A stretch of 64,000 nucleotides of DNA from Candidatus Latescibacterota bacterium. GTDB taxonomy: Bacteria; Latescibacterota; UBA2968; UBA8231. This document shows, one piece after another, positions 1 to 64,000 of this stretch. The translations under genes and the position numbers were made by a program. The DNA lies in NCBI GenBank assembly GCA_965261395.1, contig OZ253462.1, forward strand, positions 4,608,001-4,672,000. Direction: 5' to 3'. The notes under the pieces are model-generated. The model was not told the DNA's origin. It ran no database searches and saw nothing but the letters and a program-made list of their open reading frames with translations. The first letter of the stretch is position 1. Every line of letters begins with the position of its first letter.

Positions 1-1
1 C

Positions 2-316
2 CGCGATGGTCTCGCGCACCGAGATATTAGCCCCGGCGATATAGACGTAGCGGTGCCCTATCTCGCCGCTAGCCAAGCGCAAGAGCAGCTTGTTGAGCAT
101 CTCGTCGGCGCACGAGACATCCATAAAAGAAACGCGGGAAAAGTCGAGCGGCGTAGCCGAGTCGGCCGGGCCGCTGAGCAGGTGCTGCATCAATTCTTCA
201 AGCAGCTCGGCCCCGCGAGGCCGCCCGCTGAGTATGCCCTGTTCGCGGGCGAAAAGGTACGCGGGGGCTTGATATATGGCCTGTTGTTGTACGCGCTCTT
301 CAACGGCTGAATCCAT
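2..316 (-). CDS. STAS-like (DUF4325-type) protein, runs off the window edge
   Basis: Manual translation MDSAVEERVQQQAIYQAPAYLFAREQGILSGRPRGAELLEEL...LDFSRVSFMDVSCADEMLNKL; 'LDFSxVxxMDxSxADE' is STAS-like; lies downstream of a HATPase gene. Confidence 0.6.
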   Translation of the reverse strand, partial: MDSAVEERVQQQAIYQAPAYLFAREQGILSGRPRGAELLEELMQHLLSGPADSATPLDFSRVSFMDVSCADEMLNKLLLRLASGEIGHRYVYIAGANISVRETIA

Positions 317-369
317 GAGCCGCGCCTTTCCTGTCATTAAAAAACAGCTTAACTGTATCCAATTAAAGA

Positions 370-398
370 AACTTACGCGGGGATTTCCCGGCTGTCAA
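370..398 (-). promoter_or_regulatory. Putative sigma70 promoter
   Basis: Minus strand TTGACA-N17-TAAGTT upstream of the ATG at 316. Confidence 0.5.
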
Positions 399-593
399 GC
401 AAATTCTACCACAAAATGAGCGATGCGGAATTGGATGGATACCAATATGATGGGGCTAGAGGCCGGGAAACAAAAAGCCCACGGCTACGTATGCGGCCAC
501 GGCGAGGCTGGCGATGACCACTGCTAGGGCCAATAGCAACCAAGGCTCGTAGCGGGGCGGTTTGGGAGGTCTGTGATGCTGGCCGAACATCGC

Positions 594-1475
594 TTACTCG
601 CCGCCTTCCCGCTGGTAGAGTGCGATGGCAATCTGAGTGCCGGGAAAGTGGACCGAAGCGTGTTCCCAGTGTCGCCGACCGCGAATATAGACCCGCGTAT
701 CCCCCGAGCGGATGTGCAACGAGCCGTTGTAGCGATCGCAGATCTGATTGACGATATACAGCCCGAGGCCGCGGGTCGCGTCGCGGGAAAAGTGCTTCCG
801 CAACGAGTTGAGGATGGCCGTGCCGTGCGACCAATCCGCCGCGTCGTAGCGCACCGACAAGCTCTTCTTGATCCCGATCCCGAGGTCCCCCACTCCGATG
901 ACCACGTATTTCTTTCCGACCCGCGAGTCCAAGTAGCGCTGGGCTGTGAGGTAGCCCCAATTCTCGCTGTGATCGAGAATGTTGTGGCACAGCTCGGCGA
1001 CGACGTTTTTGAACTGGTTGATCTCCACTTCGGTGTAGCGCAGTTCCTCGGCCAGAATCGCCTCGACGCGCTGGCCGATCTTGCCCAACACGGTCTCGAT
1101 ATCCGCCCGCTCCTCAATCCGCGTGATTTCAAGCAGGGCCTCGCTCTCTTCCTTTTCCCGCTCCTGATCTACGATGAGCGTCGGTCCGGCCAGCTCAACC
1201 CCATCCACGGCCGCGGCGAAGCGCACCCTTCCCAGATAGGTGCGCAGTGCAAAGGCTTCGGGCAAGTGAAAGACGACCCGCGACGAGAGCGCGTCCCCGT
1301 AGCGCGCCATCAAGCACAAAGCCACCAAGCCGTAGGGGTCAATAAAGTGCAGGGGACGCAAATCGACCTCCAAGGGCTGCCCGGGCACGGCCCCGTGCGC
1401 GTAGTCAAGAAATTCTACGAGGAATTCGTCGGCTGTGCGCGGCGTCAGCTTGTCTGTTGGCAGGGCTAGGATCAC
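594..1475 (-). CDS. STAS-like domain + histidine-kinase-like ATPase (HATPase_c)
   Basis: N-terminal VDLRPLHFIDPYGL; N-box ELCHNILDHS, G1 DLGIGI, G2 RGLGL. Confidence 0.75.
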   Translation of the reverse strand: MILALPTDKLTPRTADEFLVEFLDYAHGAVPGQPLEVDLRPLHFIDPYGLVALCLMARYGDALSSRVVFHLPEAFALRTYLGRVRFAAAVDGVELAGPTLIVDQEREKEESEALLEITRIEERADIETVLGKIGQRVEAILAEELRYTEVEINQFKNVVAELCHNILDHSENWGYLTAQRYLDSRVGKKYVVIGVGDLGIGIKKSLSVRYDAADWSHGTAILNSLRKHFSRDATRGLGLYIVNQICDRYNGSLHIRSGDTRVYIRGRRHWEHASVHFPGTQIAIALYQREGGE

Positions 1476-1593
1476 GGCTGGCGTACTCTCCTTGCTTTAG
1501 GAAACAAAAATATACGCACTCGCTCGCACCTGCGCTCAAGGCACTTCCAGAAGCTATCTCATACCCTTGAATCCAGCCCCGCCGGCGAGCCAT

Positions 1594-2355
1594 TCATTGG
1601 TGGTGCGCCTCCTCCACTGGCGGCACTGGGGCGATCTCATGCGCCACCGAAAACGCAAACGAGGCGCTCGTCACCTCCTTGGGGCGGTCAAAAGCATCTA
1701 CCCGCAAGACCATATTTTCGATATCAACGGTGATCGCTCGCACCTCTGCGTGCAGCGGTGCAAAGACCACCTTGCCAGTATAGGCGTCCCCTTTAAACAC
1801 AAAGGTGTGCCGCCTGAACAACGCCTCCCGCACCAAGCCCATGCGTTCCTGATAGTAGTAGTCTTCATTCCCACCTTTGCCGCGCCGCTCCATGTAGTAG
1901 TGCTCAAAACTGTTGTCCGCATCGCGCTTGAGCACACCCCAGTATCTGTACTCGCCACCTCGGTCTGTACGCAGCACCATCTTCGCCGGATCGACCATCA
2001 CCTTGGGATGACTCTGATTGACCACCGTCATCTCAAAGACGGTAAAGCGCAGCGGCGCATAGCCCCGATCCAAGTCGCGGTCCTCTCCGTAGGTAAAGGG
2101 ATTCAGATTCGGCTCGCGGAAGGTAAAACGGGCGTACTCCCGATTCAGGGCCTGATCGCTTAGATAGCGCAGCTTGAGGCGGAACCCCTCCTGCTCGAAG
2201 ACTGTGGTACTATCCTCCGGGTCGAAGTAATAGCGACCATCCTCCAGCAGGCTCTCCTGCGGCACCACGCTCAGCGCGTAGCGCAAATCCGGCGGGAACC
2301 GAATGCAGCCAGCCGCCACAAGCAGCGCAAGCATACTCCATCCCCATGCCCTCAT
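1594..2355 (-). CDS. Hypothetical lipoprotein
   Basis: Start MRAWGWSMLALLVAAGC (lipobox); ATGA overlap with the upstream stop at 2352-2355. Confidence 0.65.
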   Translation of the reverse strand: MRAWGWSMLALLVAAGCIRFPPDLRYALSVVPQESLLEDGRYYFDPEDSTTVFEQEGFRLKLRYLSDQALNREYARFTFREPNLNPFTYGEDRDLDRGYAPLRFTVFEMTVVNQSHPKVMVDPAKMVLRTDRGGEYRYWGVLKRDADNSFEHYYMERRGKGGNEDYYYQERMGLVREALFRRHTFVFKGDAYTGKVVFAPLHAEVRAITVDIENMVLRVDAFDRPKEVTSASFAFSVAHEIAPVPPVEEAHHQ

Positions 2356-5300
2356 TCTGCGGCCACCTCGCCCAAGTACGTGCGGCCGATCATCTCTCGA
2401 TTGCTGCGGGCAAACTCCAAGGCGCGCCATTCTTCCTTTCTCCCCTCTAAAGCCGCGACAGCCTCCTCGTATGCTATCGCGGCTAGACGCCAATTGTCCA
2501 TCTGGTAATAGGAAACCCCGATATTGCACCGCGCCGCGGCCTCGCTGGGCGTGTTGGGGTAGCGCTCAATCACCTCCTCCAGCACCGCGATGGCCCGCAC
2601 AAACTCGCCCTCGTCGTAGAGCGCCATGCCCTCGCTGTAGAGCGAGTCGGCCTCCGCGTCTGCCAGATAGGCCAACAACTGGCGCGCTTGCACGGCCTCG
2701 GCCGTCTCCGGGAAGCGCTCTACCACTTGCTCGTAGAGCCGCGACGCCTTGAGGAATTGGTGGCCGTTGTAATAGTAATCGCCGATGTGCATCAGCCCCT
2801 GATGGGCGCGTTCGTGCTGGGGATACTGGCGCACCAAGCGCAAAAACAGGTCGCGCATCGGCTCGATGCGCTCCAGCTCCAACTGGCACCAAGCCGCCCC
2901 GTACAGGGCCTCGGGCGCGTCCTTGCTGTCCGGGTAAGAGCCGAAGACCCGCTCGTACCACGCCAGCGCCCGCTCGTACTCGGCCGTCTCGTAGTACAGT
3001 TCCCCGATCAGCAACTCGGCCTCCGGTGCCTGCGGCTGATCGGGATAGTCCGCGACCAACTCCTCAAAGGCCGTCTGCGCGGCCGCCTTCTCGCCCCGCG
3101 CCTGGAGGCTGTGCCCCAAGTAGAACAGAGCAGCGGCCCGCATCGCACGGCGCGGTGCCGTCTCCAAGACCGCGCTGAACGCTCTCTCCGCGGCCTCGTA
3201 ATCGCGCTCGCCCAAGGCCACGCTACCCAGCTCAAAATGGAATTCAGCCGCCTTCTCTGGGGCCGATGTCCGCGCCAACCCCTCTTCCAAAGCCGTCCGC
3301 GCCGCAGCCAAGCTGTCTTGGGCCACCAATGCCCGACCCAGCAGAAGCCACGCGCGGTCTTCGTGCGCCAGCAAGGGCCGAACTTGGGCGGCTGCCTGCG
3401 CGGCCTCACCTTGATCCAAATACCACTGCCCCAGCCCCAACAAGCCCTCGACGTGCGTAGCCTCGTTTTCAACCATCGCCCGATAGACCCGTTCCATGCG
3501 CCCGCTGTCCTCCAAGGTCTGAGCACACGCGCTCATAGCCTGCAACAGGGTGCGCTGCTGGTCGCCAGCCAATGCACCCGCCTGCCAAGCGGTCTCCCAC
3601 TCCTCCCACGCGGCTTCGTACCGCTCGGTCTTGTACAAGCTCCAGCCCAACCCCACTTGCGCCGCGGCCGCCGTAGCTCCCTCCAACTGCGGCAGGGCCT
3701 CGCGCAACAACGGCAGGGCCTGCTCGTGTTCGCCTTGTCTCTGGTACAACAACCCCAACTGCGCGGTAAGCTCGGCATTCGGGGTCTGCGCGATCTGCCG
3801 CGCAATCAGCTCTATGGCCTCATCGGCCTTGCCCGCCTCGACGTGCAGTTGCGCCAGTTCCAACTGGGCGTACGCGTACTGGGGCTGGGTCGGGGCGATG
3901 GACTCCAGCACCCGGCGCGCTTGCTCGCCGCTCCCGGCCTGCCGGTAGCGCCGGCCCAGCACCAGCGCGGCCAATCCGCGCACATCCTCGTCGGTACATT
4001 GGGTCAAGATCTGTTCGTAGAGTGCGTCGCTCTGCTCGTGGCCTAGGCGGGCAATCTCCAACAGGGCGCGGCAGGCCAACTCCGGGGCAGCCTCTCCGGC
4101 CACGACCTGCTCAAACTGCGCTACGGCCGCGGCCGAGTCACCGAGGGCCTGATGGATCGTCCCCTGCCAAAACCGGGCCTCAGCTTCCAAATACGACCCC
4201 ACCTCCCCGTACAGGGCCAGTGCCTCGGCAAACCACACGTCGGCACTGTCGGCGATCGCACTCTCCTCCCCCATCAACCGCAGACACTCGGCCTGGCGGA
4301 ACACGGCTTCGTCCATGGACACCCCGGCCGCATCGACAAACGCCCTATAGGCTGTCAAGTAGAGCCGATGCGCCGCCAGCGCCTCCCGGTAGCGTCCTTC
4401 GTCAAACAGCAAGCTCATCAACCCGGCCTGCATCCGCGCCCGGAACGCCGGCCGCTCGGCCTGCTCGGCTGCATAGCGATACACCTCCAAGCTGGCATCC
4501 ACCCCGTGCGCGGTCTGGGCCAACAGGGCCTGCCGCACCCACGCCTGCTCGGCGAGCTGCGGCTCCTGCGAAAAGTCCCGGCTGACCTTCTTGTACGCGG
4601 CCAGCGCCTCCGCATAGCGGCCCAGCGCCTTGAGCAGATCCCCGCGCTTGATCCAGGCTTGGGCCGCCAGCGTACGCCGCGACTGCCCTTCGCGCAATCC
4701 GGCCAAGGCCACCGCCCGCTTCTCCGCGTCGTCCATACCCGCCGGGTCGTAGGCATCGGCTAACTCCCCAAATACCGCCAGCGCTTCTTCATACCGCTCT
4801 AACGCCTCCAGCGCCAACCCCATCTGCAACCGCGCCCGATCCGCCCGCATCCCCGCTGGCGCGTCCTGCAAATATGCCCCAAAGGACTCCACCGCCTGCG
4901 CGTACTCCTGCTGATAAAACCACGCCCACCCTAGCGTATAGCGCGTCCGCTCGGCATAACGCCCCTTGGGAAACAGGCGCAACAACACCTGACCGGCCGC
5001 GGCTGCCTGCGCGTACTCCTCGGCCTCAAAAAAGCACTCCACCACGAGGTACGCCGCGGTCTCGCGCAATTCAAAGCCCGCCTCATCGCGCAGCACAGCA
5101 AAGCGGTCCGCCGCTTCTTTCAAGGACGCCGTAGCTAGCCCAGCCAGCGAGTCTGCTGCGACCGAATCAGCCAGCGCGGCCTCCTCCTGCAACAACTGCG
5201 CCTGCTTGCGGCCCATGTTGGCCAACTGATAGCGCGCGGCCGCTTGGACGCCCACCGCGTGCTCATCCACGACCACGCGCACCGCCGAGGCGCGCATCAG

Positions 5301-5474
5301 CGCCCCGTCCGACACCGCTAACACGCCCTCGTATATCCGCTGCGCCCCGGCAAAGTCGCCGGTGGCCAAAAGCTTTTGCGCCCGCACAAAGCGCTTGCCC
5401 AAGTCCTCTGGATTGGTCACGAACTGGCTGCCGGCCACCAAGCCGGCCAGCACCAAGGGAAGCCAAATAGCCAT
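2352..5474 (-). CDS. Large secreted TPR-repeat protein (BamD/YbgF-like repeats)
   Basis: 1040 aa, signal peptide, many TPR motifs (e.g. ALFYLGHSLQARGEKAAAQTAFEELVADYP). Confidence 0.85.
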   Translation of the reverse strand: MAIWLPLVLAGLVAGSQFVTNPEDLGKRFVRAQKLLATGDFAGAQRIYEGVLAVSDGALMRASAVRVVVDEHAVGVQAAARYQLANMGRKQAQLLQEEAALADSVAADSLAGLATASLKEAADRFAVLRDEAGFELRETAAYLVVECFFEAEEYAQAAAAGQVLLRLFPKGRYAERTRYTLGWAWFYQQEYAQAVESFGAYLQDAPAGMRADRARLQMGLALEALERYEEALAVFGELADAYDPAGMDDAEKRAVALAGLREGQSRRTLAAQAWIKRGDLLKALGRYAEALAAYKKVSRDFSQEPQLAEQAWVRQALLAQTAHGVDASLEVYRYAAEQAERPAFRARMQAGLMSLLFDEGRYREALAAHRLYLTAYRAFVDAAGVSMDEAVFRQAECLRLMGEESAIADSADVWFAEALALYGEVGSYLEAEARFWQGTIHQALGDSAAAVAQFEQVVAGEAAPELACRALLEIARLGHEQSDALYEQILTQCTDEDVRGLAALVLGRRYRQAGSGEQARRVLESIAPTQPQYAYAQLELAQLHVEAGKADEAIELIARQIAQTPNAELTAQLGLLYQRQGEHEQALPLLREALPQLEGATAAAAQVGLGWSLYKTERYEAAWEEWETAWQAGALAGDQQRTLLQAMSACAQTLEDSGRMERVYRAMVENEATHVEGLLGLGQWYLDQGEAAQAAAQVRPLLAHEDRAWLLLGRALVAQDSLAAARTALEEGLARTSAPEKAAEFHFELGSVALGERDYEAAERAFSAVLETAPRRAMRAAALFYLGHSLQARGEKAAAQTAFEELVADYPDQPQAPEAELLIGELYYETAEYERALAWYERVFGSYPDSKDAPEALYGAAWCQLELERIEPMRDLFLRLVRQYPQHERAHQGLMHIGDYYYNGHQFLKASRLYEQVVERFPETAEAVQARQLLAYLADAEADSLYSEGMALYDEGEFVRAIAVLEEVIERYPNTPSEAAARCNIGVSYYQMDNWRLAAIAYEEAVAALEGRKEEWRALEFARSNREMIGRTYLGEVAAE

Positions 5475-8095
5475 CAGCGATCGTACCCCGCGATAACCGA
5501 GATAAAAAACCGCGACACCCCCCCATCCCGCGTCCGCGCCACGGCCGGATCGGCAAATTCCTCGTGGCGCAACTCAATCCCGGTGTTGGAAACAATAGTG
5601 TAGCCGATGTACGTGCCCCGCACCGTGAACATCAGCACCGAACTCGCCGAGCGCAGCTCGCGCTCCCGATCCACCCGGTCGATAAAGCGGAAGGCCAGCA
5701 CGGGCAACAACGTGCGCGTAAACGGCACCCCCATCCCCTGCTGGCCAAATTGCACCAAGGTATTCTCCGTCAACCGCCAATCCACCCGCAGAATGGGCGC
5801 GATCTGGTTCCACGACTCCACCGCCCGCCGCCGGTCGCTGGCGGTGACGTGCTTGTACAAATGCTTGATCATGGCTTGGACGCGCAGGCGGGCCAATTCG
5901 TAGGTGTAGTCGGCCTTATTGACCATCGTGAAGGTTTGCACGCGGGCATCGGCCGCCAACTGCCGATTCAAGATCCACTGGGCGTTGTTTTCAAGGTGGA
6001 GCTGGTCCAGCCGCGCCAAGCGGGTGCCGACAAACGAGGTATGCACCCACGAGTCGGCCATCAGCAAGGCATCGGGCGTGGGCGGCTGGTTCGGGTTGTT
6101 GTTCTCACCGGCGCGGAAGACATACACCGAGTCCGGCACCGTGTCCTCGACCCGCTTGGTGTCGTGGTCGAGCTGGACTTGCCCCCAACGCGGCACGTCA
6201 AAGCCATAGGACACTCGCCCGTAGCGCGACACCGCCCGCCCCGGCCCGGCGATCTCGTCCTGGCGATAGTAGCCCAGCCCAGCCGACAGACCGCGCCAAT
6301 CCGGCAGGGCGACAAACCCGTGCAGGCCGCGCCGGTCGCGGTCGTAGGGATAATCTGGCTTGTTGTCGTTTTCGCGCTCGTCAATCACGCCGTTGTTGTT
6401 CAGGTCAATGCCATAGACAAATTCCTGCGGGTCGGAGTAGTAGAGCAAAAACGGCTCCTCAAAATCGGGCACTCCATTGGCGTTTTTGTCGTCGTCCGGG
6501 ATGTTGTCGTTGTCCTCGTCTAGCCCGGGGAATACGCCAGACTCGGTCTCCGAGCCGTTGGGATAATCGCGCAAATTGTCGTCGGCGTAGCGGTCGTTGT
6601 CGTCGTTGTCATCGACCAAGGGGAACTCGGACAGCATTTGTTGATCTTGGCTTTCGCCGCCCAAGTCCGTGTAGAGCCGCACCCCGCCGCGCCGGCTGTC
6701 GTACCCGCCGCCGTAGCGCGGCCCCATGCGGAAGAGTTCCCCACCCACTTCCCAGCGACCGACGTCCTTGAGCGCGTTGACGTACCACGCGGCCGCCCGC
6801 CGCTGGTCGCGCTGGCCACGCAGCACCGGGAAGCTGCGGTAGAGCAAGTTGCGCTGGTATTCGCCGCGCACCTTCAGGCCGACAAACGTGGCCTCCGCGT
6901 CAAAGCCGAAAATCGTCTGGCCGGTGGAAAAGCCATGCTCAAACTCCACGGCCCGGCGGTTGGAAAAATCCCGCACCTCCCCCGCTGCCCGCGCCCGCGT
7001 CTCAAAGGGTGTGTTGCGCGGCGTGAACTGATTGCGCAGCGCGTCGAAAAAGGGATGCTGTTGCGCCACCTCAATGCGGTAATCGTTGGCCACTAACGCC
7101 CGCACCCGCGCCCGGCGCAGCGCGAAATCCTCTGGCACGACGAACAGGTATTCCACCGCCTCCTCGCCGCGCACCTCCCGGAAACCATCGCCGCGCCGCC
7201 CACCCAACACTTGCGGTTGCAGACCCGGCGCAAAACGGTCGTCGGTCGGGTCGCTGCTGATCGTCGCCGCGCCCTCCGGCCCTTCTCCTTCCAACTCAAT
7301 AACAATGTCGTACACGATGGCACCGGCCTCGTCGCTTTGCGGCGAGTCGTCGCGCACGCGCACGGTGATCTCGCTCGGCGGCTGCATGGCCGGATAGGGA
7401 ATACCACCGCTCAAAAAGCCGCCGGAGCTGCCCCGAGCCGTGTTGGCCTGATGTTGGTTGACAAAGGTCGCGCCAAAGCGCAGCACATCGCCCAGCCGGG
7501 TCTGCCAGTGGCCGGCGATATTGTACACTGGGTTTTCTTCGGTGCGCTCCAAGAAGTCAATGAGCGACCCCCGCCCTTGGGCTACCGGATCGGAAAAGCT
7601 GTTGAGCGTGGGAAACAGCGAAGAGTCAAAGCCGCGCGTGGTCAGCAAGGTAATTTTGTTGGCCGGAAAGACCACGTCCCAGCGCAAGCCATTAAAGCCG
7701 GCCTGCCGCAACGTCAACGGCGTAAACTCCGTGCGCACCTCGTCGCCCACGGTCAAAGACCAATGCCACGGGCCGTAGCTATCGTGGGCGATGATCAGGT
7801 TGTTGAGCGAGCGGTAGAGTCGGTCCTTGCGGATGCGGCTGCCGCCGGGCCGCTGCTCGTCCAACTCATAGACGAGGAAGCCCTCGGCGAGGAAGCGGCC
7901 GAGGAAGTCGTAGCGCGGGGCCAAGCGGATCTCGCGGCGATAGGGCCGGTAGAGGTCTTCGCCGTAATTGGTGTATGCGCTCAGGGGTGGGCGGCGCAAA
8001 AAGTGACGCGAGGGTTGGGCGTCGGGCAGATCGGCCGACAGGGGACGCCCGGACAACAGCAAGGCGAGCAAAAGAATCCAGCGGCGGGCGATCAT
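5474..8095 (-). CDS. Secreted/outer-membrane protein with acidic Ca-binding-like repeats
   Basis: 873 aa, signal peptide, DDNDDNDRYADD / DEDNDNIPDDDKNANGVPD / DLNNNGVID motifs, beta-strand-rich C-terminus. Confidence 0.7.
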   Translation of the reverse strand: MIARRWILLLALLLSGRPLSADLPDAQPSRHFLRRPPLSAYTNYGEDLYRPYRREIRLAPRYDFLGRFLAEGFLVYELDEQRPGGSRIRKDRLYRSLNNLIIAHDSYGPWHWSLTVGDEVRTEFTPLTLRQAGFNGLRWDVVFPANKITLLTTRGFDSSLFPTLNSFSDPVAQGRGSLIDFLERTEENPVYNIAGHWQTRLGDVLRFGATFVNQHQANTARGSSGGFLSGGIPYPAMQPPSEITVRVRDDSPQSDEAGAIVYDIVIELEGEGPEGAATISSDPTDDRFAPGLQPQVLGGRRGDGFREVRGEEAVEYLFVVPEDFALRRARVRALVANDYRIEVAQQHPFFDALRNQFTPRNTPFETRARAAGEVRDFSNRRAVEFEHGFSTGQTIFGFDAEATFVGLKVRGEYQRNLLYRSFPVLRGQRDQRRAAAWYVNALKDVGRWEVGGELFRMGPRYGGGYDSRRGGVRLYTDLGGESQDQQMLSEFPLVDDNDDNDRYADDNLRDYPNGSETESGVFPGLDEDNDNIPDDDKNANGVPDFEEPFLLYYSDPQEFVYGIDLNNNGVIDERENDNKPDYPYDRDRRGLHGFVALPDWRGLSAGLGYYRQDEIAGPGRAVSRYGRVSYGFDVPRWGQVQLDHDTKRVEDTVPDSVYVFRAGENNNPNQPPTPDALLMADSWVHTSFVGTRLARLDQLHLENNAQWILNRQLAADARVQTFTMVNKADYTYELARLRVQAMIKHLYKHVTASDRRRAVESWNQIAPILRVDWRLTENTLVQFGQQGMGVPFTRTLLPVLAFRFIDRVDRERELRSASSVLMFTVRGTYIGYTIVSNTGIELRHEEFADPAVARTRDGGVSRFFISVIAGYDR

Positions 8096-8107
8096 AAGAA
8101 TCTCCTT

Positions 8108-8137
8108 CGTAGGGGCGACCGGCCGGCCGCCCCTACG
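8108..8137. repeat. REP-like palindrome (GTAG type)
   Basis: CGTAGGGGCGACCGGCCGGCCGCCCCTACG, 30-nt near-perfect palindrome. Confidence 0.65.
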
Positions 8138-8246
8138 GACGGTCGTTTCCGTGTCGGTGCAGGACTCATCCCCCCGGCCCCCTTTGCGAGGAGGAAAATT
8201 GTGATAAAACCCTAGCTGATGCGGAAGGGAGTTCGGGGATTAGGTC

Positions 8247-9824
8247 TCACATCCCCCAAACGTCGATCTCGACGCCTAGGTCGGACGCCTGGCGGCAGTG
8301 AAACACCTTGTCGTCCCAACGCCTGTTTTCACGTCGGTCGAATACCACCAGATGCCCTCCCTCGGCCGCGCACCGATCCATGTACTCAGCCGTCTGTTCC
8401 AATCCCTCGGCAACCGTCTGCTCCAAACTCTTATGCAGAATTTTGCATTCGATCACAACTTTAAGCATCTGCTCGCCCTGCGGCCACACGATCAGCAAGT
8501 CCGTCCGCATCCGACCCAAGCCGTATTCGCGCTCAATCCGGCCGCCGCTGTTGACAATCCGCTGCAAAAACGCCTGCAGTAGCAGTTGCGGACCCGCTTC
8601 CTTGTACTGGAATCGCTCCACCCAGTGCTCCGAGTGCTCGCGGAAAAATTGCTGAAACGACGCCAGCAGCTTGCCCACATCCAACCCACCGGCCGCATCC
8701 ACATACCACGCCACGTCCTCGGCAAGGCCTGCTTGGGTGGCATAAGTCAGTTCGCGCGGCACCACTTCCGCGTAGATCGGATTGGCCATGCGCAGCGGGT
8801 CATCGAGGGCGATTAAGCCCAAGTCGCGGACGTATTCCAGATCCCGCGCCGAAAACGCGCTCTGTTCGGCCCCGCTCAGCAGCGGCTCCACCACCCTCCG
8901 CACCCGCTCCTCTTGCAGCTTGTCGGCCAACTGATCTAAGTGCGTCTCGCGCCGCAAAATGAGCTGTTCGTGCGCGATGCGGAGGGCGGCGGCGTCAATG
9001 GGGCGGGAACGGTCAGACCCCGCCTCGTGCTCAAAGCAGGTTTCGTAGGCCAAAGCATTGACCAGCCACGGCTGCCCTTGCGTCTGCGTCCAGACCGCGT
9101 CCTCCGCCTCGGCCGTAAACGCTTGGCCTGTTTCTTCCGTGTGCTGCCTCAGCAACGCCAGCACCTCCTGCTGCGAAAAGTCACTCAATCGCAGCGACCG
9201 CGCCTTGATGTTGAACGCACTGCCGCCGGCGATGATCGCGTTTTCCGCGGTCGATTGAATGCGGTAATCGCGCACATCGCGCACCCCGCACAGCACCACG
9301 CTCTGCGGAAAACCCTCCGGCCGCAGGTCGTAGCCCGCCCGCAATTGACGCAGCACCGACAGCAACGAATCGCCGATGAGGGCGTCAATCTCGTCAATCA
9401 GCAGCACCAAGGGCTTGGGATCGGCCTCCGACCAGCGCGTCAACGCCTCCTGTAACGCAACACCCGGCCCGACCTCGGCGAGGAGGCCCGGCCAGACCTT
9501 GCCCAAAAATTCGTCGCCCAGTGTCAAGCGTGCCCGAGACGCAAGCGCTCCCAAAACGGTGCGTATCACCTGTTCTACATTCTCGCGCCCGGCTTGCCCG
9601 CCTTCCACATTGACGTACACGCAGCGGTAATCGCCTCGGGCATTGAGCAGGTCGCGCAGCGCCAGCAGTGCCGACGTCTTGCCCGTCTGCCGTGGCGCGT
9701 GCAGCACGAAGTACTTTTTTTGCCCGATGAGGGTCAACACCCCATCCAAATCCAAGCGCTCCAACGGCGGGATATGGTAGTGGTCGTCAGGCCGGATGGG
9801 GCCAGCCGTGTTGAAAAAACGCAT
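8247..9824 (-). CDS. AAA-like ATPase with C-terminal PD-(D/E)XK-like domain ('MRFFNTAGP' family)
   Basis: Walker A APRQTGKT, Walker B LLIDEID, C-terminal RTDLLI...VIECK. Confidence 0.85.
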   Translation of the reverse strand: MRFFNTAGPIRPDDHYHIPPLERLDLDGVLTLIGQKKYFVLHAPRQTGKTSALLALRDLLNARGDYRCVYVNVEGGQAGRENVEQVIRTVLGALASRARLTLGDEFLGKVWPGLLAEVGPGVALQEALTRWSEADPKPLVLLIDEIDALIGDSLLSVLRQLRAGYDLRPEGFPQSVVLCGVRDVRDYRIQSTAENAIIAGGSAFNIKARSLRLSDFSQQEVLALLRQHTEETGQAFTAEAEDAVWTQTQGQPWLVNALAYETCFEHEAGSDRSRPIDAAALRIAHEQLILRRETHLDQLADKLQEERVRRVVEPLLSGAEQSAFSARDLEYVRDLGLIALDDPLRMANPIYAEVVPRELTYATQAGLAEDVAWYVDAAGGLDVGKLLASFQQFFREHSEHWVERFQYKEAGPQLLLQAFLQRIVNSGGRIEREYGLGRMRTDLLIVWPQGEQMLKVVIECKILHKSLEQTVAEGLEQTAEYMDRCAAEGGHLVVFDRRENRRWDDKVFHCRQASDLGVEIDVWGM

Positions 9825-9845
9825 CTCGTTTCTCCTTGGGAGTTA

Positions 9846-9878
9846 GGACCTACCCCTGAGAGGTTAGAGGGTAGGTCC
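9846..9878. repeat. 10-bp inverted repeat
   Basis: GGACCTACCC-N13-GGGTAGGTCC. Confidence 0.5.
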
Positions 9879-9885
9879 GCCGTAC

Positions 9886-11541
9886 TCAATACACCACCCC
9901 GACCAACCCCGTCCACACATCCCCGCGATCGGCATCGATTTCAACGCGCAGCAGATAATGCCCAGGCGCAACCAGCCGCCCACTGTCGTCGCGGCCATCC
10001 CACGCCAAGCGCTTGCGCCCGGCCGCAGCCGGTTGCCCATCCCACAGCACCCGCCGCTGCCGTCCCGCCAAGTCGTACAGGGCCACCGTCAACGCCTGCG
10101 GATGCTGCACCTTGGCCAAGTCGATCTGAATTTGAGCCGCACCCGAGGCCGCGTTGAAGGGATTGGGCCGCACCGACACGCCAGCGCGCGGCAGGGCGCG
10201 GGAGACCACCCCCTCTCCTACCAAAGTCCAAGCATCTTCCTCCACCGGCCGTGCGTTCTGCCAATCCACGCTATCGCCCAAGGCAACCGCCGCCCGCACC
10301 GCCAGCGTCGGCCGCAACAGCACCGACGCAAATTCCACTTCTAGCCGCCCCGACCGGCTCACGTGGTGCTCGGCCCCCAACACCAACCGGAGACCCTCAT
10401 CATCCCATCCGACCTCATACCCATCCTCCGGCAGCACCAACCCATCGAACCTCACCTCCTGCACCACGCCCGGCAGGCCGATATGCACTCGATCAAAGCC
10501 GAGATCTTCCGGGCCAATTTCCACATCGAAGGTATAAGTGAACACGGTCTCCTCGCCCAACACCGGCCGCGGCGGCGCAATGGCCCCGGCCACCGCACGG
10601 GCAAAAAGCTGTTCCCCAAAGGCGACCGCCACCTGCATGAGCCTCGGCGTGCTAAGTGGATCGCGGGTTTCCATGACCGCCCGATACTGCAAAAACCGCG
10701 CTGGCTCCGGCTCGGTCAGGGCCACGCCATCGCCGACTGCCGCCAAGTCCCAAGCTGGCACCCGGTGCCACTCAGGCCACGCCTCCCCGTCGGCTGAGGT
10801 GCGGAACTGCACCCGCAAGATCGTGCCCGGCGGCGTCTGTCCAGCAAACCACACCCGCCCCAAGTTGACCGGCTGCCCCGCGTCGAACACCACCGACTCA
10901 AACGTCCCCTCAGACCGGAAACCCTCGCCGAACACTTCCACCTCGCCGATGGAGACCCAGTTGGGTGGATCTTCCCGCGTCAGCCGCAGGCGCACAAAGC
11001 GGCCCAATACCGGCAGCGGTGCCCCGTCCGCGGCCTGCTCAATCCACGTCGAATCCACCGACGTATCCACCGTCGGGCGGGTGTTTTCCGCCTGTTGCGC
11101 CACCAACACCCAATCGTCGGGCGTGGCCTCCCGTGCCACTTCGAGGCGGTAGCCTTTGACGAAAAACAGCGGCCGTTGGGCCACCGTCTTGCCCGGCAGC
11201 AGGCGCACTTGACCCACGCCGCGGTCGCCGCCCAAGTCGATCCGAATCCACTTGCCCAACACTTCGACTTCGTTGTCAAAGCGCCACTCCGTGTCGGTAT
11301 TGCCGTCGGTGACGCTGCGGCTGCCTCTCAAGGTGTTCGGCCCGGAGGAAGCCACCGCATCCAAGGCGAGGTTGACCCCGCGAAACGAGGCCAGCGACAC
11401 CCGCCCCAAGCTATCGATCTCCGTGCCGGAAAAAAGGCCGCCTGAGAAACTGTCGGCCCCCTCCTGCACCCACTCGCCAGCCATCGCCGGAACGCAGCAC
11501 AGCACGGCCAAGCCGAGCAAATAACCCATCGCGTTAATCAT
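9886..11541 (-). CDS. Secreted discoidin/F5-8-like protein with C-terminal FlgD-Ig domain
   Basis: Signal peptide; TDGNTDTEW...WIRIDLG...SIGEVEVFG; C-terminal PNPFN...WDGRDDSGRLVAPGHY. Confidence 0.75.
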   Translation of the reverse strand: MINAMGYLLGLAVLCCVPAMAGEWVQEGADSFSGGLFSGTEIDSLGRVSLASFRGVNLALDAVASSGPNTLRGSRSVTDGNTDTEWRFDNEVEVLGKWIRIDLGGDRGVGQVRLLPGKTVAQRPLFFVKGYRLEVAREATPDDWVLVAQQAENTRPTVDTSVDSTWIEQAADGAPLPVLGRFVRLRLTREDPPNWVSIGEVEVFGEGFRSEGTFESVVFDAGQPVNLGRVWFAGQTPPGTILRVQFRTSADGEAWPEWHRVPAWDLAAVGDGVALTEPEPARFLQYRAVMETRDPLSTPRLMQVAVAFGEQLFARAVAGAIAPPRPVLGEETVFTYTFDVEIGPEDLGFDRVHIGLPGVVQEVRFDGLVLPEDGYEVGWDDEGLRLVLGAEHHVSRSGRLEVEFASVLLRPTLAVRAAVALGDSVDWQNARPVEEDAWTLVGEGVVSRALPRAGVSVRPNPFNAASGAAQIQIDLAKVQHPQALTVALYDLAGRQRRVLWDGQPAAAGRKRLAWDGRDDSGRLVAPGHYLLRVEIDADRGDVWTGLVGVVY

Positions 11542-11842
11542 CTATCCACTCCTCCAATCCCCAAATTTCTAACGTGTTCTGTATGAAGAAAGGGAGCTGC
11601 TGGAAGCGCAACGTCAGGCCCAGTTGCCCCAAACGGATCGCGTCTTGTTTGAGCAATGGATTGAGGCTCCGCACTTCGTTGGCCACGATGCAGACCTCTG
11701 TTATCCCCTCCTCGACCTGCGATTGTAGGAAATCATACAGGATGTCGAACTCCGTCTTGTTGATATACCCCATGAATTCGATGGTTAAGGTCTCGCCGCA
11801 GCGATTTAATGTGTTAATGCGTATCATGCTTATGCCTTCCAA
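11534..11842 (-). CDS. Small STAS-like protein
   Basis: 102 aa, overlaps/abuts neighbours; STAS-like pattern ending LPFFIQNTLEIWGL. Confidence 0.5.
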   Translation of the reverse strand: MEGISMIRINTLNRCGETLTIEFMGYINKTEFDILYDFLQSQVEEGITEVCIVANEVRSLNPLLKQDAIRLGQLGLTLRFQQLPFFIQNTLEIWGLEEWIDD

Positions 11843-11844
11843 GC

Positions 11845-13200
11845 TCAGTCCGCATCGACGAATTGACGTGCCAATGATCCCTCTCGCGTCAACGCGTACA
11901 CCACGACATTGACGCCCAAATTATAGACCAATGGCTCCTCGGCACCGACGAGAAACGGGCTGCCGACTTCGTTCTTCGCTACCGACGAATCCCGCTCCTG
12001 CTTGGCGACTCCCGCCCAGTAATCGGCATAGCCGCGCATCGAATACACCCCCACCAACTGCTCCCCTACCATGATGCCCTCCAAATAGTCCGGGGTTCGT
12101 GGCGGTCGGTCTTGTCCAGAACTAAACATAGATTCTATATCGCGTATCCCGAGCGGCAGGCTGTTTACATCGTAGAAGCAATGATAGATCGGATGGGTTA
12201 GCTCTAGGCGTTTAAACTGCCAGTCCTTCCATTCTTGATAGCCCTCCGCTTGAAAGCTGGCGCGAATGAGGGAACGCACCGCTGGAACGTCTAATTCGGC
12301 GTCCCTATAATTCACATTGGACCACAAAAGGCGGACAATATCCACAAAAAGGAAGCCGCCGCCGGTCAAATACGCCCCAAAATTGGCCGCCTCGCTGTCC
12401 GTGAACTCAAAGGGGGTATTGACGGTCATGAGAACGAAGGGGACTTGCAAAAGCTGCGGATCGTCGAGCCGAACCGCGTCGCGTACTTCGACGTGGACTT
12501 GCGTACTGGCGACCATCTTATCGGCCAACCCTTGCAGCATCCGCCGTTCCACCAAGCGGCGCGGCATCTGGTGATGCCAGCGCACTCGTATGTTTTCAGC
12601 CTGTTCACTGTACTCAGCCCGTTCGATGGAAGGGCTGTAGATGCCGGACATATAGAGAAAGCCCTTGAGCTTGCGCCGATCTTTTGGATCGACTACCACC
12701 ATCGCCCGGTGCCGACCCGTGTCCATCGCCTGCACATCCATCAACTCCAAGGCCAAATCAATCTCGTCCGCGCCCTGCCGCGTCCCTTCCAACGCCCCAA
12801 CGCGCAGGTGCGGGCCAATATGCCGAGCGGGGAAATCCGGCACGGGCAGCGCCAGCCGATCCGGCAGCGACGCCGTCGGCAGCCGAAGAGCCGAGGTCTT
12901 AAAGACCGGCAGCGGACGCGACGCCGACGGAGCCGGCCGCATGGCCACGACCGGGGCGGCTTGGAGCGCCGGACGGCGCACTAAGGGACGCTGCATGGGG
13001 CGTTGCCGGCGGGTGAGAGTGCGCTGTGGCGGCGGCCGTTTGGTAAACTTCACCATGATCGGCAGTAGGACGGGGAATTGCGTAACCCGCTCGCGGTGCG
13101 TGATCCCGAAAATCACCAGCAGATGCAAGGCCAACGACAACGCCAAGCAGCTTTGCAGTTTTCTATTTTTTTGGAACGGTACTTTCCAAGGTCGTCTCAT
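11845..13200 (-). CDS. Membrane-anchored DUF4159-domain protein
   Basis: N-terminal TM (SLALHLLVI), Pro/Arg linker, YLTGGGFLFVD, HPIYHCFYD, LGVNVVVYALT. Confidence 0.75.
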   Translation of the reverse strand: MRRPWKVPFQKNRKLQSCLALSLALHLLVIFGITHRERVTQFPVLLPIMVKFTKRPPPQRTLTRRQRPMQRPLVRRPALQAAPVVAMRPAPSASRPLPVFKTSALRLPTASLPDRLALPVPDFPARHIGPHLRVGALEGTRQGADEIDLALELMDVQAMDTGRHRAMVVVDPKDRRKLKGFLYMSGIYSPSIERAEYSEQAENIRVRWHHQMPRRLVERRMLQGLADKMVASTQVHVEVRDAVRLDDPQLLQVPFVLMTVNTPFEFTDSEAANFGAYLTGGGFLFVDIVRLLWSNVNYRDAELDVPAVRSLIRASFQAEGYQEWKDWQFKRLELTHPIYHCFYDVNSLPLGIRDIESMFSSGQDRPPRTPDYLEGIMVGEQLVGVYSMRGYADYWAGVAKQERDSSVAKNEVGSPFLVGAEEPLVYNLGVNVVVYALTREGSLARQFVDAD

Positions 13201-14276
13201 CTGCTCAGGTCCCTCCGCAAAGGATGGAAATCGAGCATTGACGCACGTTCCGCCATTTCGTCGCTCGAGATGGTCTGATTCGTTTCGTGAAATGCCATCA
13301 GGCTATGGAGGCGCATCTCCTCTGGTATTAAGGGGTCCGGCCATATAGAAGCAAACCAAAATTCGATTAGATACAGTCGAAGATCCTCATTCTTTTCCAC
13401 CATGTGGGCTATAGACCTACGCCGTTTTTGCGATTCCGCAAACGCATTTTGTGGGCTGAAAAAGTCGTGGTGATGATACAGGTGATAGCTCTGCGCCTTG
13501 GCGGCAAAGCGCATTTTATACCCATTCTGCATGAGGCGATAGGCCAAATCCCATCCTTCAGAATGGGGCAGCTCTTCGTCAAATCCACCGACCTCCTCAA
13601 GAGCGACACGCGGGGCCGAAGCATTATGTGGATAAAAACTGATCCAACCTATCGGCGAGTCGGGCACTTGGTCAGAGAGTACTTGTACTTGGTCTTGCAT
13701 TAATTTTAATTCTGGGAAGGGATACCCGCCCTCTCGGGCTAACGGGGCGATCGCATCAAAATCAGACTGTATCATAGCTTCGGTCACCCGAAATTCGTCT
13801 GGGTACGTACGCATAATATGAGCAACCGATGCTGGAACGTCCTCCCAAGGAAGGCCACTGCGCGGGTCCTGGACGTACTCCAAACGAGGCAAGCAATACT
13901 GGAATCCGCTCGTTACGCCGTTGTAGCGCTGAAATAGTTGCCAATGTTGAGCCAACCAATCGGGACCCGGTAGCGCGTCTCCGTCCAAGAAGGCGATCAA
14001 ATCTCCCCGCGCTTCCGCTATACCGATATTCCGCGCTCGGCAGCGTCCTACATTGGTATTCAAGGGAATGACTTTTACGGGAATTTGCTCATACGTACGC
14101 AGAAAATTCCCTGTTCCGTCCGTGCTGCCATCGTCCACCACGATAACCTCAAACGGGCCTTCAGAGAATGTTTGAACGGCCAAGCCGCTTAAAACGAGCC
14201 GCAACCGATCGCGCTGATTGTGTGCGGCGATGACGACAGAAATATCCATTGAGCTAGCTCCCTTATATACATTCAA
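13197..14276 (-). CDS. Glycosyltransferase family 2
   Basis: ISVVIAAHN, VVDDGSTD, ARNIG, FLDGD, GGFDE..EGWDL. Confidence 0.9.
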   Translation of the reverse strand: MNVYKGASSMDISVVIAAHNQRDRLRLVLSGLAVQTFSEGPFEVIVVDDGSTDGTGNFLRTYEQIPVKVIPLNTNVGRCRARNIGIAEARGDLIAFLDGDALPGPDWLAQHWQLFQRYNGVTSGFQYCLPRLEYVQDPRSGLPWEDVPASVAHIMRTYPDEFRVTEAMIQSDFDAIAPLAREGGYPFPELKLMQDQVQVLSDQVPDSPIGWISFYPHNASAPRVALEEVGGFDEELPHSEGWDLAYRLMQNGYKMRFAAKAQSYHLYHHHDFFSPQNAFAESQKRRRSIAHMVEKNEDLRLYLIEFWFASIWPDPLIPEEMRLHSLMAFHETNQTISSDEMAERASMLDFHPLRRDLSR

Positions 14277-16749
14277 AGACCAAGCGGCATTCCTCTCTCA
14301 GAGAATCCGGCCGATGTATACGATGTATACGAGGAATGCCATTACCCGTCTCTTCGTACACAACGGCTTGTAGCACCTCCTTGGCAGCAGAGTTTGAGCA
14401 TACGATGTGGAAGCAGTCCAAATGGCCAAAGAAAAAGTCAAAATAGGGATCGCTATTCTCCAAGACCTTATGACGTAATGCCTCATTTTGCACATTGGCC
14501 TCCGTTAGTGCTGGAGTACCAATACTGATACCGTGAAATTCCACGGGGATCCATCCGAGATCCGAGATGAAGATCTCAGCCCACGTGTGCCCAAATACCA
14601 CTTCATCATACGTTCGGTTCTCGTACCTGCTCGGCCCTAGAGGATTGACCGCTATGGCTCCGGCTTGCTCGCGAGCTGGTATTTTTAGCAGGCGACAAAG
14701 GGCAGTGAAGGCACGAGCCAACGTAATACAATGTCCGCCGTCGTCCGCTAGTGCTTTTAGGGTGCTACACCGATAGCATTGGCAGCTATCTTTGGTTTTC
14801 TTGAAATGCTTGTTTTTGGCCAAATGGTAGTATAACGAACGGGCTTTTTCTAAATCGCTCGATTCTCCGTCTATATTCACATCCTCCCAACAACTGCAGA
14901 CGAGTGGATGTTCTGCCAAGGATTCATCAACAGTAGTATAGAGCTCAAACTCTTCGGGTGTGAGCACCTCTGTTGCTCGACCCATCGCTCTCGCATAAAC
15001 CGTCAATTCGCACACGTAAGAAAACGTATATGCCTCGCCGGAGCTAAAATCACAAACAGCAGGATAGCCATAGAAAAAACCCGAATGCGGCAAAAAGTGG
15101 CTCTGGATTTCCGTAGGATAGCAAGATAGCAGTTTTATATCCTTCTGAAAGTCGGTGGTTATTGGGTAGGGCAGAAATATCCGCACATTATGTGTTGTAT
15201 CCTCGGTAGCAGATAGAGTGAAGGTATAAGTCAGCCGCAAGCGCTGACTCTCCATAGCGGGATGAAGCGCACCATTTTTTTTGTTAATGAAGAACGAACG
15301 CATCTCCTCACGCGCCTCGTAATCACACGCAAAAAAGCGAGCGTCGTTGTCGTAGAGCCAGTTCCACGAATCAAGGCGATCGTACCATATCCCGTCTTGT
15401 TTCACTTCATGCGGCATCTGGCTATTTTGCCCGTTTTCGAGCATCTCTTCAATTTGCTCGTCATTGAGCACCGTGCTCAACGACAACTGCCGGGCAAAGT
15501 CGCGTTGGCTCATCTGGTAATACGGATCGAGCCGGCCTTCTTCAGTGCGACTCATCCAGTACCCATCAATTACATCTGCGACGCGATTCGCGTCCTGCCA
15601 TTCTCGTATATCGGCAGCAAAAGCACGGCATCGTCTAGCGAATATCGCATAGTGGTTTAACAGCCCCTCGATACTTTGGACGAGAGCCGTCGGTCGGGTG
15701 AAGTCTCGGTAGCTCAATTTGATACCTAGCCCTAGTGCTTGCAGGCGGTCGATAAAATACTCTTGAGTAAAATTCGTGGGAAGCCCAATGACTGGTATTC
15801 CCTTGAACAGAGCTTGGTAGAAGAAACCGTGATCCCCGCCGCCAGCAAAGACAGCCGCTTGGGAGGCGGCCTGCCGCAAAAAACTCGGATCGACGATCTC
15901 GCAGTTTTCTATTGGGTCGATACGCACTCCAACAGGTGGAACCACCCACTGCCGAATCCCTTGCATCCCCAGCTTTTGCACGGCCTCTTGAATAAAGGGC
16001 CAATCGGCCCCCAGCGTTCTGAGATCCCAGTACACCCCCTCCCGCTCCACATCGCCTTGCTCCTCTGCATCAAGCCCCTCAAGCAGCGGTCCTACAAAGG
16101 AGTAGTTGGCAGGCGTCTCCTGTCCCAGTGGATGAACCGCTGGAATATCGCAGAGCAGATACATTTCCCCGAATGTCGTCCCATAAGTCCATTCTCGATG
16201 TGAAGCACGTTCGATTATGTCCTCCCAAGTACGCACAAACTCAGGCGAGAGAATAGGGCAAGAGTATTCGGGTATGTTATATGCCGACGTTATCCAAACC
16301 ACATCAAGCCCTTCCAGTGCCGCAGCCAAGCGCAGCGTGGGACGGGAATCTACGATAGCGAGGTCAGGCTTCAGGCGGGCAATCAACGCTCGCTCGGCTT
16401 CCACGCTCTGATGGATGAACGAATCGTAGTCCGCCTCATTCGTTCCAAAATCCAGTACTGCTCCCAAGTCTTGTATCGGCGTGGCGAGGTCGTGCAGCGG
16501 GAAATCCTCTTGCCGGATTTGGTCGGCAAACGAGCCAGTGCCAGCAAAATCGACGCTGTATCCTCGGCGACGGAGCGTCGTACCCACCACCAAAGAACGA
16601 TGCGCGGAAACGCTATCAAAGCCGTGAAAAAAGATCAGTATTGAAACTCTGTCCCGACCTAGACGACGCGAGCGTTCTTTTTCCTCAAGACGTCTGATGA
16701 CCTTGAAGAGCCTAGCTACGGTCCGCTGCCGTATTGCGTTGAACATCAT
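14263..16749 (-). CDS. GT-B (GT1/GT28-like) glycosyltransferase fused to transglutaminase-like domain
   Basis: N-terminal LRRRGYSVDFAG ... GGGDHGFFYQALFKGIPVIGLP..TQE; C-terminal GHCITLARAF...HTWAEIF...GWIPVE. Confidence 0.75.
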   Translation of the reverse strand: MMFNAIRQRTVARLFKVIRRLEEKERSRRLGRDRVSILIFFHGFDSVSAHRSLVVGTTLRRRGYSVDFAGTGSFADQIRQEDFPLHDLATPIQDLGAVLDFGTNEADYDSFIHQSVEAERALIARLKPDLAIVDSRPTLRLAAALEGLDVVWITSAYNIPEYSCPILSPEFVRTWEDIIERASHREWTYGTTFGEMYLLCDIPAVHPLGQETPANYSFVGPLLEGLDAEEQGDVEREGVYWDLRTLGADWPFIQEAVQKLGMQGIRQWVVPPVGVRIDPIENCEIVDPSFLRQAASQAAVFAGGGDHGFFYQALFKGIPVIGLPTNFTQEYFIDRLQALGLGIKLSYRDFTRPTALVQSIEGLLNHYAIFARRCRAFAADIREWQDANRVADVIDGYWMSRTEEGRLDPYYQMSQRDFARQLSLSTVLNDEQIEEMLENGQNSQMPHEVKQDGIWYDRLDSWNWLYDNDARFFACDYEAREEMRSFFINKKNGALHPAMESQRLRLTYTFTLSATEDTTHNVRIFLPYPITTDFQKDIKLLSCYPTEIQSHFLPHSGFFYGYPAVCDFSSGEAYTFSYVCELTVYARAMGRATEVLTPEEFELYTTVDESLAEHPLVCSCWEDVNIDGESSDLEKARSLYYHLAKNKHFKKTKDSCQCYRCSTLKALADDGGHCITLARAFTALCRLLKIPAREQAGAIAVNPLGPSRYENRTYDEVVFGHTWAEIFISDLGWIPVEFHGISIGTPALTEANVQNEALRHKVLENSDPYFDFFFGHLDCFHIVCSNSAAKEVLQAVVYEETGNGIPRIHRIHRPDSLREECRLVFECI

Positions 16750-16757
16750 TTTGTCCT

Positions 16758-17963
16758 TTACATTCGGCCGCTCGTCCTCAGCAGCTCTTCTACGAACTCA
16801 ACCTTGTCGTCTAGCTGAAGTTCGCGGTATAATTCCAGCGCTTGCCGCCACTGAAGTAAGGCATCAAAAGGAGCCTGATTCGACGCATAGATCCTCCCCA
16901 AGCTGACTCTAACGTCGGCCACGGCTTCCAAGTCCGATACTTTCTCAAACAGTTGCACCGCCTGCCGATATGCCTCCTCAGCCGCATTAAAGTTTTCAAC
17001 GTCCATATAGGCATCACCCAAAAGAGCCGCTTGTACCGCCCGACCTTTGTTGTCCCCAATCGCGTCAAATAGCTCCCTAGCCTGCTGGAACAACGCCGCG
17101 GCTTCTCGCGTGTCACCTTTCTCCCGTAGCACCTGCCCAAGACCGCCCATGGTGCGAGCCTCAAACTGTCTATTGCCTAATTTTTGTTGAATGGCCAGCG
17201 TCCGACGGTACATGGCTTCCGCCTCATCAAACCGACCCGTCTGGCTATATACGCCTCCCAGAACGCTGTAATGATGAGCCAACCCCTCGTCTCGCTGGAG
17301 CCGCTCCTCAATCGCAATGCCTTTTTTGAGGATGTCTTCGGCCTCGGCCAAACGCTTCTGCCCGAGATAGACTAGACCCAAGCCCTGATAGTGGCCAGAA
17401 ATACCCGGCAGATCGCCGAGTTCTTGGCAAACGTTCAGGCCCTGCTGGAAGTAGGCTTCGGCTTCTTCTGGTTTGTTCTGCTGGAGCACCAACTGCCCCA
17501 AGTTGCCGCATTCTTCAGCCCAATAGGCCCTATTTCCCGACGCCTCGTGGAGTTGCTGAGCGCGGGTGTGCAGTTCTTGCGCTTCTCCGATTTTTCCTTG
17601 GAGATGGGCGACAAAGCCTCTATTGCTATAGTTGACGGCCAGACGCTCCTCATCTCGGCGTTCACTATTGATCTCAAAGGCTGTATTGAGATAGTCAACC
17701 GCCTTATCCATCCGCCCCTTGACTTGGTACATAAGTCCCAAGCCGCTACACGCATCTGCTTCCAACTCATGTTCCTGTAACTGCCGTGCTTGCGCAAGGG
17801 CTCTTTGATACAATGCTTCAGCCTTGTCGAGTTCACCTTGTTCCTTGTGATAACGGCCCAAAAGGAGACAAGCCTTCGCTTGGGTGTGTAGATCGCGATC
17901 TTGTGCGACACGCGCACGCTGTATCGCTACGTCGCGTTCGGAAATTAACGGAATGATTTCCAT
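16758..17963 (-). CDS. Cytoplasmic TPR-repeat protein
   Basis: ~9 TPR/MalT-like 40-aa repeats, no signal peptide. Confidence 0.85.
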   Translation of the reverse strand: MEIIPLISERDVAIQRARVAQDRDLHTQAKACLLLGRYHKEQGELDKAEALYQRALAQARQLQEHELEADACSGLGLMYQVKGRMDKAVDYLNTAFEINSERRDEERLAVNYSNRGFVAHLQGKIGEAQELHTRAQQLHEASGNRAYWAEECGNLGQLVLQQNKPEEAEAYFQQGLNVCQELGDLPGISGHYQGLGLVYLGQKRLAEAEDILKKGIAIEERLQRDEGLAHHYSVLGGVYSQTGRFDEAEAMYRRTLAIQQKLGNRQFEARTMGGLGQVLREKGDTREAAALFQQARELFDAIGDNKGRAVQAALLGDAYMDVENFNAAEEAYRQAVQLFEKVSDLEAVADVRVSLGRIYASNQAPFDALLQWRQALELYRELQLDDKVEFVEELLRTSGRM

Positions 17964-17984
17964 ACCTCGCAGTGCCCTCCCCGG

Positions 17985-18515
17985 TTATAACTTTTGCACT
18001 GCTTCCCATACCGGAGGCATCCCTCGTGCAAAAGAGGAAATGGTCCCCTCCTCGCTCACCACGTAAAACTGCGGTACGCCCCCGATCTTATAAGCTTGTG
18101 CAACCGCACCCGCCGAATCGACCAAAACGGGTATCGTTAGGTCATGTTTTTCGACGATTTGCTGCACTTCGTCCTTAGTACCTCGGCTGACCAGTAGCAA
18201 ACGACTCTCTTTGGGAAGGTCGTACTCTACCAAGTAACTTTCCAAGTCATTGCAATACGGGCAGGTAGGGGTTACAAAAATCAGCCCTATCCGCTGCCCC
18301 TTAAAGCTGCTGAGACTGACGTTACCTCCTTGCACAGAGGGCAATTCAAAATCAGGGGCGTCCGTTCCTTCAGACAGAGGCTCAGAACGCGTCGTATCCC
18401 CCTCGCTCCAGACGACCCCCGCTGGTTCCTCAGACTTCTCCTTGAAAATCAGCACGAGCAACAAGACCACACTAACAAGCCCGGCGATCTTCCAATGCTT
18501 TTGATCGGCCATCAT
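17985..18515 (-). CDS. Membrane-anchored TlpA/AhpC-TSA family redoxin (CPYC)
   Basis: N-terminal TM, APDFEL, TPTCPYC, GVP cis-Pro loop. Confidence 0.85.
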   Translation of the reverse strand: MMADQKHWKIAGLVSVVLLLVLIFKEKSEEPAGVVWSEGDTTRSEPLSEGTDAPDFELPSVQGGNVSLSSFKGQRIGLIFVTPTCPYCNDLESYLVEYDLPKESRLLLVSRGTKDEVQQIVEKHDLTIPVLVDSAGAVAQAYKIGGVPQFYVVSEEGTISSFARGMPPVWEAVQKL

Positions 18516-19066
18516 TCGGTCCTCTCTTTTTCAATTACTTTTTGCGCGGATTGCACAATGTTCTCAATCGGGAAGCCTCCGCCCCTAACGGCCTCGACGA
18601 TCTTTTGTTCCCTATCCACCAAGAGCACGGTCGGGAAATTCGTGATGTTGAGATGCTCCATCGTCAGTAACAGCGTATCTACGACAATGGGAAAAGCCAA
18701 GCCATGCTCGGTGACTTTTTCCATCAATCCTTCCCGGGTGTTGGAAACCATCAGGATGGGAATATCTGTAGCCGCTTTCCCTATAATGGGGTACATGGTA
18801 TCACAGGCATCACAGCCCGGCAACGTAAAGACCAGTAGGTGGGATTCGCCCTTGTACAGATGGGTAGAGATCAGGCCGCCATCTAACTGTTCGAGTTCGT
18901 ATTCCGGGACGAGCTCCCCAAGCAGATGATCCAAACCTGTATCCATTAGGACGATTGTAGGATTGTTGATTTTTGTGGCTAACAATATACTGGTCCCCAA
19001 GAGGATGCCCAGCACCGTCGAAAGGAACAGCATCGCCACTGGCGGTTTTGGACGCACATCTTCCAT
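18512..19066 (-). CDS. Membrane-anchored thioredoxin-like redoxin (CDAC), MauD/TlpA-like
   Basis: N-terminal TM, PGCDAC, NFPT cis-Pro loop. Confidence 0.8.
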   Translation of the reverse strand: MEDVRPKPPVAMLFLSTVLGILLGTSILLATKINNPTIVLMDTGLDHLLGELVPEYELEQLDGGLISTHLYKGESHLLVFTLPGCDACDTMYPIIGKAATDIPILMVSNTREGLMEKVTEHGLAFPIVVDTLLLTMEHLNITNFPTVLLVDREQKIVEAVRGGGFPIENIVQSAQKVIEKERTE

Positions 19067-19084
19067 CGCGTATCTTTCCTTTCC

Positions 19085-20242
19085 CTAAAACGCATCGAAC
19101 AACGGCTGAATCCACCTATTGGCTGGCCGGACGATACTGCCTGCCCATATCAGAGTTAGGCTGACGCCAACCATCAAGGCCGGCGCAAAGGGGAGCGATA
19201 GTTCAATCTCTAACTGATCGTCCCATTCACGGAATAATCCCTTTTTTTCTAAGTCTTTTAATCGGCGCACTTTCCCGATGGTCAACGGCTTGCCCGTTCG
19301 GCCTATTAGCTCCCCCGCATCTCTACCCTGCCCGCCGAACGGAACTACTTCGACTCGGCCTTCCTCGGAGGCTTCATAAATCGACTGGTGTAGCACCATG
19401 CCCGGCTGTAAGGCATCGATAGAGACCGGCTGCACAAACTTCTGGTATTCGAGAGAATGGATATACACATAGACGTTCCGTATGCCCCACAGCACGGCCC
19501 AAAGCACTAGATAGATCAGGTAATCCCCGGTGCTGATGGCACTGAAGACACCTATTACAAGCCCGGGAACGACCAAGATGATTCTATTGGGTGCCTTGGT
19601 CAGATCTTCATGGATCAAATAGAGCACAGCCCCCACCACGATAGCCTCAGCAAGGGTCAACGTCCCGCCGACCAGCGTCGTCCCACCTAACACCAGCCCG
19701 CTCAGTCCTGCTGCCTCAACCCCAGAGCGCAACCATCCCCAACTCATGCCCTTTCTATGCTCACTTGCAGAGGTCTCGATGGGTTTTGCGGGTTTATGAA
19801 TGACCATAAGGACTATAAGAAAAACGGTATTGGTCAAAATGGTGTTGACCAACAAGGCCCAAAGAGGAGTATCCAGCGCAAAGAAGGCTAAGGAGAACGT
19901 CGGCCACTTCGGACCAAACAACGTACTCGGTATAGCCGCGACCATGGCCCAATACAGCTTAGCATCCCCCGCCCCCCAAAAGCCATACATAAACAACAGG
20001 TAGCCTACGGCAAAGCCCAGCAGAAAGGATAGGCCGATCTGTACGAGTGTAACCTCGCCCAATACCCACAACCCAATCTGCCCTATCAGCCCAAGACCGA
20101 GCAAAATCCAAGTAGCCGAGTTGGGAATCTCTCTATGGCTGAGGTCCGTATAGGTGGTGTAGGAGGCAACAACCATGATCGAGCACAACAGACCCCATTC
20201 TAACAAGAAGACGGGATCCATCTCATTCAGCAACATATCCAT
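19085..20242 (-). CDS. A24 family prepilin/preflagellin-type aspartic peptidase
   Basis: Polytopic membrane protein; YTDLSHREIPN and GAGDAKL catalytic Asp motifs; C-terminal LPFAPAL. Confidence 0.85.
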   Translation of the reverse strand: MDMLLNEMDPVFLLEWGLLCSIMVVASYTTYTDLSHREIPNSATWILLGLGLIGQIGLWVLGEVTLVQIGLSFLLGFAVGYLLFMYGFWGAGDAKLYWAMVAAIPSTLFGPKWPTFSLAFFALDTPLWALLVNTILTNTVFLIVLMVIHKPAKPIETSASEHRKGMSWGWLRSGVEAAGLSGLVLGGTTLVGGTLTLAEAIVVGAVLYLIHEDLTKAPNRIILVVPGLVIGVFSAISTGDYLIYLVLWAVLWGIRNVYVYIHSLEYQKFVQPVSIDALQPGMVLHQSIYEASEEGRVEVVPFGGQGRDAGELIGRTGKPLTIGKVRRLKDLEKKGLFREWDDQLEIELSLPFAPALMVGVSLTLIWAGSIVRPANRWIQPLFDAF

Positions 20243-20255
20243 AGCCCAATACTCC

Positions 20256-20846
20256 TCAAAAAGCGGTTCCCTTGGACTCCGCTAGCCAACTTCCCGCTTG
20301 GCTCCATTGAGTCACTAAGGCATTCACGGACAGGGTTGCCCCTGTTATTCCATCGATATCCCGGCCTACAACTAAAGGCTCAGAGAGTGCTCGCCCGATC
20401 AGTTGGGCAAAGAAGGCGGTCGGATCGAAGCGGCCGTCGGCAAGCTCCCAAGATGCCAAGGGCAAAACGCCCGCAACGCGGTCTTCTCCTGGTGCTAAGA
20501 GTATCCCGACCAGTAAATCGCGACAGGTAGGACAGGCAATATCGTGGCGGACGACGACTAGCTTGTAGGCCAACGCTTCGTCCTCCGTAACAACGCGATA
20601 GGCTGATAACACACCAGAACGCGGCGCAGGCACGGCCTGATACACTTCTTTTAGGTGGAGAGAACTCGCTGTGGAATCAAACGCGGCGAGACCGCGCAGC
20701 ACAACTTCTTTAGGCGGAATGGACGGCAGGGGCGATTCGGGGCTGAGGCCCTTTTCATACAGGCCAATAAGCATAATGATCGCAGGTATTAGTAGCAGGA
20801 TTAAACCAGAGTAAATCCAGTATAATGGATGCTTAGGCTGTCCCAT
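20256..20846 (-). CDS. Membrane-anchored FMN-binding (flavinylation motif) protein with CxxC
   Basis: N-terminal TM, IACPTC, DGITGATLS. Confidence 0.75.
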   Translation of the reverse strand: MGQPKHPLYWIYSGLILLLIPAIIMLIGLYEKGLSPESPLPSIPPKEVVLRGLAAFDSTASSLHLKEVYQAVPAPRSGVLSAYRVVTEDEALAYKLVVVRHDIACPTCRDLLVGILLAPGEDRVAGVLPLASWELADGRFDPTAFFAQLIGRALSEPLVVGRDIDGITGATLSVNALVTQWSQAGSWLAESKGTAF

Positions 20847-20892
20847 GCCGTCTTATCCTCGTTCGAGTCAAATAGCTCAAAAGAATGTCCTC

Positions 20893-21744
20893 TTAGGGCA
20901 ACTTCGTCGTCTTCTTGGCTTCTATTTGTCCGTCCACCTCAACCTTATAGATATACACCCCGGCGGCCACCGCCTTGCCCGCCTCGTCGCGGCCATTCCA
21001 CACAAACCGATGACGGCCCGCCCCCAGCGGCCCGTCCCACAACTGCCGCACCCGATGCCCCAACACGTCGTAGAGCGCCAAGTGAACCCGCTCCTCGTCG
21101 GTCGCCAAGTCGAGGGGAATGATCATCTGGGGATTAAACGGATTGGGATAGCTTGCGCCCAGCCGATGCTGTGCCGGTCGGCCCGCGATCTCTGAGGTCA
21201 GCACCGCGGTCATCTGATCCTGCTCGGACTCCGAACAAGGAGTGGAGGAGCACTTACAAGATCCTTGCCAATAAATGTCGCCGTCCGCGCCATAGTAAGT
21301 GGTGCAGTACCGGTATGGCTCGGTTGAGTTAAACTCCGCGCAATCGTCGAAGTAGCTGCACTCAATCTTCGTATTGATCCGCTCGAGGCACATATCGGCA
21401 TCCGACACGGTGGGCGCGACCTCCTGCTCGGACTCCGAACAAGGGGTAGAGGCGTACCAGCAATTTGCTATGTAGAGGTTGCAGTACGCGTCCAAGCCAT
21501 AGGCGCAGTAGAGGTATTTATCTTGCGGATCCGCCTGCTGTGCGCCACAATCGAAACTGGGGTTGGAGCTACAGCCGATCCAAGTGGACCCGGTCCCACA
21601 CGACACCCTATCGTCTTCGGCGGCAACTTCTCTCGCGCCGAGCAGGACCACAAGCCCCGCAAGGGCACTTACGACCCACCCCAGCCTCTGCCGCATCGGG
21701 GCCAAGTCACTGGACGAGCCAGTGCATTCACGCAACCTGTTCAT
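20893..21744 (-). CDS. Cys-rich repeat protein with conserved leader and C-terminal FlgD-Ig/T9SS-like domain
   Basis: RBS AAGGAGG before ATG 21744; leader MNRLRECTGSSSDLAPMRQRLGW...AREVAA; 14 Cys after leader; SYPNPFNP...AGVYIY tail. Confidence 0.8.
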   Translation of the reverse strand: MNRLRECTGSSSDLAPMRQRLGWVVSALAGLVVLLGAREVAAEDDRVSCGTGSTWIGCSSNPSFDCGAQQADPQDKYLYCAYGLDAYCNLYIANCWYASTPCSESEQEVAPTVSDADMCLERINTKIECSYFDDCAEFNSTEPYRYCTTYYGADGDIYWQGSCKCSSTPCSESEQDQMTAVLTSEIAGRPAQHRLGASYPNPFNPQMIIPLDLATDEERVHLALYDVLGHRVRQLWDGPLGAGRHRFVWNGRDEAGKAVAAGVYIYKVEVDGQIEAKKTTKLP

Positions 21745-21805
21745 CTCTTTGCCTCCTTCGTGGCAGTACGCCCGCGGCTTGGTGCCGCTACGGTCCTGGA
21801 AGACC

Positions 21806-22798
21806 TCAAGGCAGCTTCGTCGTCTTTTTCGCTTCCACCTGCCCGTCAATTTCGACCTTATAGATATACACCCCGGCGGCCACGTCTTTGCCTACCTCGT
21901 CGCGGCCATCCCAAGTAAAACGATGACTGCCCGCCTGAAGCGGCCCGTCCCACAACTGCCGCACCCGATGACCCAACACGTCGTATACGGCCAACGACAC
22001 CCCCGCTGCGTCCTTGGCCAAATCAAGAGGGAGCACGACCGCCGGATTGAACGGATTGGGGTAGCTGTCGCCGAGCCCATGCTGCGCCAGTCGGCCTACC
22101 GCCGCTGGCGTCAGCACCGCGGTCATCTGCGCCGACTCGGCCTCCGAACAGGGGGTGGAGGAGCAGTCGCAATTTCTCAAATAAATGTCGCCGCGCGCGT
22201 CATAGTACGTGGTGCAGTGCCGATACGGCTCGGTCGAGTTAAACTCCGCGCAATCGTCGAAGTAGCTGCACTCTGTTTCTTGGTTGAAGCAACCATCGGT
22301 CGGCCCGGCGATCTCGGTCAGCTGCTCTACCTCCGAACAGGGCGTGGAGGAGCACTCACAAAATTCTCGAAAATAAATGTCGCCGCGGGCGTCATAATAC
22401 GTGGTGCAGTGCCGATACGGCTCGGTCGAGTTAGACTCCGCGCACCCGCTGTGGTGGCTGCACTCAATTTTTCGGGTCAGCACGATGGGCGCGGTCGGCT
22501 GCTCGGACTCCAAACAAGGCGTGGAGGAGTACCAGCAATCTACTATGTAGAAGGTGCAGTCCGCGTCCAAACCATAGGTGCAGTAGCGATATACCCCCTT
22601 CGGCTCCGCCAGCGCACAATCCGCGCTAGGGCTGCACGCGGTCCAAGTGTACGGGCACTTAGTGTCGGCTTCGGCTTCCGCGGTCCCGAGCAGAACCACA
22701 AGCCCGGCAAGGGCACGGACGATCCACCCGAGTCCCAGCCCCTGCCGCATCGGAGCCAAGCCACTGGACGAGCCGATAAATTCACACAATCTGTTCAT
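21806..22798 (-). CDS. Cys-rich repeat protein with conserved leader and C-terminal FlgD-Ig/T9SS-like domain
   Basis: Leader MNRLCEFIGSSSGLAPMRQGLGLGW...AEAEA; 20 Cys after leader in three units ending SSTPC; YPNPFNP tail. Confidence 0.85.
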   Translation of the reverse strand: MNRLCEFIGSSSGLAPMRQGLGLGWIVRALAGLVVLLGTAEAEADTKCPYTWTACSPSADCALAEPKGVYRYCTYGLDADCTFYIVDCWYSSTPCLESEQPTAPIVLTRKIECSHHSGCAESNSTEPYRHCTTYYDARGDIYFREFCECSSTPCSEVEQLTEIAGPTDGCFNQETECSYFDDCAEFNSTEPYRHCTTYYDARGDIYLRNCDCSSTPCSEAESAQMTAVLTPAAVGRLAQHGLGDSYPNPFNPAVVLPLDLAKDAAGVSLAVYDVLGHRVRQLWDGPLQAGSHRFTWDGRDEVGKDVAAGVYIYKVEIDGQVEAKKTTKLP

Positions 22799-22899
22799 CT
22801 CTTGCCTCCTTCGTTGCCCAGTATTCCTGCGGCCCGGTGGCTATGGTACTGAGCAAGGGCCGGTACGAGTGCGTAAGGCCGCATAGACTCATCCTCCCC

Positions 22900-25083
22900 T
22901 CAAGGCAGCTTCGTCGTCTTCTTGGCTTCTATTTGTCCGTCCACCTCAACCTGATAGATATACACCCCAGCGGCCACCGCCTTACCCGCCTCGTCACGGC
23001 CATCCCACACAAACCGATGGCTCCCCGCCCCCAGCGGCCCCTGCCACACCTGCCGCACCCGACGCCCTAACACATCGTACACCGTCAGCGACACTCCCGC
23101 CGCGTCCGTCGCCAGATCAAGAGGGATCACCACAGCCGGATTGAACGGATTGGGGTAGCTATCGCCGAGCCGATGCTGCACCGGCCGCGCTACCACTGGC
23201 GTCATCACGGCGGTCGGCTGCTCGCCCAGAGAGCTCTTGAGCACATGTACGCCGCCCAATATCGGATCTAACACCACCAAGTCGACATCGCCGTCGCCAT
23301 CCATATCCCCAGACAGCACGTATCGCCCACTGCCCTCCAGCCGATGCCGCTCCCCTTCTTGAGTCGGGTTGACACGCCCGCCCCATTCGACAAACACCCC
23401 AAAACCCGAAGCGCGATCCCCACCTATAAACACCCAGTCGTCCACCCCATCGGCATTCAGGTCGCGCACCAATACCGGCGAGCGCCGCAACAGCCGATCA
23501 TCATACAGCACCTCGGCTTCTATGCGGTCCCCGGCTCCCTTGCTCTGCAAGACGATCCCCTTGCTCCCTTCGATCAGATCGAATGTGAACTCGGTGAGGA
23601 AATCCACCTGCCCATCGCCATCAAAATCGCCCACCCCTAACGGATCCATCCATTCATCGAATTCAAATACCTCGCCGATCTGAAGCTCCTCGCCCAAGGC
23701 CCCCACAATCCACCTGTTCTCCCGCCCAGCGAGCGATGTCCAGAACACGTCTAGGGTCCCATCGCTGGTAAAGTCGCCGATCTGAACGGGCGAATAGTTT
23801 TTGGAAGCCGCCACCTCTTCGGAGGTCCACACGCCCTGTTCGACCTCCCACACCGCTAACGTGCTTGAAAACTCCGCCGTACCCGCGATCACTTCCTCTG
23901 AAGAGCCTTCAACCGTAGTCCCCTTTACAAATAATTCGACCCGGCCGTCGCCATCCCAATCTACTACACTATGGATCTGTCTATCGACCTGCACGAGCAC
24001 CTCGATTTGGAGTTCCGGCCCGATAGACCAAACTTCTGTCTTGGGCTCACGGTTGCTTCTTGATATCGCGATTTCGTTTTTACCATCGCCCGTCAAATCA
24101 GCACCAAGCGCCTTTAAGACAACCACTGAGGAGACGGTTATCCCTCCAGTTATACTACCCTCCCCTGTGGCCGCTACTGCTACTTCCTCTATAACAGGCC
24201 CACGTTCCAAGGCACCTCGCCCGTCATTGAGGGCCATCAGCCAGCCCGCTTTAGACTCATCCCCTCCCGGCGATAGTGTTTTCGTTTGCGTTTCCCAGAG
24301 GCCGAACAGGTCTAAGTCGCCATCGCCATCCAAGTCCGTCAACACACCGCCCCCCCTCTCCCCTAGATACCCTCCTCCATACCCTCCATGAAGTGCTTCC
24401 CCTACGCCCAGCGCAATCGGATAGAAAACCGGCGGCGCAAAAAGGCCGGCCCCAGCAAAGCCAAAGTAGTACTCTACGGACGGCGGCGGCAGTTCCCCCT
24501 CTATCAACTCTTCCACGCCGGTCAACTCGATCAAGTCGATCTCAAACGCCTCAACCCCCTCGGTAGCCGAATCAGAATCCAGTATAAAACTTAGCTGAAT
24601 ATTTTTTAACAGGCCCTCCCATCCGTCTTGATCCGCCAGCGAGAACACCACTTCCTGCCACTCGGTGGTATAGACTATTTGTTGTACGAGGTCATCTTCA
24701 AGTTTTTCATAACTAAAAAAATCAAAACCTGAAGAGCTTTCCCACTCTATCCAAAAAGTACCTTCCGTAGGGCGGTCATGGATGGTGCGGAACCGGACGC
24801 GGACTTGGTCGAACAAGCCCGAATCGTACCCGATGGTCGAAGAAATCACTTCGACACCCGGGCTGGAGGCGTACAAACTATTGGTGACGGCGGGATCAAC
24901 CCTGATCCGCCACACACCGTCTTCGACCATCGATGGAAACTGGTGGAATTCACGCGCCCCCCCCCATGTAAGCGCTTCTTTGGCGGTCCACCCTTGCGTC
25001 GTCCCATCGTCAAAATCCCACTTGATCGCCTCGGCGAGACTACTCCACAGCACAATCCATATGACAATGGCGAATTTCAGCAT
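22900..25083 (-). CDS. Secreted FG-GAP repeat protein with C-terminal FlgD-Ig domain
   Basis: Signal peptide; DLDGDGDLD, DFDGDGQVD, DMDGDGDVDL repeats; YPNPFNP tail. Confidence 0.85.
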   Translation of the reverse strand: MLKFAIVIWIVLWSSLAEAIKWDFDDGTTQGWTAKEALTWGGAREFHQFPSMVEDGVWRIRVDPAVTNSLYASSPGVEVISSTIGYDSGLFDQVRVRFRTIHDRPTEGTFWIEWESSSGFDFFSYEKLEDDLVQQIVYTTEWQEVVFSLADQDGWEGLLKNIQLSFILDSDSATEGVEAFEIDLIELTGVEELIEGELPPPSVEYYFGFAGAGLFAPPVFYPIALGVGEALHGGYGGGYLGERGGGVLTDLDGDGDLDLFGLWETQTKTLSPGGDESKAGWLMALNDGRGALERGPVIEEVAVAATGEGSITGGITVSSVVVLKALGADLTGDGKNEIAISRSNREPKTEVWSIGPELQIEVLVQVDRQIHSVVDWDGDGRVELFVKGTTVEGSSEEVIAGTAEFSSTLAVWEVEQGVWTSEEVAASKNYSPVQIGDFTSDGTLDVFWTSLAGRENRWIVGALGEELQIGEVFEFDEWMDPLGVGDFDGDGQVDFLTEFTFDLIEGSKGIVLQSKGAGDRIEAEVLYDDRLLRRSPVLVRDLNADGVDDWVFIGGDRASGFGVFVEWGGRVNPTQEGERHRLEGSGRYVLSGDMDGDGDVDLVVLDPILGGVHVLKSSLGEQPTAVMTPVVARPVQHRLGDSYPNPFNPAVVIPLDLATDAAGVSLTVYDVLGRRVRQVWQGPLGAGSHRFVWDGRDEAGKAVAAGVYIYQVEVDGQIEAKKTTKLP

Positions 25084-25195
25084 GATATCACAGAATCCTT
25101 TCCAACAGGTAAAACTCTGACAGACAGCGTACTATCCGTTAAAAAAAGAAAAGGGGGATGTGAAAGCTGCTTGGCGATTCTTGGGAGACCCGACG

Positions 25196-25348
25196 GGGGT
25201 TTTAAAACCAATACGGTTTAGTTAAGCACTATGTAAACGATGAAACGGGTGCCAAATAGATCGGCATTACACGAGTTATCCATCAGAATCTAGTGCTGCT
25301 ATCCGTGGCTATCAGCCGCTAACTAAACCGTATTAATTTTAAGACAGC
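25196..25348. mobile_element. Putative MITE / IS remnant
   Basis: Perfect 15-bp inverted repeat AATACGGTTTAGTTA (25210-25224 / 25320-25334), extending imperfectly to ~30 bp; no ORF inside. Confidence 0.5.
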
Positions 25349-25351
25349 CTC

Positions 25352-25633
25352 TTAGCAAGCGCAGCAGTACCAAGCAGAGCACTGGATAGAACAATTCGAA
25401 TCCAGCCGACAGTCCCTACACTTGCACTTCTGTCCCCCGCCCGTGGCCTCGTCGCAACCTGAGCTAGACACCGGACCCTCTCTCCATGAGGTATCGTCGC
25501 AGGCAGCAGCTTCTCGCGCCCCGAGCAGGACGGCGACCCCCGTGAGGGCACTGATGACCCAACCCAACCCCAACCCCTGCCGAGCCGGAGCCAAACCGCT
25601 CGAGGACGTGAAAAATTCCCGAATATTGTCCAT
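25352..25633 (-). CDS. Cys-rich precursor-like peptide B (10 Cys in core)
   Basis: RBS AAGGAG; 44-aa conserved leader then CDDTSWREG...WYCCAC; paralog of 25779..26060. Confidence 0.85.
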   Translation of the reverse strand: MDNIREFFTSSSGLAPARQGLGLGWVISALTGVAVLLGAREAAACDDTSWREGPVSSSGCDEATGGGQKCKCRDCRLDSNCSIQCSAWYCCAC

Positions 25634-25680
25634 CTTATTTTACTCCTTTATTCTTTGCCGACTATCCGTGAAGTAAGAAG

Positions 25681-25721
25681 GGAAAAGGGGGCCGGCTTAA
25701 TCGCTACGATTAAACCGGCCC
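25681..25721 (-). terminator. Rho-independent terminator-like hairpin between the two peptide genes
   Basis: Minus RNA GGGCCGGUUUAAUCG-UAG-CGAUUAAGCCGGCCC then CCUUUU; fully paired (one G-U) on this strand. Confidence 0.65.
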
Positions 25722-25778
25722 TTTACACCTTAGCAAGAGAAACGGCTCTACAGCAGCTAAGGTTGTCTCAGACATTCT

Positions 25779-26060
25779 TCAAACGCAGCAGTAGTTCCCT
25801 CCACACCTTGTCACGCAGTTCGAGTCCAGCCAACAGTCCTGACACATCTTCGGCAATCTCCCGTTCGTAGCCTCGTCGCAACCTGCGTTGTACCCCTTAT
25901 CCCTTGTCCAGCGTCTTTCGTCGCAATCGGCAGCAGCTTCTCGCGCCCCGAGCAGGATCGCGACCCCCGCGAGAGCACTGATGACCCACCCGAGCCCCAA
26001 CCCCTGCCGAGCCGGAGCCAAACCGCTCGACGAGCCGATAAATTCCCGTAACATAGTCAT
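25779..26060 (-). CDS. Cys-rich precursor-like peptide A (8 Cys in core)
   Basis: RBS GAGGGG; leader MTMLREFIGSSSGLAPARQGLGLGW...AREAAA then DCDERRW...NYCCV. Confidence 0.85.
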   Translation of the reverse strand: MTMLREFIGSSSGLAPARQGLGLGWVISALAGVAILLGAREAAADCDERRWTRDKGYNAGCDEATNGRLPKMCQDCWLDSNCVTRCGGNYCCV

Positions 26061-26198
26061 GATTCATCCCCTCTTAGTAGCCCAGTACGCTCGCAACACG
26101 TTGTTGCTTTGGTACTGGAGTGAGTGTTGAGCAACGACCGATACGACTTCGTATCACCTCCTTTCTTCTGCATCGGCCTCGCCTTCAACGAGGATATA

Positions 26199-26214
26199 TG
26201 CAAGTTTCTTGCCA
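26199..26214 (-). promoter_or_regulatory. sigma54 -24/-12 promoter
   Basis: TGGCAAGAAACTTGCA vs consensus TGGCACGNNNNTTGCW, exact spacing, between a sigma54 activator and peptide A. Confidence 0.85.
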
Positions 26215-26335
26215 AAGATCAGGACCTATACAAAAAATCCTTTAGGATGAACCTAAAGGATTGAAAAACATGATACTTAAAATTATGGGACGGGTCTTTC
26301 TATGACACGCGGCCTCGCCATCGGCGCAAGGCTTT

Positions 26336-26393
26336 CCACGATTTTTCCGTGGATTTACACGGCTTTTTCGTGGATTTACACGACTTTCGTTGG
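26336..26393. promoter_or_regulatory. Putative upstream activator sequences (three phased palindromes)
   Basis: CACG-N7-CGTG at 26337 and 26358, degenerate third at 26379; 21-bp period. Confidence 0.65.
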
Positions 26394-26428
26394 CCGTTGG
26401 TCGCCTGTATAAGCGCTTGCGTCCTGCG

Positions 26429-29400
26429 CTACTTCTTCGGGCGTCGTACCCCGTATTTCTGCATGCGGTAACGCAGCTTCTCCGGGTGCATACCCAACAA
26501 CGCGGCGGCACCATGCACACCATAGATCCTCCAGTGGGTCGCTTGCAGGGCCGCTAGGATTTGCTGCTTTTCGTCCACCTCTTCGACCGGCGGCGCTTCG
26601 TCCGCGTCCCCGGTTCGTCGTTCAGTCGGCGGGTGCTCCCCATCCCCGGCGGGCGGCGCAACCGACGGCAACGACACATCCTCCACCCGCATGACGCCAT
26701 CTTCGCACAGCAAGACCGCGCGGTGGATCAAGTGCTCTAACTCCCGCACATTCCCCGGCCAAGCATACCCCTGCAAGTGCGCGACCACCCCCTCGTCTAG
26801 CGTCGGCACCGACCGCTTTAGGTCTTGGGCGAACCGCGCCACAAAATACGCCGTCAAAGTCGGTATATCCTCTCGCCGCTGCCGCAGCGGCGGAAGCGCT
26901 AGCGTGAAGACGCTCAGACGGTAGAACAGGTCTTCGCGGAACGTGCCCTCCTGTACATCCTGCCGCAGATCGCGGTTGGTCGCCGCCACCACCCGCACCT
27001 CCACGGTTACAGGATGCTCGCCACCGACGCGGGTCAGGGTCTTCTCCTCTAAAATGTGCAGCAGCACCCGCTGGGCTTCTAACGGCAAATCGCCGACTTC
27101 GTCCAGAAAGAGGGTGCCGCCATCGGCTAGTTCAAAGCGCCCGAGCTGGCGGGTGTCTGCCCCGGTAAAGGCCCCTTTCTCGTGGCCAAACAGCTCGCTT
27201 TCGACCAGCCCGGCGGGCAGCGCCCCGCAATTAACTTGGATAAAGGGCCGCTTGCGGCGGGTGCTTGTTTCGTGGACGGTCCGAGCGAGCAAACCCTTGC
27301 CGGTGCCGGTCTCGCCCAGCACCAGCACATTCATATCGGTCTCGGCTACCCGCGAGACCTGTCTCATTACCTCGTGCATGACTCGACTGTGGCTCTGCGC
27401 CATATGGTCAATAGGCCGGAGTGTCCTTTCGAGGGCGTCGATGCGCTCGGTTTTGGCGTCGGGGAGGACCTGAATCTTCAAGCCGACTACCCCGGACCTC
27501 AGGCCATCCCGGTCTATGGTCTGCACCTCAAAGCGGTAGTCACCCACCGGCAAGGCGTTATACGCCACTACATTGGCGGTGGTGAACGCGCTCCACTGTT
27601 CTGCTGGGCCGTAGCCTAACAGGCGGTGGCTATAGCGCATCAGCTTCGCGCCGGTGCGGAAGCTGATACCTTGGAAGCGAACGCGAATTTCCGGGGTGTG
27701 CTCTATACAGGATACGGCTTCGGGCGCAGCAAAGAGGCTCCCGGCCATCACCTCGCGGATCACCAAGCACGGAGACGTGTCGCCGGGCTGGTAGGCGACC
27801 AGTCCGGCCCGCGTCCCAAACCACAGTTGGCCATGGCGGTCGCATTGGATAGCCTCGACTACGTTTCCGAGAGCAGATGGTCCTAAGCGGATGCTTTGAA
27901 AGGTCTGGCCGTCGTAGCGGATCACTCCCCCGCCGCTGGTCCCGATCCAAACATTGCCCTGCCGGTCGGCCGCCAGCGCCAAGATGCCATTGGCCACCAG
28001 CCCGGAATTATTGGCGGTAAAGTGGCCCACCTGCCCCGACGAGCGGTCGAGGATGAAAAGCCCCTTAGCCGTACCTATCCACAAGGTATTTTGATACTCC
28101 CACAAGACATTGACATAGGCGATGGTCTCCGCCTCGGCCATATCCACCGGGCGAAATTGACCGTCTTTGTACCAATAGAGCGCCGGTATTCTTGCGTAGA
28201 AACCAATCCAGAATACCCCGTTTTGGTCTTGCAGCAAGGAACGACACTCGTCGCCTGCCCACTCGTCGAAGGGGATGAAGCGATTGGCTTCTATCCAGCC
28301 GAAGTGGCCCTGGAGCGTGCCAATCCATATACGCCCTTGCTGATCTGTGCACAGCCCGGTGATTTTTTCGGCGTGGGTCTCTTCAGTCACCGTGATCACT
28401 TGCGGCGTTTGGCCCCCCCACTTGTACACCCGGCCGGTGTCCCCACCACTCCAAACCTGCCCCTCTTCATCCACCACCATCGCCGAAACGGTTTCATCCG
28501 TATTGAGCGGACAGATTTGGCCCTCTTCCATATAGGCCATACCGCCCATCGTGCCGATCCACATCCGTCCCCCATGGTCTTCTCCCAAATGGCAAATCTC
28601 GCGGTCGGGCAGGCCGTCGGCTTCCGTGTAGCACCGGATGCTGGCCGGATCGCAAAAAATCAGCCCGCCGCCCCAAAGCCCGATCCAGATATTGCCCTCG
28701 CGGTCCTCGTAGGTCAGGCGCGTACCCGAAAAGTCTGCATCCGGCAGGGAGACGGAAAAATGATGCCACTCTTGATCATTGTGTACAACCACCCCTCGGC
28801 GTGCCAGCCAGAGTCGGTCCCCATCGTCAGCCCGCACGTGCCGCACCCCGTTCTGCGTGCCCCTATCGGTCTTATGGCCCACATGGATGAATGCAAACTG
28901 CTCGTCTCGCGGATCGTAGCGGCCAATAAAGGTTTCGGGGGCCGTGTACAGGAAGGCGATCCACAGATGGCCGGAAGAGGTTTGGGCGAATTTCCAAGGA
29001 TGTTGAATCGCCTCCTCGTCAATACCCATGCACCGCCCATCTAAGCTGATGATGCCTCGGTCCCACGTCGCCAGCCAGGTAGTACCCGCCGCGTCGGTGG
29101 CCATATCGTACACCCGCCCCAAAGGTTGGCCGCCAACTTCGGTTATGAGCTTTGTGCAGCGATCTTGGGCAAACCAAGCCACGCCCGCGCCAGTCAACGC
29201 CACAATCGAACCATCCGGCTGGACTTGCAAACCCATGATCTCGTTGGAAGGCAGGCCGTGCTCAGTGGTGTACACCTGAAAGCCGCGCCCGTCATAGGCG
29301 GCAATCCCCCCGCCGAACGTGCCGAACAGCAGCCGCCCGTCGGCTTCCTCGGCAATGGCCATGACCGTCAGATTGGGCAGGCCGTCTTTGAGGCCAAAGT

Positions 29401-29563
29401 TATCAAAATGGGCGCTGTCGAACCGGCTGACGCCGCCGTCGGCCGTGGCGATCCAGAGAAAGCCCTGGCGGTCTTGGTAGATGTCTTCCACGTGCATCCC
29501 AGCCAGCCCATCAAAGACCGTGTACTGGCTGCTCAACACGTGCTCAAAGGATATGTCGCTCAT
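26429..29563 (-). CDS. sigma54 enhancer-binding protein with N-terminal beta-propeller (Reg_prop/Y_Y_Y) sensor
   Basis: Repeated D..G.LWIGT.GG blades, Y_Y_Y-like region, GETGTGK, GAFTGA, LFLDE, WPGNVREL, C-terminal HTH. Confidence 0.9.
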   Translation of the reverse strand: MSDISFEHVLSSQYTVFDGLAGMHVEDIYQDRQGFLWIATADGGVSRFDSAHFDNFGLKDGLPNLTVMAIAEEADGRLLFGTFGGGIAAYDGRGFQVYTTEHGLPSNEIMGLQVQPDGSIVALTGAGVAWFAQDRCTKLITEVGGQPLGRVYDMATDAAGTTWLATWDRGIISLDGRCMGIDEEAIQHPWKFAQTSSGHLWIAFLYTAPETFIGRYDPRDEQFAFIHVGHKTDRGTQNGVRHVRADDGDRLWLARRGVVVHNDQEWHHFSVSLPDADFSGTRLTYEDREGNIWIGLWGGGLIFCDPASIRCYTEADGLPDREICHLGEDHGGRMWIGTMGGMAYMEEGQICPLNTDETVSAMVVDEEGQVWSGGDTGRVYKWGGQTPQVITVTEETHAEKITGLCTDQQGRIWIGTLQGHFGWIEANRFIPFDEWAGDECRSLLQDQNGVFWIGFYARIPALYWYKDGQFRPVDMAEAETIAYVNVLWEYQNTLWIGTAKGLFILDRSSGQVGHFTANNSGLVANGILALAADRQGNVWIGTSGGGVIRYDGQTFQSIRLGPSALGNVVEAIQCDRHGQLWFGTRAGLVAYQPGDTSPCLVIREVMAGSLFAAPEAVSCIEHTPEIRVRFQGISFRTGAKLMRYSHRLLGYGPAEQWSAFTTANVVAYNALPVGDYRFEVQTIDRDGLRSGVVGLKIQVLPDAKTERIDALERTLRPIDHMAQSHSRVMHEVMRQVSRVAETDMNVLVLGETGTGKGLLARTVHETSTRRKRPFIQVNCGALPAGLVESELFGHEKGAFTGADTRQLGRFELADGGTLFLDEVGDLPLEAQRVLLHILEEKTLTRVGGEHPVTVEVRVVAATNRDLRQDVQEGTFREDLFYRLSVFTLALPPLRQRREDIPTLTAYFVARFAQDLKRSVPTLDEGVVAHLQGYAWPGNVRELEHLIHRAVLLCEDGVMRVEDVSLPSVAPPAGDGEHPPTERRTGDADEAPPVEEVDEKQQILAALQATHWRIYGVHGAAALLGMHPEKLRYRMQKYGVRRPKK

Positions 29564-29731
29564 ACTCGTCCTTCCGACGATTGGGAGGTCCGGCCAAACG
29601 GCACAACATCCGTTTAATACATGAGCTTCCCCTAAGATATGATCGCCGACACTCTAAAACTACTCCTAGCTGGAGGGGTTGGCCTTCCTACTTGTACACT
29701 CGGTCCGCGTCCCCCCGCCCCTTTGCGCTTC

Positions 29732-29760
29732 TTGACAAGGATACACCGCTAAGCTAGCAT
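29732..29760 (+). promoter_or_regulatory. Putative sigma70 promoter
   Basis: TTGACA-N17-TAGCAT. Confidence 0.45.
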
Positions 29761-29773
29761 GTACATACCCAAC

Positions 29774-30439
29774 ATGTTAGCTGCCCGCATCTTCAAGACG
29801 GTGCTCGCGCCCGCCCTCGTCTTGCTCCCCTCCCCCAACCCGAGCGTTGTGCGCGATATGGACCGCGACATCGACGCCTTGCAACGCGCCGAGTGCGAAT
29901 ACCGGGGCATTGTGGCCCGCTTCGACGAACTCACTCGCGCCTATATCCTGCAAGCATACGAAGACGGCCAACTACTTCGCTGGCAGGCCCAGCCCAGCCC
30001 CTACAACCCCGAAACCGAGACCTTGGTCACCGCGGTCTTTACCGCAGCCGGCCCCAAGGCATCCGCTCCACTGCCCGAATTGGCCCATCTTCGCGCCCAG
30101 AGCGGGGCGGGCGCCGGAGTCACCTGGCGTTACAGCAAGCTAGCCGCCGTGCGGATCGCGCCCCACGGCGACTTAGCTCGCGACGCTATGGCCGTGTTTA
30201 GAGCCACGGTTGACGACTTTGTCGAGCGCATGGTGTACGCACCCGCAGGCGGCGAACTGCGCGCTGCCCCCGATCCCAACGCCCCAGTGCTAGCTCACGT
30301 CGAGGCGGGTGCGGTCTTGCTCGTCGAGGAAGAGCGAGCGGGCTATGTCCGCGTGCGCCAGCCGCCAGCGACTGCGGCCGGGTGGCTGGAACGAAAGCAA
30401 GTGCGAGTCGTTGAAAAAGCCGATGGACGCGATTATTGA
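29774..30439 (+). CDS. Hypothetical secreted protein with C-terminal SH3b-like domain
   Basis: [14 protein letters not shown]...YVRV...GWL; start may be 29759 or 29774. Confidence 0.6.
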
Positions 30440-31121
30440 AATACACAACCTGACCAAGACCTACGACATGGGAGCGACTGCGGTCCACGCCCTAAACGAG
30501 GTGGACCTCTGCGTGGCCACGGGCGAATACGTAGCTATCATGGGGCCGTCGGGATCGGGCAAGAGCACCTTGCTCAACATCCTCGGCTGCCTCGACGTGC
30601 CCACCTCGGGCAGCTATGCCCTCGGCAATGTCCGCGTCAGCGATATGGCAGATGACGACTTAGCGAGGATCCGCAATCAGGAGATCGGCTTCGTCTTCCA
30701 AACCTTTAACCTCCTACCCCGCGCCAACGCCCTAGGCAATGTCGAGCTGCCGCTGATCTACAGCGGCCTACCAGCGAGCCAACGCCGCGAGCGGGCTGCC
30801 CATGTCCTCGCGTCCGTAGGCTTGGCCGATCGCATCGACCACCGACCCAACGAGCTGTCCGGCGGCCAGAAGCAACGCGTGTCCATTGCCCGCGCCCTCG
30901 TCAACGAGCCCTCCATCATCCTCGCCGACGAGCCGACCGGTGCCCTCGACTCCCGCACCGGCAACGAGATCATGGACCTCTTCGACCAAGTACACGCTGC
31001 GGGCAACACCATCCTCCTGGTGACGCACGAAGAGCACCTCGCCCGCCGCAGCCACCGCATCGTCCGCTTCCGCGATGGCCGCATCGAAAGTGATTGCCCA
31101 ACCGAGGAGGCCGCCCTGTGA
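30423..31121 (+). CDS. ABC transporter ATP-binding protein (MacB/LolD-like)
   Basis: [24 protein letters not shown]. Confidence 0.92.
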
Positions 31122-32299
31122 GAGCGATTTTCTGCGCCCTAGTGCTGTGCGCCTGTCAGGGCGCGCCGCCCGACCTGCCCACGGCCAAGGTCGTGCGCGA
31201 TGATTTTGCGGTGACGCACTTTGAGGGGGGCGAGGTGCGAGCGGCCAGCGGCGAAGTTGTGGCGTCGCCGCGGATCGGCGGTCGGCTCAAGATCGTTCAC
31301 CTCTGGCCCGAAGGAGAGCAAGTGGATGTCGGCGACTTGATCCTCCAGTTCGACCCAGCCGAGTTTGAACGGGAGATGCTCGACCGCGAGGGCCGGCTCG
31401 AACAGGCCCACTCGGACTTTGCCAAGGCCAAGGCCGAGCGCGGGCAACGCTTGGCCGACATCAAGCGCAATATCCAGCAGCAGCAGGCCGAGCTCAAACT
31501 CGCCGCGCTCAACCGAGAACGCCAAGAGTTCGCCTCGATCATCGACCAAGAGCAAGGACGTATCAAGTTGCAAAAGGCCCGGCGCGCGGTGGCGGAAGCG
31601 CGGCAGGAATCCACAGCCCAGGAAGTGGTCAATCGCGTAGATTTTCGCAAGCACGAGCTGAACATTGCCCGCAGGCAGGAGCGCTACCAAAGAGCGCGGC
31701 GCGACTACGAACGCACTAGCATCCGCGCCGAAAAGCCGGGGATCGTGGTCTATCGCAAAATCTGGAAACCCGGCACCGACGAGGAGGGCAAAGTCGCGGT
31801 CGGGGACCAAGTCTGGGGCGGTCGTGCCTTGCTCGACATACCCGATTTGGACAAGATGCAAGTGCTCTGCCTGATCGGCGAAATGGACATCGAGCGCCTG
31901 CACGTCGGCCTTCGAGCCTACATCCGGCTCGAAGCCTTTCCCGGCCCAGTCTTTAATGGGGTAGTGTCCGAGCTGGCACCCATGGCCTCGCCCCAGCCCG
32001 GTGCACCCGATATCCAAGTCTTCGAGCTAGTAATCGACATCGACGAGCAGGACGAGCGGCTCAAGCCCGGCATGTCGGCCGAGGTCGAAATCGTCCTCGA
32101 AACCATCCTCGAGGCCCTCTCGGTGCCGCTGAATGCCCTCTTCGAGCGCGAGGATGGCCTAGTCGCTTTCCGCCTCGCCAACGGAAAATTCGCCGAAGTG
32201 CCCGTAGTGATCGGGCACAAAAACGCCACCGCGGCGGTCGTCGCCTCTGGCTTGGCCGCAGGCGATGTCGTCGCCCTGCAAGACCCCAATACGCGCTAA
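31118..32299 (+). CDS. Efflux periplasmic adaptor (MFP) 1
   Basis: GTG start overlapping upstream stop; EGEQVDVGD, coiled coil, LKPGMSA. Confidence 0.85.
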
Positions 32300-32315
32300 A
32301 GCGAAAGAAGCTCTT

Positions 32316-33668
32316 ATGACCCAGATCAAACGCCGATGGTGGATTCTCGCCCCGCTCTTAGTCCTCGTCCTAGGCGGGGCCTGGCTTGGTGAGCATCTGA
32401 TATACAAAGAAGCCGAATCCTCCATCCCTACGTATCCAGTCCAGCAGGGCGAGTTCGTCATCGCGCTCAAGCTCAAGGGCGGCGAGTTGGAAGCGGTAGA
32501 GGCCGAAAACGTCGTCGCGCCCCGCGTTAGAGGCCAGCTCAAAATCGTCGAGTTGTTTCCCGAAGGAGAGCAGGTCGCAGTAGGCGACTTATTGGTGCAA
32601 TTTGAACAGACGGATTTTCAGAAGCGGGTCATGGACGCCGAGCAGCAGGTCGAGTCCTCCAAGGCCGACCTAGAAAAAACGCAAGCTACCCACAAGGCCG
32701 AAATCGCCAAGCTCGAAGCCGATATTGCCAACGAGGAGGCCAATTTGCGCTTGGCCGAGCTGCAGGTAGAGCGCATGGTCTTTGAGGCCACCGTGCAAAA
32801 GGAAGAAGCCGAAATTGAGGCCTACAAAGCCAAGCTGAGCCATCAGCAGGCCATCGAAAAGCTGGCCTCGCAAAAGATCGTCAACGGCGCTGAAGTCAAA
32901 AAGCGCCAACTCGAAATCGAGCGCAACGAACGCGAGTTGGCAAAGGCGCGCGACGATCTGGCAAGCACGACCATCAAGGCCGAAAAGCCCGGTTTAGTCG
33001 TGTACGGCAAGGTCTGGAAGGGCGAGCGGCCGGAAAAGATCCGCGTCGGCGACGAGATCTGGGGCGGCGTCAACGTCATTTCCCTGCCCGACCTCTCGCA
33101 CATGCAGGTCAAAACCTATGTCAACGAGGTCGAAGTCGATAAGCTCGACACCGGACAAGTCGCCACCATCAAGCTCGACGCCCTGCCCGCACCAGCGTTC
33201 CACGGCAAAATCAATAGCATCGCCTCGCTCGGCCGCGAGAAGGAAGGCGAAAAAAACGTCAAAGTCTTCGACGTGATCATCCAGATCGAAGAAGAAGACG
33301 TCCGCCTCAAACCCGGCATGACCGCCACCTGTCACGTCGTCGTCGAGACCATCCCACCTAGGCCGACGGCCGATCCAGACTCCGTGCAAAGCGAGGCCGC
33401 CGAGGTCGCAACCCCCGCACCCATGCCCCTCTACATCCCCATAGACGCGGTCTTTGAGAAGGATGGGCGCACCCTCGTCTATCGTCTAGTGGGCGGCCAG
33501 CCCAAGGAGCAGGAAGTGAAGCTGGGCCAGAAAAACGAGGACTTTGTCATCGTCGAGGAGGGGCTTGCGCCCGACGACCGCATCGCCCTGCGCGATCCGC
33601 TCCAAGCAGCCGACGCCAGCGGCCTCATGCAGGAGGCCGACGCCTTGCCCCCGCCCCAGGCGCACTAA
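32316..33668 (+). CDS. Efflux periplasmic adaptor (MFP) 2
   Basis: N-terminal TM; EGEQVAVGD, LKPGMTA; paralog of preceding gene. Confidence 0.85.
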   Translation: MTQIKRRWWILAPLLVLVLGGAWLGEHLIYKEAESSIPTYPVQQGEFVIALKLKGGELEAVEAENVVAPRVRGQLKIVELFPEGEQVAVGDLLVQFEQTDFQKRVMDAEQQVESSKADLEKTQATHKAEIAKLEADIANEEANLRLAELQVERMVFEATVQKEEAEIEAYKAKLSHQQAIEKLASQKIVNGAEVKKRQLEIERNERELAKARDDLASTTIKAEKPGLVVYGKVWKGERPEKIRVGDEIWGGVNVISLPDLSHMQVKTYVNEVEVDKLDTGQVATIKLDALPAPAFHGKINSIASLGREKEGEKNVKVFDVIIQIEEEDVRLKPGMTATCHVVVETIPPRPTADPDSVQSEAAEVATPAPMPLYIPIDAVFEKDGRTLVYRLVGGQPKEQEVKLGQKNEDFVIVEEGLAPDDRIALRDPLQAADASGLMQEADALPPPQAH

Positions 33669-34906
33669 TGGACCTACGCGAAACCGTCTCTTTGAGCCTA
33701 GTCGGCCTGCTCTCGCACAAGCTGCGGACCCTGCTGACCATGCTCGGTATCATCTTCGGCGTGGCCGCGGTCATTGCCATGCTGTCCATCGGCGAGGGTG
33801 CCAAGCAGGAATCCCTCGAACAGATCCGTCAGATGGGCATTAGCAATATCATCGTCCAGCACTGGAAAAAAGAAGCCGACGAAGAGACCGACGCCGACCA
33901 GAATCGCTCTCCGGGCCTGACTTGGGACGATGCGCGGTCGATTGCCCGCATCTGCCTTTTGGCCGACTACGTCACCCCCCAGCGCGAACTCAAAGTCAAA
34001 GCCCAAGCCCAAGATCACACCTTCCGTACCATGGTGGTGGGCACGACCCCCGACTATCTGACCGTGCTCGACGCCCGCATGGGCAGCGGGGTGTTTTTTT
34101 CCACCGAGGACCTGAAAGACGCCAAGCGCGTCTGCGTATTGGGCGCAGACGCCAAGCGGGCGCTGTTCTTTTTTCACAATCCCTTGGGCGGCCGGGTCAA
34201 AATTCGCAACCAGTGGTTTACGGTCATCGGCGTGCTCCAAGACAAGGGCGCGGCCGGCGGCAAAATCGGCGGGGTGCTCGAAGTGCGCAACACCGACGAG
34301 GACATCTACGTCCCGCTGACGGCCCTGCTCAACCGCTTCCACCGAGAGTCGGGCGCGCCCGAGCTAACCCAAGTCACCATCAAGATCCCCAACTCCGACC
34401 AACTGCCAGAGGCCGCGGCCATCGTCCGCACCATCCTCAACCGGCGACATCGCGGCGTCGAGGACTTCAAGATCGCCATTCCCGAAGAGCTGTTGCGCCA
34501 AAGCCAGAAAACTCAGCAGATCTTCAACATCGTCATGGGCTGCATCGCCGGCATCTCCCTGTTGGTCGGCGGCATCGGCATTATGAACATCATGTTGGCC
34601 TCGGTGCTCGAGCGCACGCGCGAAATCGGCATCCGCCGCGCCTTGGGCGCACGGCGGCGCGACATCCTCTCGCAGTTTTTGGTCGAATCGCTGTTGGTTA
34701 GCTTAATCGGCGGCCTGATTGGAGTGGTGCTGGGCTACGCCATCCCGGAAGTGATCACCCTGTACGCGGGCTGGCGCACCATCGTCCAGCCCTGGACCAT
34801 TGCCCTCGCCGTTGGGGTCTCGGCCGCGGTCGGCATTGGTTTTGGCATCTACCCGGCCCGTCAAGCCGCCTTCCTCAACCCCATAGACGCCCTGCGCTAC
34901 GAATAG
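33668..34906 (+). CDS. MacB/FtsX-type ABC permease
   Basis: LTMLGIIFGV, GGIGIMNIML.SVLERTREIGIR. Confidence 0.92.
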   Translation: MDLRETVSLSLVGLLSHKLRTLLTMLGIIFGVAAVIAMLSIGEGAKQESLEQIRQMGISNIIVQHWKKEADEETDADQNRSPGLTWDDARSIARICLLADYVTPQRELKVKAQAQDHTFRTMVVGTTPDYLTVLDARMGSGVFFSTEDLKDAKRVCVLGADAKRALFFFHNPLGGRVKIRNQWFTVIGVLQDKGAAGGKIGGVLEVRNTDEDIYVPLTALLNRFHRESGAPELTQVTIKIPNSDQLPEAAAIVRTILNRRHRGVEDFKIAIPEELLRQSQKTQQIFNIVMGCIAGISLLVGGIGIMNIMLASVLERTREIGIRRALGARRRDILSQFLVESLLVSLIGGLIGVVLGYAIPEVITLYAGWRTIVQPWTIALAVGVSAAVGIGFGIYPARQAAFLNPIDALRYE

Positions 34907-34969
34907 CCTTTTGACGACGACCACCGTGTGTCCTTACTTACTTAGCCCACCCGCAAGCGAGGAGGCCGC

Positions 34970-35158
34970 ATGATCCGCTTTAAGAGAGAAGAAATCGAAC
35001 AGATGCTCGAAGAGCGCAAACCCAACATCAACCTGACCACTTATCAGCACATCAAAAAGGCCATTGACCAAGGCACGGAGAACATGGACCCGTACACCCT
35101 GTCCAATATATGCCGAGATCTCAAGTGCCTGCCCACCGACATCGTCGAATATGTCTGA
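34970..35158 (+). CDS. Small putative HTH protein
   Basis: RBS GAGGAGG; TLSNICRDLKCLPTDIVEY resembles Cro/C1 HTH C-terminus. Confidence 0.55.
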   Translation: MIRFKREEIEQMLEERKPNINLTTYQHIKKAIDQGTENMDPYTLSNICRDLKCLPTDIVEYV

Positions 35159-35197
35159 GGGCCTCGTTGCTCTGCACCACCGCTCAGGCGCGTTCCA

Positions 35198-35554
35198 ATG
35201 CAGGCCCTAGGCCGCCATCTACTCGTCGATCTCTATGGCTGCAACCGCGAGCGACTCGACGATCCAGACTATATCGCCGCCGAGCTGCAGGCCGCAGCCC
35301 AAGCGGCCGGCACCCGCGTCTTGGGCACGGCGTTTCATCGCTTCAGTCCGGGGGGAGTCACCGGCGTGCTCATCGTCCAAGAGAGCCATTTGGCCGTCCA
35401 CACGTGGCCCGAGCGCGGTTATGCCGCCCTCGACCTCTTTACCTGCGGCCACCAGACAGACCCGTGGGCAGCCTATCAACGGCTCAAGCGCGCCTTCGCC
35501 GCAACGCGGGACAATGTAGTGGAAGTCAGCCGAGGGTTGCAGGTGAGCGAGTGA
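35198..35554 (+). CDS. speD: S-adenosylmethionine decarboxylase proenzyme
   Basis: LGRHLLVDLYGC, ESHLAVHTWPE, DLFTCG. Confidence 0.88.
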   Translation: MQALGRHLLVDLYGCNRERLDDPDYIAAELQAAAQAAGTRVLGTAFHRFSPGGVTGVLIVQESHLAVHTWPERGYAALDLFTCGHQTDPWAAYQRLKRAFAATRDNVVEVSRGLQVSE

Positions 35555-35615
35555 GGTTCCTCGTCCCCAAAATCCCCTGTACCCTATAAAACGCGGAAAA
35601 GCTAGCTAGAGCGGG

Positions 35616-36506
35616 CTATTCCTCACCCTCTAACATGCAGCGTAGGTAGACCCGGAACGCCTCAGTGCGTTCCTCAACCACGGCCCGTAGCTGGAGAATT
35701 TCCTGCTGACGGGCCTTTAGTTTGTGAATTTTCAATGCGACTTCGGCGATCGACGATTCGAGATCAAATTCGGCCAAGGATTCGTCTCGCCTGAGAAACC
35801 GCACTTGCTCGCGCGGCTGTTCTCCACTGACCAAAACCCGCTCCTCGGGCCGCCGCGCTTTGGCCCGTGTCTGCTCCGCCCGAGCGCACAGCCGGTGCTC
35901 GGCCTCCAAGCGGCGCAGCAGGTCGGCGTTGACGCTCCATTCGGCCTTGAGGCGGTCAGCTATATCCTCCAATAGCGCTTGCTTTTGCTGGAGTTCGTCC
36001 GGCCCGTCATCCACCTCAATCTGCATCTGATCGTTGTAGTGCAAGTTCGCGCTGTAGATCCCGACCCCGAGCAGCTCCCGTGCCTCCTGATAGAGCGTAA
36101 GTTGGGCCGACAGGCCCCGATCTGGCTGCTCGGCTAACTTCTGGATGAGCACGCCGATTTCCCAGTCGTAGGCGAGGCACAAGCGCTCGGCCAAACTGTC
36201 CTGCCGCGCCTCTAAAGCCACCAACTTCCAGTCGATTTGGACCATGTGCTGCACCAACCTGAGTGAGGAGCGCAGGGCTTTCCATAGCTTCGCGGAATCC
36301 ACTGCACTCAGCTTCAGGCTGTCGATAAGGGCCGACAGTGCTTCGGCTTTGGCCGCAACCCGCAAGCGCTGGCCGGCGAGGGAATCGCGCTGGCTTTCCA
36401 AGGCGCGATATTGGGCCTTTAGGTCGCCCAACCCAACCGAATCCCCATGCAAGGATCCGGGCAGTGCCTGCCCCAAGACCAATAAAAAAATGAATGAGCT
36501 TTTCAT
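35616..36506 (-). CDS. Secreted coiled-coil hypothetical protein
   Basis: Signal peptide, heptad-rich; abuts response regulator. Confidence 0.6.
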   Translation of the reverse strand: MKSSFIFLLVLGQALPGSLHGDSVGLGDLKAQYRALESQRDSLAGQRLRVAAKAEALSALIDSLKLSAVDSAKLWKALRSSLRLVQHMVQIDWKLVALEARQDSLAERLCLAYDWEIGVLIQKLAEQPDRGLSAQLTLYQEARELLGVGIYSANLHYNDQMQIEVDDGPDELQQKQALLEDIADRLKAEWSVNADLLRRLEAEHRLCARAEQTRAKARRPEERVLVSGEQPREQVRFLRRDESLAEFDLESSIAEVALKIHKLKARQQEILQLRAVVEERTEAFRVYLRCMLEGEE

Positions 36507-36508
36507 CG

Positions 36509-37938
<1,430 letters not shown>

Positions 37939-37954
<16 letters not shown>

Positions 37955-39435
37955 GGCACCCCATCTTTGGACTGCGGCAGGCTCAGGCGGCACACCGTGC
38001 CCTCGCCTTGCCGACTGTCTATTTCGATCCGACCGCGGTTTTCCTCGACTGCCCGCGCCACTACCGCCATCCCCAAACCCGATCCCTTCTCTTTGGTGGT
38101 AAAGAAAGGCTCGAAAAGGCGCGCCTGCACCTCCTCCGACATCCCTGGGCCATCGTCGGCTACCTCGACGACGACCTCCTCGCCTGCGGCGGTGGCCCGC
38201 ACCGTCAAGTGCCCGCCATCGCGCATGGCCTGGACGGCGTTTTTCATCAGATTGACTAGCGCCCGCTCCACCTGCTCGGCGTCGATGTAGCACAGCAAAT
38301 CAGGCGCGACGTGTTCCTCGTAGCTAATGCCCGCCGCCTGAATTTCCGGGGCCAGCAAAAAGGCCGCGTCGGCCACCAGCGGGGCTAGTGCCGTCGGCTG
38401 CGGCTGCGGCTGTGGCTGCGCCGGCCGGGCAAATTCGAGAAACTCGGAAATTACGCCGTTGAGCTGGCGCACTTCCTCGATGACCTTCTCGATGTGTCGC
38501 TTGCGCTCGTCGCGGGCGGGCAAGTCGCCGGCGATCAGCTCGGCGTATAGCTCAATGCTGCCCAGCGGATTGCGGATCTCGTGGGCAACGCCGCCCAGCA
38601 TGAGGCGCAGTTGGGCGTCGCGGGCGACCAGTTTGCTCCGCATCTCTTCCATCGCTTCGCCCAAATAGCCGATTTCGTCGTCGGACGCGGTGACCACCTC
38701 TTGGTCCATGTTGCCCCGGCCGATTTCGCGCGCGGCCTCGACCAGCTTTTGGATGGGCCGCGTCAGCGTCCGCGCCAACCCCCACGCCACCCCGACGGTG
38801 AGCAACGCACCCAATCCGGCAAAGATCAGCACCGACCGCCCGAAGACGCGGATGGAGTCCACAAACCCGGCCCCGATTTCGACTCCGACGGCTGCGACCA
38901 CCTCGTCGCGGTAAAAGATCGGGGCGTAGCCCGTCATGTACGGGACATCGCCGTCGTAAAAAAGCACCGAATGCGCGGTATGGCCCTGCCAAACTCTCTC
39001 CAACTCCCGGCGGTGGAAGAGCAGATTGGGGTACTCTTGACCAATGGGCATCAGGCCATCCGTGTCGAGCAGCGAGCGGTACTGGCGATCAAAAACGAAG
39101 ATGTGACGGGCACCGACCCCTTGTTCGGCGCGCTGCAATTTACCCACTAGGTTCCGATAGAGGTTGGAGTGCTCGCGTTTCGGGTGCAGGTAGCGCAGCA
39201 CGTTGCCGGACAAATTCGTGCTCACCAGCGTGGCAACCGATACGAGGTGGTCGCGCATCTGCCGCTCCAAGCTGCGGTCCGTCAGCTCGAAGAGCACCCA
39301 GCCCGAGAGCCCCACGACGACCATAACCAGCAGCACGAAACTCAGAATCAGCTTGTGGCCGATCCGCGTCCGCGGACGCTCGCCGGAAGCAGGCTTGCCC
39401 TTGGTCATTTGGACAGACTCGACAAATTGGCGCAT
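37939..39435 (-). CDS. HAMP sensor histidine kinase
   Basis: Two TMs, HAMP, AHEIRNPL, NAVQA, DDGPG, GSGLG. Confidence 0.92.
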
Positions 39436-39567
39436 CCTATTTGGTAATGTACCGTCTTAAAAAAGGACTAACAAGCGGAGTAATGGTTCTCGCTGACCAT
39501 GCCTAAAATAAAAAATAAGGTTGGGCCGAGACTACCAACTCAACCTCTGCTAAAAAAAGAATACTAC

Positions 39568-40290
39568 ATGAAATATATCATATTGGCCGCATGTTGCTTT
39601 TTGCTAGCCTGCAGCGACTCCGATAGCGACCAAGGCGAGGTGACCGTCCACTTCAACCACACCGTCGCCGGTGCCGGTCTCCAGCACGAGGATATCCTCT
39701 ACACCAACGCCGCCGGCAACGAATACGGCGTCACGCGCCTGGAGTACATCGTCTCGGATATCGCCTTAGAGACGACCGGGGGCAAGCGCGTCGAATTGGC
39801 CGAATTCCACTACCGCGACGCCTTTGCCGATGCGACCCGCAGCATCGTCGCCCAAGTCCCCGGTGGCGAATACGCAACCCTGCACTTCACCTTTGGCATC
39901 GACAAAGCCAAAAACGAGATCGGCGCACTGCCGAGCGTCGATCACTTCAACAATATGGCTTGGCCGGCCCCTATGGGCGGCGGCTACCACTACATGCGCA
40001 TGGAGGGCCTCTTCCGCACCGACGACGGCGAAGGAGCCTTTCTCACGCACACCGGGCCGGCGGGCGGGGAAGACTTTTCGTTTGCCGTCTCTTTGCCGCT
40101 CTCGCTAACGATCAACGGGGACCAATCGACTATCGCCGTAGTCATGGACCTCAACGAGTGGTACGTCGCGCCCACCCTGTATGACTTTAACGGCCGCGGC
40201 GGGATTATGGGCAATGCCGACGCACAATTGACCTTGCAGGGCAACGGCGCTACGGTCTTTTTCCTAGGGCCCATTCAGACAGTAGAATAG
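39568..40290 (+). CDS. MbnP-family putative copper-binding lipoprotein
   Basis: Lipobox LLAC; MAWPAPMGGGYHYMRMEG...HTG; adjacent to di-heme enzyme. Confidence 0.7.
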   Translation: MKYIILAACCFLLACSDSDSDQGEVTVHFNHTVAGAGLQHEDILYTNAAGNEYGVTRLEYIVSDIALETTGGKRVELAEFHYRDAFADATRSIVAQVPGGEYATLHFTFGIDKAKNEIGALPSVDHFNNMAWPAPMGGGYHYMRMEGLFRTDDGEGAFLTHTGPAGGEDFSFAVSLPLSLTINGDQSTIAVVMDLNEWYVAPTLYDFNGRGGIMGNADAQLTLQGNGATVFFLGPIQTVE

Positions 40291-40294
40291 CTCT

Positions 40295-41305
40295 ATGAGA
40301 TTTTCGCCCCTGTTCCTGCTGCTAGGGCTAGTCGCCTGCGGCAATGACGCCGGCGTCCAGCCGGCCGAGCAACCGGCCCCAACGCCCTACGAACTGACCG
40401 TACCGGCGGGATTTCCCGCGCCGACAATTCCGCCCGACAATCTGCTAACCGTCGAGGGCATCGCCCTTGGCAAGCGGCTATTTGCCGATCCCATCCTATC
40501 CGTCGATAGCACCATAGCCTGCGCCTCGTGCCACCTGCCCGCCCACGCCTTCTCCGATCCGCAGCCCTTTAGCCAAGGCGTCGGCGGTGTCACCAGCCGC
40601 AACTCCATGCCGCTTTTTAACGTGCTCTGGAGCTCGTCCTTTTTCTGGGACGGACGCGCGGCCAGCCTCGAAGACCAAGCCCTCGAACCCGTGCAGCAGC
40701 CCGTAGAAATGGGCGAGGATTGGGACCGCGCGGTGGCCAAACTGGAGCGGCACGCCGAATATCCCGCGCTCTTCGCCCGCGCCTTTGGCGACGCGCCCAT
40801 CAACCGGCAACTCGTCGTCCAAGCCATCGCCCAATTTGAGCGCACCCTCATTTCGGCGGACAGCAAATACGATCGCTGGCTGGCTGGCCAAGCGGCGTTT
40901 GCTCCAGAAGAAGAACGGGGCTTTCTCCTCTTTCACACCGAGGCCGGCGACTGCTTTCACTGCCACGGCGCGCCGCTTTTCACCGACAACGGGTTCCATA
41001 ACAACGGACTGGACCTCGACCCTCCAGACGCTGGGTTGGCCGCGCTCACCGGGAAACGCCTCGACCGCGGCAAATTCAAGACGCCCACCCTGCGCAACGT
41101 AGAATACACCGCGCCCTATATGCACGATGGCCGCTTCCAGACCCTCGAAGAGGTCGTCGAGCACTACGACTCCGGCTTTCACCGCACGGTCCTCACCGAC
41201 CCGCTGCTGCTCGTCCGGCCCACCCTCGACCTCGCTCCGGCCGACAAACGCGCCCTAGTGGCCTTTTTGAAAACCCTTTCCGATCCTCAATTACAGGCTC
41301 CGTGA
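40295..41305 (+). CDS. Di-heme cytochrome c peroxidase family (MbnH/MauG-like)
   Basis: CASCH and CFHCH, FWDGRA, TPTLRN, PYMHDG. Confidence 0.9.
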   Translation: MRFSPLFLLLGLVACGNDAGVQPAEQPAPTPYELTVPAGFPAPTIPPDNLLTVEGIALGKRLFADPILSVDSTIACASCHLPAHAFSDPQPFSQGVGGVTSRNSMPLFNVLWSSSFFWDGRAASLEDQALEPVQQPVEMGEDWDRAVAKLERHAEYPALFARAFGDAPINRQLVVQAIAQFERTLISADSKYDRWLAGQAAFAPEEERGFLLFHTEAGDCFHCHGAPLFTDNGFHNNGLDLDPPDAGLAALTGKRLDRGKFKTPTLRNVEYTAPYMHDGRFQTLEEVVEHYDSGFHRTVLTDPLLLVRPTLDLAPADKRALVAFLKTLSDPQLQAP

Positions 41306-41345
41306 CGCGCTTATGTCTTTGTTTCTTCTATTAGTTACTTTTCTC

Positions 41346-41373
41346 TTGATTAAGCCTCAGAATTTCGTATAAT
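41346..41373 (+). promoter_or_regulatory. Putative sigma70 promoter
   Basis: TTGATT-N16-TATAAT upstream of IHF/HU gene. Confidence 0.5.
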
Positions 41374-41431
41374 ACAAGCACTTATGAATAAAATCAGCGC
41401 AGATTCAACTCCTCATCCTAGAGAGGTTTTA

Positions 41432-41770
41432 GTGGCCACGATAACCAAGAAGGACCTAGCGCGGTCGGTAGCTGACACGCTCGGCTGCAAAAACAACCTG
41501 ACCTTGCAGATGGTCGATAGCCTCTTTGAGACCATGCGCGAAACGCTCATCGATGGAAACCGCATTGAGATCAGGGGGTTCGGCGTCCTCGAAGTCAAAG
41601 ACACCAAGCCCAAGCCCGCGGCGCGCAACCCGCGCACCGGCGAGGTCGTGTACGTGCCCGCTCGCCGCAAGACCCACTTCAAGCCGGGCAAACAGCTCAA
41701 AGAAGCCCTACACGACACCCGCTCTGCCAACCAAGCCGTGCCAGACCCTGGCGGCTCTTGGTCCTCCTGA
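41432..41770 (+). CDS. HU/IHF family DNA-binding protein
   Basis: GTG start after AGAGG; IEIRGFG, ARNPRTGE, FKPGK. Confidence 0.9.
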   Translation: MATITKKDLARSVADTLGCKNNLTLQMVDSLFETMRETLIDGNRIEIRGFGVLEVKDTKPKPAARNPRTGEVVYVPARRKTHFKPGKQLKEALHDTRSANQAVPDPGGSWSS

Positions 41771-41798
41771 TATCGTTGGAAATTCGTCCCTCAACATT

Positions 41799-41829
41799 AA
41801 AAGCCGGCTCGTTGCGAGTCGGCTTTTTT
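41799..41829 (+). terminator. Rho-independent terminator
   Basis: AAAAGCCGGCTCG-TTG-CGAGTCGGCTTTTTT. Confidence 0.8.
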
Positions 41830-41856
41830 CGTATATGCGTTGGCCTTGCAGTGTTA

Positions 41857-42870
41857 ATGGCTTCCAGCGTCCGCGCCGAGCAACGCCTGCACATCGGCGC
41901 TGATCCGCGCATCGAATTGCTCACCGCGGTCCAACTCCTCAGCCAGTATCGCTATCTGACGCCCTATCGGCTGGATTACGCGCGCGACCTCATCACCCAC
42001 TTCTCGCGCTATCCCCCCCAGCAGGCCGTCGCCCTCTTTCGCAGCCTGAGCTTGGACACGGGGTGGTCCGATGCCTACCCCACCGCCATGCTCTACCTGT
42101 CCGACCCACCCATACTAGAACCAACCCAACCCATTCCCCCCCATATCTTTCGCGCCTTCCGCGGCGAGGAAAACTTCGCGCGCTTCGTCCACGCCTTGCG
42201 CAATTTTGCTCGCCAGACCCAATTCAACCACTTCTTCACCCGCAGCCAAAAGCTCTATAGCCTCCTCAGAGCACGCCTCCTTGAGGAACTGGCCGGTGCC
42301 GATCCCACCGGCGAAGTCGAGGCCTATTTCGGCACCCGCCAACTTAGTTACCACCTCGTCCTCAGCCCGCTTTTGCACCACGGTGGGTTTGGCCCGCACA
42401 TCGGCCGCCCTGGAGGGCCGTACGATGTCTATACGCTGCTCGGCCCCACAGATGCCACGCACGGCCTGCCCGAATACGGCCCCCGCGATCAACTTTTGCA
42501 GATTATATGGCACGAGTTCAGCCACGCCTTCGTCAACCCCCTCAGCGAAGAGTACTATCCAATGCTGAGGCCCCATGCCGATCTATTCGCCCCGCTGGCC
42601 GAACAGATGGCCGGTATCGGCTATACCCACTGGTTCGACTGTGCCAATGAACACCTCATCCGCGCCGTCACCGCGCGCCTTGCCCATCATCACCTTGGCG
42701 CGGAAGCGGGCCGCCTGGCACTGCGCGAAGAATCCGGCCGCGGCTTCCGCTACATCCACGCCATCGCCCGCCGCCTCGAAGAATACGAATCCCAGCGCGA
42801 CCGCTACCCGACCTTCGCCGCCTTCTTCCCCCGCTTAATCGCCGTCTTTGCCGAGCTTACTCCCGAGGCT

Positions 42871-42882
<12 letters not shown>
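41857..42882 (+). CDS. DUF4932-like protein (HExxH, possible metallopeptidase)
   Basis: DPRIELL, HEFSHAFVNP, EHLIRA; start uncertain. Confidence 0.7.
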
Positions 42883-44202
<1,320 letters not shown>

Positions 44203-44239
44203 GACACAGGCTCCTTCTACCGCCCGCTGCGGAGCGGGT

Positions 44240-45232
44240 TTATTCTTGCTCTTTCATCTGGTCGTAGAACTGGACGATCTTGCCCCGATCCTCAGAGGCG
44301 TTAAAAGCCATGCCGGCTCGTGGATGCTCGTTGAGCAGGCCGGTGATCATGTAGGGATAGTCGTAGCCCCACATCAGCTTGGAGCGCAGCGACTCAACGT
44401 GCTGCTCAATGCACTTGAGCACTGGGCGCAAGCGAAATTTCGGATTGTGCAAAAAGCCCAACAAAAGCTCCATCTGGCAATTGCCCGCGCCGCGACCCAA
44501 GCCGGCAAAACTCGCGTCCACGCAATTGGCCCCCAGTATCGCGGCTTCGATGGTATTGGCAAAGGCCAGTTGCCGATTGTTGTGGGCGTGGATCCCGACC
44601 TCGATCGGGGTCCCCTCGAAGTATCCGAGAAACATGTTGCACAGCGCGCGGATTTGCTCGCTGTAGAGCGAGCCAAAGCTATCGACCACGTACACAGCCC
44701 CCACGTCTGAGTGCACCAGCATCTCCAGTGCGCTCTTGACCTCGGATTCCGGCACGGTAGAAACGGCCATTAGGTTGAGGGTCGTCTCATAGCCCTTGTC
44801 GCGGGCGTCCTTGATCATGTCCAGAGCCAGCGGCATCTGGTGGATATAGGTGGCCACGCGGATCATGTCCAACACGCTTTCAGACGCCGGCAGTATGTCC
44901 GTCTTGTAATCGCTTTTTTCGGCGTCGGCCATAGCCGCCAACTTCAGCGAGGTATTGTTGTCGCCGACGATGCGGCGGATGTCCTCCTCGCGGCAGTGCT
45001 TCCACGGCCCAAACTCGCCGGGCGGGAACTGCTCCCGCGAGTTGATATAGCCGATCTCCATATAGTCGATCCCACTCTCGATGCAGGCCTCGTACACGCC
45101 TTTGACCACCTCGTCGTCGAACCAATGGTCGTTCATTAGGCCGCCATCGCGGATTGTGACATCGACGACCTTGATTTCCTCCCGGTACCCGAGCCAATTA
45201 TCGGCCCAAGTCGCTCGGTTTTCCTCGCTCAT
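44240..45232 (-). CDS. DRE-TIM/HMGL-like aldolase-domain protein
   Basis: DVTIRDGG, HAHNN, GLGRGAGN. Confidence 0.85.
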   Translation of the reverse strand: MSEENRATWADNWLGYREEIKVVDVTIRDGGLMNDHWFDDEVVKGVYEACIESGIDYMEIGYINSREQFPPGEFGPWKHCREEDIRRIVGDNNTSLKLAAMADAEKSDYKTDILPASESVLDMIRVATYIHQMPLALDMIKDARDKGYETTLNLMAVSTVPESEVKSALEMLVHSDVGAVYVVDSFGSLYSEQIRALCNMFLGYFEGTPIEVGIHAHNNRQLAFANTIEAAILGANCVDASFAGLGRGAGNCQMELLLGFLHNPKFRLRPVLKCIEQHVESLRSKLMWGYDYPYMITGLLNEHPRAGMAFNASEDRGKIVQFYDQMKEQE

Positions 45233-45344
45233 TGCCCTCTCCTGTTTATGTCATGTAACTCAAGTATTGACGAAAGGATATATACTGCGGCACAACCGGC
45301 GAAAGGTCAAACCCCCAGCGGTTGGCGTACGGCAGCAACGTATC

Positions 45345-45370
45345 CGCAGATGAACGCAGATGAGCGCAGA
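45345..45370 (+). repeat. 10-bp tandem repeat (CGCAGATGAR)
   Basis: CGCAGATGAA-CGCAGATGAG-CGCAGA. Confidence 0.55.
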
Positions 45371-45389
45371 GGTGGGATGCGACGGGTGC

Positions 45390-46466
45390 TCAGGCCGTCG
45401 CCACCGTCAGGGTGTGCAGCTTGTCCGCGTCGATCTCCACGCCCAAACCCGGCCCTTCAAACGGATACAAGTAGCTGCCCTCGGCCCGCACCCTTTCCAC
45501 CGCCGGCGACGCCGTGTACAGCACCGGCCCCATGGGGTCGCAGGGCAAGTTGGTGTTGGGCATGGCAATGCCAAGGCTGACCTGCGCCGACACCCCCAGC
45601 GTCGATTCTTGGTCCGTGCCGATCAGGCAGCGGAATCCGGCCGCCTCCGCCAAGGCAAAAAGCCGGCGGATATGGGTCGGGCCGCCGCAGACGCAGGCGA
45701 CGTTAAAGGCCGTGCAGGCCCTTTTTTCGATGGCTTCCATGCCCAGCGCTAGGCTGTTGATGTGCCAGCTCACCGGTAGGTCAACGCGCCGCACAAATTC
45801 GGCCGAGACCCGCAGACTGCGCGAGGGCTGCTCAAAGTGATAGGGCGCGTGGTGGCGGAGGACATCGGCGTAGCGGACGACTGTTTCCCAATCGGTGAAG
45901 CGCCCGGAAAAGTCGATGGACTTGAGCTTGAGCCGGTCGTCGAAGCGGCGTTTGGCTTCGCCTAAGAAGCGGTCGTCGAGCGCGCTATCGCCCGACACGT
46001 AATAGCGGAACAGGTGATGGCCCAAGTCGAGCAGCCGCTGGAGATAGCCCAGCGTGCGCTCGAAGTCCTCTTTGACCTGCCAGCCAAAGATCGGATAGCA
46101 GCAATAGAGCCGGTCTCGCATCTTGCCGCCCAAAAGCCGATAGGCCGGCACCCCTTGGGCCTTGCCGTTGAGATCGTAGAGCGCCAGATCAATCGCCGAG
46201 GCGAGGTGGAGGTTGGTTACTGAACTGTGGAAAGCGTGGCCGAGCAACAGCTCGTTGATCTCGGTAATGGCCCCGGCGTCCCGCCCCACCAACAGCTCGT
46301 TGTACTGCCGGGCAATGGCCGCCAAATCCTCGGCGCGGCTGTCGGACGCCTCGCCCCAGCCGACCGGGCCGTCATCGACAAAGACCTTGACCAGTACGTG
46401 CCCGGAGATGTCGCCGTAGTAGCGCGGGGTCTCTATCTGCATGGTTTCTACTTTGGTAATTTTCAC
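45390..46466 (-). CDS. Mandelate racemase/muconate lactonizing (enolase superfamily) enzyme
   Basis: GWGEAS, SAIDLALYDL.GK, FEQP, GPGLGVE. Confidence 0.88.
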   Translation of the reverse strand: MKITKVETMQIETPRYYGDISGHVLVKVFVDDGPVGWGEASDSRAEDLAAIARQYNELLVGRDAGAITEINELLLGHAFHSSVTNLHLASAIDLALYDLNGKAQGVPAYRLLGGKMRDRLYCCYPIFGWQVKEDFERTLGYLQRLLDLGHHLFRYYVSGDSALDDRFLGEAKRRFDDRLKLKSIDFSGRFTDWETVVRYADVLRHHAPYHFEQPSRSLRVSAEFVRRVDLPVSWHINSLALGMEAIEKRACTAFNVACVCGGPTHIRRLFALAEAAGFRCLIGTDQESTLGVSAQVSLGIAMPNTNLPCDPMGPVLYTASPAVERVRAEGSYLYPFEGPGLGVEIDADKLHTLTVATA

Positions 46467-46469
46467 ACC

Positions 46470-46521
46470 TAGCTCCTTTGCTTTGCCAAGCTGCCCAGCG
46501 CCGCGAGCAACTCGTCGATTT
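46470..46521. repeat. Direct repeat copy 1 (displaced 3' end of aminotransferase gene, att-like)
   Basis: 47/52 identical to 53872-53923; encodes IDELLAALGSLAKQRS*. Confidence 0.85.
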
Positions 46522-46625
46522 GGGTTTGAAACAAAAAAGATTCGGCATCATATACAACAAAATACGTCGATTTCGGAACGGACAGGCGGTGATTCGGACA
46601 GGAGCACGTGTGAGCAGAGGCACCA

Positions 46626-48071
46626 TCAGTACACCATCTCCCGGTAGCTCTGCGCGATCTTCTCGATCGCCACGACGTACGCCGCGGTGCGCAGGTCGCG
46701 CACCTTGTCATGACTCAAAAACACCTCGCGTATCTCGTTGTACGCCTGCCGCATCGTATCGTCCAGGCCAGATCGCACCAGGTCCAGCTCGTCGGCTCCG
46801 CGCACCAGATCGTGCCGCTGGGTTTCGGGAAGGGGTTTGCCAACCGCCGTCTCGATGGCCTCGACGATACGCTGTCCGCGCATTTCGTCGATACGCCGGT
46901 CCATGCGACCGAAGCGGATGTGGGACAGGTTCTTGATCCATTCGAAGTAGGAGACTATCACGCCCCCTGCATTCAGGTAAGCGTCTGGAATCACCACCTT
47001 GCCGCGATCGCGCAGGATTTCGTCCGCCTCGAAAGTGATCGGACCGTTGGCGGCCTCGGCGATCAGCGGTGCCTGGATGCGCTCGGCGTTTTCCGCGGTG
47101 ATCACCGATTCGATGGCCGCGGGGATCAGGATGTCGCAGTCTGCTTCCAGCAAAAAGCTGCCGTCCTCCACGAACTCGGAGTCCCGAAAGCCCTGGCTGC
47201 CGCCCTTTTCGCGGCGATAGGTGGCGAGCTCCTCGATGTCTAGCCCGTCCTCACACACCACGGCCCCCTCGCGCTCAAGAAGGGCGACCACCCTGACACC
47301 ATCCTCTTCGGACAGGAACTTTGCAGCGTGGTACCCGACGTTGCCCAAGCCCTGGATGATTACGCGCTTGCCCTCCAAGTCTCCATCCATCCCGACCTTC
47401 TGCACATCGTCGGGATGACGGAAGAATTCCCTGAGGGCGTACTGCACCCCGCGCCCCGTCGCCTCGTTGCGGCCGCGGATTCCGTTCATGTGCACGGGTT
47501 TGCCGGTGACACAGGCGACGGCGTTGATGTCGTTGGGATACAGGGCGCGGTAGGCATCCGCGATCCACCCCATCTCGCGCGCGCCCGTGCCCATGTCGGG
47601 AGCCGGCACGTTGAGGCTGGGGCTGATGTAGCCTTTCTTCGCCAGCTCCATCGTGAAATTACGAGTGATCAGCTCGAGTTCGGCGGCGTCGTAGTCGCGC
47701 GGATCAATCTGTAGGGCACCCTTAGAGCCCCCGTACGGGACGTCGACAATGGCGCACTTGTAGGTCATCAGGGCGGCTAGGGCCTCGACCTCGTCCTGGT
47801 CGACGATCGGCGCATAGCGGATGCCGCCTTTCACCGGCAGGTAGTGCTCGCTGTGGACGGCGCGCCAGCCGGTGAAGACCCGAAACTCCCCCCGTATGTG
47901 AACGGGGAAGCTGACTTGGAACACGGAGTTACATGTCCTGATCTGGTCGACGATGCCCGGCTCGAGCTCCATCGTGGCGGCGGCCGCCTCGAACATCCGG
48001 TCGACGCTGCCCTTGAACGAATTCTTCCGCTCTTTCAAACCGGACTCCGCAGTACCTCTTTTTTTTGTCAT
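46626..48071 (-). CDS. gdhA: Glutamate dehydrogenase (Glu/Leu/Phe/Val family)
   Basis: KGGIRY, PYGGSKG, PAPDMGT, GLGNVG, NAGGVIVSYFEW. Confidence 0.92.
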   Translation of the reverse strand: MTKKRGTAESGLKERKNSFKGSVDRMFEAAAATMELEPGIVDQIRTCNSVFQVSFPVHIRGEFRVFTGWRAVHSEHYLPVKGGIRYAPIVDQDEVEALAALMTYKCAIVDVPYGGSKGALQIDPRDYDAAELELITRNFTMELAKKGYISPSLNVPAPDMGTGAREMGWIADAYRALYPNDINAVACVTGKPVHMNGIRGRNEATGRGVQYALREFFRHPDDVQKVGMDGDLEGKRVIIQGLGNVGYHAAKFLSEEDGVRVVALLEREGAVVCEDGLDIEELATYRREKGGSQGFRDSEFVEDGSFLLEADCDILIPAAIESVITAENAERIQAPLIAEAANGPITFEADEILRDRGKVVIPDAYLNAGGVIVSYFEWIKNLSHIRFGRMDRRIDEMRGQRIVEAIETAVGKPLPETQRHDLVRGADELDLVRSGLDDTMRQAYNEIREVFLSHDKVRDLRTAAYVVAIEKIAQSYREMVY

Positions 48072-48119
48072 ACTCTCCAACCCCTATTCTTCGATGATGG
48101 GTGGCGCGCAAGTGACTAA

Positions 48120-50371
48120 TCACTCAATCAAGACTGGCTCGCTCGCATGGACGAACAGCACATCGTTCGCCCCGTCGTAGCACTGGAGCGTTTGCTCCGC
48201 CTTGCCCGATTTGATGTCGTCCTCGGTCAGGCCGGCGATGACCAAATCGGCCTTAGCGGAGCGGAGAGACACCTCAAATTCGAGGGATTCACGGGTCGTG
48301 CAAGAAACGGACGTCACATTCTGCTTAGAGATCGGCAATCGTCCCTCCATCATCAAATTGGAGAGCTTCTGCGCTTCGCGTTCTGCGTCTCCAGAGTCGA
48401 GGCATGCAAAGAGCCGGATCTCGGCGCGCCTCCACTCCGAATGCCCCACGATGATGTACGCCAAAAGCAGCATCAGCGGAGCGTTGGCGAGGTTATCCTC
48501 AGTCACCCATAGGTGGATCGAGGATCGATAGCCGAAACGGTAGTTCGTCGAGCGCAGGATTAAGACGTTGAACATCGATTCCTCTGCGAGACGTGCGCCC
48601 TGCACGGTCTCTTTGATCTCTTCTGGATGCTCTTTGTCGAATTCGAGCAGGACGCAGTTGTTGGGCAAACCCGAGATGCCAGGCATCTGGAGCGTCGGCG
48701 CCAGCGCCATCTGGAACGAAGGACAAATCAGCGAATCCACGAAAATGCCCGCCCCGCTGACCTCGGTCCGCGCGATCAGTCTGCCCACATGCAGGCGGGC
48801 CTCGATCTCTTCAGTAAACGAGTATTCGCCCTGAACGAACTGAATGAAGTGCCCGAATCCATGCCGGTGGCTGATCCAACGCAGCAGGTCGAAGTGCCCC
48901 AGCCGACGTTCTCCGAAACGAGTCACCGCGACGATCGAGGGTCGCCAGCCCCCTTCCGATTTCACCGCGCGGTTCTTCTGCAGCGAAATCTGCAGACGGC
49001 GCGTCAGTTGGAACATCGTCCCTTGGAAGATCGCCGTCAGGCCGCGCTCTTCCTGCCGCGTACGACGCAGTCCGAAGTAGGTCGCCACCATGATAAAGAT
49101 CGCTACGAGTGTGTACACCACGTTCATTTGGATCATCATCAGGCCGCACATCACCGCGCCCAGCAGCGACAGATACCAGCGGGAATGGAAGGTAGGGCGA
49201 TAGGACGGATTGCCGGCGAAGTATTCGAGGAACGACACCGCGCAAAGGGCACCATAGGTCACCATGAAGAACATGCTGAGGATTTGGGCAATAAAATCAA
49301 TGTCGCCCAAAACGACGAAGGCAATCGCGATGGCACTCGACACGCAGGTTGCATACACCGGCTCCTGCGCCTTGCCCCAGCCTTGCCCCAATAGGCGATT
49401 CAGTTTTGGAACGGGCAGCACGTTGTCGCGCGCGAGGGCTTGCAGTGTTCTAGGAGCGACGAGGATCGAACCGAGGGCCGAGGACAGGGCGGCAGCACCC
49501 AGCCCCACGTAGATTGCCGGACCCCACAGGGCGATCTGCGCCATGACGAACTGATCGGCGGCGAGCGCTTCCGGCGTCGCGCTCAGGGCCAGCTTGATGG
49601 CAACCAGCGCGTACACGACCATGCCCATGAGCGTCGCGCCGATTATGCCGAGCGGGATGCTCTTCTGGGGATTCTTCAGGTCGCCGGAAAGTCCCAAGCC
49701 CGCGATCATACCCTGAAGGCCGGAAAGCACGTCGCGAAGACAATGCCGAAGGAATCTCCTCCTTCGATGCGCGCGGTCAGATTCAGGCCGTCGGGACGAA
49801 TCGACTCGGGAGCCTGCCCTAAGAGGAACGCGACAATCGACGCCCCCAAGATCGCGCTGACAATCCACAGTGCCCTAACGCCGAGACCGGCACCTTTGAT
49901 GAGCATCAGTACGGCCAGCAAGACTGCACAAGGCAAGCTCACCCAACGCGGATCGGCGTCCACTGCGTACGTCGCGGCGACCCATTCGGAAACAGGCTTA
50001 AATGCTTCTGCGAAGGCGACCAAGTAGAAGGCGACCGAAATCGCTTGGGAGAGGTACAGCGCAATCCCAATCGAGCCTCCGATGCTAGTGCCAAAGGAGC
50101 GGCTGATAATGTAGTACGCACCGCCGCCTGCCACGCGGCGATTCGTCGCAATCTCGGACACCGCTAGGACCGTGGGAATGGTTACGAGATGCCCGATAAC
50201 GATGATCATGAGACTGCCCCAAAGGCCGACATGCGCGACAGCGTAGCCGAATCGCAGGAAGAGGATCGCTCCGAGGATCGTGCTGATTGACGCGAGAAAA
50301 ACAGGCGCGGTGCCAAAGCCGTGCCCCACTTGGGAAAAGCTAGCGGTTGGTCCAACTTGTTGTGAGGCCAA
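48120..50371 (-). pseudogene. Cation-chloride cotransporter/amino-acid permease (SLC12-like), frameshifted near 49714
   Basis: TILGAILFLR, GGGAYYIISRS in one ORF; ...FPAF / GMIAGLGLSGDLK split over two frames. Confidence 0.75.
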
Positions 50372-50536
50372 CGGGATTCCTTTCGCGATGGGGAATAGTC
50401 TTACTTGGCATTATCTGAGGCGTGATTATGCCTGTCCTCTCGGCCTATCCCCCGGACATAGACCGGCGGGGCCACCCATTTCCAATATGGGTGGCCCCGC
50501 CTCGCTCATCAACTGCCTCTATATTCAGGCAGCCAG

Positions 50537-52135
50537 TTACTCTTCCTTGTTTACTTCTTCCAGATCCTGTGTCCATTGCTCCATATGTCTTTTGGCCAAG
50601 TCGCGACCCCCCATGCCGAACGCGATCGCCGCGGCGATGGCTGCCGAACCGAGCATGATGCCGAAGGCGAGGGTGATGATCTCGTTTGCGAGGCCCATCT
50701 CCGTGAGCGCCATAAAAAGAGACAGGGTCACGATCCCAACCCGGACAATAGCGCCGAGGATGTTGCCGTAGGCTCCTCCTTTTCTGGCTACGATGCGACC
50801 GAACACAGACGCGAGGTAAAGCCCGAAACCGAAGATCACCGCACCCAAGACGACCTTGCCAAACAGCAGCGTCAGCTTCACGAGCATGCCTGCCAACTCT
50901 TGGAATCCGAGTTGCGCGGTTGCCTCAATGGCAGAAAACAGGAGCACGGCCACCATCGCGATATATCCCGCCAGTTGCGACGGCGGGCGCTCCAACGCAA
51001 AGGTCGCCTCCGCTGTTGAAGACGGGCGGCCCGCCGCAGAGGTCGCCTCCGCGATGGAAGGCGAGCGCTCCTCAGCAAGGCTCACCTCCGCTATTCCAAG
51101 GCGCTGTAGCAGCGTGTTGAAACCTATTTGCCTTAGCACGTCGTCAACCACGCGGGATACCAATCGAGCCACCAAATAGCCGATGAGGAGGATGCCTGCG
51201 GCGACCAAGATAGATGGCACGGCCGCCAATACTCCCTCTAGCATGGAACTGGCGGGATTGGAGATGGCATTAAAGTTTAGCGATTCGAGTGCGGAGATCA
51301 CTGCGAGGATCAAGATGACCGCATAAGACACCGTCCCGGCAAGCCCCGAAAGGCTTTCGATACCCAGTCCAGTCGCCAGTCCCACGCGACGACCGAAACT
51401 GTTTACCCCGGTGGCGTCGAGGACGTTGGTGACTACCCGCTGGACGATGCGCGCACCGAGCCAGCCGATTAGCATGACGAGGGCGGCCGCAAACAGGTTG
51501 GGCAAGAAACCGACGATTTTGGCCAGCATCTGCTGTAGCGGCTGCAGCAATCCCTGCAATCCCAAGGCATCCAAGACCGCCGGGAGCAGCGCGAGAAACG
51601 TGAGCCAGTACACGAAGTTGCCGACGGTCTGCGGTAGCACACTCTCTGTCGTAGGCTCGATTCCGGCCGGTTCAGCCAACCGCCGCTCGATATTGACCCG
51701 TGAAAGCACGCCCGTTACGACCCGCCGCAGCAGGCTGCCTGCGATCCAAGCAACAAAAAGCAACACAGCGGCGCTCACCAGCTTGGGCAGGTAAACGAAT
51801 ATCTGGTTCAGCATCCCGTTGAGCGGTTCAGTCACTGCCGTCATGCCGAGCATCTGAAAGAAGCCAACGAGTACGAAGGCCATCACCAGATAGAACACCG
51901 CCTTGCTGATCCAGCGTTCGGGGTGGATGTCCGCAGCGGCGTCGCGGCCCATGACCAGCTCGACTAATTTGTCGTCCAGTCGCGTCTTGAGCAGAACCCG
52001 ACGGACGATCAAGGACGTCAGATGCGCCACTAACCATCCGAGCACGAGTACGACGAAAGACACGATGATATGGGTAAAGGGGGAGAAGTATCGCTCCCAC
52101 CATTCCCACTTTTCAAGCAAGTTTGCTAGTTCCAT
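50537..52135 (-). CDS. CmpX-like mechanosensitive-channel TM-helix repeat protein
   Basis: Repeated LP.L..A.......GW..A helices; C-terminal AIAFGMGGRD. Confidence 0.8.
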   Translation of the reverse strand: MELANLLEKWEWWERYFSPFTHIIVSFVVLVLGWLVAHLTSLIVRRVLLKTRLDDKLVELVMGRDAAADIHPERWISKAVFYLVMAFVLVGFFQMLGMTAVTEPLNGMLNQIFVYLPKLVSAAVLLFVAWIAGSLLRRVVTGVLSRVNIERRLAEPAGIEPTTESVLPQTVGNFVYWLTFLALLPAVLDALGLQGLLQPLQQMLAKIVGFLPNLFAAALVMLIGWLGARIVQRVVTNVLDATGVNSFGRRVGLATGLGIESLSGLAGTVSYAVILILAVISALESLNFNAISNPASSMLEGVLAAVPSILVAAGILLIGYLVARLVSRVVDDVLRQIGFNTLLQRLGIAEVSLAEERSPSIAEATSAAGRPSSTAEATFALERPPSQLAGYIAMVAVLLFSAIEATAQLGFQELAGMLVKLTLLFGKVVLGAVIFGFGLYLASVFGRIVARKGGAYGNILGAIVRVGIVTLSLFMALTEMGLANEIITLAFGIMLGSAAIAAAIAFGMGGRDLAKRHMEQWTQDLEEVNKEE

Positions 52136-52199
52136 AGCAATTCCTTTCTCTATGAGGGGTCCCTTTTCGGCCGTCAGTTCGGCCGTCAGGCGAAATAAT

Positions 52200-52215
52200 A
52201 GCAAAGCCTGTGCCG
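52200..52215 (-). promoter_or_regulatory. sigma54 -24/-12 promoter
   Basis: CGGCACAGGCTTTGCT, exact spacing, divergent from a sigma54 regulator. Confidence 0.75.
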
Positions 52216-52313
52216 CTTTTTGGAGTCGCGCCGCGGACTTCACAACTATTCCTTTATATAGCTTTACCTAGGCGCTTAACCCTAGGCCTATAGCTTGACA
52301 ATCAAAATGGCGA

Positions 52314-52349
52314 GGACGACATTCTGTCGTCCCTACCAGTCACTTTGAC
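52314..52349. promoter_or_regulatory. Putative upstream activator palindromes
   Basis: GGACGACA-TTC-TGTCGTCC and GTCA-CTT-TGAC about 100-135 bp upstream of the -24 element. Confidence 0.55.
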
Positions 52350-52370
52350 GTAGCGCGCAATCTACTACCG

Positions 52371-53783
52371 ATGCCGGCATCTTCCAGTCCAGCAGCTTAT
52401 GAGCCTTTGCCAAGCAGAGTGTTGGTTGCCGATAGCAACCCGAAACACTTGGCAATCGCGACCTCAATCCTACGGGAAAGTGGCTATGATGAGATTGTCG
52501 AAGCGACGGATGGCATCGTCGCCGAGCGGCTGCTCAAAACGCAGTCTCTGGATGTGGCGATCATAGATATCAAGATGCCGGGCGGTATGCAGTTGCTGCG
52601 CACAGCCGTCAGACTGACTCCGCCGCTGCCGGTAGTCATCTTCACCTCTTATACAACTGTAAAACAAGCGGTACAGGCCATGCGGCTAGGGGCCGTCGAT
52701 TACGTGATCAAACCGGTCGATGCCAATGACCTGCTGACGGCCGTACATCGCTCCCTCGAACGCAAGCGGATGCTTGCCCCTAGCTCTGCCGAACAGGTGG
52801 AAGCGAGGACGGGATTCGGCGGATTGCTGGGGACCTCTAGTGCGATGCAGGGGGTGTTCGATCAGATTCGCCGTGCGGCACCATTCAAGTCAACGGTTCT
52901 GATCACGGGCGAAAGCGGCACCGGGAAAGAGTTGGTGGCAAGCGCCATTCACGCACTCAGTGCTGCGAGCAATGGGCCGTTCGTTGCCATCAACTGCTCG
53001 GCTCTGCCGGTGGATCTGGCCGAGAGTGAGTTGTTCGGACACGAGAAAGGTTCCTTTACCGGAGCCACGCAGGCCCAGCAGGGGCTTTTTGAAGCAGCCC
53101 ATAACGGGACCCTCTTCCTCGACGAAATCGGGGACTTAGAGCTACAGGTGCAGACGAAATTATTGCGCGTGCTAGAGGAACAGAAAGTCCGACGCTTAGG
53201 GGCTACCCAATTGATCGGAGTCAACGTGCGCGTCGTCGCGGCCTCGAATATGAATCTAACGGCAGCGGTCCGAATGGGGAGATTCCGCGAAGACCTATAC
53301 TACCGCCTCAACGTCATCCACATTTCCGTCCCGCCCCTCAGAGATCGGAAGGCGGATATCCCTCTACTGGTGCGGGTTTTTGCCGAGCGTTTCGCAGAGC
53401 AGAATGGAATCGCTCCCGTCGAAATAGCGGATCGCTATCTCGACCGTATGGCCGAATACGACTGGCCGGGCAATATCAGAGAGCTGAAGAACACGGTCGA
53501 GCGTCTGGCGATCTATGCCGCAGACAGCAACGCGGAAATCGGCGAGCAAGACCTCGCGTCCATTTTGCCAAGTGCTGATAGAAGCGCTCCGCCAGACGAT
53601 TCGGAATCTCAGGGGCCGGGTTTCGCGCCGCAGACGCTGGCCGCAATTGAAAGGGAGATGATTCTGGATACGCTCACGCACACCGGCGGCAACCGCACTC
53701 AAGGTGCCGAAATCCTGGGCATCAGTTTGCGAACACTGCAACGGAAACTCATACAGTACGGCGTCACCCCGCAGAAAATCTGA
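52371..53783 (+). CDS. sigma54-dependent response regulator (NtrC family)
   Basis: Receiver DIKMPG, GESGTGKE, GSFTGA, WPGNIREL, HTH. Confidence 0.92.
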   Translation: MPASSSPAAYEPLPSRVLVADSNPKHLAIATSILRESGYDEIVEATDGIVAERLLKTQSLDVAIIDIKMPGGMQLLRTAVRLTPPLPVVIFTSYTTVKQAVQAMRLGAVDYVIKPVDANDLLTAVHRSLERKRMLAPSSAEQVEARTGFGGLLGTSSAMQGVFDQIRRAAPFKSTVLITGESGTGKELVASAIHALSAASNGPFVAINCSALPVDLAESELFGHEKGSFTGATQAQQGLFEAAHNGTLFLDEIGDLELQVQTKLLRVLEEQKVRRLGATQLIGVNVRVVAASNMNLTAAVRMGRFREDLYYRLNVIHISVPPLRDRKADIPLLVRVFAERFAEQNGIAPVEIADRYLDRMAEYDWPGNIRELKNTVERLAIYAADSNAEIGEQDLASILPSADRSAPPDDSESQGPGFAPQTLAAIEREMILDTLTHTGGNRTQGAEILGISLRTLQRKLIQYGVTPQKI

Positions 53784-53870
53784 GCTACTAAAGCCGACTA
53801 CCCGTCTCGTCTTTTAATACGTCTTTCTGTCGTCCTATACGACAAAATAGCGCTCTACGCTCGTTTGCAC

Positions 53871-55037
53871 TTAGCTCTTTTGCTTGGCCAAACTGCCCAG
53901 CGCCGCGAGCAGTTCGTCGATTTCGGCTTCCAGTAAGAAAAATGCAATGCTGGCGCGCAAGCCTTCGCGCCCGTGCGGCAGCGGCTTGATGACCATGTTC
54001 CACTCTTCTCTCAGGGCTTGGCTCAACTCCTCTCCCTTCCATCCCGCCAGCCCAAAGCTGACCAGCGCCGCAGACCGCTGCGGGGAGCGCGGAGTGTAGA
54101 GCACTGCACCCGGGATCTGCGCCAGCCCTTCCTTCAGCCGCCCAGCCAACGCCACCGTCCGCGCCCAGATCGCCTCCAGCCCAATGACCGACAGATACTC
54201 GACAGCAAAGGCCCAAGCCAGCACCAGCGGCCAGCACCAAGGGCCGTACTGAAAGCGCTCGGCCGTCTCGTGCAGCGCGAAAGTGCCCGCCACCGGGTCC
54301 AACCACTGTTCGGCTCGCCCGCCAGCATAGCGCACCTGCACCGCGTCGAGGGCCTCCTGCCGCACGTAGAGCAACCCCGCCGCATACGGCGCGTACATCC
54401 ACTTATAGGAAAGCAAACCGGCAAAGTCACACCCCAGCGCGTGCAAATCCAAAGGGTGCAACCCCGCCGAATGCGCCAGATCTAAAAAGCTGCGCACCCC
54501 CCGCACCCGCGCTGCCGCGCAAATTCGCTCCACCGGCAGGCGGTATCCCAAATCCGTCGTCACATGGCTCAGGGCCACCAGCTTGGTCCGCTCCCCCAGC
54601 CGCTCCTCCACCGCCTGTACCTGTCCGTCGTCGTCAATCAGCGGCACCTTCACCACCTCGACCCCGTACAGATCCCGCAAGTGCAGGGCCGGCAAAAGCA
54701 GCGCCGCTTCCTCATCCGCGCTGATCACAATCTCGTCCCCAGCCGCCCACTCCATTCCCCGCACCACCGTTTGAAACCCCTCACTGACCCCTCGCATCAA
54801 TGCCAACTCCCCAGCCGCCGCGCCGAAAAACTGCGCCAGCCGCTCCATCGCCGCCTTGCGCCGAGGATACTCCTCCTCTGGATAGACGATGTGCAAAGGC
54901 CCCCGCCGCACGATCTCTTCCGTCCACCGCGTGTACTCAGCGGCCACCGGCACCGGCGTAATACTCACTCCCCCATTTTGGAACCAAGTGTACTGCTCCA
55001 GCGCGGGGAAATCGCGGCGAATCGCTTGGATATCCAT
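53871..55037 (-). CDS. Class V aminotransferase (cysteine desulfurase/epimerase-like PLP enzyme)
   Basis: IRRDFPAL, SHVTTDLG, DLAHSAG, SYKWM. Confidence 0.88.
   Translation of the reverse strand: MDIQAIRRDFPALEQYTWFQNGGVSITPVPVAAEYTRWTEEIVRRGPLHIVYPEEEYPRRKAAMERLAQFFGAAAGELALMRGVSEGFQTVVRGMEWAAGDEIVISADEEAALLLPALHLRDLYGVEVVKVPLIDDDGQVQAVEERLGERTKLVALSHVTTDLGYRLPVERICAAARVRGVRSFLDLAHSAGLHPLDLHALGCDFAGLLSYKWMYAPYAAGLLYVRQEALDAVQVRYAGGRAEQWLDPVAGTFALHETAERFQYGPWCWPLVLAWAFAVEYLSVIGLEAIWARTVALAGRLKEGLAQIPGAVLYTPRSPQRSAALVSFGLAGWKGEELSQALREEWNMVIKPLPHGREGLRASIAFFLLEAEIDELLAALGSLAKQKS
53872..53923. repeat. Direct repeat copy 2 (current 3' end of aminotransferase gene)
   Basis: 47/52 identical to 46470-46521; encodes IDELLAALGSLAKQKS*. 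Confidence 0.85.
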
Positions 55038-55042
55038 GACAT

Positions 55043-56221
55043 TTAATCCGGGGACGCGACGACGCAATAGTCGGCTGCGGCCAGCGCGTACACTTGCGCT
55101 GCTTTCTCCAGCCGATCCACCTCTACCCATTCCACATCCGCGTGCGCCGTCTCGTTTGAGGGGCCGTAGTAAAAGGTCGGCACCCCGGTCCCATGCACGT
55201 ATAAATTGGCATCCCCTACAATCCGCATCCCTATCAACTCTGCCTCTTGACCGGTCACCTGCTCGTGCGCCCGCCCCACCGCTTGCACGGCCGTATCGGC
55301 GGCGGGCGTCTCAAACGGCTCGCGCTCGTGTGCCATCTCGACCCGCAGACTCAACCCCCCAGCCTCGGCCAACGGTTGCGCCAAGGCTTCCAATTCCGCC
55401 AATACCTGCGGCGCGGCGCGCCCGGGTAGCCAGCGCCGAGTTCCCGTCAGAGTACAGCAGAGCGGTGTGCGATTGAAATAGTCACCCCCGGCGACGATCC
55501 CTAGGTCAATTCGCTCGGCACCGGCCAAAGCATGAGCCGGCCCTGCGTCGAGCTCGAGTTGATACTGGTGGATCCGCTCGATGAGCGCGCCCACAAAGCG
55601 GAGTGGATTTTCCGCAAAGGGCACGTACTGGGTGTGCTTGCCGCCAGCGGCCGATTCGAGCGCGATGGTAAAGACCATGGACCCCATGCTCATCACCCAC
55701 AGCGCGTCGCGGCCCTCGACAATCAAGATCCGGTCGCCGCCAATCCGACCGCTGTTGCGATCGGCGATCAGCGTCAGCGGCCCGTCCTTTTGCGCCTCGA
55801 CCTCCTCGTGCCCCACAATCGCCGTCAGCCACAAGTCGCCCTGCAATTCTACCCCGCTTTCCAAGAGCGCCTTGACCGCACCCAACGCCGCGGCCATCCC
55901 CCCCTTCATGTCGGTCGCTCCCCGTCCGTACACGCGGTTGCCTTCGCGGCGGGCGGGCGGGCAAGACCCCACGGGAATGGTGTCGAGATGGCCATTGAGC
56001 ATCAGCGCGGGGCCATCCCCTCGGCCCGCGATGCGCGCATAGAGGTTGTTGCGCCCCGGAGTCACTTCCCGCACATCGACCTCTAAGCCGACCTCGCGCA
56101 TCATGGCCTCATAGGCGCGGCACACTTCGGCTTCGGCCATGGTTACGCTGTAAATATCGACCAATTCCCGGGTCCGCTCGACCACCCATTCTCGGTCGAT
56201 AGCTGCGATTAATTTTTCCAT
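55043..56221 (-). CDS. M20 family metallopeptidase/deacylase (ArgE/DapE-like)
   Basis: NGHLDT, GRGATDMKGG, HEE, AHADVE. Confidence 0.9.
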   Translation of the reverse strand: MEKLIAAIDREWVVERTRELVDIYSVTMAEAEVCRAYEAMMREVGLEVDVREVTPGRNNLYARIAGRGDGPALMLNGHLDTIPVGSCPPARREGNRVYGRGATDMKGGMAAALGAVKALLESGVELQGDLWLTAIVGHEEVEAQKDGPLTLIADRNSGRIGGDRILIVEGRDALWVMSMGSMVFTIALESAAGGKHTQYVPFAENPLRFVGALIERIHQYQLELDAGPAHALAGAERIDLGIVAGGDYFNRTPLCCTLTGTRRWLPGRAAPQVLAELEALAQPLAEAGGLSLRVEMAHEREPFETPAADTAVQAVGRAHEQVTGQEAELIGMRIVGDANLYVHGTGVPTFYYGPSNETAHADVEWVEVDRLEKAAQVYALAAADYCVVASPD

Positions 56222-56365
56222 TTGCGTTGATCCATCCTCTCTCGCGTGTTCTCGTCTAGCTGGGATGCCTCGCTTGCACCGCCAATAGGAGGAGCCTTCT
56301 TTAAGCGATAGTATCATAGTAAACAATCAACCGCTTGGGCACCCTGAATACGCAACTAAATCGCC

Positions 56366-59300
56366 ATGACGACCAAAATGACGACAGCGGTTGAAACCTA
56401 TCTCGCCGACCTGCAACGAGTCCGCGCCTCGGGTGGCGCGACTGGCGAGCGGTCGAGCTATGGACCGCTCGCCAACCTGCTGAATGCCATCGGCGCAACG
56501 CTCAAACCCAAGGTGTTTTGCGTTGGCGAGTTGGCCGATCAGGGAGCGGGACATCCCGACTTTGGACTTTATGCAGCAAAGCAGGTGCAGAAGGGGCAAC
56601 CGAAACAGGGGCAGGTGCCCGAAGGCGGCGTGGTTGAAGTGAAGGCGGCTGACGATGACGCTTGGCTGACCGCGGCGGGCGATCAGGTGAGCCGCTATTG
56701 GGACCGCTATCGGCTGGTGCTGGTGACCAATACGCGCGACTTCGTGCTGGTTGGAGAGGATGCGGCGGGGCGACCGGCCAAGCTCGAAACGTTTCGGCTG
56801 GCGACAAGCGCGGCGGAGTTCGCGCAACGGTTGGAGAGTCCGCGTGCTTTTGCTAGCGAGGTCGGCACGGGTTTAGGGGAATATCTGTGCCGAGCGTTGT
56901 CGCATCGGGCGCGGCTGGTGGAGCCGAAGGACTTGGCTTGGCTGTTGGCGTCTCATGCTCGAGATGCGCTGGCGCGAGTTGAGGCCGCGGGCGATGCGCC
57001 GTCGTTGGCAGCGGTGCGGGCGGCACTGGAAGAGGCGCTGGGCGTCCGCTTTGAGGGCGAACGAGGGGCGCGGTTTTTCCGTTCTACGCTGGTGCAGACG
57101 CTGTTCTACGGGGTGTTTTCCGCTTGGGTGCTGTGGGCGCGGCAAACACCGCTGCCCACGAGAGCGTTCAATTGGCGTGAAGCGGTTTGGCATTTGCGGG
57201 CACCCGTCATGCAGGCGCTGTTCCAGCAACTATCGCAGCCTGACCGGCTGCAACCGCTCGGCCTCGTCGAAGTGTTGGATTGGACATCTGCTGCGCTCGA
57301 CCGGGTGGATTGCGACGCCTTCTTTGACCGCTTCAACGAGGGTGAGGCCGTAACCTATTTCTACGAGCCGTTCCTCGAAGCCTTTGATCCCGATCTACGC
57401 AAGCAGTTGGGCGTCTGGTACACGCCAGCCGAAGTGGTCCGCTACATGGTCGCCCGCGTCGATAAGGCGCTCCGGGACGATCTCGGCATTGCCGACGGGC
57501 TGGCCGCGGAAAACGTCTATGTGCTCGATCCTTGCTGCGGCACTGGGGCGTATCTGGCGGAGGTGCTGCGCCGGATTGCTGCCAATCTGGAAAATCAAGG
57601 CTTGGGTGCGCTTACTGGCGCACGGGTCAAGCAGGCGGCGACCGAGCGCGTATTCGGCTTTGAGATTATGCCTGCGCCTTTTGTCGTCGCCCATTTGCAA
57701 GTTGGGTTGACCATGCAGGCGCTCGACGCGGCGCTGGCCGATGACGGGAAGGAACGCGCCCAAGTGTTCCTCACCAATGCGCTGACCGGCTGGGAGCCGC
57801 ACCCGACCAAGCCGCTGCCGTTCCCCGAACTGGAGGAGGAACGCGACCGTGCCGAGCGGGTGAAGCAGGAGACGCCGATTCTGGTGATCTTGGGAAATCC
57901 ACCCTATAACGGCTTTGCTGGCATGGCGGTGGACGAGGAACGCGAGCTGTCGGAAGCCTACCGCATGACCAAGCGGGTGCGCCGACCTGAAGGCCAAGGA
58001 CTGAACGATCTCTATGTTCGCTTTTTTCGCATGGCGGAACGGCGCATTGCGAGGACGGGCCAAGGCGTGGTGTGCTTCATTTCCAACTATTCCTGGCTCG
58101 ACGGGCTGTCGTTTACGGGAATGCGGGAGCGCTATCTGGAGACGTTCGATGCGATACGGATTGACTGCTTGAATGGCGACAAATACAAGACCGGCAAAAT
58201 TGCGCCGGACGGTTCGCCGGACCCGAGTATCTTTTCGTCGCCGGACGATCCAGTCGGCATTCAAGTTGGGACGGCGATTGCAACGCTGGTGCGCAAACTC
58301 GATCATGCGCCAACTGGAGAGGTCGGCTTTCGGCATCTGTGGGGACAGGGCAAGCGCGAGGAACTGATTGAGACGGAGGAGGCGGAACCGGGAAAGCTAT
58401 ACGAAAGCGTTGAGCCGATCCTGCCGCTTGGTTTGCCGTTTGCACAAACGGCGGTGGGGAAGGATTGGTTCGACTGGCCGGCGCTGCCCGATCTGATTCC
58501 TCGGTTTTTTGCCGGAGTCGTCGCGGGACGAGACGGCTTCCTCATAGATACCGACATTGACCGACTGCGCCGGCGACTCGCCGACTACTTCGATGCGGAT
58601 TTGAACCATGAAGAAATCGCACGGCGGTATCCGCGCGTCATGGAGACTACGGGTCGATTCAATGCTCGTTCGGCACGGGATGCGCTGCTCAAACGAGGAG
58701 GTCCTGTCGAAGCTGGATTCGTGCGCCACGCCTACCGCCCATTCGATAACCGATGGATGTACTGGGAGGCAGAAACGAAGCTTGTAGACGAGAAGCGGGC
58801 CGACTATCGGCCACATGTATTCAAGGGCAATCTGTGGCTGGTTGCTCAGAAAAAGTCATCGCAAGAATGGTGGCCGGCTCCAGTCATTTCTCACATGAGC
58901 AATAAGAAACTGCTGGATTTTGCTGCATCTTGTTTCCCAATGTGGCTTCGGGATGACGGCCTCGGAACTGACATCAACGGAATACAACGCCGTCCCAATT
59001 TGTCCGGTGCCGCGCAACGCTATCTCCGCCGTCTCGGCGCGGATGTAGAGGACCTCTTCCACCACGTCCTCGCCACCCTCCACGATCCCGCTTACCGCGA
59101 AGCCAATGTCGGGGCGCTCCGCATGGAATGGCCGCGCATCCCGCTGCCGGGCTGGCCCAATGGCGAAGCTGACGGCGCAGCAGAGACGCTCGCTGCATCA
59201 GCGGCGCGGGGCCGCGAACTGGCCCGCCTACTCGACCCCGAAGCACCAGTACCGGGCGTTACCCAAGGCACGTTGCATCCAGAAATCGCCGCCCTCGCCG

Positions 59301-59698
59301 TGCCCGCCACCACCGACGGCCGCAACATGACCGGCGACGATTTCGCACTCACCGCCGGATGGGGCCACTACGGAACGGGCGACGCCGTAATGCCGGGCCA
59401 AGGCCGCATCGTCGAACGCGAATACACGCCAGATGAACGCGCCGCGCTGGGAGAGACAATACCCGCGCTGGGCGAAAAGACGCTGGACGTGTATCTGAAC
59501 GACCGTGCCTACTGGCGCAACGTCCCCGCCGCAATTTGGGACTACAAACTCGGCGGCTACCAAGTCCTTAAAAAATGGCTATCCTACCGCGAGCACGATG
59601 TTTTGGGGCGGGCGCTGACGCCGGAGGAAGTGCTGTACTTTGCGGAGATGACGCGGAGGATTGGGGCGATATTGCAGGTAACTTCTATAACTGCTTAA
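56366..59698 (+). CDS. Single-chain restriction-modification enzyme (N6-adenine MTase + type ISP-like specificity domain)
   Basis: N-terminal PD...EVK, YYTP-like WYTP, LDPCCGTG, GNPPY, YRPFD, YKLGGYQVLKKWL. Confidence 0.88.
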   Translation: MTTKMTTAVETYLADLQRVRASGGATGERSSYGPLANLLNAIGATLKPKVFCVGELADQGAGHPDFGLYAAKQVQKGQPKQGQVPEGGVVEVKAADDDAWLTAAGDQVSRYWDRYRLVLVTNTRDFVLVGEDAAGRPAKLETFRLATSAAEFAQRLESPRAFASEVGTGLGEYLCRALSHRARLVEPKDLAWLLASHARDALARVEAAGDAPSLAAVRAALEEALGVRFEGERGARFFRSTLVQTLFYGVFSAWVLWARQTPLPTRAFNWREAVWHLRAPVMQALFQQLSQPDRLQPLGLVEVLDWTSAALDRVDCDAFFDRFNEGEAVTYFYEPFLEAFDPDLRKQLGVWYTPAEVVRYMVARVDKALRDDLGIADGLAAENVYVLDPCCGTGAYLAEVLRRIAANLENQGLGALTGARVKQAATERVFGFEIMPAPFVVAHLQVGLTMQALDAALADDGKERAQVFLTNALTGWEPHPTKPLPFPELEEERDRAERVKQETPILVILGNPPYNGFAGMAVDEERELSEAYRMTKRVRRPEGQGLNDLYVRFFRMAERRIARTGQGVVCFISNYSWLDGLSFTGMRERYLETFDAIRIDCLNGDKYKTGKIAPDGSPDPSIFSSPDDPVGIQVGTAIATLVRKLDHAPTGEVGFRHLWGQGKREELIETEEAEPGKLYESVEPILPLGLPFAQTAVGKDWFDWPALPDLIPRFFAGVVAGRDGFLIDTDIDRLRRRLADYFDADLNHEEIARRYPRVMETTGRFNARSARDALLKRGGPVEAGFVRHAYRPFDNRWMYWEAETKLVDEKRADYRPHVFKGNLWLVAQKKSSQEWWPAPVISHMSNKKLLDFAASCFPMWLRDDGLGTDINGIQRRPNLSGAAQRYLRRLGADVEDLFHHVLATLHDPAYREANVGALRMEWPRIPLPGWPNGEADGAAETLAASAARGRELARLLDPEAPVPGVTQGTLHPEIAALAVPATTDGRNMTGDDFALTAGWGHYGTGDAVMPGQGRIVEREYTPDERAALGETIPALGEKTLDVYLNDRAYWRNVPAAIWDYKLGGYQVLKKWLSYREHDVLGRALTPEEVLYFAEMTRRIGAILQVTSITA

Positions 59699-59800
59699 GG
59701 CCGAGCCGTTGGTACGCGAAGAGACGATTCGGACGATGCACAAAGGGGGCGGACGCGACGGCTGCCTCCGTTGAGCTTGTCGGGAGTGGTGATAAGGCTC

Positions 59801-60340
59801 TCACTTCGATGTTTGGGATAGAGTGGAGTCGTTGAGCTTCCGTATAAGGTGATTAGCTAGGACAAGCATTTCTAAAGCGACCTCTGATTGATCGTCAAGC
59901 TCATGGTCATGGGCTCGGGGGTTTCTAATTCCGGTCATTGTTCCAGCAAACATTTCCATGTAGCCACGCTGCTCGCTTTTTTCTGTATCTGAGATAAATT
60001 TGTTCAGCTTGAGGACGGGAGAATTAGCGCTAAAGGCTACCCGCATCAAATCAGCTCCGTCCCTTTCGGTCAGTCCAGACTTTTTCTTGACGGCGTTATT
60101 CAGATACTTGAACGCTTCTTCAACAGCGCGTGCGTAGTGGCCATCGGCAAACAGCTTTCTGCTCACACCACGAAGCTCCTGAATAGGCACTGCCTCGTCG
60201 AATCGGTCAAGCAGTGAACGTCCGGCACCGGCGCTTTGGTCAGGCTTTGGACGAGACCAACCCAGCCCAGCTTCGTCCACCTCTCGTTGAATCTTGTCGG
60301 CTATTTCGAGCCAGTGGTTATAACTGTGAATCCTCGCCAA
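59801..60340 (-). CDS. TIGR02391-family protein
   Basis: GHYARAVEEAFK, DGADLM..AFS, IRNPRAH. Confidence 0.8.
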   Translation of the reverse strand: MARIHSYNHWLEIADKIQREVDEAGLGWSRPKPDQSAGAGRSLLDRFDEAVPIQELRGVSRKLFADGHYARAVEEAFKYLNNAVKKKSGLTERDGADLMRVAFSANSPVLKLNKFISDTEKSEQRGYMEMFAGTMTGIRNPRAHDHELDDQSEVALEMLVLANHLIRKLNDSTLSQTSK

Positions 60341-60343
60341 TCC

Positions 60344-61141
60344 TTAGTTACTCTCGCGCCCGTAAAGATGCCGGGCCATGCTTGCGAAGATTTGATCAAT
60401 CTGTTCGGAACTGGCCGTTGAGTCGATATGAATTTGAATATCGACGTGCAACTCCGGTAAATTCGGCCTCAGAGTTTCCTTCCTATTGTCCTCGGCAGGT
60501 GTAACTGGGGCATCAGGCAAATCCGTGTCGTGCGGTTTCGGAGAGCCCTCGGCAGCACTCGTTGACTTTTCCGGCTTTTCCTCAAGTACTTGCTCAATGG
60601 TTCTGACATAGTCATTACCGGAGATGTCATGTATGAGGCCAAGAAACCGAAGGTTCGCAGTGAATATCTCAGCGGCCTTACTACGATCAGAATCGTCAAC
60701 TCCTACATTTACAAGTTCGTCCCCCAGTACCTCGTCGGTAGGAATACGTTGGTCCTTCAGCTTCTCATAGAGATTGTTGAAAGGCTCAATTTGTCCTATC
60801 GCGAGTTGGAACTGCATTTCAATAGCTTCGCGAGGAGATTCCTCCACGGACAAAGCCATTCGACCTTTGTCCGTGATTGATAGGGACGAGGCAGTGTAGC
60901 TCCCCGAAGTCAGCCTATACTTCGACGAACTAGTGACTAGTTCCCGACCTGAACTGCTGGTAGGCGACCGTCCAAGTTTCCCGAATAGTGTTAGACGCCG
61001 TATTTCACCACTAACACCGTGCTCCATAATCGCCTTAGGCAACACGAGTGATTGTTCAAAATTCATCAAGGGAAAGGGTCTTGAGTGGCGGCGGCGTTTT
61101 GGCCGTCCCTCCTCGTGTTCGGCGTTACTATGCTGTGTCAC
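60344..61141 (-). CDS. Hypothetical protein (winged-helix-like), coupled to TIGR02391 gene
   Basis: 265 aa, RBS GGAG, 3 bp from next gene; C-terminal LHVDIQIHI. Confidence 0.65.
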   Translation of the reverse strand: MTQHSNAEHEEGRPKRRRHSRPFPLMNFEQSLVLPKAIMEHGVSGEIRRLTLFGKLGRSPTSSSGRELVTSSSKYRLTSGSYTASSLSITDKGRMALSVEESPREAIEMQFQLAIGQIEPFNNLYEKLKDQRIPTDEVLGDELVNVGVDDSDRSKAAEIFTANLRFLGLIHDISGNDYVRTIEQVLEEKPEKSTSAAEGSPKPHDTDLPDAPVTPAEDNRKETLRPNLPELHVDIQIHIDSTASSEQIDQIFASMARHLYGRESN

Positions 61142-61279
61142 TTATCATCTCCTATGTCTATTAGGCTTCGCACCCGCCCAGTCAGCAAGGCACCCGCTGT
61201 AGATGCCTTAGTTGCCCAAAAAGTTAGCTCTTCACCAATATCTCTGCAAGAACCTCGTCCACGCTGTCAAACACGGCGA

Positions 61280-61579
61280 TTATGACCTGCACCTTCCTTC
61301 CTCCCGCTCACGCAAGACCGCCGAACGCACGGCTGCCTGGGGGTCCGCAGGACGCGGCAGGTCCCAAAAATCCTCGGGCAAGGGCTTCTCCCCGCGCTTG
61401 AGGAGACCCTTTTCTTCCAGGTCTCTCAAGTGTTCAGGAAGAGGAACAGAACTCACGAGGGGCAGCAAGCGCGCAATGGGACGGCCATGCTCGGTGATTA
61501 CCACTTCTTCACCGGCTTTAACCTGACGCAGGTAGGCGCTCAACGACATTTTGAGTTGTGATACCGTAGTGGTCTGCAT
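61280..61579 (-). CDS. Phd/YefM family antitoxin (no adjacent toxin)
   Basis: VSQLKMSLSAYLRQVKAGEEVVITEHGRPIARL. Confidence 0.85.
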   Translation of the reverse strand: MQTTTVSQLKMSLSAYLRQVKAGEEVVITEHGRPIARLLPLVSSVPLPEHLRDLEEKGLLKRGEKPLPEDFWDLPRPADPQAAVRSAVLREREEGRCRS

Positions 61580-61591
61580 GGAATACTCTTT

Positions 61592-61774
61592 CTAGTTAAT
61601 GCCTCCGCCCTCTCCTCCCGCGACCTCAAGCCAGAGTGCGATCACCTCCTGCATCCGTTCGAGTAACTGGTCGATTGATTTTCCTTGGGTATGACAGCCC
61701 GGAAGGCCGGGGATACTGCCAACGTAATAACCGTCTTCATCTTTCTCGATGACGATGGTGTATTCAGTACTCAT
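61592..61774 (-). CDS. hicB: HicB-family antitoxin (short)
   Basis: IEKDEDGYYVGSIPGLPGCHTQG. Confidence 0.85.
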   Translation of the reverse strand: MSTEYTIVIEKDEDGYYVGSIPGLPGCHTQGKSIDQLLERMQEVIALWLEVAGGEGGGIN

Positions 61775-61929
61775 TGGATCCTCCCATAGCATTCCGCAGG
61801 ACGCGGCAGATTCAGAAAATAGTGATAAACCTCTGGTTAAGCGAAACTCTCATCTTCCATGTTTACTATTCGAGAACTTTTTGCATCGAAGATATTGACA
61901 AACAACCCTCGAAAGGTAAATCTTAACAT

Positions 61930-62190
61930 ATGTACGAAGTTCGCTACCAGAAGCAGGCCGCTAGCCAACTCTTTCGCATGTCGCGCAACGTTGCACAGCG
62001 GATTTGCGCCAAGATCGACGCGATTGCGGCGTCCCCCTATGCGGAGTATCCGAACGCGATGCGGCTGCGGGAAAGGGATGGCGACTTCCGGCTCCGCGTA
62101 GGCGATTGGCGCGTGATCTATTCGCTCAACGACGAGCGAAAGGTGTTGCTGGTGGCGAAGATTGACCAGAGAGGACGAGCGTACCGATGA
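61930..62190 (+). CDS. RelE/ParE family toxin
   Basis: FRLRVGDWRVIY, KIDQRGRAYR. Confidence 0.88.
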   Translation: MYEVRYQKQAASQLFRMSRNVAQRICAKIDAIAASPYAEYPNAMRLRERDGDFRLRVGDWRVIYSLNDERKVLLVAKIDQRGRAYR

Positions 62191-62573
62191 ACAAACAGGA
62201 TGTGCAGATCATTGAGAAAAACGGCGAGCCAGAATACGCCGTCGTCCCAATTGAGGAGTACCGTCGCATGGTCGCCGCGCTTGAGGACGCAGCCGATTCT
62301 GCGGCTATCGAGCGGGCATGGGCTGAGGACGCAGCAGGCGAAACAGTCCCCGGCGAAGTCGTAAGGGCCATTCTCGCTGGCGAATCGCCCTTGCGCGTGT
62401 GGCGCAAGCATCGCGCATTCACGCTGGACGCGCTGGCCGAGCGAGTAGGTGTCTCAAAAGGGTATTTGTCGCAGATTGAGAACGGACAGAAGCCCGGGAC
62501 ACTCGGCCTATTCCGCCGACTCGCGGGCGTACTCAATGTGGCGCTGGACGAATTTGCACACCCAACGAACTAA
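62187..62573 (+). CDS. XRE-HTH antitoxin
   Basis: ATGA overlap with toxin; LAERVGVSKGYLSQIENG. Confidence 0.88.
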   Translation: MNKQDVQIIEKNGEPEYAVVPIEEYRRMVAALEDAADSAAIERAWAEDAAGETVPGEVVRAILAGESPLRVWRKHRAFTLDALAERVGVSKGYLSQIENGQKPGTLGLFRRLAGVLNVALDEFAHPTN

Positions 62574-62585
62574 TGGAACCCAATC

Positions 62586-62780
62586 ATGAAGACGCCACAG
62601 ACGGACCCGATCATAGCTGAAGTCCGGGCCATACGCGACCAACACGCGGCCCGCTTTGATTACGACGTCAAAGCAATTTTCAGGGACATTCAAGCCAAAC
62701 AAAAGGTTTCCGGCCGCCAGTACGTCCGCTATCCCGCTCGCCGCACAGCTCCTGAGTCCGAAGTTCAGGCGACCCGGTGA
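62586..62780 (+). CDS. Small hypothetical protein (TA-associated-like)
   Basis: DPIIAEVRAIRDQHAARFDYD. Confidence 0.6.
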   Translation: MKTPQTDPIIAEVRAIRDQHAARFDYDVKAIFRDIQAKQKVSGRQYVRYPARRTAPESEVQATR

Positions 62781-62821
62781 GGCCGTGCTAGGGCCGGATC
62801 AAGGAACCGCCCAAGTTTTCC

Positions 62822-63016
62822 TCAGAAGGCTTTTTCTTGGCCCGATTCCTTCAGGATGTGATTGGCCGTGTGACGGGATTTTATTTTTCTAGCAACGGTA
62901 ATGTGTCTTTTCGTCAGAGGACTATACCAGATTTCGTGACTGCCCTTTCCATCCCGGACCTTATAGCATCCGATATCCGTGAGCAGTCTTCTGACCTGCC
63001 TTGAAAAATCTGCCAC
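62822..63016 (-). CDS. hicA: HicA family toxin
   Basis: GKGSHEIW, HTANHILKESG. Confidence 0.85.
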   Translation of the reverse strand: MADFSRQVRRLLTDIGCYKVRDGKGSHEIWYSPLTKRHITVARKIKSRHTANHILKESGQEKAF

Positions 63017-63250
63017 CTATACAAACTCAAGCACCGTTTTGCCGTGAATTTTGCAGGGAAGAGAGGCGGTTGTTTCATCTGCAACGCCGTTCAGACGCAG
63101 CAATTCCGGCACCATACTACGCGCCTCCTCAATTATGCCGTCGAGAGTTTCTGCTTCGAGGACTAGACCCGGCACATCTTCGCTAGTGGCAACCCACACG
63201 TTCGCTTCGGGATCCCACGTCGAATCAATAACGATTTCCCTAATGGCCAT
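63017..63250 (-). CDS. DUF1902/HicB-like antitoxin
   Basis: WDPEANVWVATSEDVPGLVLEAETLD; RBS AAGGAGG. Confidence 0.85.
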   Translation of the reverse strand: MAIREIVIDSTWDPEANVWVATSEDVPGLVLEAETLDGIIEEARSMVPELLRLNGVADETTASLPCKIHGKTVLEFV

Positions 63251-63320
63251 ATTGCGCCTCCTTTTTATTAGTCGCAAGATAACATCCTCCCAATTCGCAT
63301 CACAATACTCAAGCCTCCTC

Positions 63321-64000
63321 CTATCGCGCCTCCGAGCGCAAAACCTCCACCTCCAGCGCCATATCCGGGTCCAGCGGAAAAAAGGGCCGCGCCCGCCGCA
63401 CAAAGGGCAGGTGCCGCACCGTCGCCGGTGTCGGTCCCGGCGTGTCGAGCACGAAGACGGCTTGGGTTATGGCTCCGTAGGCGAGGCGATAGTTCATGGG
63501 ATTCTTGGCGACAATAAAGCGCGCCTGCGCCGCGTCCATCCCGAGAGCCGCAAACTGCTCATCATCCCATTCGTACGTAGGATGCGACGCCAACAGCACC
63601 TGTATCTGTCCCAGCGCGAGCACCGCCGACGGCCCCATCTGCCCTTCGAGCCCCTCCCATATACCACCCCGATAGCGGAAGCGGCCATCGCTCAACCGCA
63701 GCACCCGGCCACGCACGGCAATCGGCTGTCCCCAACGCGGGTCGTGCCCGTGCCCCAGCGCCAACCCCACCTCGGCCCCAACCCCAGCCTGGTGGCAGGC
63801 CGCAGCCGCGCGGGCATCGACCAAGGGCACCAGCGCCGGGCCATCTAATTCCGCTTGCATTAGCGCGACCAACGCAGCCACACTATCGCCAACCGCTCCC
63901 CCGCCGCAGCAGTCCGCAGCCTCCACCAACACCACCGGGCCGCCCTCGACGGCCAAGCCAGCGCGCACGGCGTCTGCGGGTGCGTGCATCTCTGGCTCTA
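63321..64000 (-). CDS. M81/MlrC family metallopeptidase, C-terminal part (5' end outside window)
   Basis: GPVVL...D..GGGA.GD, V.GRV.RLSDG.F, MG.SAVL, RARPFFPLD. Confidence 0.8.
   Translation of the reverse strand, partial: EPEMHAPADAVRAGLAVEGGPVVLVEAADCCGGGAVGDSVAALVALMQAELDGPALVPLVDARAAAACHQAGVGAEVGLALGHGHDPRWGQPIAVRGRVLRLSDGRFRYRGGIWEGLEGQMGPSAVLALGQIQVLLASHPTYEWDDEQFAALGMDAAQARFIVAKNPMNYRLAYGAITQAVFVLDTPGPTPATVRHLPFVRRARPFFPLDPDMALEVEVLRSEAR

Follow-up and report, generated by a model that had tools for sequence, protein, structure and literature searches.

A sigma-54-associated Latescibacterota gene cluster that may produce secreted disulfide-rich peptides with an A24 peptidase and a flavin-binding redox protein

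The gene cluster for the glycocin sublancin has the order sunA-sunT-bdbA-sunS-bdbB. The locus described here resembles it in that a leader-bearing Cys-rich precursor, a GT2 glycosyltransferase and two extracytoplasmic thiol-disulfide oxidoreductases are encoded in one operon. It differs in having neither a double-glycine leader nor a C39-ABC exporter, a Sec-like export signal being apparent instead; the place of the DsbB-like BdbB is taken by an FMN-domain protein with a CxxC motif, the peptidase is of family A24, and the glycosyltransferase genes are dispensable across the family. Leaders that are far better conserved than the cores, and several precursor genes per genome, are shared with class II bacteriocins, Nif11/NHLP RiPP precursors and conotoxin superfamilies, all of which combine a conserved leader with a hypervariable core. 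The processing enzymes differ from those of these families, and neither the leader motif nor peptides A and B matched any Pfam or NCBIfam model; a literature search found no description of the system, in agreement with the earlier note on this DNA, which did not recognise the combination as a described class.

Prepilin and preflagellin peptidases (PilD, FlaK, PibD) belong, like the peptidase found here, to family A24 and have both catalytic Asp residues, and class III signal peptides likewise place a Gly at the presumed −1 position ahead of a hydrophobic segment. Archaeal PibD-processed sugar-binding proteins are the nearest non-pilin precedent, and these still need a PilB/PilC-like system. 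In the present case, filament machinery was not found in the genome, the substrates are Cys-rich peptides, and the leader, of 25–40 residues, has a conserved F-x-x-S-x-S-G motif of its own, followed further on by an A-x-A site.

ApbE-flavinylated extracytosolic FMN-binding proteins, including RnfG, NqrC and those of hybrid DsbD/DUF3570/thioredoxin-like clusters as described in PMC8238504, share with the FMN protein of this locus an N-terminal membrane anchor, the fold, the [S/T]GA[S/T] motif and an association with thioredoxin-like proteins. The protein described here differs from them in an invariant CxxC inside the FMN domain and in being tied to a peptidase and peptide precursors, with no Rnf or Nqr subunits, DsbD or DUF3570 nearby. 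An analogy with QSOX/Erv, DsbA–DsbB and MauD–MauE is possible, in which a thioredoxin-fold CxxC would exchange with a CxxC beside a flavin and then with an acceptor; however, the FMN protein is not homologous to Erv, DsbB, VKOR or MauE, and the analogy implies no direction of electron flow.

The window analysed is a stretch of 64,000 nucleotides from the 6.55-Mb, single-contig genome of an uncultured Latescibacterota bacterium. All 13 cluster genes (13197–29563) lie on the minus strand and encode the domains assigned to them in the earlier note, whose co-directional gene set and order are confirmed (Table 1). Its further observations, that the enzyme genes abut or overlap (e.g., at 14263–14276 and 18512–18515) and are less GC-rich than their surroundings, also hold, GC content being 0.50–0.54 across 13–21 kb versus 0.60–0.67 in the flanks. 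The next gene, which encodes a DUF4159 protein, recurs in homologous clusters, either internally or in terminal position, and is a probable extension of the cluster beyond the limits first proposed.

Table 1. Features of the cluster in their order along the minus strand.
Feature	Coordinates	Strand	Details
Sigma-54 enhancer-binding activator	26429..29563	-	Reg_prop 1.4e-40, Sigma54_activat 2.7e-69, HTH_8 1.7e-6
Palindromic CGTGTAAATCCACG, two copies 21 bp apart	26347..26383	-	both listed as hairpin-like palindromes
Terminator-like hairpin after activator gene	26236..26262	-	11 pairs + T run
Sigma-54 type -24/-12 element TGGCAAGAAACTTGCA	26199..26214	-	one mismatch to the consensus pattern searched
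Peptide A precursor, 93 aa	25779..26060	-	44-aa leader + ~49-aa core with 8 Cys
Terminator-like hairpin directly 3' of peptide A	25689..25721	-	15 pairs, 9 G-C, T-rich tail
Peptide B precursor, 93 aa	25352..25633	-	core with 10 Cys
Secreted FG-GAP beta-propeller protein	22900..25083	-	FG-GAP_3 1.1e-11; T9SS C-terminal domain TIGR04183; ordinary signal peptide
Cys-repeat protein 1	21806..22798	-	cluster leader, three peptide-like Cys modules, T9SS C-terminal domain
Cys-repeat protein 2	20893..21744	-	cluster leader, Cys modules, T9SS C-terminal domain
Membrane-anchored RnfG/NqrC-like FMN-binding protein, 196 aa	20256..20846	-	CPTC, DGITGATLS
A24 (GxGD aspartyl) peptidase	19085..20242	-	PF01478, 36.8 bits vs cut-off 26.5; long C-terminal extension
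Membrane-anchored thioredoxin-fold protein 1	18512..19066	-	CDAC
Membrane-anchored thioredoxin-fold protein 2	17985..18515	-	CPYC
Cytoplasmic TPR protein	16758..17963	-	accessory; present in type-1/2 loci
Cytoplasmic GT1-type GT-B/transglutaminase-like fusion, 828 aa	14263..16749	-	Transglut_core 4.2e-13
Cytoplasmic GT2 (GT-A) glycosyltransferase	13197..14276	-	1.4e-27; accessory
DUF4159 protein	11845..13200	-	4-nt overlap with GT2 stop

Judged from sequence and gene context, the cluster probably constitutes a dedicated line, switched by sigma-54, for small secreted disulfide-rich peptides and for surface proteins in which the Cys modules of these peptides stand in tandem (probability about 0.6). 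In related genomes the set is found again in three diverged types that differ in gene order. Type-1 loci are 75–90% identical; type-2 loci are 34–48% identical and have the order activator-A24-FMN protein-Rdx-Rdx-peptide-FG-GAP-GT1/TGase-GT2-TPR; and in type-3 loci (A24 identity 28–34%) peptidase, redox genes and peptides are retained. The fetched flanks of 32 full-length Latescibacterota-titled A24 loci contain at least one redoxin in 30 cases, the FMN protein in 24 and a leader ORF in 28 (two of the four misses are at contig ends). The linkage of A24, FMN-motif/CxxC protein and redoxins with the leaders, proposed from this one locus, thus extends across diverged types and gene orders. The core set comprises the A24 peptidase, the RnfG/NqrC-like FMN protein with its invariant CxxC, two membrane-anchored thioredoxin-fold proteins and the leader peptides, whereas the GT1-transglutaminase fusion, GT2, TPR protein, FG-GAP partner and sigma-54 activator are accessory, being restricted to types 1 and 2.

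Co-occurrence of leader and A24 holds in one direction: among 168 genomes of the phylum, which are related and not independent samples, the A24 subfamily is present in 32, all with leader matches, but six of the 38 leader-bearing genomes have no A24, which by the earlier note's own standard speaks in part against its proposal. Three of these six are closed or nearly closed. One (G022) keeps the activator, the Cys-repeat proteins and DUF4159 without the enzymes, and two (G027, G029) have a single orphan peptide each; the remainder comprise a genome that is 75% complete (G024), one with only a 42-aa fragment (G011) and one with a weak match (G101). The closed leader-only genomes indicate that a leader can be retained where the peptidase is missing, whether as a leftover or because Sec with signal peptidase I is enough.

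The leader has two parts, a conserved N-region (F-x-x-S-x-S-G, about six residues, then G-[LF]-x-x-[GA]-W) and a Sec-signal-like region with a hydrophobic stretch and an A-x-A site. A basic residue and then Gly stand just before the hydrophobic stretch; as the charge is at −3, not −2, of this R-x-G site and Glu+5 is absent from the leader, it is not a textbook class III signal. Within its own genome the leader matches only four proteins, the two peptides and the two Cys-repeat proteins, and the shared leader first noticed in the earlier note is therefore cluster-specific. A search of 1.84 billion proteins yielded 157 family representatives at E ≤ 1e-3. Among the best 150 members, 144 are small peptides (≤140 aa) without a C-terminal domain, and the tail contains 8 Cys in 63 peptides, 6 in 24 and 10 in 16. 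Leaders are conserved while cores are hypervariable, with pairwise identities of 0.78 versus 0.31 in type 1 and 0.89 versus 0.34 in type 2, and up to 20 leader matches occur in one genome.

The activator consists of a long Reg_prop beta-propeller region, an AAA+ Sigma54_activat domain and HTH_8 (a Y_Y_Y match is sub-threshold), with no signal peptide and no TM segment. Its orthologues (71–79% identity) flank type-1 and some type-2 clusters, and rpoN is present in the genome. The sigma-54 element TGGCAAGAAACTTGCA sits ~140 nt upstream of peptide A. Seven matches to the pattern in the window against 5.3 expected are not by themselves above chance; the proposed sigma-54 control gains support from recurrence, since homologous elements are found at a similar distance (126–155 nt upstream of the leader start) in eight of 68 distinct leader-gene upstream regions, all at type-1 small peptides. 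In type-2 loci an element lies 56–66 nt upstream of the A24 gene (5/8), and none was found in 14 type-3 or other loci. The CGTGTAAATCCACG palindromes, ~135–170 bp upstream of the sigma-54 site, are candidate activator binding sites. The hairpin that follows peptide A is the strongest terminator-like hairpin of the region and could possibly act as an attenuator that raises the precursor-to-enzyme ratio.

The earlier note read the cluster as a glycocin-like RiPP system, in which a cytoplasmic GT2 and/or GT1 would glycosylate the core before export and disulfide formation, and the transglutaminase-like domain would serve as a crosslinker or leader protease. This is unlikely, although the locus parallels sublancin in its precursor, GT2 and pair of thiol-disulfide oxidoreductases. 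The GT-B half of the fusion, weakly seen by sequence and confirmed by fold, resembles the natural-product glycosyltransferases CalG4, GtfD and OleD (fold comparison, E ~1e-9 to 1e-10), but its N-terminal half is poorly modelled (pLDDT <50 for residues 130–233). The C-terminal part, a beta-sandwich and a transglutaminase-like cysteine protease domain with conserved C674, H721 and E737, resembles the cysteine protease 3isr_A in fold comparison. The fusion occurs only in these clusters (58 homologue clusters, all of type 1 or type 2), and together with GT2 and TPR it is retained there despite rearrangement. However, this module lies inside the fetched flanks of only 14 of the 32 A24 loci and of no type-3 locus, and type-3 loci keep leaders, A24 and redox genes. 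In addition, GT2 gives generic GT-A matches only, there is no C39 peptidase or ABC exporter within the cluster, and Cys counts are mostly even, which leaves no spare cysteine for S-glycosylation. The earlier interpretation stands for a linked, conserved sigma-54 system with a specific leader, and not for the fusion, GT2 and TPR as parts of the system, which are accessory only. Glycosylation and −17 Da crosslinks of the peptides would be guesses, and the RiPP label would reach only as far as proteolysis and disulfides.

It is likewise doubtful that the leader and A24 serve as sorting signal and peptidase for type IX-secreted surface proteins, in a logic like that of exosortase or rhombosortase, with the small peptides as subunits or ligands of the FG-GAP protein. 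Two of the four leader proteins, the Cys-repeat proteins, combine the leader of the peptides with the C-terminal domain of the FG-GAP protein; in all three proteins this T9SS domain scores over the NCBIfam cut-off (for the FG-GAP protein, 30.8 bits against 23, as a type A C-terminal sorting domain), and the genome encodes SprA. The Cys-repeat proteins are tandem peptide modules, a free 96-aa peptide (P0070) aligning to each of the three modules of Cys-repeat protein 1; for Cys-repeat protein 2, the listed ORF begins at an upstream TTG (21849) and the leader-bearing start is the Met at 21744. In type-1/2 loci, 33 of 35 distinct small peptides have an FG-GAP-type gene after them, and one genome has duplicate peptide + FG-GAP cassettes at several loci (L080, L081). 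Against such sorting, none of the 14 type-3 peptides has an FG-GAP or C-terminal-domain partner, and the family consists overwhelmingly of the small peptides counted above.

The 196-aa protein matches no family over threshold (FMN_bind, E = 0.015); its AF2 model (pLDDT 81) has RnfG (7zc6_G, E = 6.6e-4) and NqrC as top fold matches. Among 27 distinct homologues, CxxC occurs in all and [ST]GAT in 26; the flavinylation motif DG[IL][ST]GAT matches the [S/T]GA[S/T] site described in PMC8238504. An ApbE gene is adjacent in one locus (L078), and the present genome has one ApbE. The thioredoxin-fold proteins, which give sub-threshold MauD and ResA matches, have CxAC in 26 of 31 (protein 1) and CPYC in 22 of 32 (protein 2) distinct homologues. 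DsbB and VKOR were not found in the genome; as a MauE homologue is encoded elsewhere in it, and MauE is reported as a DsbB substitute in a 2026 preprint (10.64898/2026.03.05.709764), the flavoprotein need not be the oxidant. Outside the phylum, the FMN protein of one locus (L065) is replaced by a non-homologous fusion, of cytochrome c with a GILT thiol oxidoreductase, which is paired there with A24 and a leader peptide.

TlpA/ResA-like redoxins usually act as reductants, and the peptides are rich in Cys, as would suit a thiol-based metal or redox-stress system in which peptides bind metals or buffer redox and are kept reduced by the redoxins and flavoprotein. FMN-binding domains are also linked to iron assimilation in PMC8238504. 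Such a function is nevertheless very improbable, because conserved metal sites are at odds with even Cys counts and hypervariable cores, and no metal transporter or CcdA/DsbD was seen within the cluster.

In the A24 protein, the catalytic D33 and D93 are invariant, and it is the sole PF01478 match in its genome, in which no T2SSE ATPase and no T2SSF platform gene was found. It is probably not a pilus peptidase. A pilin-like filament, with a class III signal cut by A24 at R-x-G and the hydrophobic stretch kept as the core helix in a type IV-like fibre whose head is rich in Cys, can be all but dismissed: family membership, a FlaK_Arch match that is weak and well under the cut-off (E = 2.2e-7), the Gly after a basic residue and distant A24 relatives in archaea speak for it, but no assembly ATPase or platform protein was found in the genome, a T2SSE match over cut-off occurs in only four of 32 A24-bearing genomes (28 have none), and a conserved A-x-A follows the short hydrophobic stretch.

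In the dedicated peptide line favoured here, the precursor would insert into the inner membrane, where A24, the only core component reaching the cytoplasmic side and with its active site at that face, would recognise the N-region of the leader and cut after a conserved Gly, either that of S-x-S-G or that of R/K-x-G immediately ahead of the hydrophobic stretch. The core is probably released by signal peptidase I, cutting at A-x-A; that an ordinary signal peptidase could make the releasing cut blurs the role of A24. The two thioredoxin-fold proteins would then form and shuffle three to five disulfides, and the flavinylated CxxC protein would connect this relay of thiols, in either direction, with a partner that takes up or supplies electrons. 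In types 1 and 2, the cytoplasmic GT2, GT1-transglutaminase fusion and TPR protein may act on the precursor ahead of export, modifying or trimming it, and the FG-GAP protein with its type IX secretion domain, paired with each small peptide gene, may bind, carry or neutralise the peptide. The combination of conserved leaders and hypervariable cores suggests, as a guess, that the products likely mediate interactions with other cells, be it antagonism, adhesion or signalling. The cluster would use a leader peptidase of the pilin type together with a redox protein that carries flavin, both apparently in roles not described before.

A single gene array occupies 11845-29563 on the minus strand of the window (Table), and Pfam and NCBIfam domain assignments recover in it every element that the earlier note had listed, from a propeller/AAA+ activator to a GT2. 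Neither collection has a family that peptide A, peptide B or the 196-aa protein matches at threshold. The lower GC content that had been judged by eye is borne out by measurement, at 0.50-0.54 across 13-21 kb versus 0.60-0.67 in the flanks. The array belongs to type 1 of three diverged cluster forms (types 1, 2 and 3). The divergent SH3_4/ABC/HlyD/MacB block also adjoins the activator in three homologous loci (L036, L040 and L041; 85-93% identical) and is present whether a type 1 or a type 2 cluster comes next. By sequence comparison, this is a conserved site, in which the cluster forms a variable island of lower GC. MacB-like permeases lie 3′ of the peptide genes in two type 3 loci (L076 and L078).

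Table. Features of the window and of comparison loci (positions are within the window unless a locus or genome is named)
Feature	Position	Strand	Description
Gene array	11845-29563	-	single array
Activator		-	1044 aa, cytoplasmic; sigma-54 activator with Reg_prop propeller region, AAA+ domain and HTH_8
Peptide A		-	93 aa; the strongest hairpin-plus-T-run in the entire region lies 3′ of it
Peptide B		-	93 aa; next peptide gene in transcription order
FG-GAP protein		-	727 aa; 3′ of peptide B
Two Cys-repeat proteins		-	3′ of the FG-GAP gene
196-aa (FMN) protein	20256-20846	-	motifs CPTC and DGITGATLS
A24 peptidase		-	385 aa; 3′ of the 196-aa protein gene
Two redoxins		-	membrane-anchored thioredoxin-fold proteins, CDAC and CPYC
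TPR protein, 828-aa GT-B/transglutaminase fusion, GT2		-	in this transcription order
DUF4159 protein		-	last in array; 4-nt overlap with the GT2 stop
-24/-12 element	26199-26214		TGGCAAGAAACTTGCA
Second, partial -24-like element	~25240-25262	-	TTGGCACCCGTTTCAT; upstream of the FG-GAP gene; -12 TTGC unmatched
SH3_4, ABC ATPase, two HlyD, MacB_PCD/FtsX permease	29759-34906	+	divergent from the activator
F5/8 type C (discoidin) protein	9886-11541	-	downstream of DUF4159; same FlgD_ig-type C-terminal domain
AAA_22 protein	8247-9824	-	downstream of DUF4159
MauE-family gene	G000:C1:3848393-3848791		own genome, outside the cluster; PF07291, E=3e-16
ApbE gene	L078 (G089), 12873-13964		type 3; directly adjoins an FMN protein-redoxin-redoxin-A24-leader peptide array
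L065 array	L065, 9818-13948		A24 relative, leader peptides, 646-aa cytochrome c554/c7 + GILT fusion, PD40 propeller proteins
L066 array	L066, 11184-15655		A24 relative, leader-bearing Cys-rich peptides
Secreted protein, ~300-330 aa	L049, 3745-4680 and 8962-9930; L053, 11714-13634		type 3; adjoins peptide and A24 genes
Mutator-family transposase	L076, 8115-9434		type 3; inserted between two redoxin genes

Both peptides and both Cys-repeat proteins begin with a common 44-residue leader. With peptide A as the query, the own genome (one contig, 6.55 Mb) yields only these four cluster genes (E<=3e-11), beyond which only noise appears (E 0.14 and 0.32, interrupted by stop codons). When 22 diverged leaders are aligned, they share the motif F-x-x-S-x-S-G, whose F, S, S and G vary little or not at all, followed by about six residues, G-[LF]-x-x-[GA]-W and a hydrophobic stretch; a small-x-small (A-x-A) site lies ahead of the first cysteine. 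Searched against 1.84 billion proteins, a profile of this alignment retrieved 157 representatives at E<=1e-3, of which 35 reach E<=1e-10. Among the best 150 of the 157, the median length is 101 aa and 144 are no longer than 140 aa; the part after the leader holds 8 cysteines in 63 peptides, 6 in 24 and 10 in 16, and truncation or a frameshift is evident in some of the remaining peptides. In type 1 (21 distinct peptides), leaders share a mean pairwise identity of 0.78 and cores one of 0.31; in type 2 (12 peptides), the values are 0.89 and 0.34. Because the free 96-aa peptide P0070 aligns with each of the three modules in Cys-repeat protein 1, the Cys-repeat proteins are read as tandem peptide-like modules joined to a type IX secretion domain. 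The best scores for peptide A in the ESM Atlas (0.83 and 0.81) are to unnamed clusters and fall under the lead level. The closed genome G018 has 20 leader hits over at least six regions, several of which are peptide plus FG-GAP cassettes distant from the enzyme genes (L080 and L081).

The gene set is conserved elsewhere, as the earlier note had required of it, with the same families in differing orders. Type 1 loci are 75-90% identical and keep the gene order of the window; type 2 loci (34-48% identical) run activator, A24, FMN protein, redoxin, redoxin, peptide, FG-GAP, GT1/TGase, GT2, TPR. Type 3 loci, with an A24 that is 28-34% identical, retain A24, the FMN protein, the redoxins and the leader peptides, and their flanks contain no GT module, FG-GAP gene or activator. 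Within 10 kb of 32 full-length A24 loci titled Latescibacterota or Gemmatimonadota, at least one redoxin is found at 30, a leader ORF at 28 (contig ends account for two of the four misses), the FMN protein at 24 and the GT module at 14. Thus, of the proposed co-occurrence, the part concerning A24 and the redoxins stands, but the GT module is accessory. The conserved secreted protein of ~300-330 aa present in one or two copies in type 3 loci has no Pfam match in L049 or L053, and may be the type 3 counterpart of the FG-GAP partner.

At the genome level, the A24 subfamily occurs in 32 and leaders in 38 of 168 phylum genomes, and all 32 A24 genomes have leaders; the genomes are related, so that these counts are descriptive and do not amount to a statistical test. 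Leaders without the enzymes, which had been named in advance as evidence against a dedicated system, are found in the other 6 of the 38 leader genomes. Of these, G024 is 75% complete, G011 has a 42-aa fragment only, and the match in G101 is weak. The other three are closed genomes with no A24, of which G022 retains activator genes along with Cys-repeat proteins and DUF4159 but not the enzymes, and G027 and G029 have one orphan peptide each. Leaders can therefore persist without the A24 peptidase, which in part counts against the dedicated system of the earlier note. Outside the phylum, two loci titled "uncultured bacterium" (L065 and L066) pair an A24 relative with leader-bearing Cys-rich peptides.

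The closest resemblance of the system is to leader-guided bacteriocin or RiPP clusters, and among these to glycocins; like RiPP precursors, the peptides consist of a leader and a core. The glycocin-like logic proposed in the earlier note extends to the redoxins and the Cys-rich precursors, but the double-glycine leader and the C39-ABC exporter that define glycocins are absent: no C39 or ABC domain is present in the 14 cluster proteins, and the leader lacks a GG-type site ahead of the core. A GT2 is present, but GT genes are dispensable across this family. The 22 solved-structure matches of the GT2 are all generic GT-A enzymes, and no peptide glycosyltransferase is named among them. Homologues of the 828-aa fusion form just 58 clusters, every one of type 1 or type 2, and the type 2 members carry precomputed UDPGT, EryCIII-like_C and Glyco_tran_28_C together with Transglut_core. 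In its structural model, of moderate confidence (pLDDT 68; residues 130-233 poor), the N-terminal half matches natural-product GT1 enzymes such as CalG4, GtfD and OleD, and the C-terminal half resembles 3isr_A, a putative cysteine protease; C674, H721 and E737 are conserved. As the fusion, the GT2 and the TPR protein have no signal peptide, any modification by these accessory enzymes would be cytoplasmic, with the peptides as hypothetical acceptors. The core genes would imply only disulfides and proteolysis, with the GT and TGase genes as accessory.

A second alternative, that the A24 peptidase serves a pilus or another type IV filament system, is rejected. A24 is the sole PF01478 match in the own genome, over cut-off, and its catalytic Asp pair, D33 and D93 (the latter in G-x-G-D-A/G-K), is invariant in 10 diverged homologues, a feature shared with type IV filament systems; however, neither the PilB/TadA-type assembly ATPase (PF00437) nor the PilC/TadB-type platform protein (PF00482) is found in the own genome, whereas each is found in 13 of 14 control genomes. 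T2SSE exceeds the cut-off in just four of the 32 A24-bearing genomes (G005, G008, G019 and G146). A chance neighbourhood is ruled out by the recurrence of the same families in three gene orders.

The simplest reading of the sequences is that A24 recognises the N-region of the leader, because this region is conserved even in type 3 loci, which are without the cytoplasmic GT, TPR and activator genes, and A24 alone among the core proteins has a side that faces the cytoplasm. A24 would cut after a Gly, either in the nearly invariant S-x-S-G or in a less conserved basic-x-G immediately ahead of the hydrophobic stretch, and signal peptidase I would then possibly cut at A-x-A. A sequence search of A24 against solved structures gave nothing meaningful (E=0.095 to an unrelated protein).

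The regulatory DNA comprises a terminator-like hairpin, two palindromic CGTGTAAATCCACG boxes 21 bp apart and a -24/-12 element with one mismatch to the consensus (A for C at the sixth position); the exact TGGCAC-N5-TTGC has no match in the window. Among 68 distinct upstream regions, 8 have an element of this kind at 126-155 nt from the leader start; all eight belong to type 1 small peptides, some of them in orphan peptide/FG-GAP cassettes at a distance from the enzyme genes (L080 and L081), and looser variants occur at the same distance in several further regions. In type 2 loci, the element also lies 56-66 nt upstream of the A24 gene (5/8 versus 0/14 of the others). The positional conservation of the promoter element, the adjacent activator and the presence of rpoN in the own genome thus argue for the sigma-54 control suggested earlier.

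A small peptide gene is followed by an FG-GAP gene within 1.5 kb in 33 of 35 distinct cases in type 1 and type 2 loci, versus 0 of 14 in type 3. Three proteins carry the TIGR04183 C-terminal domain (30.8, 29.7 and 26.9 bits; cut-off 23). As SprA is present in the own genome (SprA_N over cut-off), these proteins are plausible type IX cargo. The small peptides have no type IX C-terminal sorting domain, and the FG-GAP protein may hypothetically carry, display or neutralise its peptide.

In the FMN protein, R-[HY]-D-I-x-C-x-x-C-x-D is kept in 27 of 27 distinct homologues and D-G-[IL]-[ST]-G-A-T (TGAT or SGAT) in 26 of 27. The latter fits the [S/T]GA[S/T] motif, described as the site of flavinylation by ApbE (PMC8238504). 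The AlphaFold model (pLDDT 81) consists of an N-terminal helix and one domain, with best fold matches to RnfG (7zc6_G, E=6.6e-4; 9eri_G) and NqrC chains; the Pfam FMN_bind match (E=0.015) is under cut-off. The own genome has one ApbE gene, ~1 Mb from the cluster, and in a type 3 locus (L078) an ApbE gene directly adjoins the array. Motif and model together suggest that the 196-aa protein is a putative ApbE-flavinylated FMN-binding domain protein. Its profile search gave 151 homologue clusters, all ~200 aa, few of them named and then as "hypothetical" or "FMN-binding protein".

Both redoxins have N-terminal anchors, and their active-site motifs are CxAC in 26 of 31 homologues and CPYC in 22 of 32. 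Neither DsbB nor VKOR has a match in the own genome; the MauE-family gene elsewhere in it may serve as a general disulfide generator, and MauE is reported in a 2026 preprint to be able to replace DsbB (10.64898/2026.03.05.709764). We infer a thiol-disulfide relay that would include a flavin-CxxC centre, acting as oxidant, isomerase support or reductant. In L065, the redox neighbour is a cytochrome c-GILT fusion in place of the FMN protein, which, to judge by its domains, may play the part of the flavin module with haem.

Jointly, these features may represent a new export and oxidative-folding pathway that combines A24 leader processing, a flavin-CxxC disulfide catalyst and FG-GAP-borne type IX secretion, a tentative reading to which we give a probability of roughly 0.3 and of which we infer every mechanistic step. 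The GxGD peptidase A24 would have been recruited from type IV filaments for dedicated processing of a new N-terminal sorting signal on secreted Cys-rich peptides. It would be coupled to a novel extracytoplasmic disulfide catalyst in which the covalently flavinylated RnfG-like CxxC domain re-oxidises or re-reduces the two thioredoxin-fold proteins; in function, this catalyst would be a membrane-anchored analogue, in bacteria, of QSOX or DsbB. In type 1 and type 2 clusters, an FG-GAP carrier dedicated to each hypervariable peptide would receive it for piggy-back type IX secretion.

No family model matched this set of an orphan A24, a putatively flavinylated CxxC protein, two redoxins and a new leader, and no description of it was found in the literature searched, although the supplements of PMC8238504 may include the FMN protein family; this agrees with the earlier note, which did not recognise the combination as a described RiPP class. 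Literature searches on A24 or aspartic peptidases with signal or leader peptides, cysteine-rich peptides or bacteriocins gave nothing relevant among the titles and abstracts listed, those on class III signal peptides of non-pilins gave only type IV filament reviews, and those on Latescibacteria with cysteine-rich peptides in sponges found nothing. The phylum has been described as BGC-rich (PMC9426513).

If A24 processes the leaders, prepilin-type peptidases would gain a role beyond type IV filaments, which would bear on the annotation of such genes in pilus-less genomes. If the FMN-CxxC protein drives or edits disulfides, it would add a flavin-based route beside DsbB, VKOR and MauE, and would fill a gap flagged in recent work on bacterial oxidative folding. 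The family comprises at least 157 representative clusters of compact peptides, of 3-5 disulfides, with a portable leader, and so offers candidates for stable scaffolds from a phylum that is uncultured; some may also act as antimicrobials or as ligands in adhesion.

Follow-up and report, generated by a model that had tools for sequence, protein, structure and literature searches.

Peptidases of family A24 are textbook enzymes of type IV filament biogenesis. The short members TadV and CpaA, which lack the methyltransferase domain of PilD, cut small Flp prepilins after Gly. Dedicated leader peptidases are also known from bacteriocin and RiPP systems, for example, the C39 double-glycine peptidase domains. 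In archaea, according to a published account, archaellin signal peptides typically have 6 to 12 residues, EppA is larger than FlaK and has four extra membrane segments, and the substrates of PibD include non-pilins, the sugar-binding proteins (PMC4187195). Even these depend on a pilus-like assembly system, Bas. The HXS antiphage system has been described as four genes, with no peptidase gene; HxsB, HxsC, and HxsD are all required for HxsA to be cleaved N-terminally, no peptidase is named, and the words “peptidase,” “A24,” and “prepilin” do not occur in that article (Li et al., Nat Commun 2026, PMC13128918). Our literature searches found no published description of a system that pairs an A24 enzyme with Cys-rich precursors sharing a leader, and no earlier findings at the same place or with the same sequence.

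The locus described here lies in a 64,000-nt stretch of DNA (the window) from a Latescibacterota genome of 6.55 Mb, assembled as one contig and estimated to be 95.3% complete with 8% contamination. The features of the cluster, with coordinates in the window, are as follows.

13197-14276, minus strand: GT2 glycosyltransferase, an accessory gene
14263-16749, minus strand: glycosyltransferase-like and transglutaminase-core protein of 828 aa, an accessory gene
16758-17963, minus strand: TPR protein, an accessory gene of the cassette subtype (accessory region 13197..17963)
17985..18515, minus strand: TlpA/ResA-like thiol-disulfide oxidoreductase 2, 176 aa, with CPYC (AhpC-TSA, E = 2.4e-19; Redoxin; NCBIfam ResA-like)
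18512..19066, minus strand: TlpA/ResA-like membrane-anchored thiol-disulfide oxidoreductase 1, 184 aa, with CDAC (Pfam Redoxin; NCBIfam ResA-like)
19085..20242, minus strand: A24B-type GxGD aspartyl membrane protease, 385 aa (PF01478, invariant Asp residues, AlphaFold2 model, FlaK fold match)
20256..20846, minus strand: RnfG/NqrC-like membrane-anchored protein with an FMN-binding domain, 196 aa (fold match, invariant motifs)
20893..21744, minus strand: 283-aa paralog of the 330-aa protein, start taken at 21744, with a degenerate leader, Cys-rich modules, and a type IX secretion domain
21806..22798, minus strand: 330-aa protein with the peptide A leader, repeated Cys-rich modules, and a C-terminal type IX secretion sorting domain
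22900..25083, minus strand: FG-GAP beta-propeller protein, 727 aa, with an ordinary signal peptide and a type IX secretion domain
25352..25633, minus strand: precursor peptide B, 93 aa, with the leader of peptide A and another Cys-rich core
25779..26060, minus strand: precursor peptide A, 93 aa, with a leader of ~44 residues ending in AAA and a core of ~49 residues with 8 Cys
26200..26214, minus strand: sigma-54-type -24/-12 element, TGGCAAGAAACTTGC, with one mismatch, 154 nt upstream of peptide A
26429..29563, minus strand: sigma-54 activator with Reg_prop/Y_Y_Y sensor repeats, 1044 aa, upstream of the precursor genes

The protease matched Peptidase_A24 (PF01478) over residues 22 to 123 (36.8 bits; cutoff, 26.5; E = 5.6e-9), and so did 58 of 60 aligned homologs. 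The initial annotation had reported both catalytic Asp motifs, extra transmembrane helices, and a soluble C-terminal insert, and all three stood up to closer analysis. Catalytic Asp33 lies in YTDLSHREIPN and Asp93 lies in GAGDAK; D33, D93, K95, and N133 are invariant in the 60 homologs, and the two Asp residues are also invariant in 15 closer homologs. The AlphaFold2 model (pLDDT, 88.1; pTM, 0.83) shows extra membrane helices at ~126 to 268, beyond a FlaK-like core, followed by a beta-rich soluble domain at ~270 to 347 and a last membrane helix at 353 to 384, which contains LPFAPAL, the sequence earlier placed in the insert. The model and the positive-inside rule together suggest that the beta-domain is cytoplasmic. 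We rejected the possibility that the gene is a relic or inactive, given its invariant catalytic residues and the 71 to 91% conservation of its product in relatives.

We placed the protease within A24 by HMM and fold matches. Its FlaK-type membrane fold was recovered both by VIA, in which FlaK (3s0x_B) was the best match (Z = 13.0; rmsd, 3.2; 165 of 186 residues aligned; next match, Z = 6.9) and covered protease residues 11 to 376, and by Foldseek, in which the FlaK match had a probability of 0.99 but an E value of 0.15. FlaK was also the only PDB sequence match (E = 3e-8). The protein is nonetheless not a FlaK equivalog, scoring 30.7 bits against a cutoff of 330 for NF040695, and it did not match the EppA equivalog model (NF053826). 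Among the 60 homologs, 24 matched Arc_PepC (PF06819), 11 weakly matched the EppA model, and 10 weakly matched the FlaK model. A Pfam scan of the protease returned PF01478 and one chance-level match, with no PilD-type methyltransferase or DiS_P_DiS region. The A24 domain begins at residue 22.

This protease is the only A24 protein that we detected in the host, since a profile search of the whole genome yielded exactly one PF01478 match, the ORF at 19085-20242 on the minus strand. The same 6.55-Mb genome gave no match to T2SSE (PF00437), T2SSF (PF00482), N_methyl (PF07963), or Flp_Fap (PF04964) and none to a TadA-type ATPase, and in the T2SSE/T2SSF searches 13 of 14 control genomes matched. Thus, for the only A24 gene of the genome, neither a classical substrate nor the corresponding machinery was seen, and type IV filament machinery did not accompany the gene in the host genome or in related loci. 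The absence of a pilin, secretion ATPase, or platform gene, which had been pointed out for the window, therefore extends to the whole single-contig genome. Signal peptidase I is encoded in the genome, as is one ApbE flavin transferase.

The three RQGLGLGW-containing leaders described in the initial annotation were found as stated (in the minus-strand genes that start at 26060, 25633, and 22798), as were the RQRLGW variant in the fourth copy (start at 21744) and the AxA-type site at the end of all four leaders. In a six-frame scan, SSGLAP followed by RQGLGLGW occurred at only three places in the genome, all of them in the cluster, and tblastn with peptide A against the host genome recovered only the four cluster copies. 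Peptide A belongs to no Pfam or NCBIfam family. The type IX sorting domain of the 330-aa protein scored 29.7 bits with TIGR04183 (cutoff, 23) and was accompanied by FlgD_ig; that of the 283-aa paralog, whose leader reads SSSDLAP and RQRLGW, scored 26.9 bits. Among 11 close-lineage peptides (55 pairs), the mean pairwise identity was 0.83 for the leader versus 0.31 for the core, so that the resemblance of the leaders exceeds chance. The precursors thus combine a conserved leader, a variable core, and processing genes nearby, as RiPP-like and bacteriocin-like systems do.

The conserved leader pattern is EF-x2-S-[SE]-S-G, then R-x-G-L-x-L-G-W, a hydrophobic stretch, and AxA. The canonical AxA site is kept in every leader aligned. 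Of 31 leaders, 30 keep Gly13, which belongs to the S-S-S-G motif and lies 12 residues ahead of the hydrophobic stretch; Ser or Glu, rather than basic residues, come before it. NCBIfam models, including NF038309, gave nothing meaningful on the 31 leaders at E values up to 10. It had been proposed that these peptides are noncanonical class III substrates. The association between the A24 enzyme and the leader-bearing peptides proved to be strong, as the synteny, co-occurrence, and gene decay described below and the relatives in Hxs cassettes all indicate. However, the leaders do not look like clean class III signals: R-Q-G|L-G-L-G-W does sit at the n/h boundary, but the n-region is 19 to 45 residues long, only 24 of 31 leaders have the proposed -1 residue, Gly20 (the others having I, A, V, or S), and the -2 residue is nonbasic. 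Moreover, because AxA is found in every leader and a type IX domain is found in some of the cargo, a cut by the A24 enzyme cannot be the sole processing step.

The gene adjoining the protease on its 5′ side encodes the 196-aa FMN protein, which has an invariant CxxC (C105 and C108) and a D-G-x-[ST]-G-A-T flavinylation-type motif (T171) in 16 homologs. Its match to Pfam FMN_bind (E = 0.015) fell short of the cutoff, and its AlphaFold2 model (pLDDT, 80) gave RnfG (7zc6_G; E = 1.4e-4) as the best Foldseek match, followed by NqrC chains. On the other side are the two oxidoreductases; the N terminus of the 176-aa protein (MMADQKHWKIAG-LVSVVLLL) is loosely class III-like. The FG-GAP protein recurs directly 3′ of small precursor genes in related loci. 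The sigma-54-type element was found at -136 to -160 of 8 of 34 precursor genes, in 7 loci, where ~0.27 would be expected by chance; a relaxed pattern showed no excess over chance in the whole window (62 matches versus 70 expected). The sigma-54 activator adjoins the cassette in related loci but was not seen in most of the 20 divergent loci described next.

The order leader genes, FMN/CxxC gene (where present), A24 gene, and two Trx genes is kept in nine close loci, with oxidoreductase 1 directly after the A24 gene in all nine. We also examined 20 divergent loci with protease paralogs of 28 to 42% identity. A Trx homolog lay within 8 kb in 18 of these and the FMN/CxxC gene in 11, and Cys-rich precursors with a related leader were present in 16, weaker leader HMM matches being accepted by eye on the basis of the motif and a Cys-rich core. 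The 828-aa protein was found in seven of nine close loci and in only one divergent locus (L041), placing the accessory genes outside the universal core. No pilus genes were found among the proteins compared in the 9 close and 20 divergent loci.

Across 168 genomes of the phylum, the A24 gene was present in 32 and the leader profile matched in 37, including all 32 A24-positive genomes, with up to 20 leader matches per genome. These counts come from related genomes in 7 genera, and the cases of co-occurrence are therefore not independent. Five leader-positive genomes had no A24 match. In two single-contig genomes of the same genus without the A24 gene, G135 and G142, the FMN/CxxC gene is also missing and only large type IX cargo proteins are kept, one being truncated at 42 residues; in their leaders, the RQGLGLGW/SSSG motifs are gone or broken, while the hydrophobic stretch and AxA remain. 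In G091, a peptide gene lies beside a decayed Trx gene and fragments of the FMN gene. One of the five leader-positive genomes without an A24 match, G088 (97% complete, one contig), encodes a small precursor that looks intact. The redox pair is separable from the A24/leader pair, since G080 carries the FMN/CxxC gene and one Trx gene with no A24 or leader gene within ~9 kb.

No pilus genes were found in the genome, and the protease belongs to a conserved set with disulfide enzymes and peptides that share a leader; the protease therefore most likely trims that leader. Our preferred reading, to which we assign a probability of roughly 0.55, is that an active FlaK/EppA-like (archaeal-type) GxGD protease was taken over from type IV filament biogenesis and now acts as a dedicated leader peptidase for secreted Cys-rich peptides and proteins, a role that would include work alongside signal peptidase I. 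Several points count against it: an A24 cut is not needed for periplasmic release, given signal peptidase I and the AxA site of every leader, and type IX cargo must be released; the leaders fit class III rules poorly; five leader-positive genomes had no A24 match; the redox pair is separable; the homology to the HxsA3 leader described below is only moderately supported; and the co-occurrence counts are not independent. Beyond what was observed, namely, the family, catalytic residues, fold, lack of filament genes, gene linkage, and co-occurrence, we infer the leader as the substrate, where and in what order the two cuts fall, and the redox roles as follows. Precursors would insert into the inner membrane N-in via the hydrophobic stretch. 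The cytoplasmic n-region, E-F-x2-S-[SE]-S-G ... [RK]-x-G-[LF]-x3-W, would then be recognized by the protease, probably by its cytoplasmic beta-domain; judged from the model, no other universal partner would have a cytoplasmic domain able to reach this region. The cut would fall at the cytoplasmic face, with two candidate positions: behind Gly13, which is nearly invariant, or behind Gly20, where the n- and h-regions meet. Signal peptidase I would cut after AxA at the periplasmic face, the two membrane-anchored TlpA-like oxidoreductases and the FMN/CxxC protein may handle the disulfides of the core, and cores with type IX domains would continue across the outer membrane. A complex prediction of the protease with leader residues 1 to 50, run without controls, gave a score of 0.20 (mark, 0.32) and is neutral on this point.

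More distant relatives of the protease (21 to 31% identity), which carry a G[FL]W[AG][PA]GD[AG]K motif, were located in metagenome loci with a 15-row alignment of the closer homologs. Radical-SAM genes lay beside the A24-like gene in 13 of 20 such loci. The initial annotation had named a consistent position of homologs beside pilin genes as evidence against its proposal; among the proteins compared, pilus genes were seen at none of the 9 close loci and none of the 20 divergent loci, and they were seen at only 1 of the 20 distant loci. This one (L090) is a Tad/secretin locus whose relative matches only the N-terminal third of the protease. In HxsA3-type cassettes, the A24-like gene sits between hxsD and hxsC: the order is hxsA3-hxsD-A24-like-hxsC-hxsB in L089 and hxsD-A24-like-hxsC-hxsB in L094 to L097, with hxsA3 ~0.9 kb downstream of hxsB in the latter. 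L078 has an HxsA3-like ORF, a 150-aa ORF (putatively HxsD-like, as read by eye without a family scan), the A24-like gene, and then two radical-SAM genes. The L089 and cluster proteases are 31% identical over 109 residues of the catalytic core (E = 2e-7), with GDAKL in both. No NCBIfam model covers the A24-like gene of the HxsA3 type. The L089 protease had no match in plasmids (tblastn) or in a search of viral contigs, and the HxsA3 alignment search found four viral-collection loci. In L074, L076, L077, and L091, our scans found no small His-rich or leader-like precursor, despite the flanking radical-SAM genes.

The HxsA3 leader reads DFLYEEEGNIPRNK.LT.GS, followed by a hydrophobic stretch and AFA, with Phe, Gly, Pro, Leu, and Gly spaced as in the Cys-rich leaders. 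hhalign aligned the two leaders over 43 columns (E = 2.9e-4; probability, 40%), and their homology is only moderately supported. The cluster itself is not an Hxs system. No radical-SAM or HxsD family was found among the scanned cluster proteins, so that HxsB, HxsC, and HxsD are all missing from the cassette, and the HxsA3 N-terminal domain and His-Xaa-Ser repeats were not found; NF038309 (HxsA3) matched neither the host genome nor the 31 leaders, and the best HxsB match in the genome scored 69 bits against a cutoff of 370, at a place distant from the cluster. The Hxs cassettes have no Trx or FMN proteins, nor was the sigma-54 activator seen there. Among the families compared, the protease is the only component common to the Cys-rich and Hxs cassettes. 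A broader interpretation, which we offer tentatively and regard as possible but doubtful, is that a widespread clade of prepilin-type GxGD proteases serves not as pilus enzymes but as the cognate leader peptidases of a portable export-and-maturation tag (F-x2-[SE]-[SE]-x-G ... L-x-L-G, membrane stretch, AxA). Tag and protease would have been plugged as a pair into unrelated cassettes, with radical-SAM His-Xaa-Ser chemistry in one case and flavin/thioredoxin oxidative folding in the other. One His-Xaa-Ser type is a known antiphage defense, and the products here would be hypervariable Cys-rich peptides, some bound for type IX secretion; the cut at the cytoplasmic face might act as a checkpoint coupling maturation to Sec export.

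RiPP leaders normally recruit modifying enzymes, which counts for an alternative that we consider unlikely, namely, that the leader motif serves another partner while the A24 protein has another substrate or a nonproteolytic scaffold role. The partner might be the glycosyltransferases, the transglutaminase-core protein, or the TPR protein (radical-SAM/HxsD proteins elsewhere), or the motif might set the timing of export; other A24 substrates might be the membrane anchors of the TlpA-like or FMN proteins, and the class III-like N terminus of the 176-aa protein fits this possibility. The intact precursor without an A24 enzyme in G088 also fits, as does the dependence of HxsA cleavage on HxsB, HxsC, and HxsD, with no peptidase named (PMC13128918). 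However, 19 of the 20 divergent loci lack the glycosyltransferase, transglutaminase-core, and TPR genes, the cluster has no radical-SAM genes, and HxsB does not reach its cutoff anywhere in the genome. The lack of Trx and FMN proteins in the Hxs cassettes leaves the protease alone going with the shared leader layout, and the invariant catalytic Asp residues argue for proteolysis.

Alternatively, signal peptidase I alone might mature the peptides, with the A24 enzyme then cutting the leftover membrane-embedded leader, either for clearance or to free an N-terminal fragment to the cytoplasm, for example, for feedback on the sigma-54 activator. The eukaryotic signal peptide peptidases, which are themselves GxGD proteases, lend weight to such a role. 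The universal AxA site agrees with it, as do conservation of the n-region far beyond what release requires and the sigma-54 activator and sigma-54-type promoter flanking the precursor genes. We nevertheless judge it quite improbable: general clearance of signal peptides needs no dedicated co-inherited enzyme, and the activator was unseen in most divergent loci and in the Hxs cassettes. Finally, A24 membership, 95% rather than 100% completeness of the genome, and the tendency of the N_methyl and Flp models to miss divergent pilins would allow an ordinary prepilin/preflagellin peptidase serving cryptic pilins and divergent filament machinery elsewhere in the genome, but we consider this very improbable given that searches positive in 13 of 14 controls detected neither a T2SSE ATPase nor a T2SSF platform in this single-contig genome and that pilus genes were seen, among the proteins compared, at 0 of 9 close and 0 of 20 divergent loci and, among 20 distant loci, only at L090.

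If the leader peptidase reading is correct, an A24 enzyme would be acting on soluble secreted peptides without filament machinery, which would widen the role of the family, and an intramembrane GxGD protease would be a new class among the leader peptidases of ribosomal peptides. It would also provide a testable candidate for the N-terminal processing step of His-Xaa-Ser-type systems, and the recognizable leader could serve in searches of uncultured phyla for hypervariable disulfide-rich peptides. The RnfG-like FMN protein with its invariant CxxC may represent a new electron feed or drain for extracytoplasmic disulfide chemistry. Should the portable-tag interpretation hold as well, the tag would be a protein-sorting signal new to bacteria, and the protease would be the enzyme dedicated to it.

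Compared with described systems, the cluster differs from the TadV/CpaA and Flp (type IVc pilus) systems in that its host genome has neither an Flp match nor a TadA-type ATPase. It resembles C39-type leader peptidase systems in its conserved leaders and hypervariable cores, in having several precursors per enzyme, and in the co-inheritance of leader and peptidase. However, the enzyme is of the GxGD intramembrane type, and its cut would be made at the cytoplasmic face, on a membrane-inserted signal, with Sec and signal peptidase I taking the place of an ABC exporter. With the archaeal A24B enzymes FlaK, EppA, and PibD, the protease shares its Pfam family, two catalytic Asp residues in the same helices, and FlaK as the top fold match, and with EppA, as described in the archaeal account (PMC4187195), it shares extra membrane segments. 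Unlike those enzymes, it is bacterial and belongs to a genome without a filament ATPase or platform, and its candidate substrates have a long n-region, a nonbasic -2 residue, and an AxA site and carry soluble Cys-rich cargo, some of it type IX bound. The HxsA3-type cassettes likewise place a homologous protease in a peptide maturation cassette, with the same leader layout, an AxA site, and a periplasm-bound product; there the cassette has radical-SAM proteins, HxsD, and His-Xaa-Ser repeats, whereas here it has Cys-rich cores, oxidoreductases, and the FMN/CxxC protein.

The gene at 19085-20242, which the initial annotation had described as an A24 prepilin-type peptidase without accompanying pilus genes, held up as such. 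Its 385-aa product scored above the Pfam Peptidase_A24 cut-off, and both catalytic residues (D33 and D93), together with K95 and N133, were invariant in an alignment of 60 full-length homologs picked from the 320 representatives (mostly full length, 330 to 400 aa) that an exhaustive HMMER search returned at E <= 1e-3. PF01478 was matched by 58 of these 60 homologs, Arc_PepC by 24, and Arc_PepC_II by 4, with weak matches to the EppA (11) and FlaK (10) models. It is the only PF01478 match in the genome, a single 6.55-Mb contig (95.3% complete, 8% contamination) in which family profile searches for T2SSE, T2SSF, N_methyl, and Flp_Fap found nothing; the T2SSE and T2SSF searches were positive in 13 of 14 control genomes. 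One signal peptidase I and one ApbE are encoded. FlaK was the best NCBIfam match of the A24 protein, at a score far under the equivalog cut-off, and also its sole PDB sequence match (3s0x, E 3e-8). The confident AlphaFold2 model (pLDDT 88.1) aligned with FlaK over 165 residues spanning 11-376 (VIA Z 13.0, rmsd 3.2 A; runner-up fold, Z 6.9; Foldseek probability 0.99) but, relative to FlaK, has some five membrane helices inserted (126-268). Taken together, the model and the positive-inside rule lead us to infer an N-out topology that would place D33 and D93 at the cytoplasmic face and a Lys/Arg-rich beta-domain (~270-347) in the cytoplasm.

All genes of interest in the window lie on the minus strand, as follows.

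Genes of the set, from the most upstream
26429-29563 (-), sigma-54 activator, 1,044 aa, with Reg_prop/Y_Y_Y sensor repeats
25779-26060 (-), Cys-rich precursor, 93 aa
25352-25633 (-), Cys-rich precursor, 93 aa
22900-25083 (-), FG-GAP protein, 727 aa, with type IX secretion sorting domain
21806-22798 (-), ~300-aa protein with repeated Cys-rich modules and type IX sorting domain
20893-21744 (-), second protein of this kind, start taken at 21744
20256-20846 (-), membrane-anchored protein, 196 aa
19085-20242 (-), A24 protein, 385 aa
18512-19066 (-), TlpA/ResA-like thiol-disulfide oxidoreductase (Trx homolog), 184 aa
17985-18515 (-), second TlpA/ResA-like oxidoreductase (Trx homolog), 176 aa
16758-17963 (-), TPR protein
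14263-16749 (-), glycosyltransferase-like and transglutaminase-core protein, 828 aa
13197-14276 (-), GT2 enzyme
11845-13200 (-), DUF4159 protein

Much of this arrangement was conserved in nine close loci (protease identity, 82-88%). The 184-aa Trx homolog followed the protease in all nine, and the 176-aa homolog was present in eight (not found in L007); in L008 (11725-13472) it lies in two pieces separated by ~1.1 kb, suggestive of an insertion in this relative. The 196-aa gene occurred in seven (L003 ends at a contig edge, and the primary cluster of L010 lacks it), as did leader-bearing genes (L003 offers no usable sequence upstream, and L007 only ~2.4 kb). About 7 kb away, L010 carries a second cassette, in which protease, precursor, 196-aa gene, and the Trx pair are only 37-41% identical. 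In 20 divergent loci centered on paralogs (28-42% identity) from three families of the class, Trx homologs lay within 8 kb of the protease in 18 (exceptions, L046 and L049), the 196-aa gene was found in 11, and small precursors that are Cys rich and have a related leader were found in 16, matches at E 0.001-0.4 having been accepted by eye on motif and Cys-rich core; none were seen in L045, L046, L049, or L053. In the 828-aa protein, a macrolide-glycosyltransferase-like region is fused to a transglutaminase-core (cysteine-protease-fold) domain. The gene for this protein, with the GT2, TPR, and DUF4159 genes, trails the cassette in seven of nine close loci and in L041 (paralog identity, 40%), the only one of the 20 divergent loci where genes of the glycosyltransferase, transglutaminase-core, and TPR types recur. 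This is a hint of an additional modification, by glycosylation or cross-linking, confined to that cassette subtype. An FG-GAP beta-propeller of ~720 aa with a type IX sorting domain is repeatedly encoded right after the small precursors (window 22900-25083 and 25352-26060), with two such pairs in tandem in L004 (3628-9347) and L006 (3659-9388); for the small peptides, which themselves have no sorting domain, the propeller might be a carrier, a binding partner, or a guard. The sorting domain is generic in this genome, since tblastn with the sorting-domain protein gave very many genome-wide matches among those listed.

Four proteins of the cluster share a leader, M..L[RC]EF[IF][GT]SSSGLAP.RQGLGLGW, followed by ~17 hydrophobic residues and AxA, the fourth copy being degenerate; a motif scan and tblastn found it nowhere else in the genome. 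Among 31 aligned precursors from the window and related loci, Phe7 was conserved in 30, Ser10 in 27, Gly13 in 30, Arg18 in 21, Gly20 in 24, Leu21 in 26, and Trp25 in 29, with a constant five-residue spacing from Gly20 to Trp25. Identity was higher in the leader than in the core both in 11 close peptides (0.83 versus 0.31) and in all 31 (0.39 versus 0.21). The archaeal class III rules, as outlined in PMC4187195, comprise a critical Gly at -1, basic residues at -2/-3, Gly at +3, and a signal length of 6-12. The earlier proposal that these peptides are class III substrates of the A24 enzyme divides: the partnership of enzyme and peptides is strongly backed by linkage and co-occurrence, but the class III site is doubtful, and a simple one is disfavored by the universal AxA, the long n-region, the absence of a basic -2 residue, and the variation at Gly20.

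In the phylum scan, 32 of the 168 genomes, representing 7 of 49 genera, had the protease, often in multiple copies, and 37 matched the leader profile, with up to 20 matches per genome, some distant from the protease gene. All 32 protease-positive genomes were leader positive, although these counts overstate independence because the genomes are related. In five leader-positive genomes the protease was not found even with the 60-row profile, in a search without its own positive control. One of them (G120) is only 75% complete. Two single-contig genomes of one genus (G135 and G142) also lack the full-length 196-aa gene; there the leader profile matched only large secretion-domain proteins. In the leaders of these proteins SSSG or RQGLGLGW is lost or disrupted, whereas the hydrophobic stretch and AxA are kept, and one is shortened to 42 residues. 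In G091 the precursor lies beside short pieces of the 196-aa gene and of the two Trx genes. In G088 an apparently intact precursor occurs without the module, which counts against strict dependence on the protease. Leader-type genes are numerous in some relatives (20 matches in G130 and 13 in G146; also G145, G131, G139, and G105), and several matches in multicopy relatives contain in-frame stop codons, indicating that the precursor family turns over fast by duplication and decay.

The 196-aa protein is anchored at its N terminus and, among 16 homologs, shows invariant CxxC and D-G-x-[ST]-G-A-T motifs, the latter presumably a flavinylation site. Its model (pLDDT 80) resembled RnfG (E 1.4e-4) and NqrC, the subunits of Rnf and Nqr that face outward and carry covalently bound flavin. 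Since this CxxC/flavin protein accompanies an anchored TlpA-like pair (CDAC and CPYC motifs) and precursor cores with 6-10 Cys, the natural reading is that the peptides are served by a putative extracytoplasmic thiol-disulfide relay, whether oxidizing, reducing, or isomerizing. In G080 (L098, 9024-10059) the FMN/CxxC gene is accompanied by one TlpA-like gene, and neither a protease gene nor a leader gene lies within ~9 kb; the FMN/CxxC and TlpA-like proteins may form a separate extracytoplasmic flavin-thiol redox pair. Of 34 precursor genes examined, 8, in seven loci (window, L002, L004, L005, L006, L008, and L010), have a sigma-54-type element, TGGCA-N6-TTGC (window 26200-26214, minus strand), at 136-160 nt upstream, against ~0.27 expected by chance. 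The genes bearing it come first among the small precursor genes in close-lineage loci. With the 1,044-aa activator encoded just upstream, the precursors are probably sigma-54 regulated.

A metagenome scan with a 15-row protease alignment and the pattern G[FL]W[AG][PA]GD[AG]K returned 28 loci. Two (L066, with the full cassette, and L067) were of the Latescibacterota paralog type, and 20 of the remaining 26 were examined by Pfam or NCBIfam: 13 had one to four radical-SAM genes within ~5 kb of the A24-like gene, one (L090) was a Tad/secretin locus whose match was confined to the N-terminal third of the protease, and six were uninformative. L089 reads hxsA3-hxsD-A24-like-hxsC-hxsB, a His-Xaa-Ser (HXS) cassette (HxsA3, NF038309, 121.9 bits against a 65-bit cut-off; HxsC, 264 against 268; HxsB, 473 against 370). 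Its 354-aa A24-like protein (4573-5634) has both catalytic motifs in common with the window protease, at 31% identity over 109 residues. Four viral-collection loci reached through an HxsA3 alignment (L094-L097) read hxsD-A24-like-hxsC-hxsB, with hxsA3 ~0.9 kb downstream of hxsB and 40% identity of the A24-like protein to that of L089. L078 has an HxsA3-like ORF, a 150-aa ORF that we read as HxsD-like without a family scan, the A24-like gene (7968-9017), and two radical-SAM genes; in L069 and L075, an A24-like gene occurs together with radical-SAM genes of the Hxs type and His-rich repeat peptides whose leaders are of the same kind. HxsA3-type cassettes have a fifth gene, which encodes an A24-like protease of ~340-354 aa and in L089 and L094 (3840-4856) stands between hxsD and hxsC. 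This protease has no NCBIfam model, unlike HxsA3, HxsB, HxsC, and HxsD (one model each).

The Trx-type and radical-SAM-type cassettes share a single component, the protease, and their precursors share a single feature, the leader layout; on the model, the protease would also be the sole universal partner to have a cytoplasmic domain. For these reasons, we propose that the A24 enzyme recognizes and cuts the n-region of the leader. It would cut at the cytoplasmic face, after Gly13 or Gly20, and signal peptidase I would cut at the periplasmic face, in either order. Two cuts are favored by the features that speak against a simple class III site and by the type IX cargo, which must be freed from the membrane. 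The main rival would have the A24 enzyme act only after signal peptidase I, in a signal-peptide-peptidase-like role.

Full-text searches, with bioRxiv supplements and subscription journals outside their reach, returned no description of an A24 leader peptidase for modified or Cys-rich peptides or of the Latescibacterota A24/Trx/FMN cassette, and no peptidase is named in the report on the HXS antiphage system (PMC13128918), where the N-terminal cleavage of HxsA depends on HxsB, HxsC, and HxsD. The HxsA3-type leader consensus (n = 30) is FP.IKKSI.DFLYEEEGNIPRNK.LT.GSM, a hydrophobic stretch, and DAFA|AHRSH. The NCBIfam HxsA3 model did not match the Latescibacterota leaders; profile-profile comparison aligned 43 columns (E 2.9e-4, probability 40%), pairing Phe7, Gly13, Pro16, Leu21, and Gly24 with HxsA3 Phe16, Gly22, Pro25, Leu30, and Gly33. 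This supports a common design, short of proof of homology. In HxsA3 leaders the counterpart of Gly20 is a residue other than Gly, whereas that of Gly13 is nearly invariant.

Follow-up and report, generated by a model that had tools for sequence, protein, structure and literature searches.

The window studied here is a stretch of 64,000 nt from the Candidatus Latescibacterota bacterium assembly GCA_965261395.1 (contig OZ253462.1, positions 4,608,001-4,672,000). On its minus strand lie four genes, termed pepA, pepB, long1 and long2, which have an N-terminus of 42-44 residues in common and, according to their alignment, divergent cysteine-rich bodies. They are accompanied by the gene of an FG-GAP protein:

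25779..26060, minus strand: pepA, 93 amino acids, consisting of a 44-residue leader and a 49-residue core with 8 Cys
25352..25633, minus strand: pepB, 93 amino acids, consisting of a 44-residue leader and a 49-residue core with 10 Cys
22900..25083, minus strand: FG-GAP propeller protein, its N-terminus resembling an ordinary signal, with a C-terminal sorting domain of type IX secretion
21806..22798, minus strand: long1, 330 amino acids, consisting of the leader, tandem Cys-rich modules (20 Cys) and a type IX sorting domain
20893..21744, minus strand: long2, 283 amino acids, consisting of a partly decayed leader, Cys-rich modules (14 Cys) and a type IX sorting domain

The start of long2 was set at the ATG aligning with the starts of the other three genes; the list of open reading frames runs on to a TTG at 21849. 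In the alignment, the long2 leader shows D in place of G13 and a deletion of two residues. The initial annotation had described one leader on four genes with divergent cores, even Cys numbers behind the leader and a C..LD(S/A)xC motif linking the short and the long proteins. The reading frames and the alignment agree with this description, recounting gave the same Cys numbers as listed above, and the motif was found in all four genes. One extra Cys resides within the leader itself in long1 and in long2. When the whole 6.55-Mb genome was searched with a 45-residue leader query, exactly four places were hit (E 5e-23 to 1e-11), and nothing else was found below an E value of 0.8.

On the same strand, genes for a peptidase, for redox proteins and for a block of accessory proteins were identified:

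20256..20846, minus strand: RnfG/NqrC-like FMN-binding protein, membrane-anchored, in which CxxC and a D-G-x-[ST]-G-A-T motif are invariant
19085..20242, minus strand: FlaK-like A24 (GxGD) aspartyl peptidase, 385 amino acids (PF01478, 36.8 bits, cut-off 26.5)
18512..19066, minus strand: membrane-anchored TlpA/ResA-like thiol-disulfide oxidoreductase 1 with CDAC (Redoxin 28.3 bits, cut-off 26.6)
17985..18515, minus strand: membrane-anchored TlpA/ResA-like thiol-disulfide oxidoreductase 2 with CPYC (AhpC-TSA 70 bits, Redoxin 50 bits)
11845..17963, minus strand: accessory block of TPR, transglutaminase-like, GT2 glycosyltransferase and DUF4159 proteins, assigned by Pfam

Between the short and the long genes, and between long1 and long2, the leader showed dS values of 0.60-1.00 and dN/dS values of 0.18-0.33, which indicates, as judged from the substitutions, that it is under purifying selection. 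The pair pepA and pepB is closer, with a dS of 0.24 in the leader and 0.71 in the core. Because of the heavy synonymous divergence of the leaders, recent duplication does not explain their likeness. Moreover, the leader is shared by homologues, so that the initial proposal of a conserved recognition tag survived the comparison with duplication alone. It is also supported by the mean identity of 1500 sampled pairs among 115-118 relatives, which amounted to 0.785 for the leader versus 0.314 for the cores, and by the persistence of the family in 37 of the 168 genomes of the phylum. The family comprises at least 140 clusters at 50% identity and reaches up to 22 copies per genome.

The leader is composed of four parts: the sequence F-x-x-S-S-S-G, a basic spacer (GL-x-LGW), a membrane helix and A-x-A. 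Conservation across 140 representative relatives is highest at the S/T-G pair and at A-x-A. G13 was present in 133/138, S/T12 in 131/138 and F7 in 121/137 sequences; at the other end A44 was found in 131/135 and A42 in 105/135, position 42 being A, V, T or S in 129/135. All 118 close relatives possess G13, and F7, S12, G13, L21 and W25 are invariant in 34/34 sequences taken from five leader variants. A hydrophobic core followed by small residues at -3/-1 is what the rule of thumb for Sec export and signal peptidase I asks for. The tag might thus be nothing but an ordinary Sec signal whose N-region is long, processed by signal peptidase I alone and preserved in a fast-evolving family, as signal sequences are in the toxin superfamilies of cone snails; the A24 and redox genes would then be neighbours with another job. 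The helix and the well-kept A-x-A speak for this reading, as do the long forms with a decayed N-terminal motif, the plain signal on the FG-GAP type IX cargo and the leader dS of pepA/pepB, which is lower than that of the core and may reflect gene conversion. We nevertheless regard it as unlikely, since the top-conserved residues F7, S12 and G13 are located upstream of the helix, where Sec signals vary freely, and since the distribution of the A24 peptidase described below argues against it.

The long N-region and the glycine-rich, mildly hydrophobic helix are also reminiscent of a twin-arginine (Tat) signal, by which the peptides would be exported in a pre-folded state. Position 40, ahead of A-x-A, is basic (K or R) in 114/118 relatives, and 30/118 relatives carry R-R. 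This reading is scarcely credible, however, as R-Q is found instead in 88/118 relatives and in all four genes of the window, and as variants 4 and 5 have lost the pair.

The S/T-G pair recalls the processing sites of prepilins. Flp prepilins are cut at G/XXXXEY by a dedicated TadV peptidase, according to the accessible parts of PMC4322843 and PMC10934763. The leader deviates from this motif and lacks a glutamate at +5; R and Q take the places of E and Y, with R at +5 in 84/138 and Q, R or K at +6 in 82/137 representatives. The hydrophobic stretch is separated from the glycine by a basic spacer of 6-7 residues, and in the predicted pepA model the helix (H27-47) begins 7 residues past G13. G20, which is kept in 103/137 representatives, stands immediately ahead of the helix. 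A cut after G20 would put the hydrophobic stretch directly behind it; this residue is a candidate alternative cut site that counts against cleavage after G13. The distant member P0210 has F-L-R-D-E-S-G ahead of its glycine, a string typical of Flp leaders; a literature search for a Flp motif string gave no paper. With the Pfam profile Flp_Fap (PF04964) no match was obtained among 17 peptides at E values up to 10 or in the genome, and for Flp pilins in related genomes a weak sub-threshold match was seen in 1/61 genomes of the class. Long forms whose N-terminal motifs have decayed are retained both by genomes that have A24 and by genomes that do not. Together with D13 in long2, this means that at least the type IX forms can do without the N-terminal motif.

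Apart from the A24 gene, nothing in the genome matches PF01478. In an alignment of 26 A24 sequences, which takes in two archaeal-type FlaK-like proteins, the catalytic aspartates D33 and D93 (the latter in G-x-G-D) were intact in all 26, and D33, G92-D93-K95 and P-F-A-P 351-354 were invariant or nearly so. The protein scored 30.7 bits with the NCBIfam FlaK equivalog, far under its cut-off of 330, and thus is a relative rather than an orthologue of FlaK. A search of PDB sequences with it returned one chance-level row. Within the 168 genomes of the phylum, the A24 type was detected in 32, all of which fall among the 37 peptide-positive genomes, a coincidence within one lineage and not one of independent samples; the remaining five peptide-positive genomes show no A24. 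Outside the genus, 10/14 A24-positive genomes have a peptide gene at a distance of up to 5 kb from the A24 gene, mostly under 0.5 kb. Paralogues of A24 with identities of 41, 37, 33 and 32% each lie beside their own leader variant, and two or three such pairs coexist in the single genomes G001, G012 and G013. The A24 peptidase and the leader co-vary. In loci from other genera, the order FMN protein, TlpA, TlpA, A24, peptide was found in four of five; the fifth, L060, has the peptide gene between TlpA2 and A24. The restriction of this A24 type to peptide-bearing genomes (32/32), the adjoining of peptide gene and A24 in distant genera and the specificity of each leader variant for one A24 paralogue would not be expected if the leader were read by Sec and signal peptidase I alone. 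Prediction of a complex between A24 (alignment A4) and the leader (A3, residues 1-46) gave 0.14 and 0.26, below the mark of 0.32.

An A24 peptidase encoded beside its substrates would also suit true pilin-like subunits, from which A24 removes the leader, the helix staying N-terminal and the Cys-rich heads being displayed on a fibre or at the inner membrane. In type IV pilins, too, the N-terminal helix is conserved and the C-terminal head hypervariable. Neither a T2SSE ATPase (PF00437) nor a T2SSF platform protein (PF00482) nor a Flp pilin was found in the genome itself, though, and in five further genomes, in which 8/9 A24 matches sit in cassettes, no pilus ATPase or platform protein scored above cut-off. 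Furthermore, +5 is devoid of glutamate, a conserved A-x-A follows the helix, and cargo of type IX secretion has to be soluble in the periplasm. We therefore judge pilin-like subunits to be very unlikely. No other candidate substrate of A24 was found, which, like the missing pilus machinery, also disfavours an A24 gene that is a mere neighbour of a Sec-exported family.

The FMN-binding protein scored 16.4 bits with Pfam FMN_bind, under the gathering score of 22, and weak matches below cut-off were obtained for 12/12 homologues (best E 5e-4). Seven columns, C105, C108, D165, G166, G169, A170 and T171, are invariant in 12/12 sequences, all of which carry T/S-G-A-T. The model of the protein (pLDDT 79) matched the RnfG chain 7zc6_G with an E value of 1.3e-4 and a probability of 1.00. 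In the available part of PMC8238504, flavinylated proteins are described by an [S/T]GA[S/T]-type motif. Fold, motif and the presence of ApbE in the genome (276 bits) agree with a putative RnfG-NqrC-like protein, for which covalent FMN is a prediction. Oxidoreductase 1 adjoins A24 in every cassette examined. The ResA and MauD models matched oxidoreductase 2 below their cut-offs. Searches of the 95%-complete single-contig genome for DsbB and VKOR gave no match. Altogether, these redox proteins would fit an oxidising pathway of the cassette's own. The accessory block lies beside variant-1 and variant-2 cassettes in L029, L030, L031, L034, L035 and L036; it accompanies the cassette within the genus only and was not seen in the distant loci L056-L060.

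Upstream of pepA, and in one case directly behind it, we found elements that may control the set:

26429..29563, minus strand: sigma-54-dependent activator, 1044 amino acids (Sigma54_activat 232.6 bits, Reg_prop 132.4 bits, HTH_8)
26347..26383, no strand: a pair of 16-bp palindromes located 21 bp apart in the stretch from the activator gene to the promoter
26199..26214, minus strand: sigma-54-type -24/-12 promoter-like site TGGCAAGAAACTTGCA with one mismatch to the consensus
25689..25721, minus strand: terminator-like hairpin directly after pepA, 15 pairs, 9 of them G-C, followed by a T-rich tail

The N-terminus of the activator is a Reg_prop/Y_Y_Y propeller sensor with no obvious signal or membrane segment, and orthologues of the activator occupy the head of the cassette in L026, L029, L030, L034 and L035. 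The promoter-like site is situated about 140 nt upstream of the pepA start. The count of such sites across the window is not above chance; the position, at the head of cassettes, is conserved. With a looser pattern, 16 sites were obtained in 252 kb (the window and related loci); six of these precede a leader gene by no more than 450 nt, and five immediately precede variant-2 A24 genes. The palindromes are a possible binding site of the activator. Their exact 12-mer is confined to loci of this genome; in L034 and L030, nothing beyond chance was found at up to three mismatches.

The 115 relatives disclosed 12 Cys patterns and, in 109 cases, an even Cys count. Several short relatives, among them P0049, P0051, P0058, P0076, P0084 and P0121, end in ...CWCSSTPCP, and this sequence repeats in long1 and long2; the idea that one disulfide module occurs both in free form and fused to a sorting domain is borne out by this. 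The notion of a leader of the RiPP type had to be abandoned. Such a leader would be read by cytoplasmic modifying enzymes ahead of export, and the combination of a conserved leader and a hypervariable core, known from prochlorosin-type precursors, would match it, as would the strong terminator behind the first peptide gene. Here, however, a membrane helix and A-x-A lie within the leader, which is tracked by an A24 membrane peptidase together with thiol-redox proteins, among them extracytoplasmic redoxins, and the even Cys counts fit plain disulfides. No radical-SAM, lanthipeptide, YcaO or similar RiPP family was present in the 20 neighbouring proteins (all searched with Pfam, 10 also with NCBIfam), and we hold a RiPP-type leader to be highly improbable.

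For the comparison of the cores with known folds, suggested in the initial annotation, the pepA core was modelled by AlphaFold with a pLDDT of about 90, in the order strand-helix-strand-strand. A significant structural match was not obtained. Foldseek gave no matches in the PDB at E values up to 0.001, and the best Z in a wide structure search with VIA-align was 3.0; laterosporulin3 reached a Z of 2.8 (rmsd 3.7 over 44 residues), which is below significance. A pattern CxxxC...GxC...CxC was present in 24/121 distant representatives, compared to 4.4 expected from shuffles (maximum 10), and in 0/117 close relatives of pepA. The profile of 20 motif-bearing members (A7) yielded a best E value of 0.024 against PDB sequences, below significance; its best matches, all sub-threshold, were mostly plant, fungal and mussel defensins and scorpion toxins. 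With a profile of the pepA subfamily, the same search gave no defensin and two chance-level rows only. In addition, tblastn of a distant family member against plasmids produced two weak unannotated Rhodococcus matches. In view of their hypervariable bodies and defensin-like relatives, the peptides may have an antimicrobial or host- or competitor-directed activity.

The FG-GAP protein (FG-GAP_3 45.5 bits, FlgD_ig 47.7 bits) has, as had been noted initially, an ordinary signal, a short signal-like N-terminus ending in AEA. Only the C-terminal sorting domain is common to it and to long1 and long2. TIGR04183 (cut-off 23) scored 30.8 bits for the FG-GAP protein, 29.7 bits for long1 and 27.2 bits for long2. 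PorU is encoded in the genome (618 bits, cut-off 420), along with 50 or more sorting domains. By these profile matches, the three proteins are predicted type A cargo of type IX secretion. Gene pairs of a peptide and an FG-GAP protein recur in relatives.

Our preferred interpretation, which we consider probable, is that the tag belongs to a dedicated pathway in which hypervariable, partly defensin-like peptides are matured and oxidatively folded. The four genes would encode precursors from a large family of exported, disulfide-rich small proteins, and their shared N-terminus would be a composite tag for export and processing, in which a short cytoplasmic leader ends in S/T-G, resembling an A24 prepilin peptidase site, and A-x-A is a presumed signal-peptidase site with the cysteine-rich body starting behind it. 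The precursor would enter the inner membrane via Sec with its N-terminus in the cytoplasm. At the membrane, the two anchored TlpA-like redoxins would oxidise the body and shuffle its disulfides, and the RnfG-like FMN/CxxC protein would re-oxidise the redoxins, a direction of electron flow that we infer. The co-encoded FlaK-like A24 peptidase would cleave the tag on the cytoplasmic side, with G13 as the likeliest residue to precede the cut, and signal peptidase I would free the body after A44. There is no evident need for both cuts, which counts against this pathway. The short forms would remain periplasmic or exit the cell, and the long forms would reach the surface by type IX secretion via their C-terminal domain. 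The whole set would be turned on by the adjacent sigma-54 activator.

A further-reaching version, in which the peptidase and the flavin parts have to hold jointly, is in our opinion doubtful. According to it, the locus would be a sigma-54-switched, self-contained factory for a hypervariable defensin-like arsenal, built from two repurposed parts. An orphan prepilin-type peptidase devoid of pilus machinery would now mature peptides or clear signal peptides, comparable to the eukaryotic signal peptide peptidase, and the freed leader fragment may provide feedback to the activator through its cytoplasmic propeller sensor. The covalently flavinylated RnfG-like CxxC protein would be a de novo disulfide generator, that is, a flavin-dependent periplasmic sulfhydryl oxidase analogous to Ero1/Erv. 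Should the proposed reading be correct, prepilin-type peptidases would gain a role beyond filaments in bacteria, and organisms without DsbB or VKOR would have a flavin-based way to periplasmic disulfides. The family would offer a natural library of small, stably folded, varied cysteine-rich peptides together with the enzymes to make them, and its invariant tag would be a simple handle to mine metagenomes for such peptides.

The system looks like an undescribed bacterial route to varied defensin-like peptides; no description of it was found in the literature outside subscription journals. Its closest parallels in processing are Flp/Tad prepilins with TadV and archaeal class III signals with FlaK/PibD (MEROPS A24). 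There as here, a short leader with an invariant glycine is followed by a hydrophobic stretch, and the genes of the substrates adjoin that of a dedicated A24 peptidase, which lacks a methyltransferase domain. Unlike in Flp/Tad, the leader studied here lacks E-Y after the cut site and has a basic spacer between glycine and helix, A-x-A behind the helix and cysteine-rich bodies; a pilus ATPase, a platform protein or a Flp HMM match was not found. The bodies resemble cis-defensins and defensin-like bacteriocins such as laterosporulins and actifensins (PMC6989792, as far as its available text goes) in being small, disulfide-rich and hypervariable. The order of strands and helix in the pepA model can be likened to the cysteine-stabilised alpha-beta fold of the cis-defensins, with structure matches below significance. 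In the literature searched, known bacterial defensin-like peptides are not described with the leader or the kit found here.

ApbE-flavinylated redox modules, among them hybrid thioredoxin-like/flavinylated clusters (PMC8238504), share with this locus a membrane-anchored FMN domain and thioredoxin-like neighbours. Compared with the modules in the accessible part of that paper, the FMN protein described here has an invariant CxxC, the cassette contains no DsbD, DUF3570 or DUF4266, and it is linked to a peptide family and a peptidase; the supplementary tables of the paper could list such clusters. Like MauA/MauD, the locus pairs a cysteine-rich exported protein with a private TlpA-like redoxin. 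The redoxins scored 45.7 and 31.6 bits with the MauD model, far under its cut-off of 188.6, and neither mau genes nor a sequence or fold like that of MauA were found here. Finally, the toxin superfamilies of cone snails and the prochlorosins show the same architecture of a near-invariant N-terminus, very diverse cores and several cysteine frameworks. In contrast to both, the precursors of this locus involve no lanthipeptide-type chemistry, and their tag, a signal for insertion into a bacterial membrane, is associated with an A24 peptidase.

Four open reading frames in the window share an N-terminal leader of 42 to 44 residues, behind which the aligned proteins diverge; they were recovered at the positions given in the initial annotation. 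These genes and further elements of the surrounding cassette are:

25779-26060, minus strand: pepA, short leader peptide, ORF of 93 aa
25352-25633, minus strand: pepB, short leader peptide, ORF of 93 aa
21806-22798, minus strand: long1, long leader protein with sorting domain, ORF of 330 aa
20893-21744, minus strand: long2, long leader protein with sorting domain, 283 aa if started at the ATG aligned with those of the other three
Downstream of the leader genes, same (minus) strand: FMN protein, 196 aa, weak FMN_bind match
19085-20242, downstream, same (minus) strand: A24 peptidase, 385 aa, PF01478 36.8 bits (cut-off 26.5)
Downstream, same (minus) strand: two membrane-anchored TlpA/ResA-like redoxins (TlpA1, TlpA2), one with CDAC and one with CPYC
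Upstream of pepA: sigma-54 activator with a propeller sensor
About 140 nt before pepA: -24/-12-type site
25689-25721, after pepA: strong terminator-like hairpin

A 45-aa leader query retrieved only these four copies from the whole 6.55-Mb genome (E 5e-23 to 1e-11; next match, E 0.9). As initially annotated, the number of cysteines beyond the leader is even in each protein (pepA 8, pepB 10, long1 20, long2 14), the C..LD(S/A)xC motif occurs in all four, and the FG-GAP protein encoded between the leader genes starts with an ordinary short signal. Recent duplication, named there as a competing cause of the leader similarity, was not borne out. In comparisons of short with long genes and of long1 with long2, the synonymous sites of the leader have diverged (dS 0.60-1.00) at a dN/dS of 0.18-0.33, so that the similarity has been kept by selection. 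Between pepA and pepB, the leader (dS 0.24) is closer than the core (dS 0.71, dN 0.45), a difference compatible with a degree of gene conversion.

Word-based searching from pepA yielded 151 small proteins. Leader statistics refer to the 120 matches listed, from 118 of which the 44-aa leader was cut by pattern (P0067 and P0112 were left out). In all 118 close relatives the residues F7, S10, S12, G13, P16, G20, L21 and A44 are invariant, and the leader is free of cysteine. Mean pairwise identities, taken from 1500 sampled pairs among the 115 relatives with cores of at least 35 aa, were 0.785 for leaders, 0.314 for cores and 0.196 for cores without counting Cys. These 115 cores displayed 12 cysteine patterns, with an even count in 109. 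The NCBI records label the homologues as Gemmatimonadetes or Gemmatimonadota. When profile A3, built from 34 sequences, was run against 1.84 billion representatives, 140 clusters were obtained at E <=0.001 and 40 at E <=1e-10. The two best-kept places in the aligned representatives are the S/T-G pair (S/T12 131/138, G13 133/138) and A-x-A (A42 105/135, A44 131/135), besides F7 (121/137), W25 (114/138) and G20 (103/137). All five whole-leader matches of at least 150 aa (P0125, P0200, P0211, P0235, P0241) are cysteine-module proteins. Furthermore, the ...CWCSSTPCP unit repeated in long1 and long2 also ends six short relatives (P0049, P0051, P0058, P0076, P0084, P0121), which upholds the proposal that one disulfide module is made both free and fused to a sorting domain.

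The sorting domains initially annotated at the long proteins matched TIGR04183, the type A domain of type IX secretion (cut-off 23 bits), in long1 (29.7 bits) and long2 (27.2 bits), and the FG-GAP protein ends in such a domain as well (30.8 bits). Since the genome encodes a full-length PorU (618 bits, cut-off 420), together with 50 or more additional sorting domains, these three C-termini are plausible type IX signals. Another protein of the window (9886-11541), which combines an F5/8 type C domain with a FlgD_ig-type domain at its C-terminus, is probably a further type IX cargo. The related loci L025, L026, L031 and L032 (the last two from genome G018) contain long arrays of alternating peptide and FG-GAP/type IX-domain genes, and up to 22 leader matches occurred in one genome. 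The array units are separated by short pieces of DUF4159, GT2 and FMN-protein genes, and some peptide copies contain in-frame stops; the arrays look like products of rapid duplication and decay. The pairing of the genes suggests the FG-GAP proteins as candidate partners of the peptides (carrier, receptor or immunity).

The structural model of pepA is confident only in the core (pLDDT ~90 at residues 46-93), which has the order strand-helix-strand-strand. Neither Foldseek nor a wide structural search gave a significant match for it (best Z 3.0); laterosporulin, a defensin-like bacteriocin, reached a Z of 2.8, below significance. The pattern CxxxC...[GAS]xC...CxC was present in 24 of 121 cores of distant representatives (expected 4.4, maximum 10 in 200 shuffles) and in none of 117 close relatives of pepA. 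With A7, a profile of 20 members carrying this pattern, defensins from plants, fungi and mussels together with scorpion toxins made up most of the best 60 matches to PDB sequences, none of them significant (best E 0.024). Given the motif excess and these sub-threshold matches, part of the superfamily looks cis-defensin-like, the window's own peptides being without an assigned fold.

BLAST of all ORFs revealed one cassette in 12 related loci, in the order activator, peptide genes, FG-GAP, FMN protein, A24, TlpA1, TlpA2 and then an accessory block of TPR, transglutaminase-like, GT2 and DUF4159 genes. Five loci from other genera were compared: four run FMN protein, TlpA1, TlpA2, A24, peptide, and the fifth (L060) has its peptide gene placed between TlpA2 and A24; accessory block and FG-GAP genes are absent from all five. 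The accessory block (11845-17963 in the window, where the transglutaminase-like protein has 828 aa) trails both cassette types within the genus. A loose -24/-12 pattern matched 16 sites in 252 kb (the window and 12 related loci), six before leader genes and five directly before A24 genes of the second cassette type. A pair of 16-bp palindromes, set 21 bp apart at 26347-26383, precedes the sigma-54-type promoter and might serve as an activator site; neither of two related loci checked conserves it.

The A24 of the cassette, whose best NCBIfam match is FlaK at a score far under the FlaK cut-off, is the sole PF01478 match in the genome. A T2SSE-type ATPase, a T2SSF platform and a Flp pilin were not found in this genome (one contig, 95% complete), while control genomes matched. 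In five further genomes no ATPase exceeded the cut-off, and eight of nine A24 matches were cassette genes, the ninth being a 187-aa open frame. Out of 168 genomes of the phylum, 37 contain the peptide family and 32 this A24 type, all 32 being among the 37; the peptide without A24 occurred in G011, G022, G024, G027 and G029, and neither in 131 genomes. As the genomes are relatives, this table serves as a description and not as a test. Of 14 A24-positive genomes outside the genus, 10 have a listed peptide match no more than 5 kb, and usually less than 0.5 kb, from a listed A24 match; in two of the other four the assembly is fragmented and the genes sit on separate contigs, and in the remaining two adjacency was judged only among the peptide matches listed. 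Each of the A24 paralogues (41, 37, 33 and 32% identity) adjoins its own leader variant, with two to three such pairs in single genomes (G001, G012, G013). All leader variants have F-x-x-x-x-[ST]-G, L21, W25, the helix and A-x-A in common, and across 26 aligned A24 sequences, two of them archaeal-type FlaK-like proteins, D33, G92-D93-K95 and a C-terminal P-F-A-P proved invariant or nearly so. A variant-3 leader in locus L027 (G013 C177, 6571-6909) bears two tandem copies of the E-S-G motif at a distance of about 12 residues. Database protein P0160 runs from the C-terminal part of a variant-2 A24 into the beginning of a variant-2 leader; the fusion is probably an artefact of gene calling or assembly, but it again illustrates the closeness of the two genes.

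The FMN protein has 11 homologues in other cassettes. All 12 sequences show weak FMN_bind matches and invariant C105 and C108 (CxxC), D165, G166, G169, A170 and T171; the region of the last three fits an [S/T]GA[S/T]-type flavinylation motif as given in PMC8238504. The AlphaFold model of the FMN protein (pLDDT 79) matched RnfG chains of solved Rnf complexes (7zc6_G, E 1.3e-4, probability 1.00) and, more weakly, NqrC. The genome, a single contig of 95% completeness, holds one ApbE elsewhere and one DsbD-type membrane protein; DsbB (PF02600) and VKOR (PF07884) were not found in it. From these features, the 4-10 disulfides of the peptides are presumably formed and shuffled by the FMN/CxxC protein together with the TlpA-like pair.

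The idea of the leader as a recognition tag was supported, but with the A24 peptidase and a private redox kit as its partner in place of RiPP enzymes. We consider it the likeliest mechanism, and a reasonably probable one, that the precursor would be inserted via Sec, fold oxidatively at the membrane, be cut by A24 near G13 and by signal peptidase after A44, and that the long forms would then exit by type IX secretion; we infer the two cleavages and likewise the function of the peptides. G20, directly before the helix, is a possible second A24 cut site. Long type IX forms whose N-terminal motif has decayed are found in genomes that have A24 (G001, G021) and in genomes that lack it (G011, G022), and long2 has D at leader position 13, so that the long forms as such do not need this motif for their export. 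No description of this leader/A24/redox system was found in the literature searched.

Like Flp leaders, the leader studied here combines a glycine with a dedicated peptidase, and it shows their F-L-x-x-E-S-G character, most evident in remote members like P0210. Identity with a Flp pilin was nevertheless set aside. R and Q stand where Flp leaders have E and Y, a basic spacer separates glycine and helix, a conserved A-x-A follows the helix, Flp_Fap did not match any of 17 peptides scanned, and, unlike in Flp systems, assembly machinery was not found with this leader. Because of these differences, we describe the leader as a putative composite tag, class III-like at its N-terminus and Sec-like at its C-terminus.
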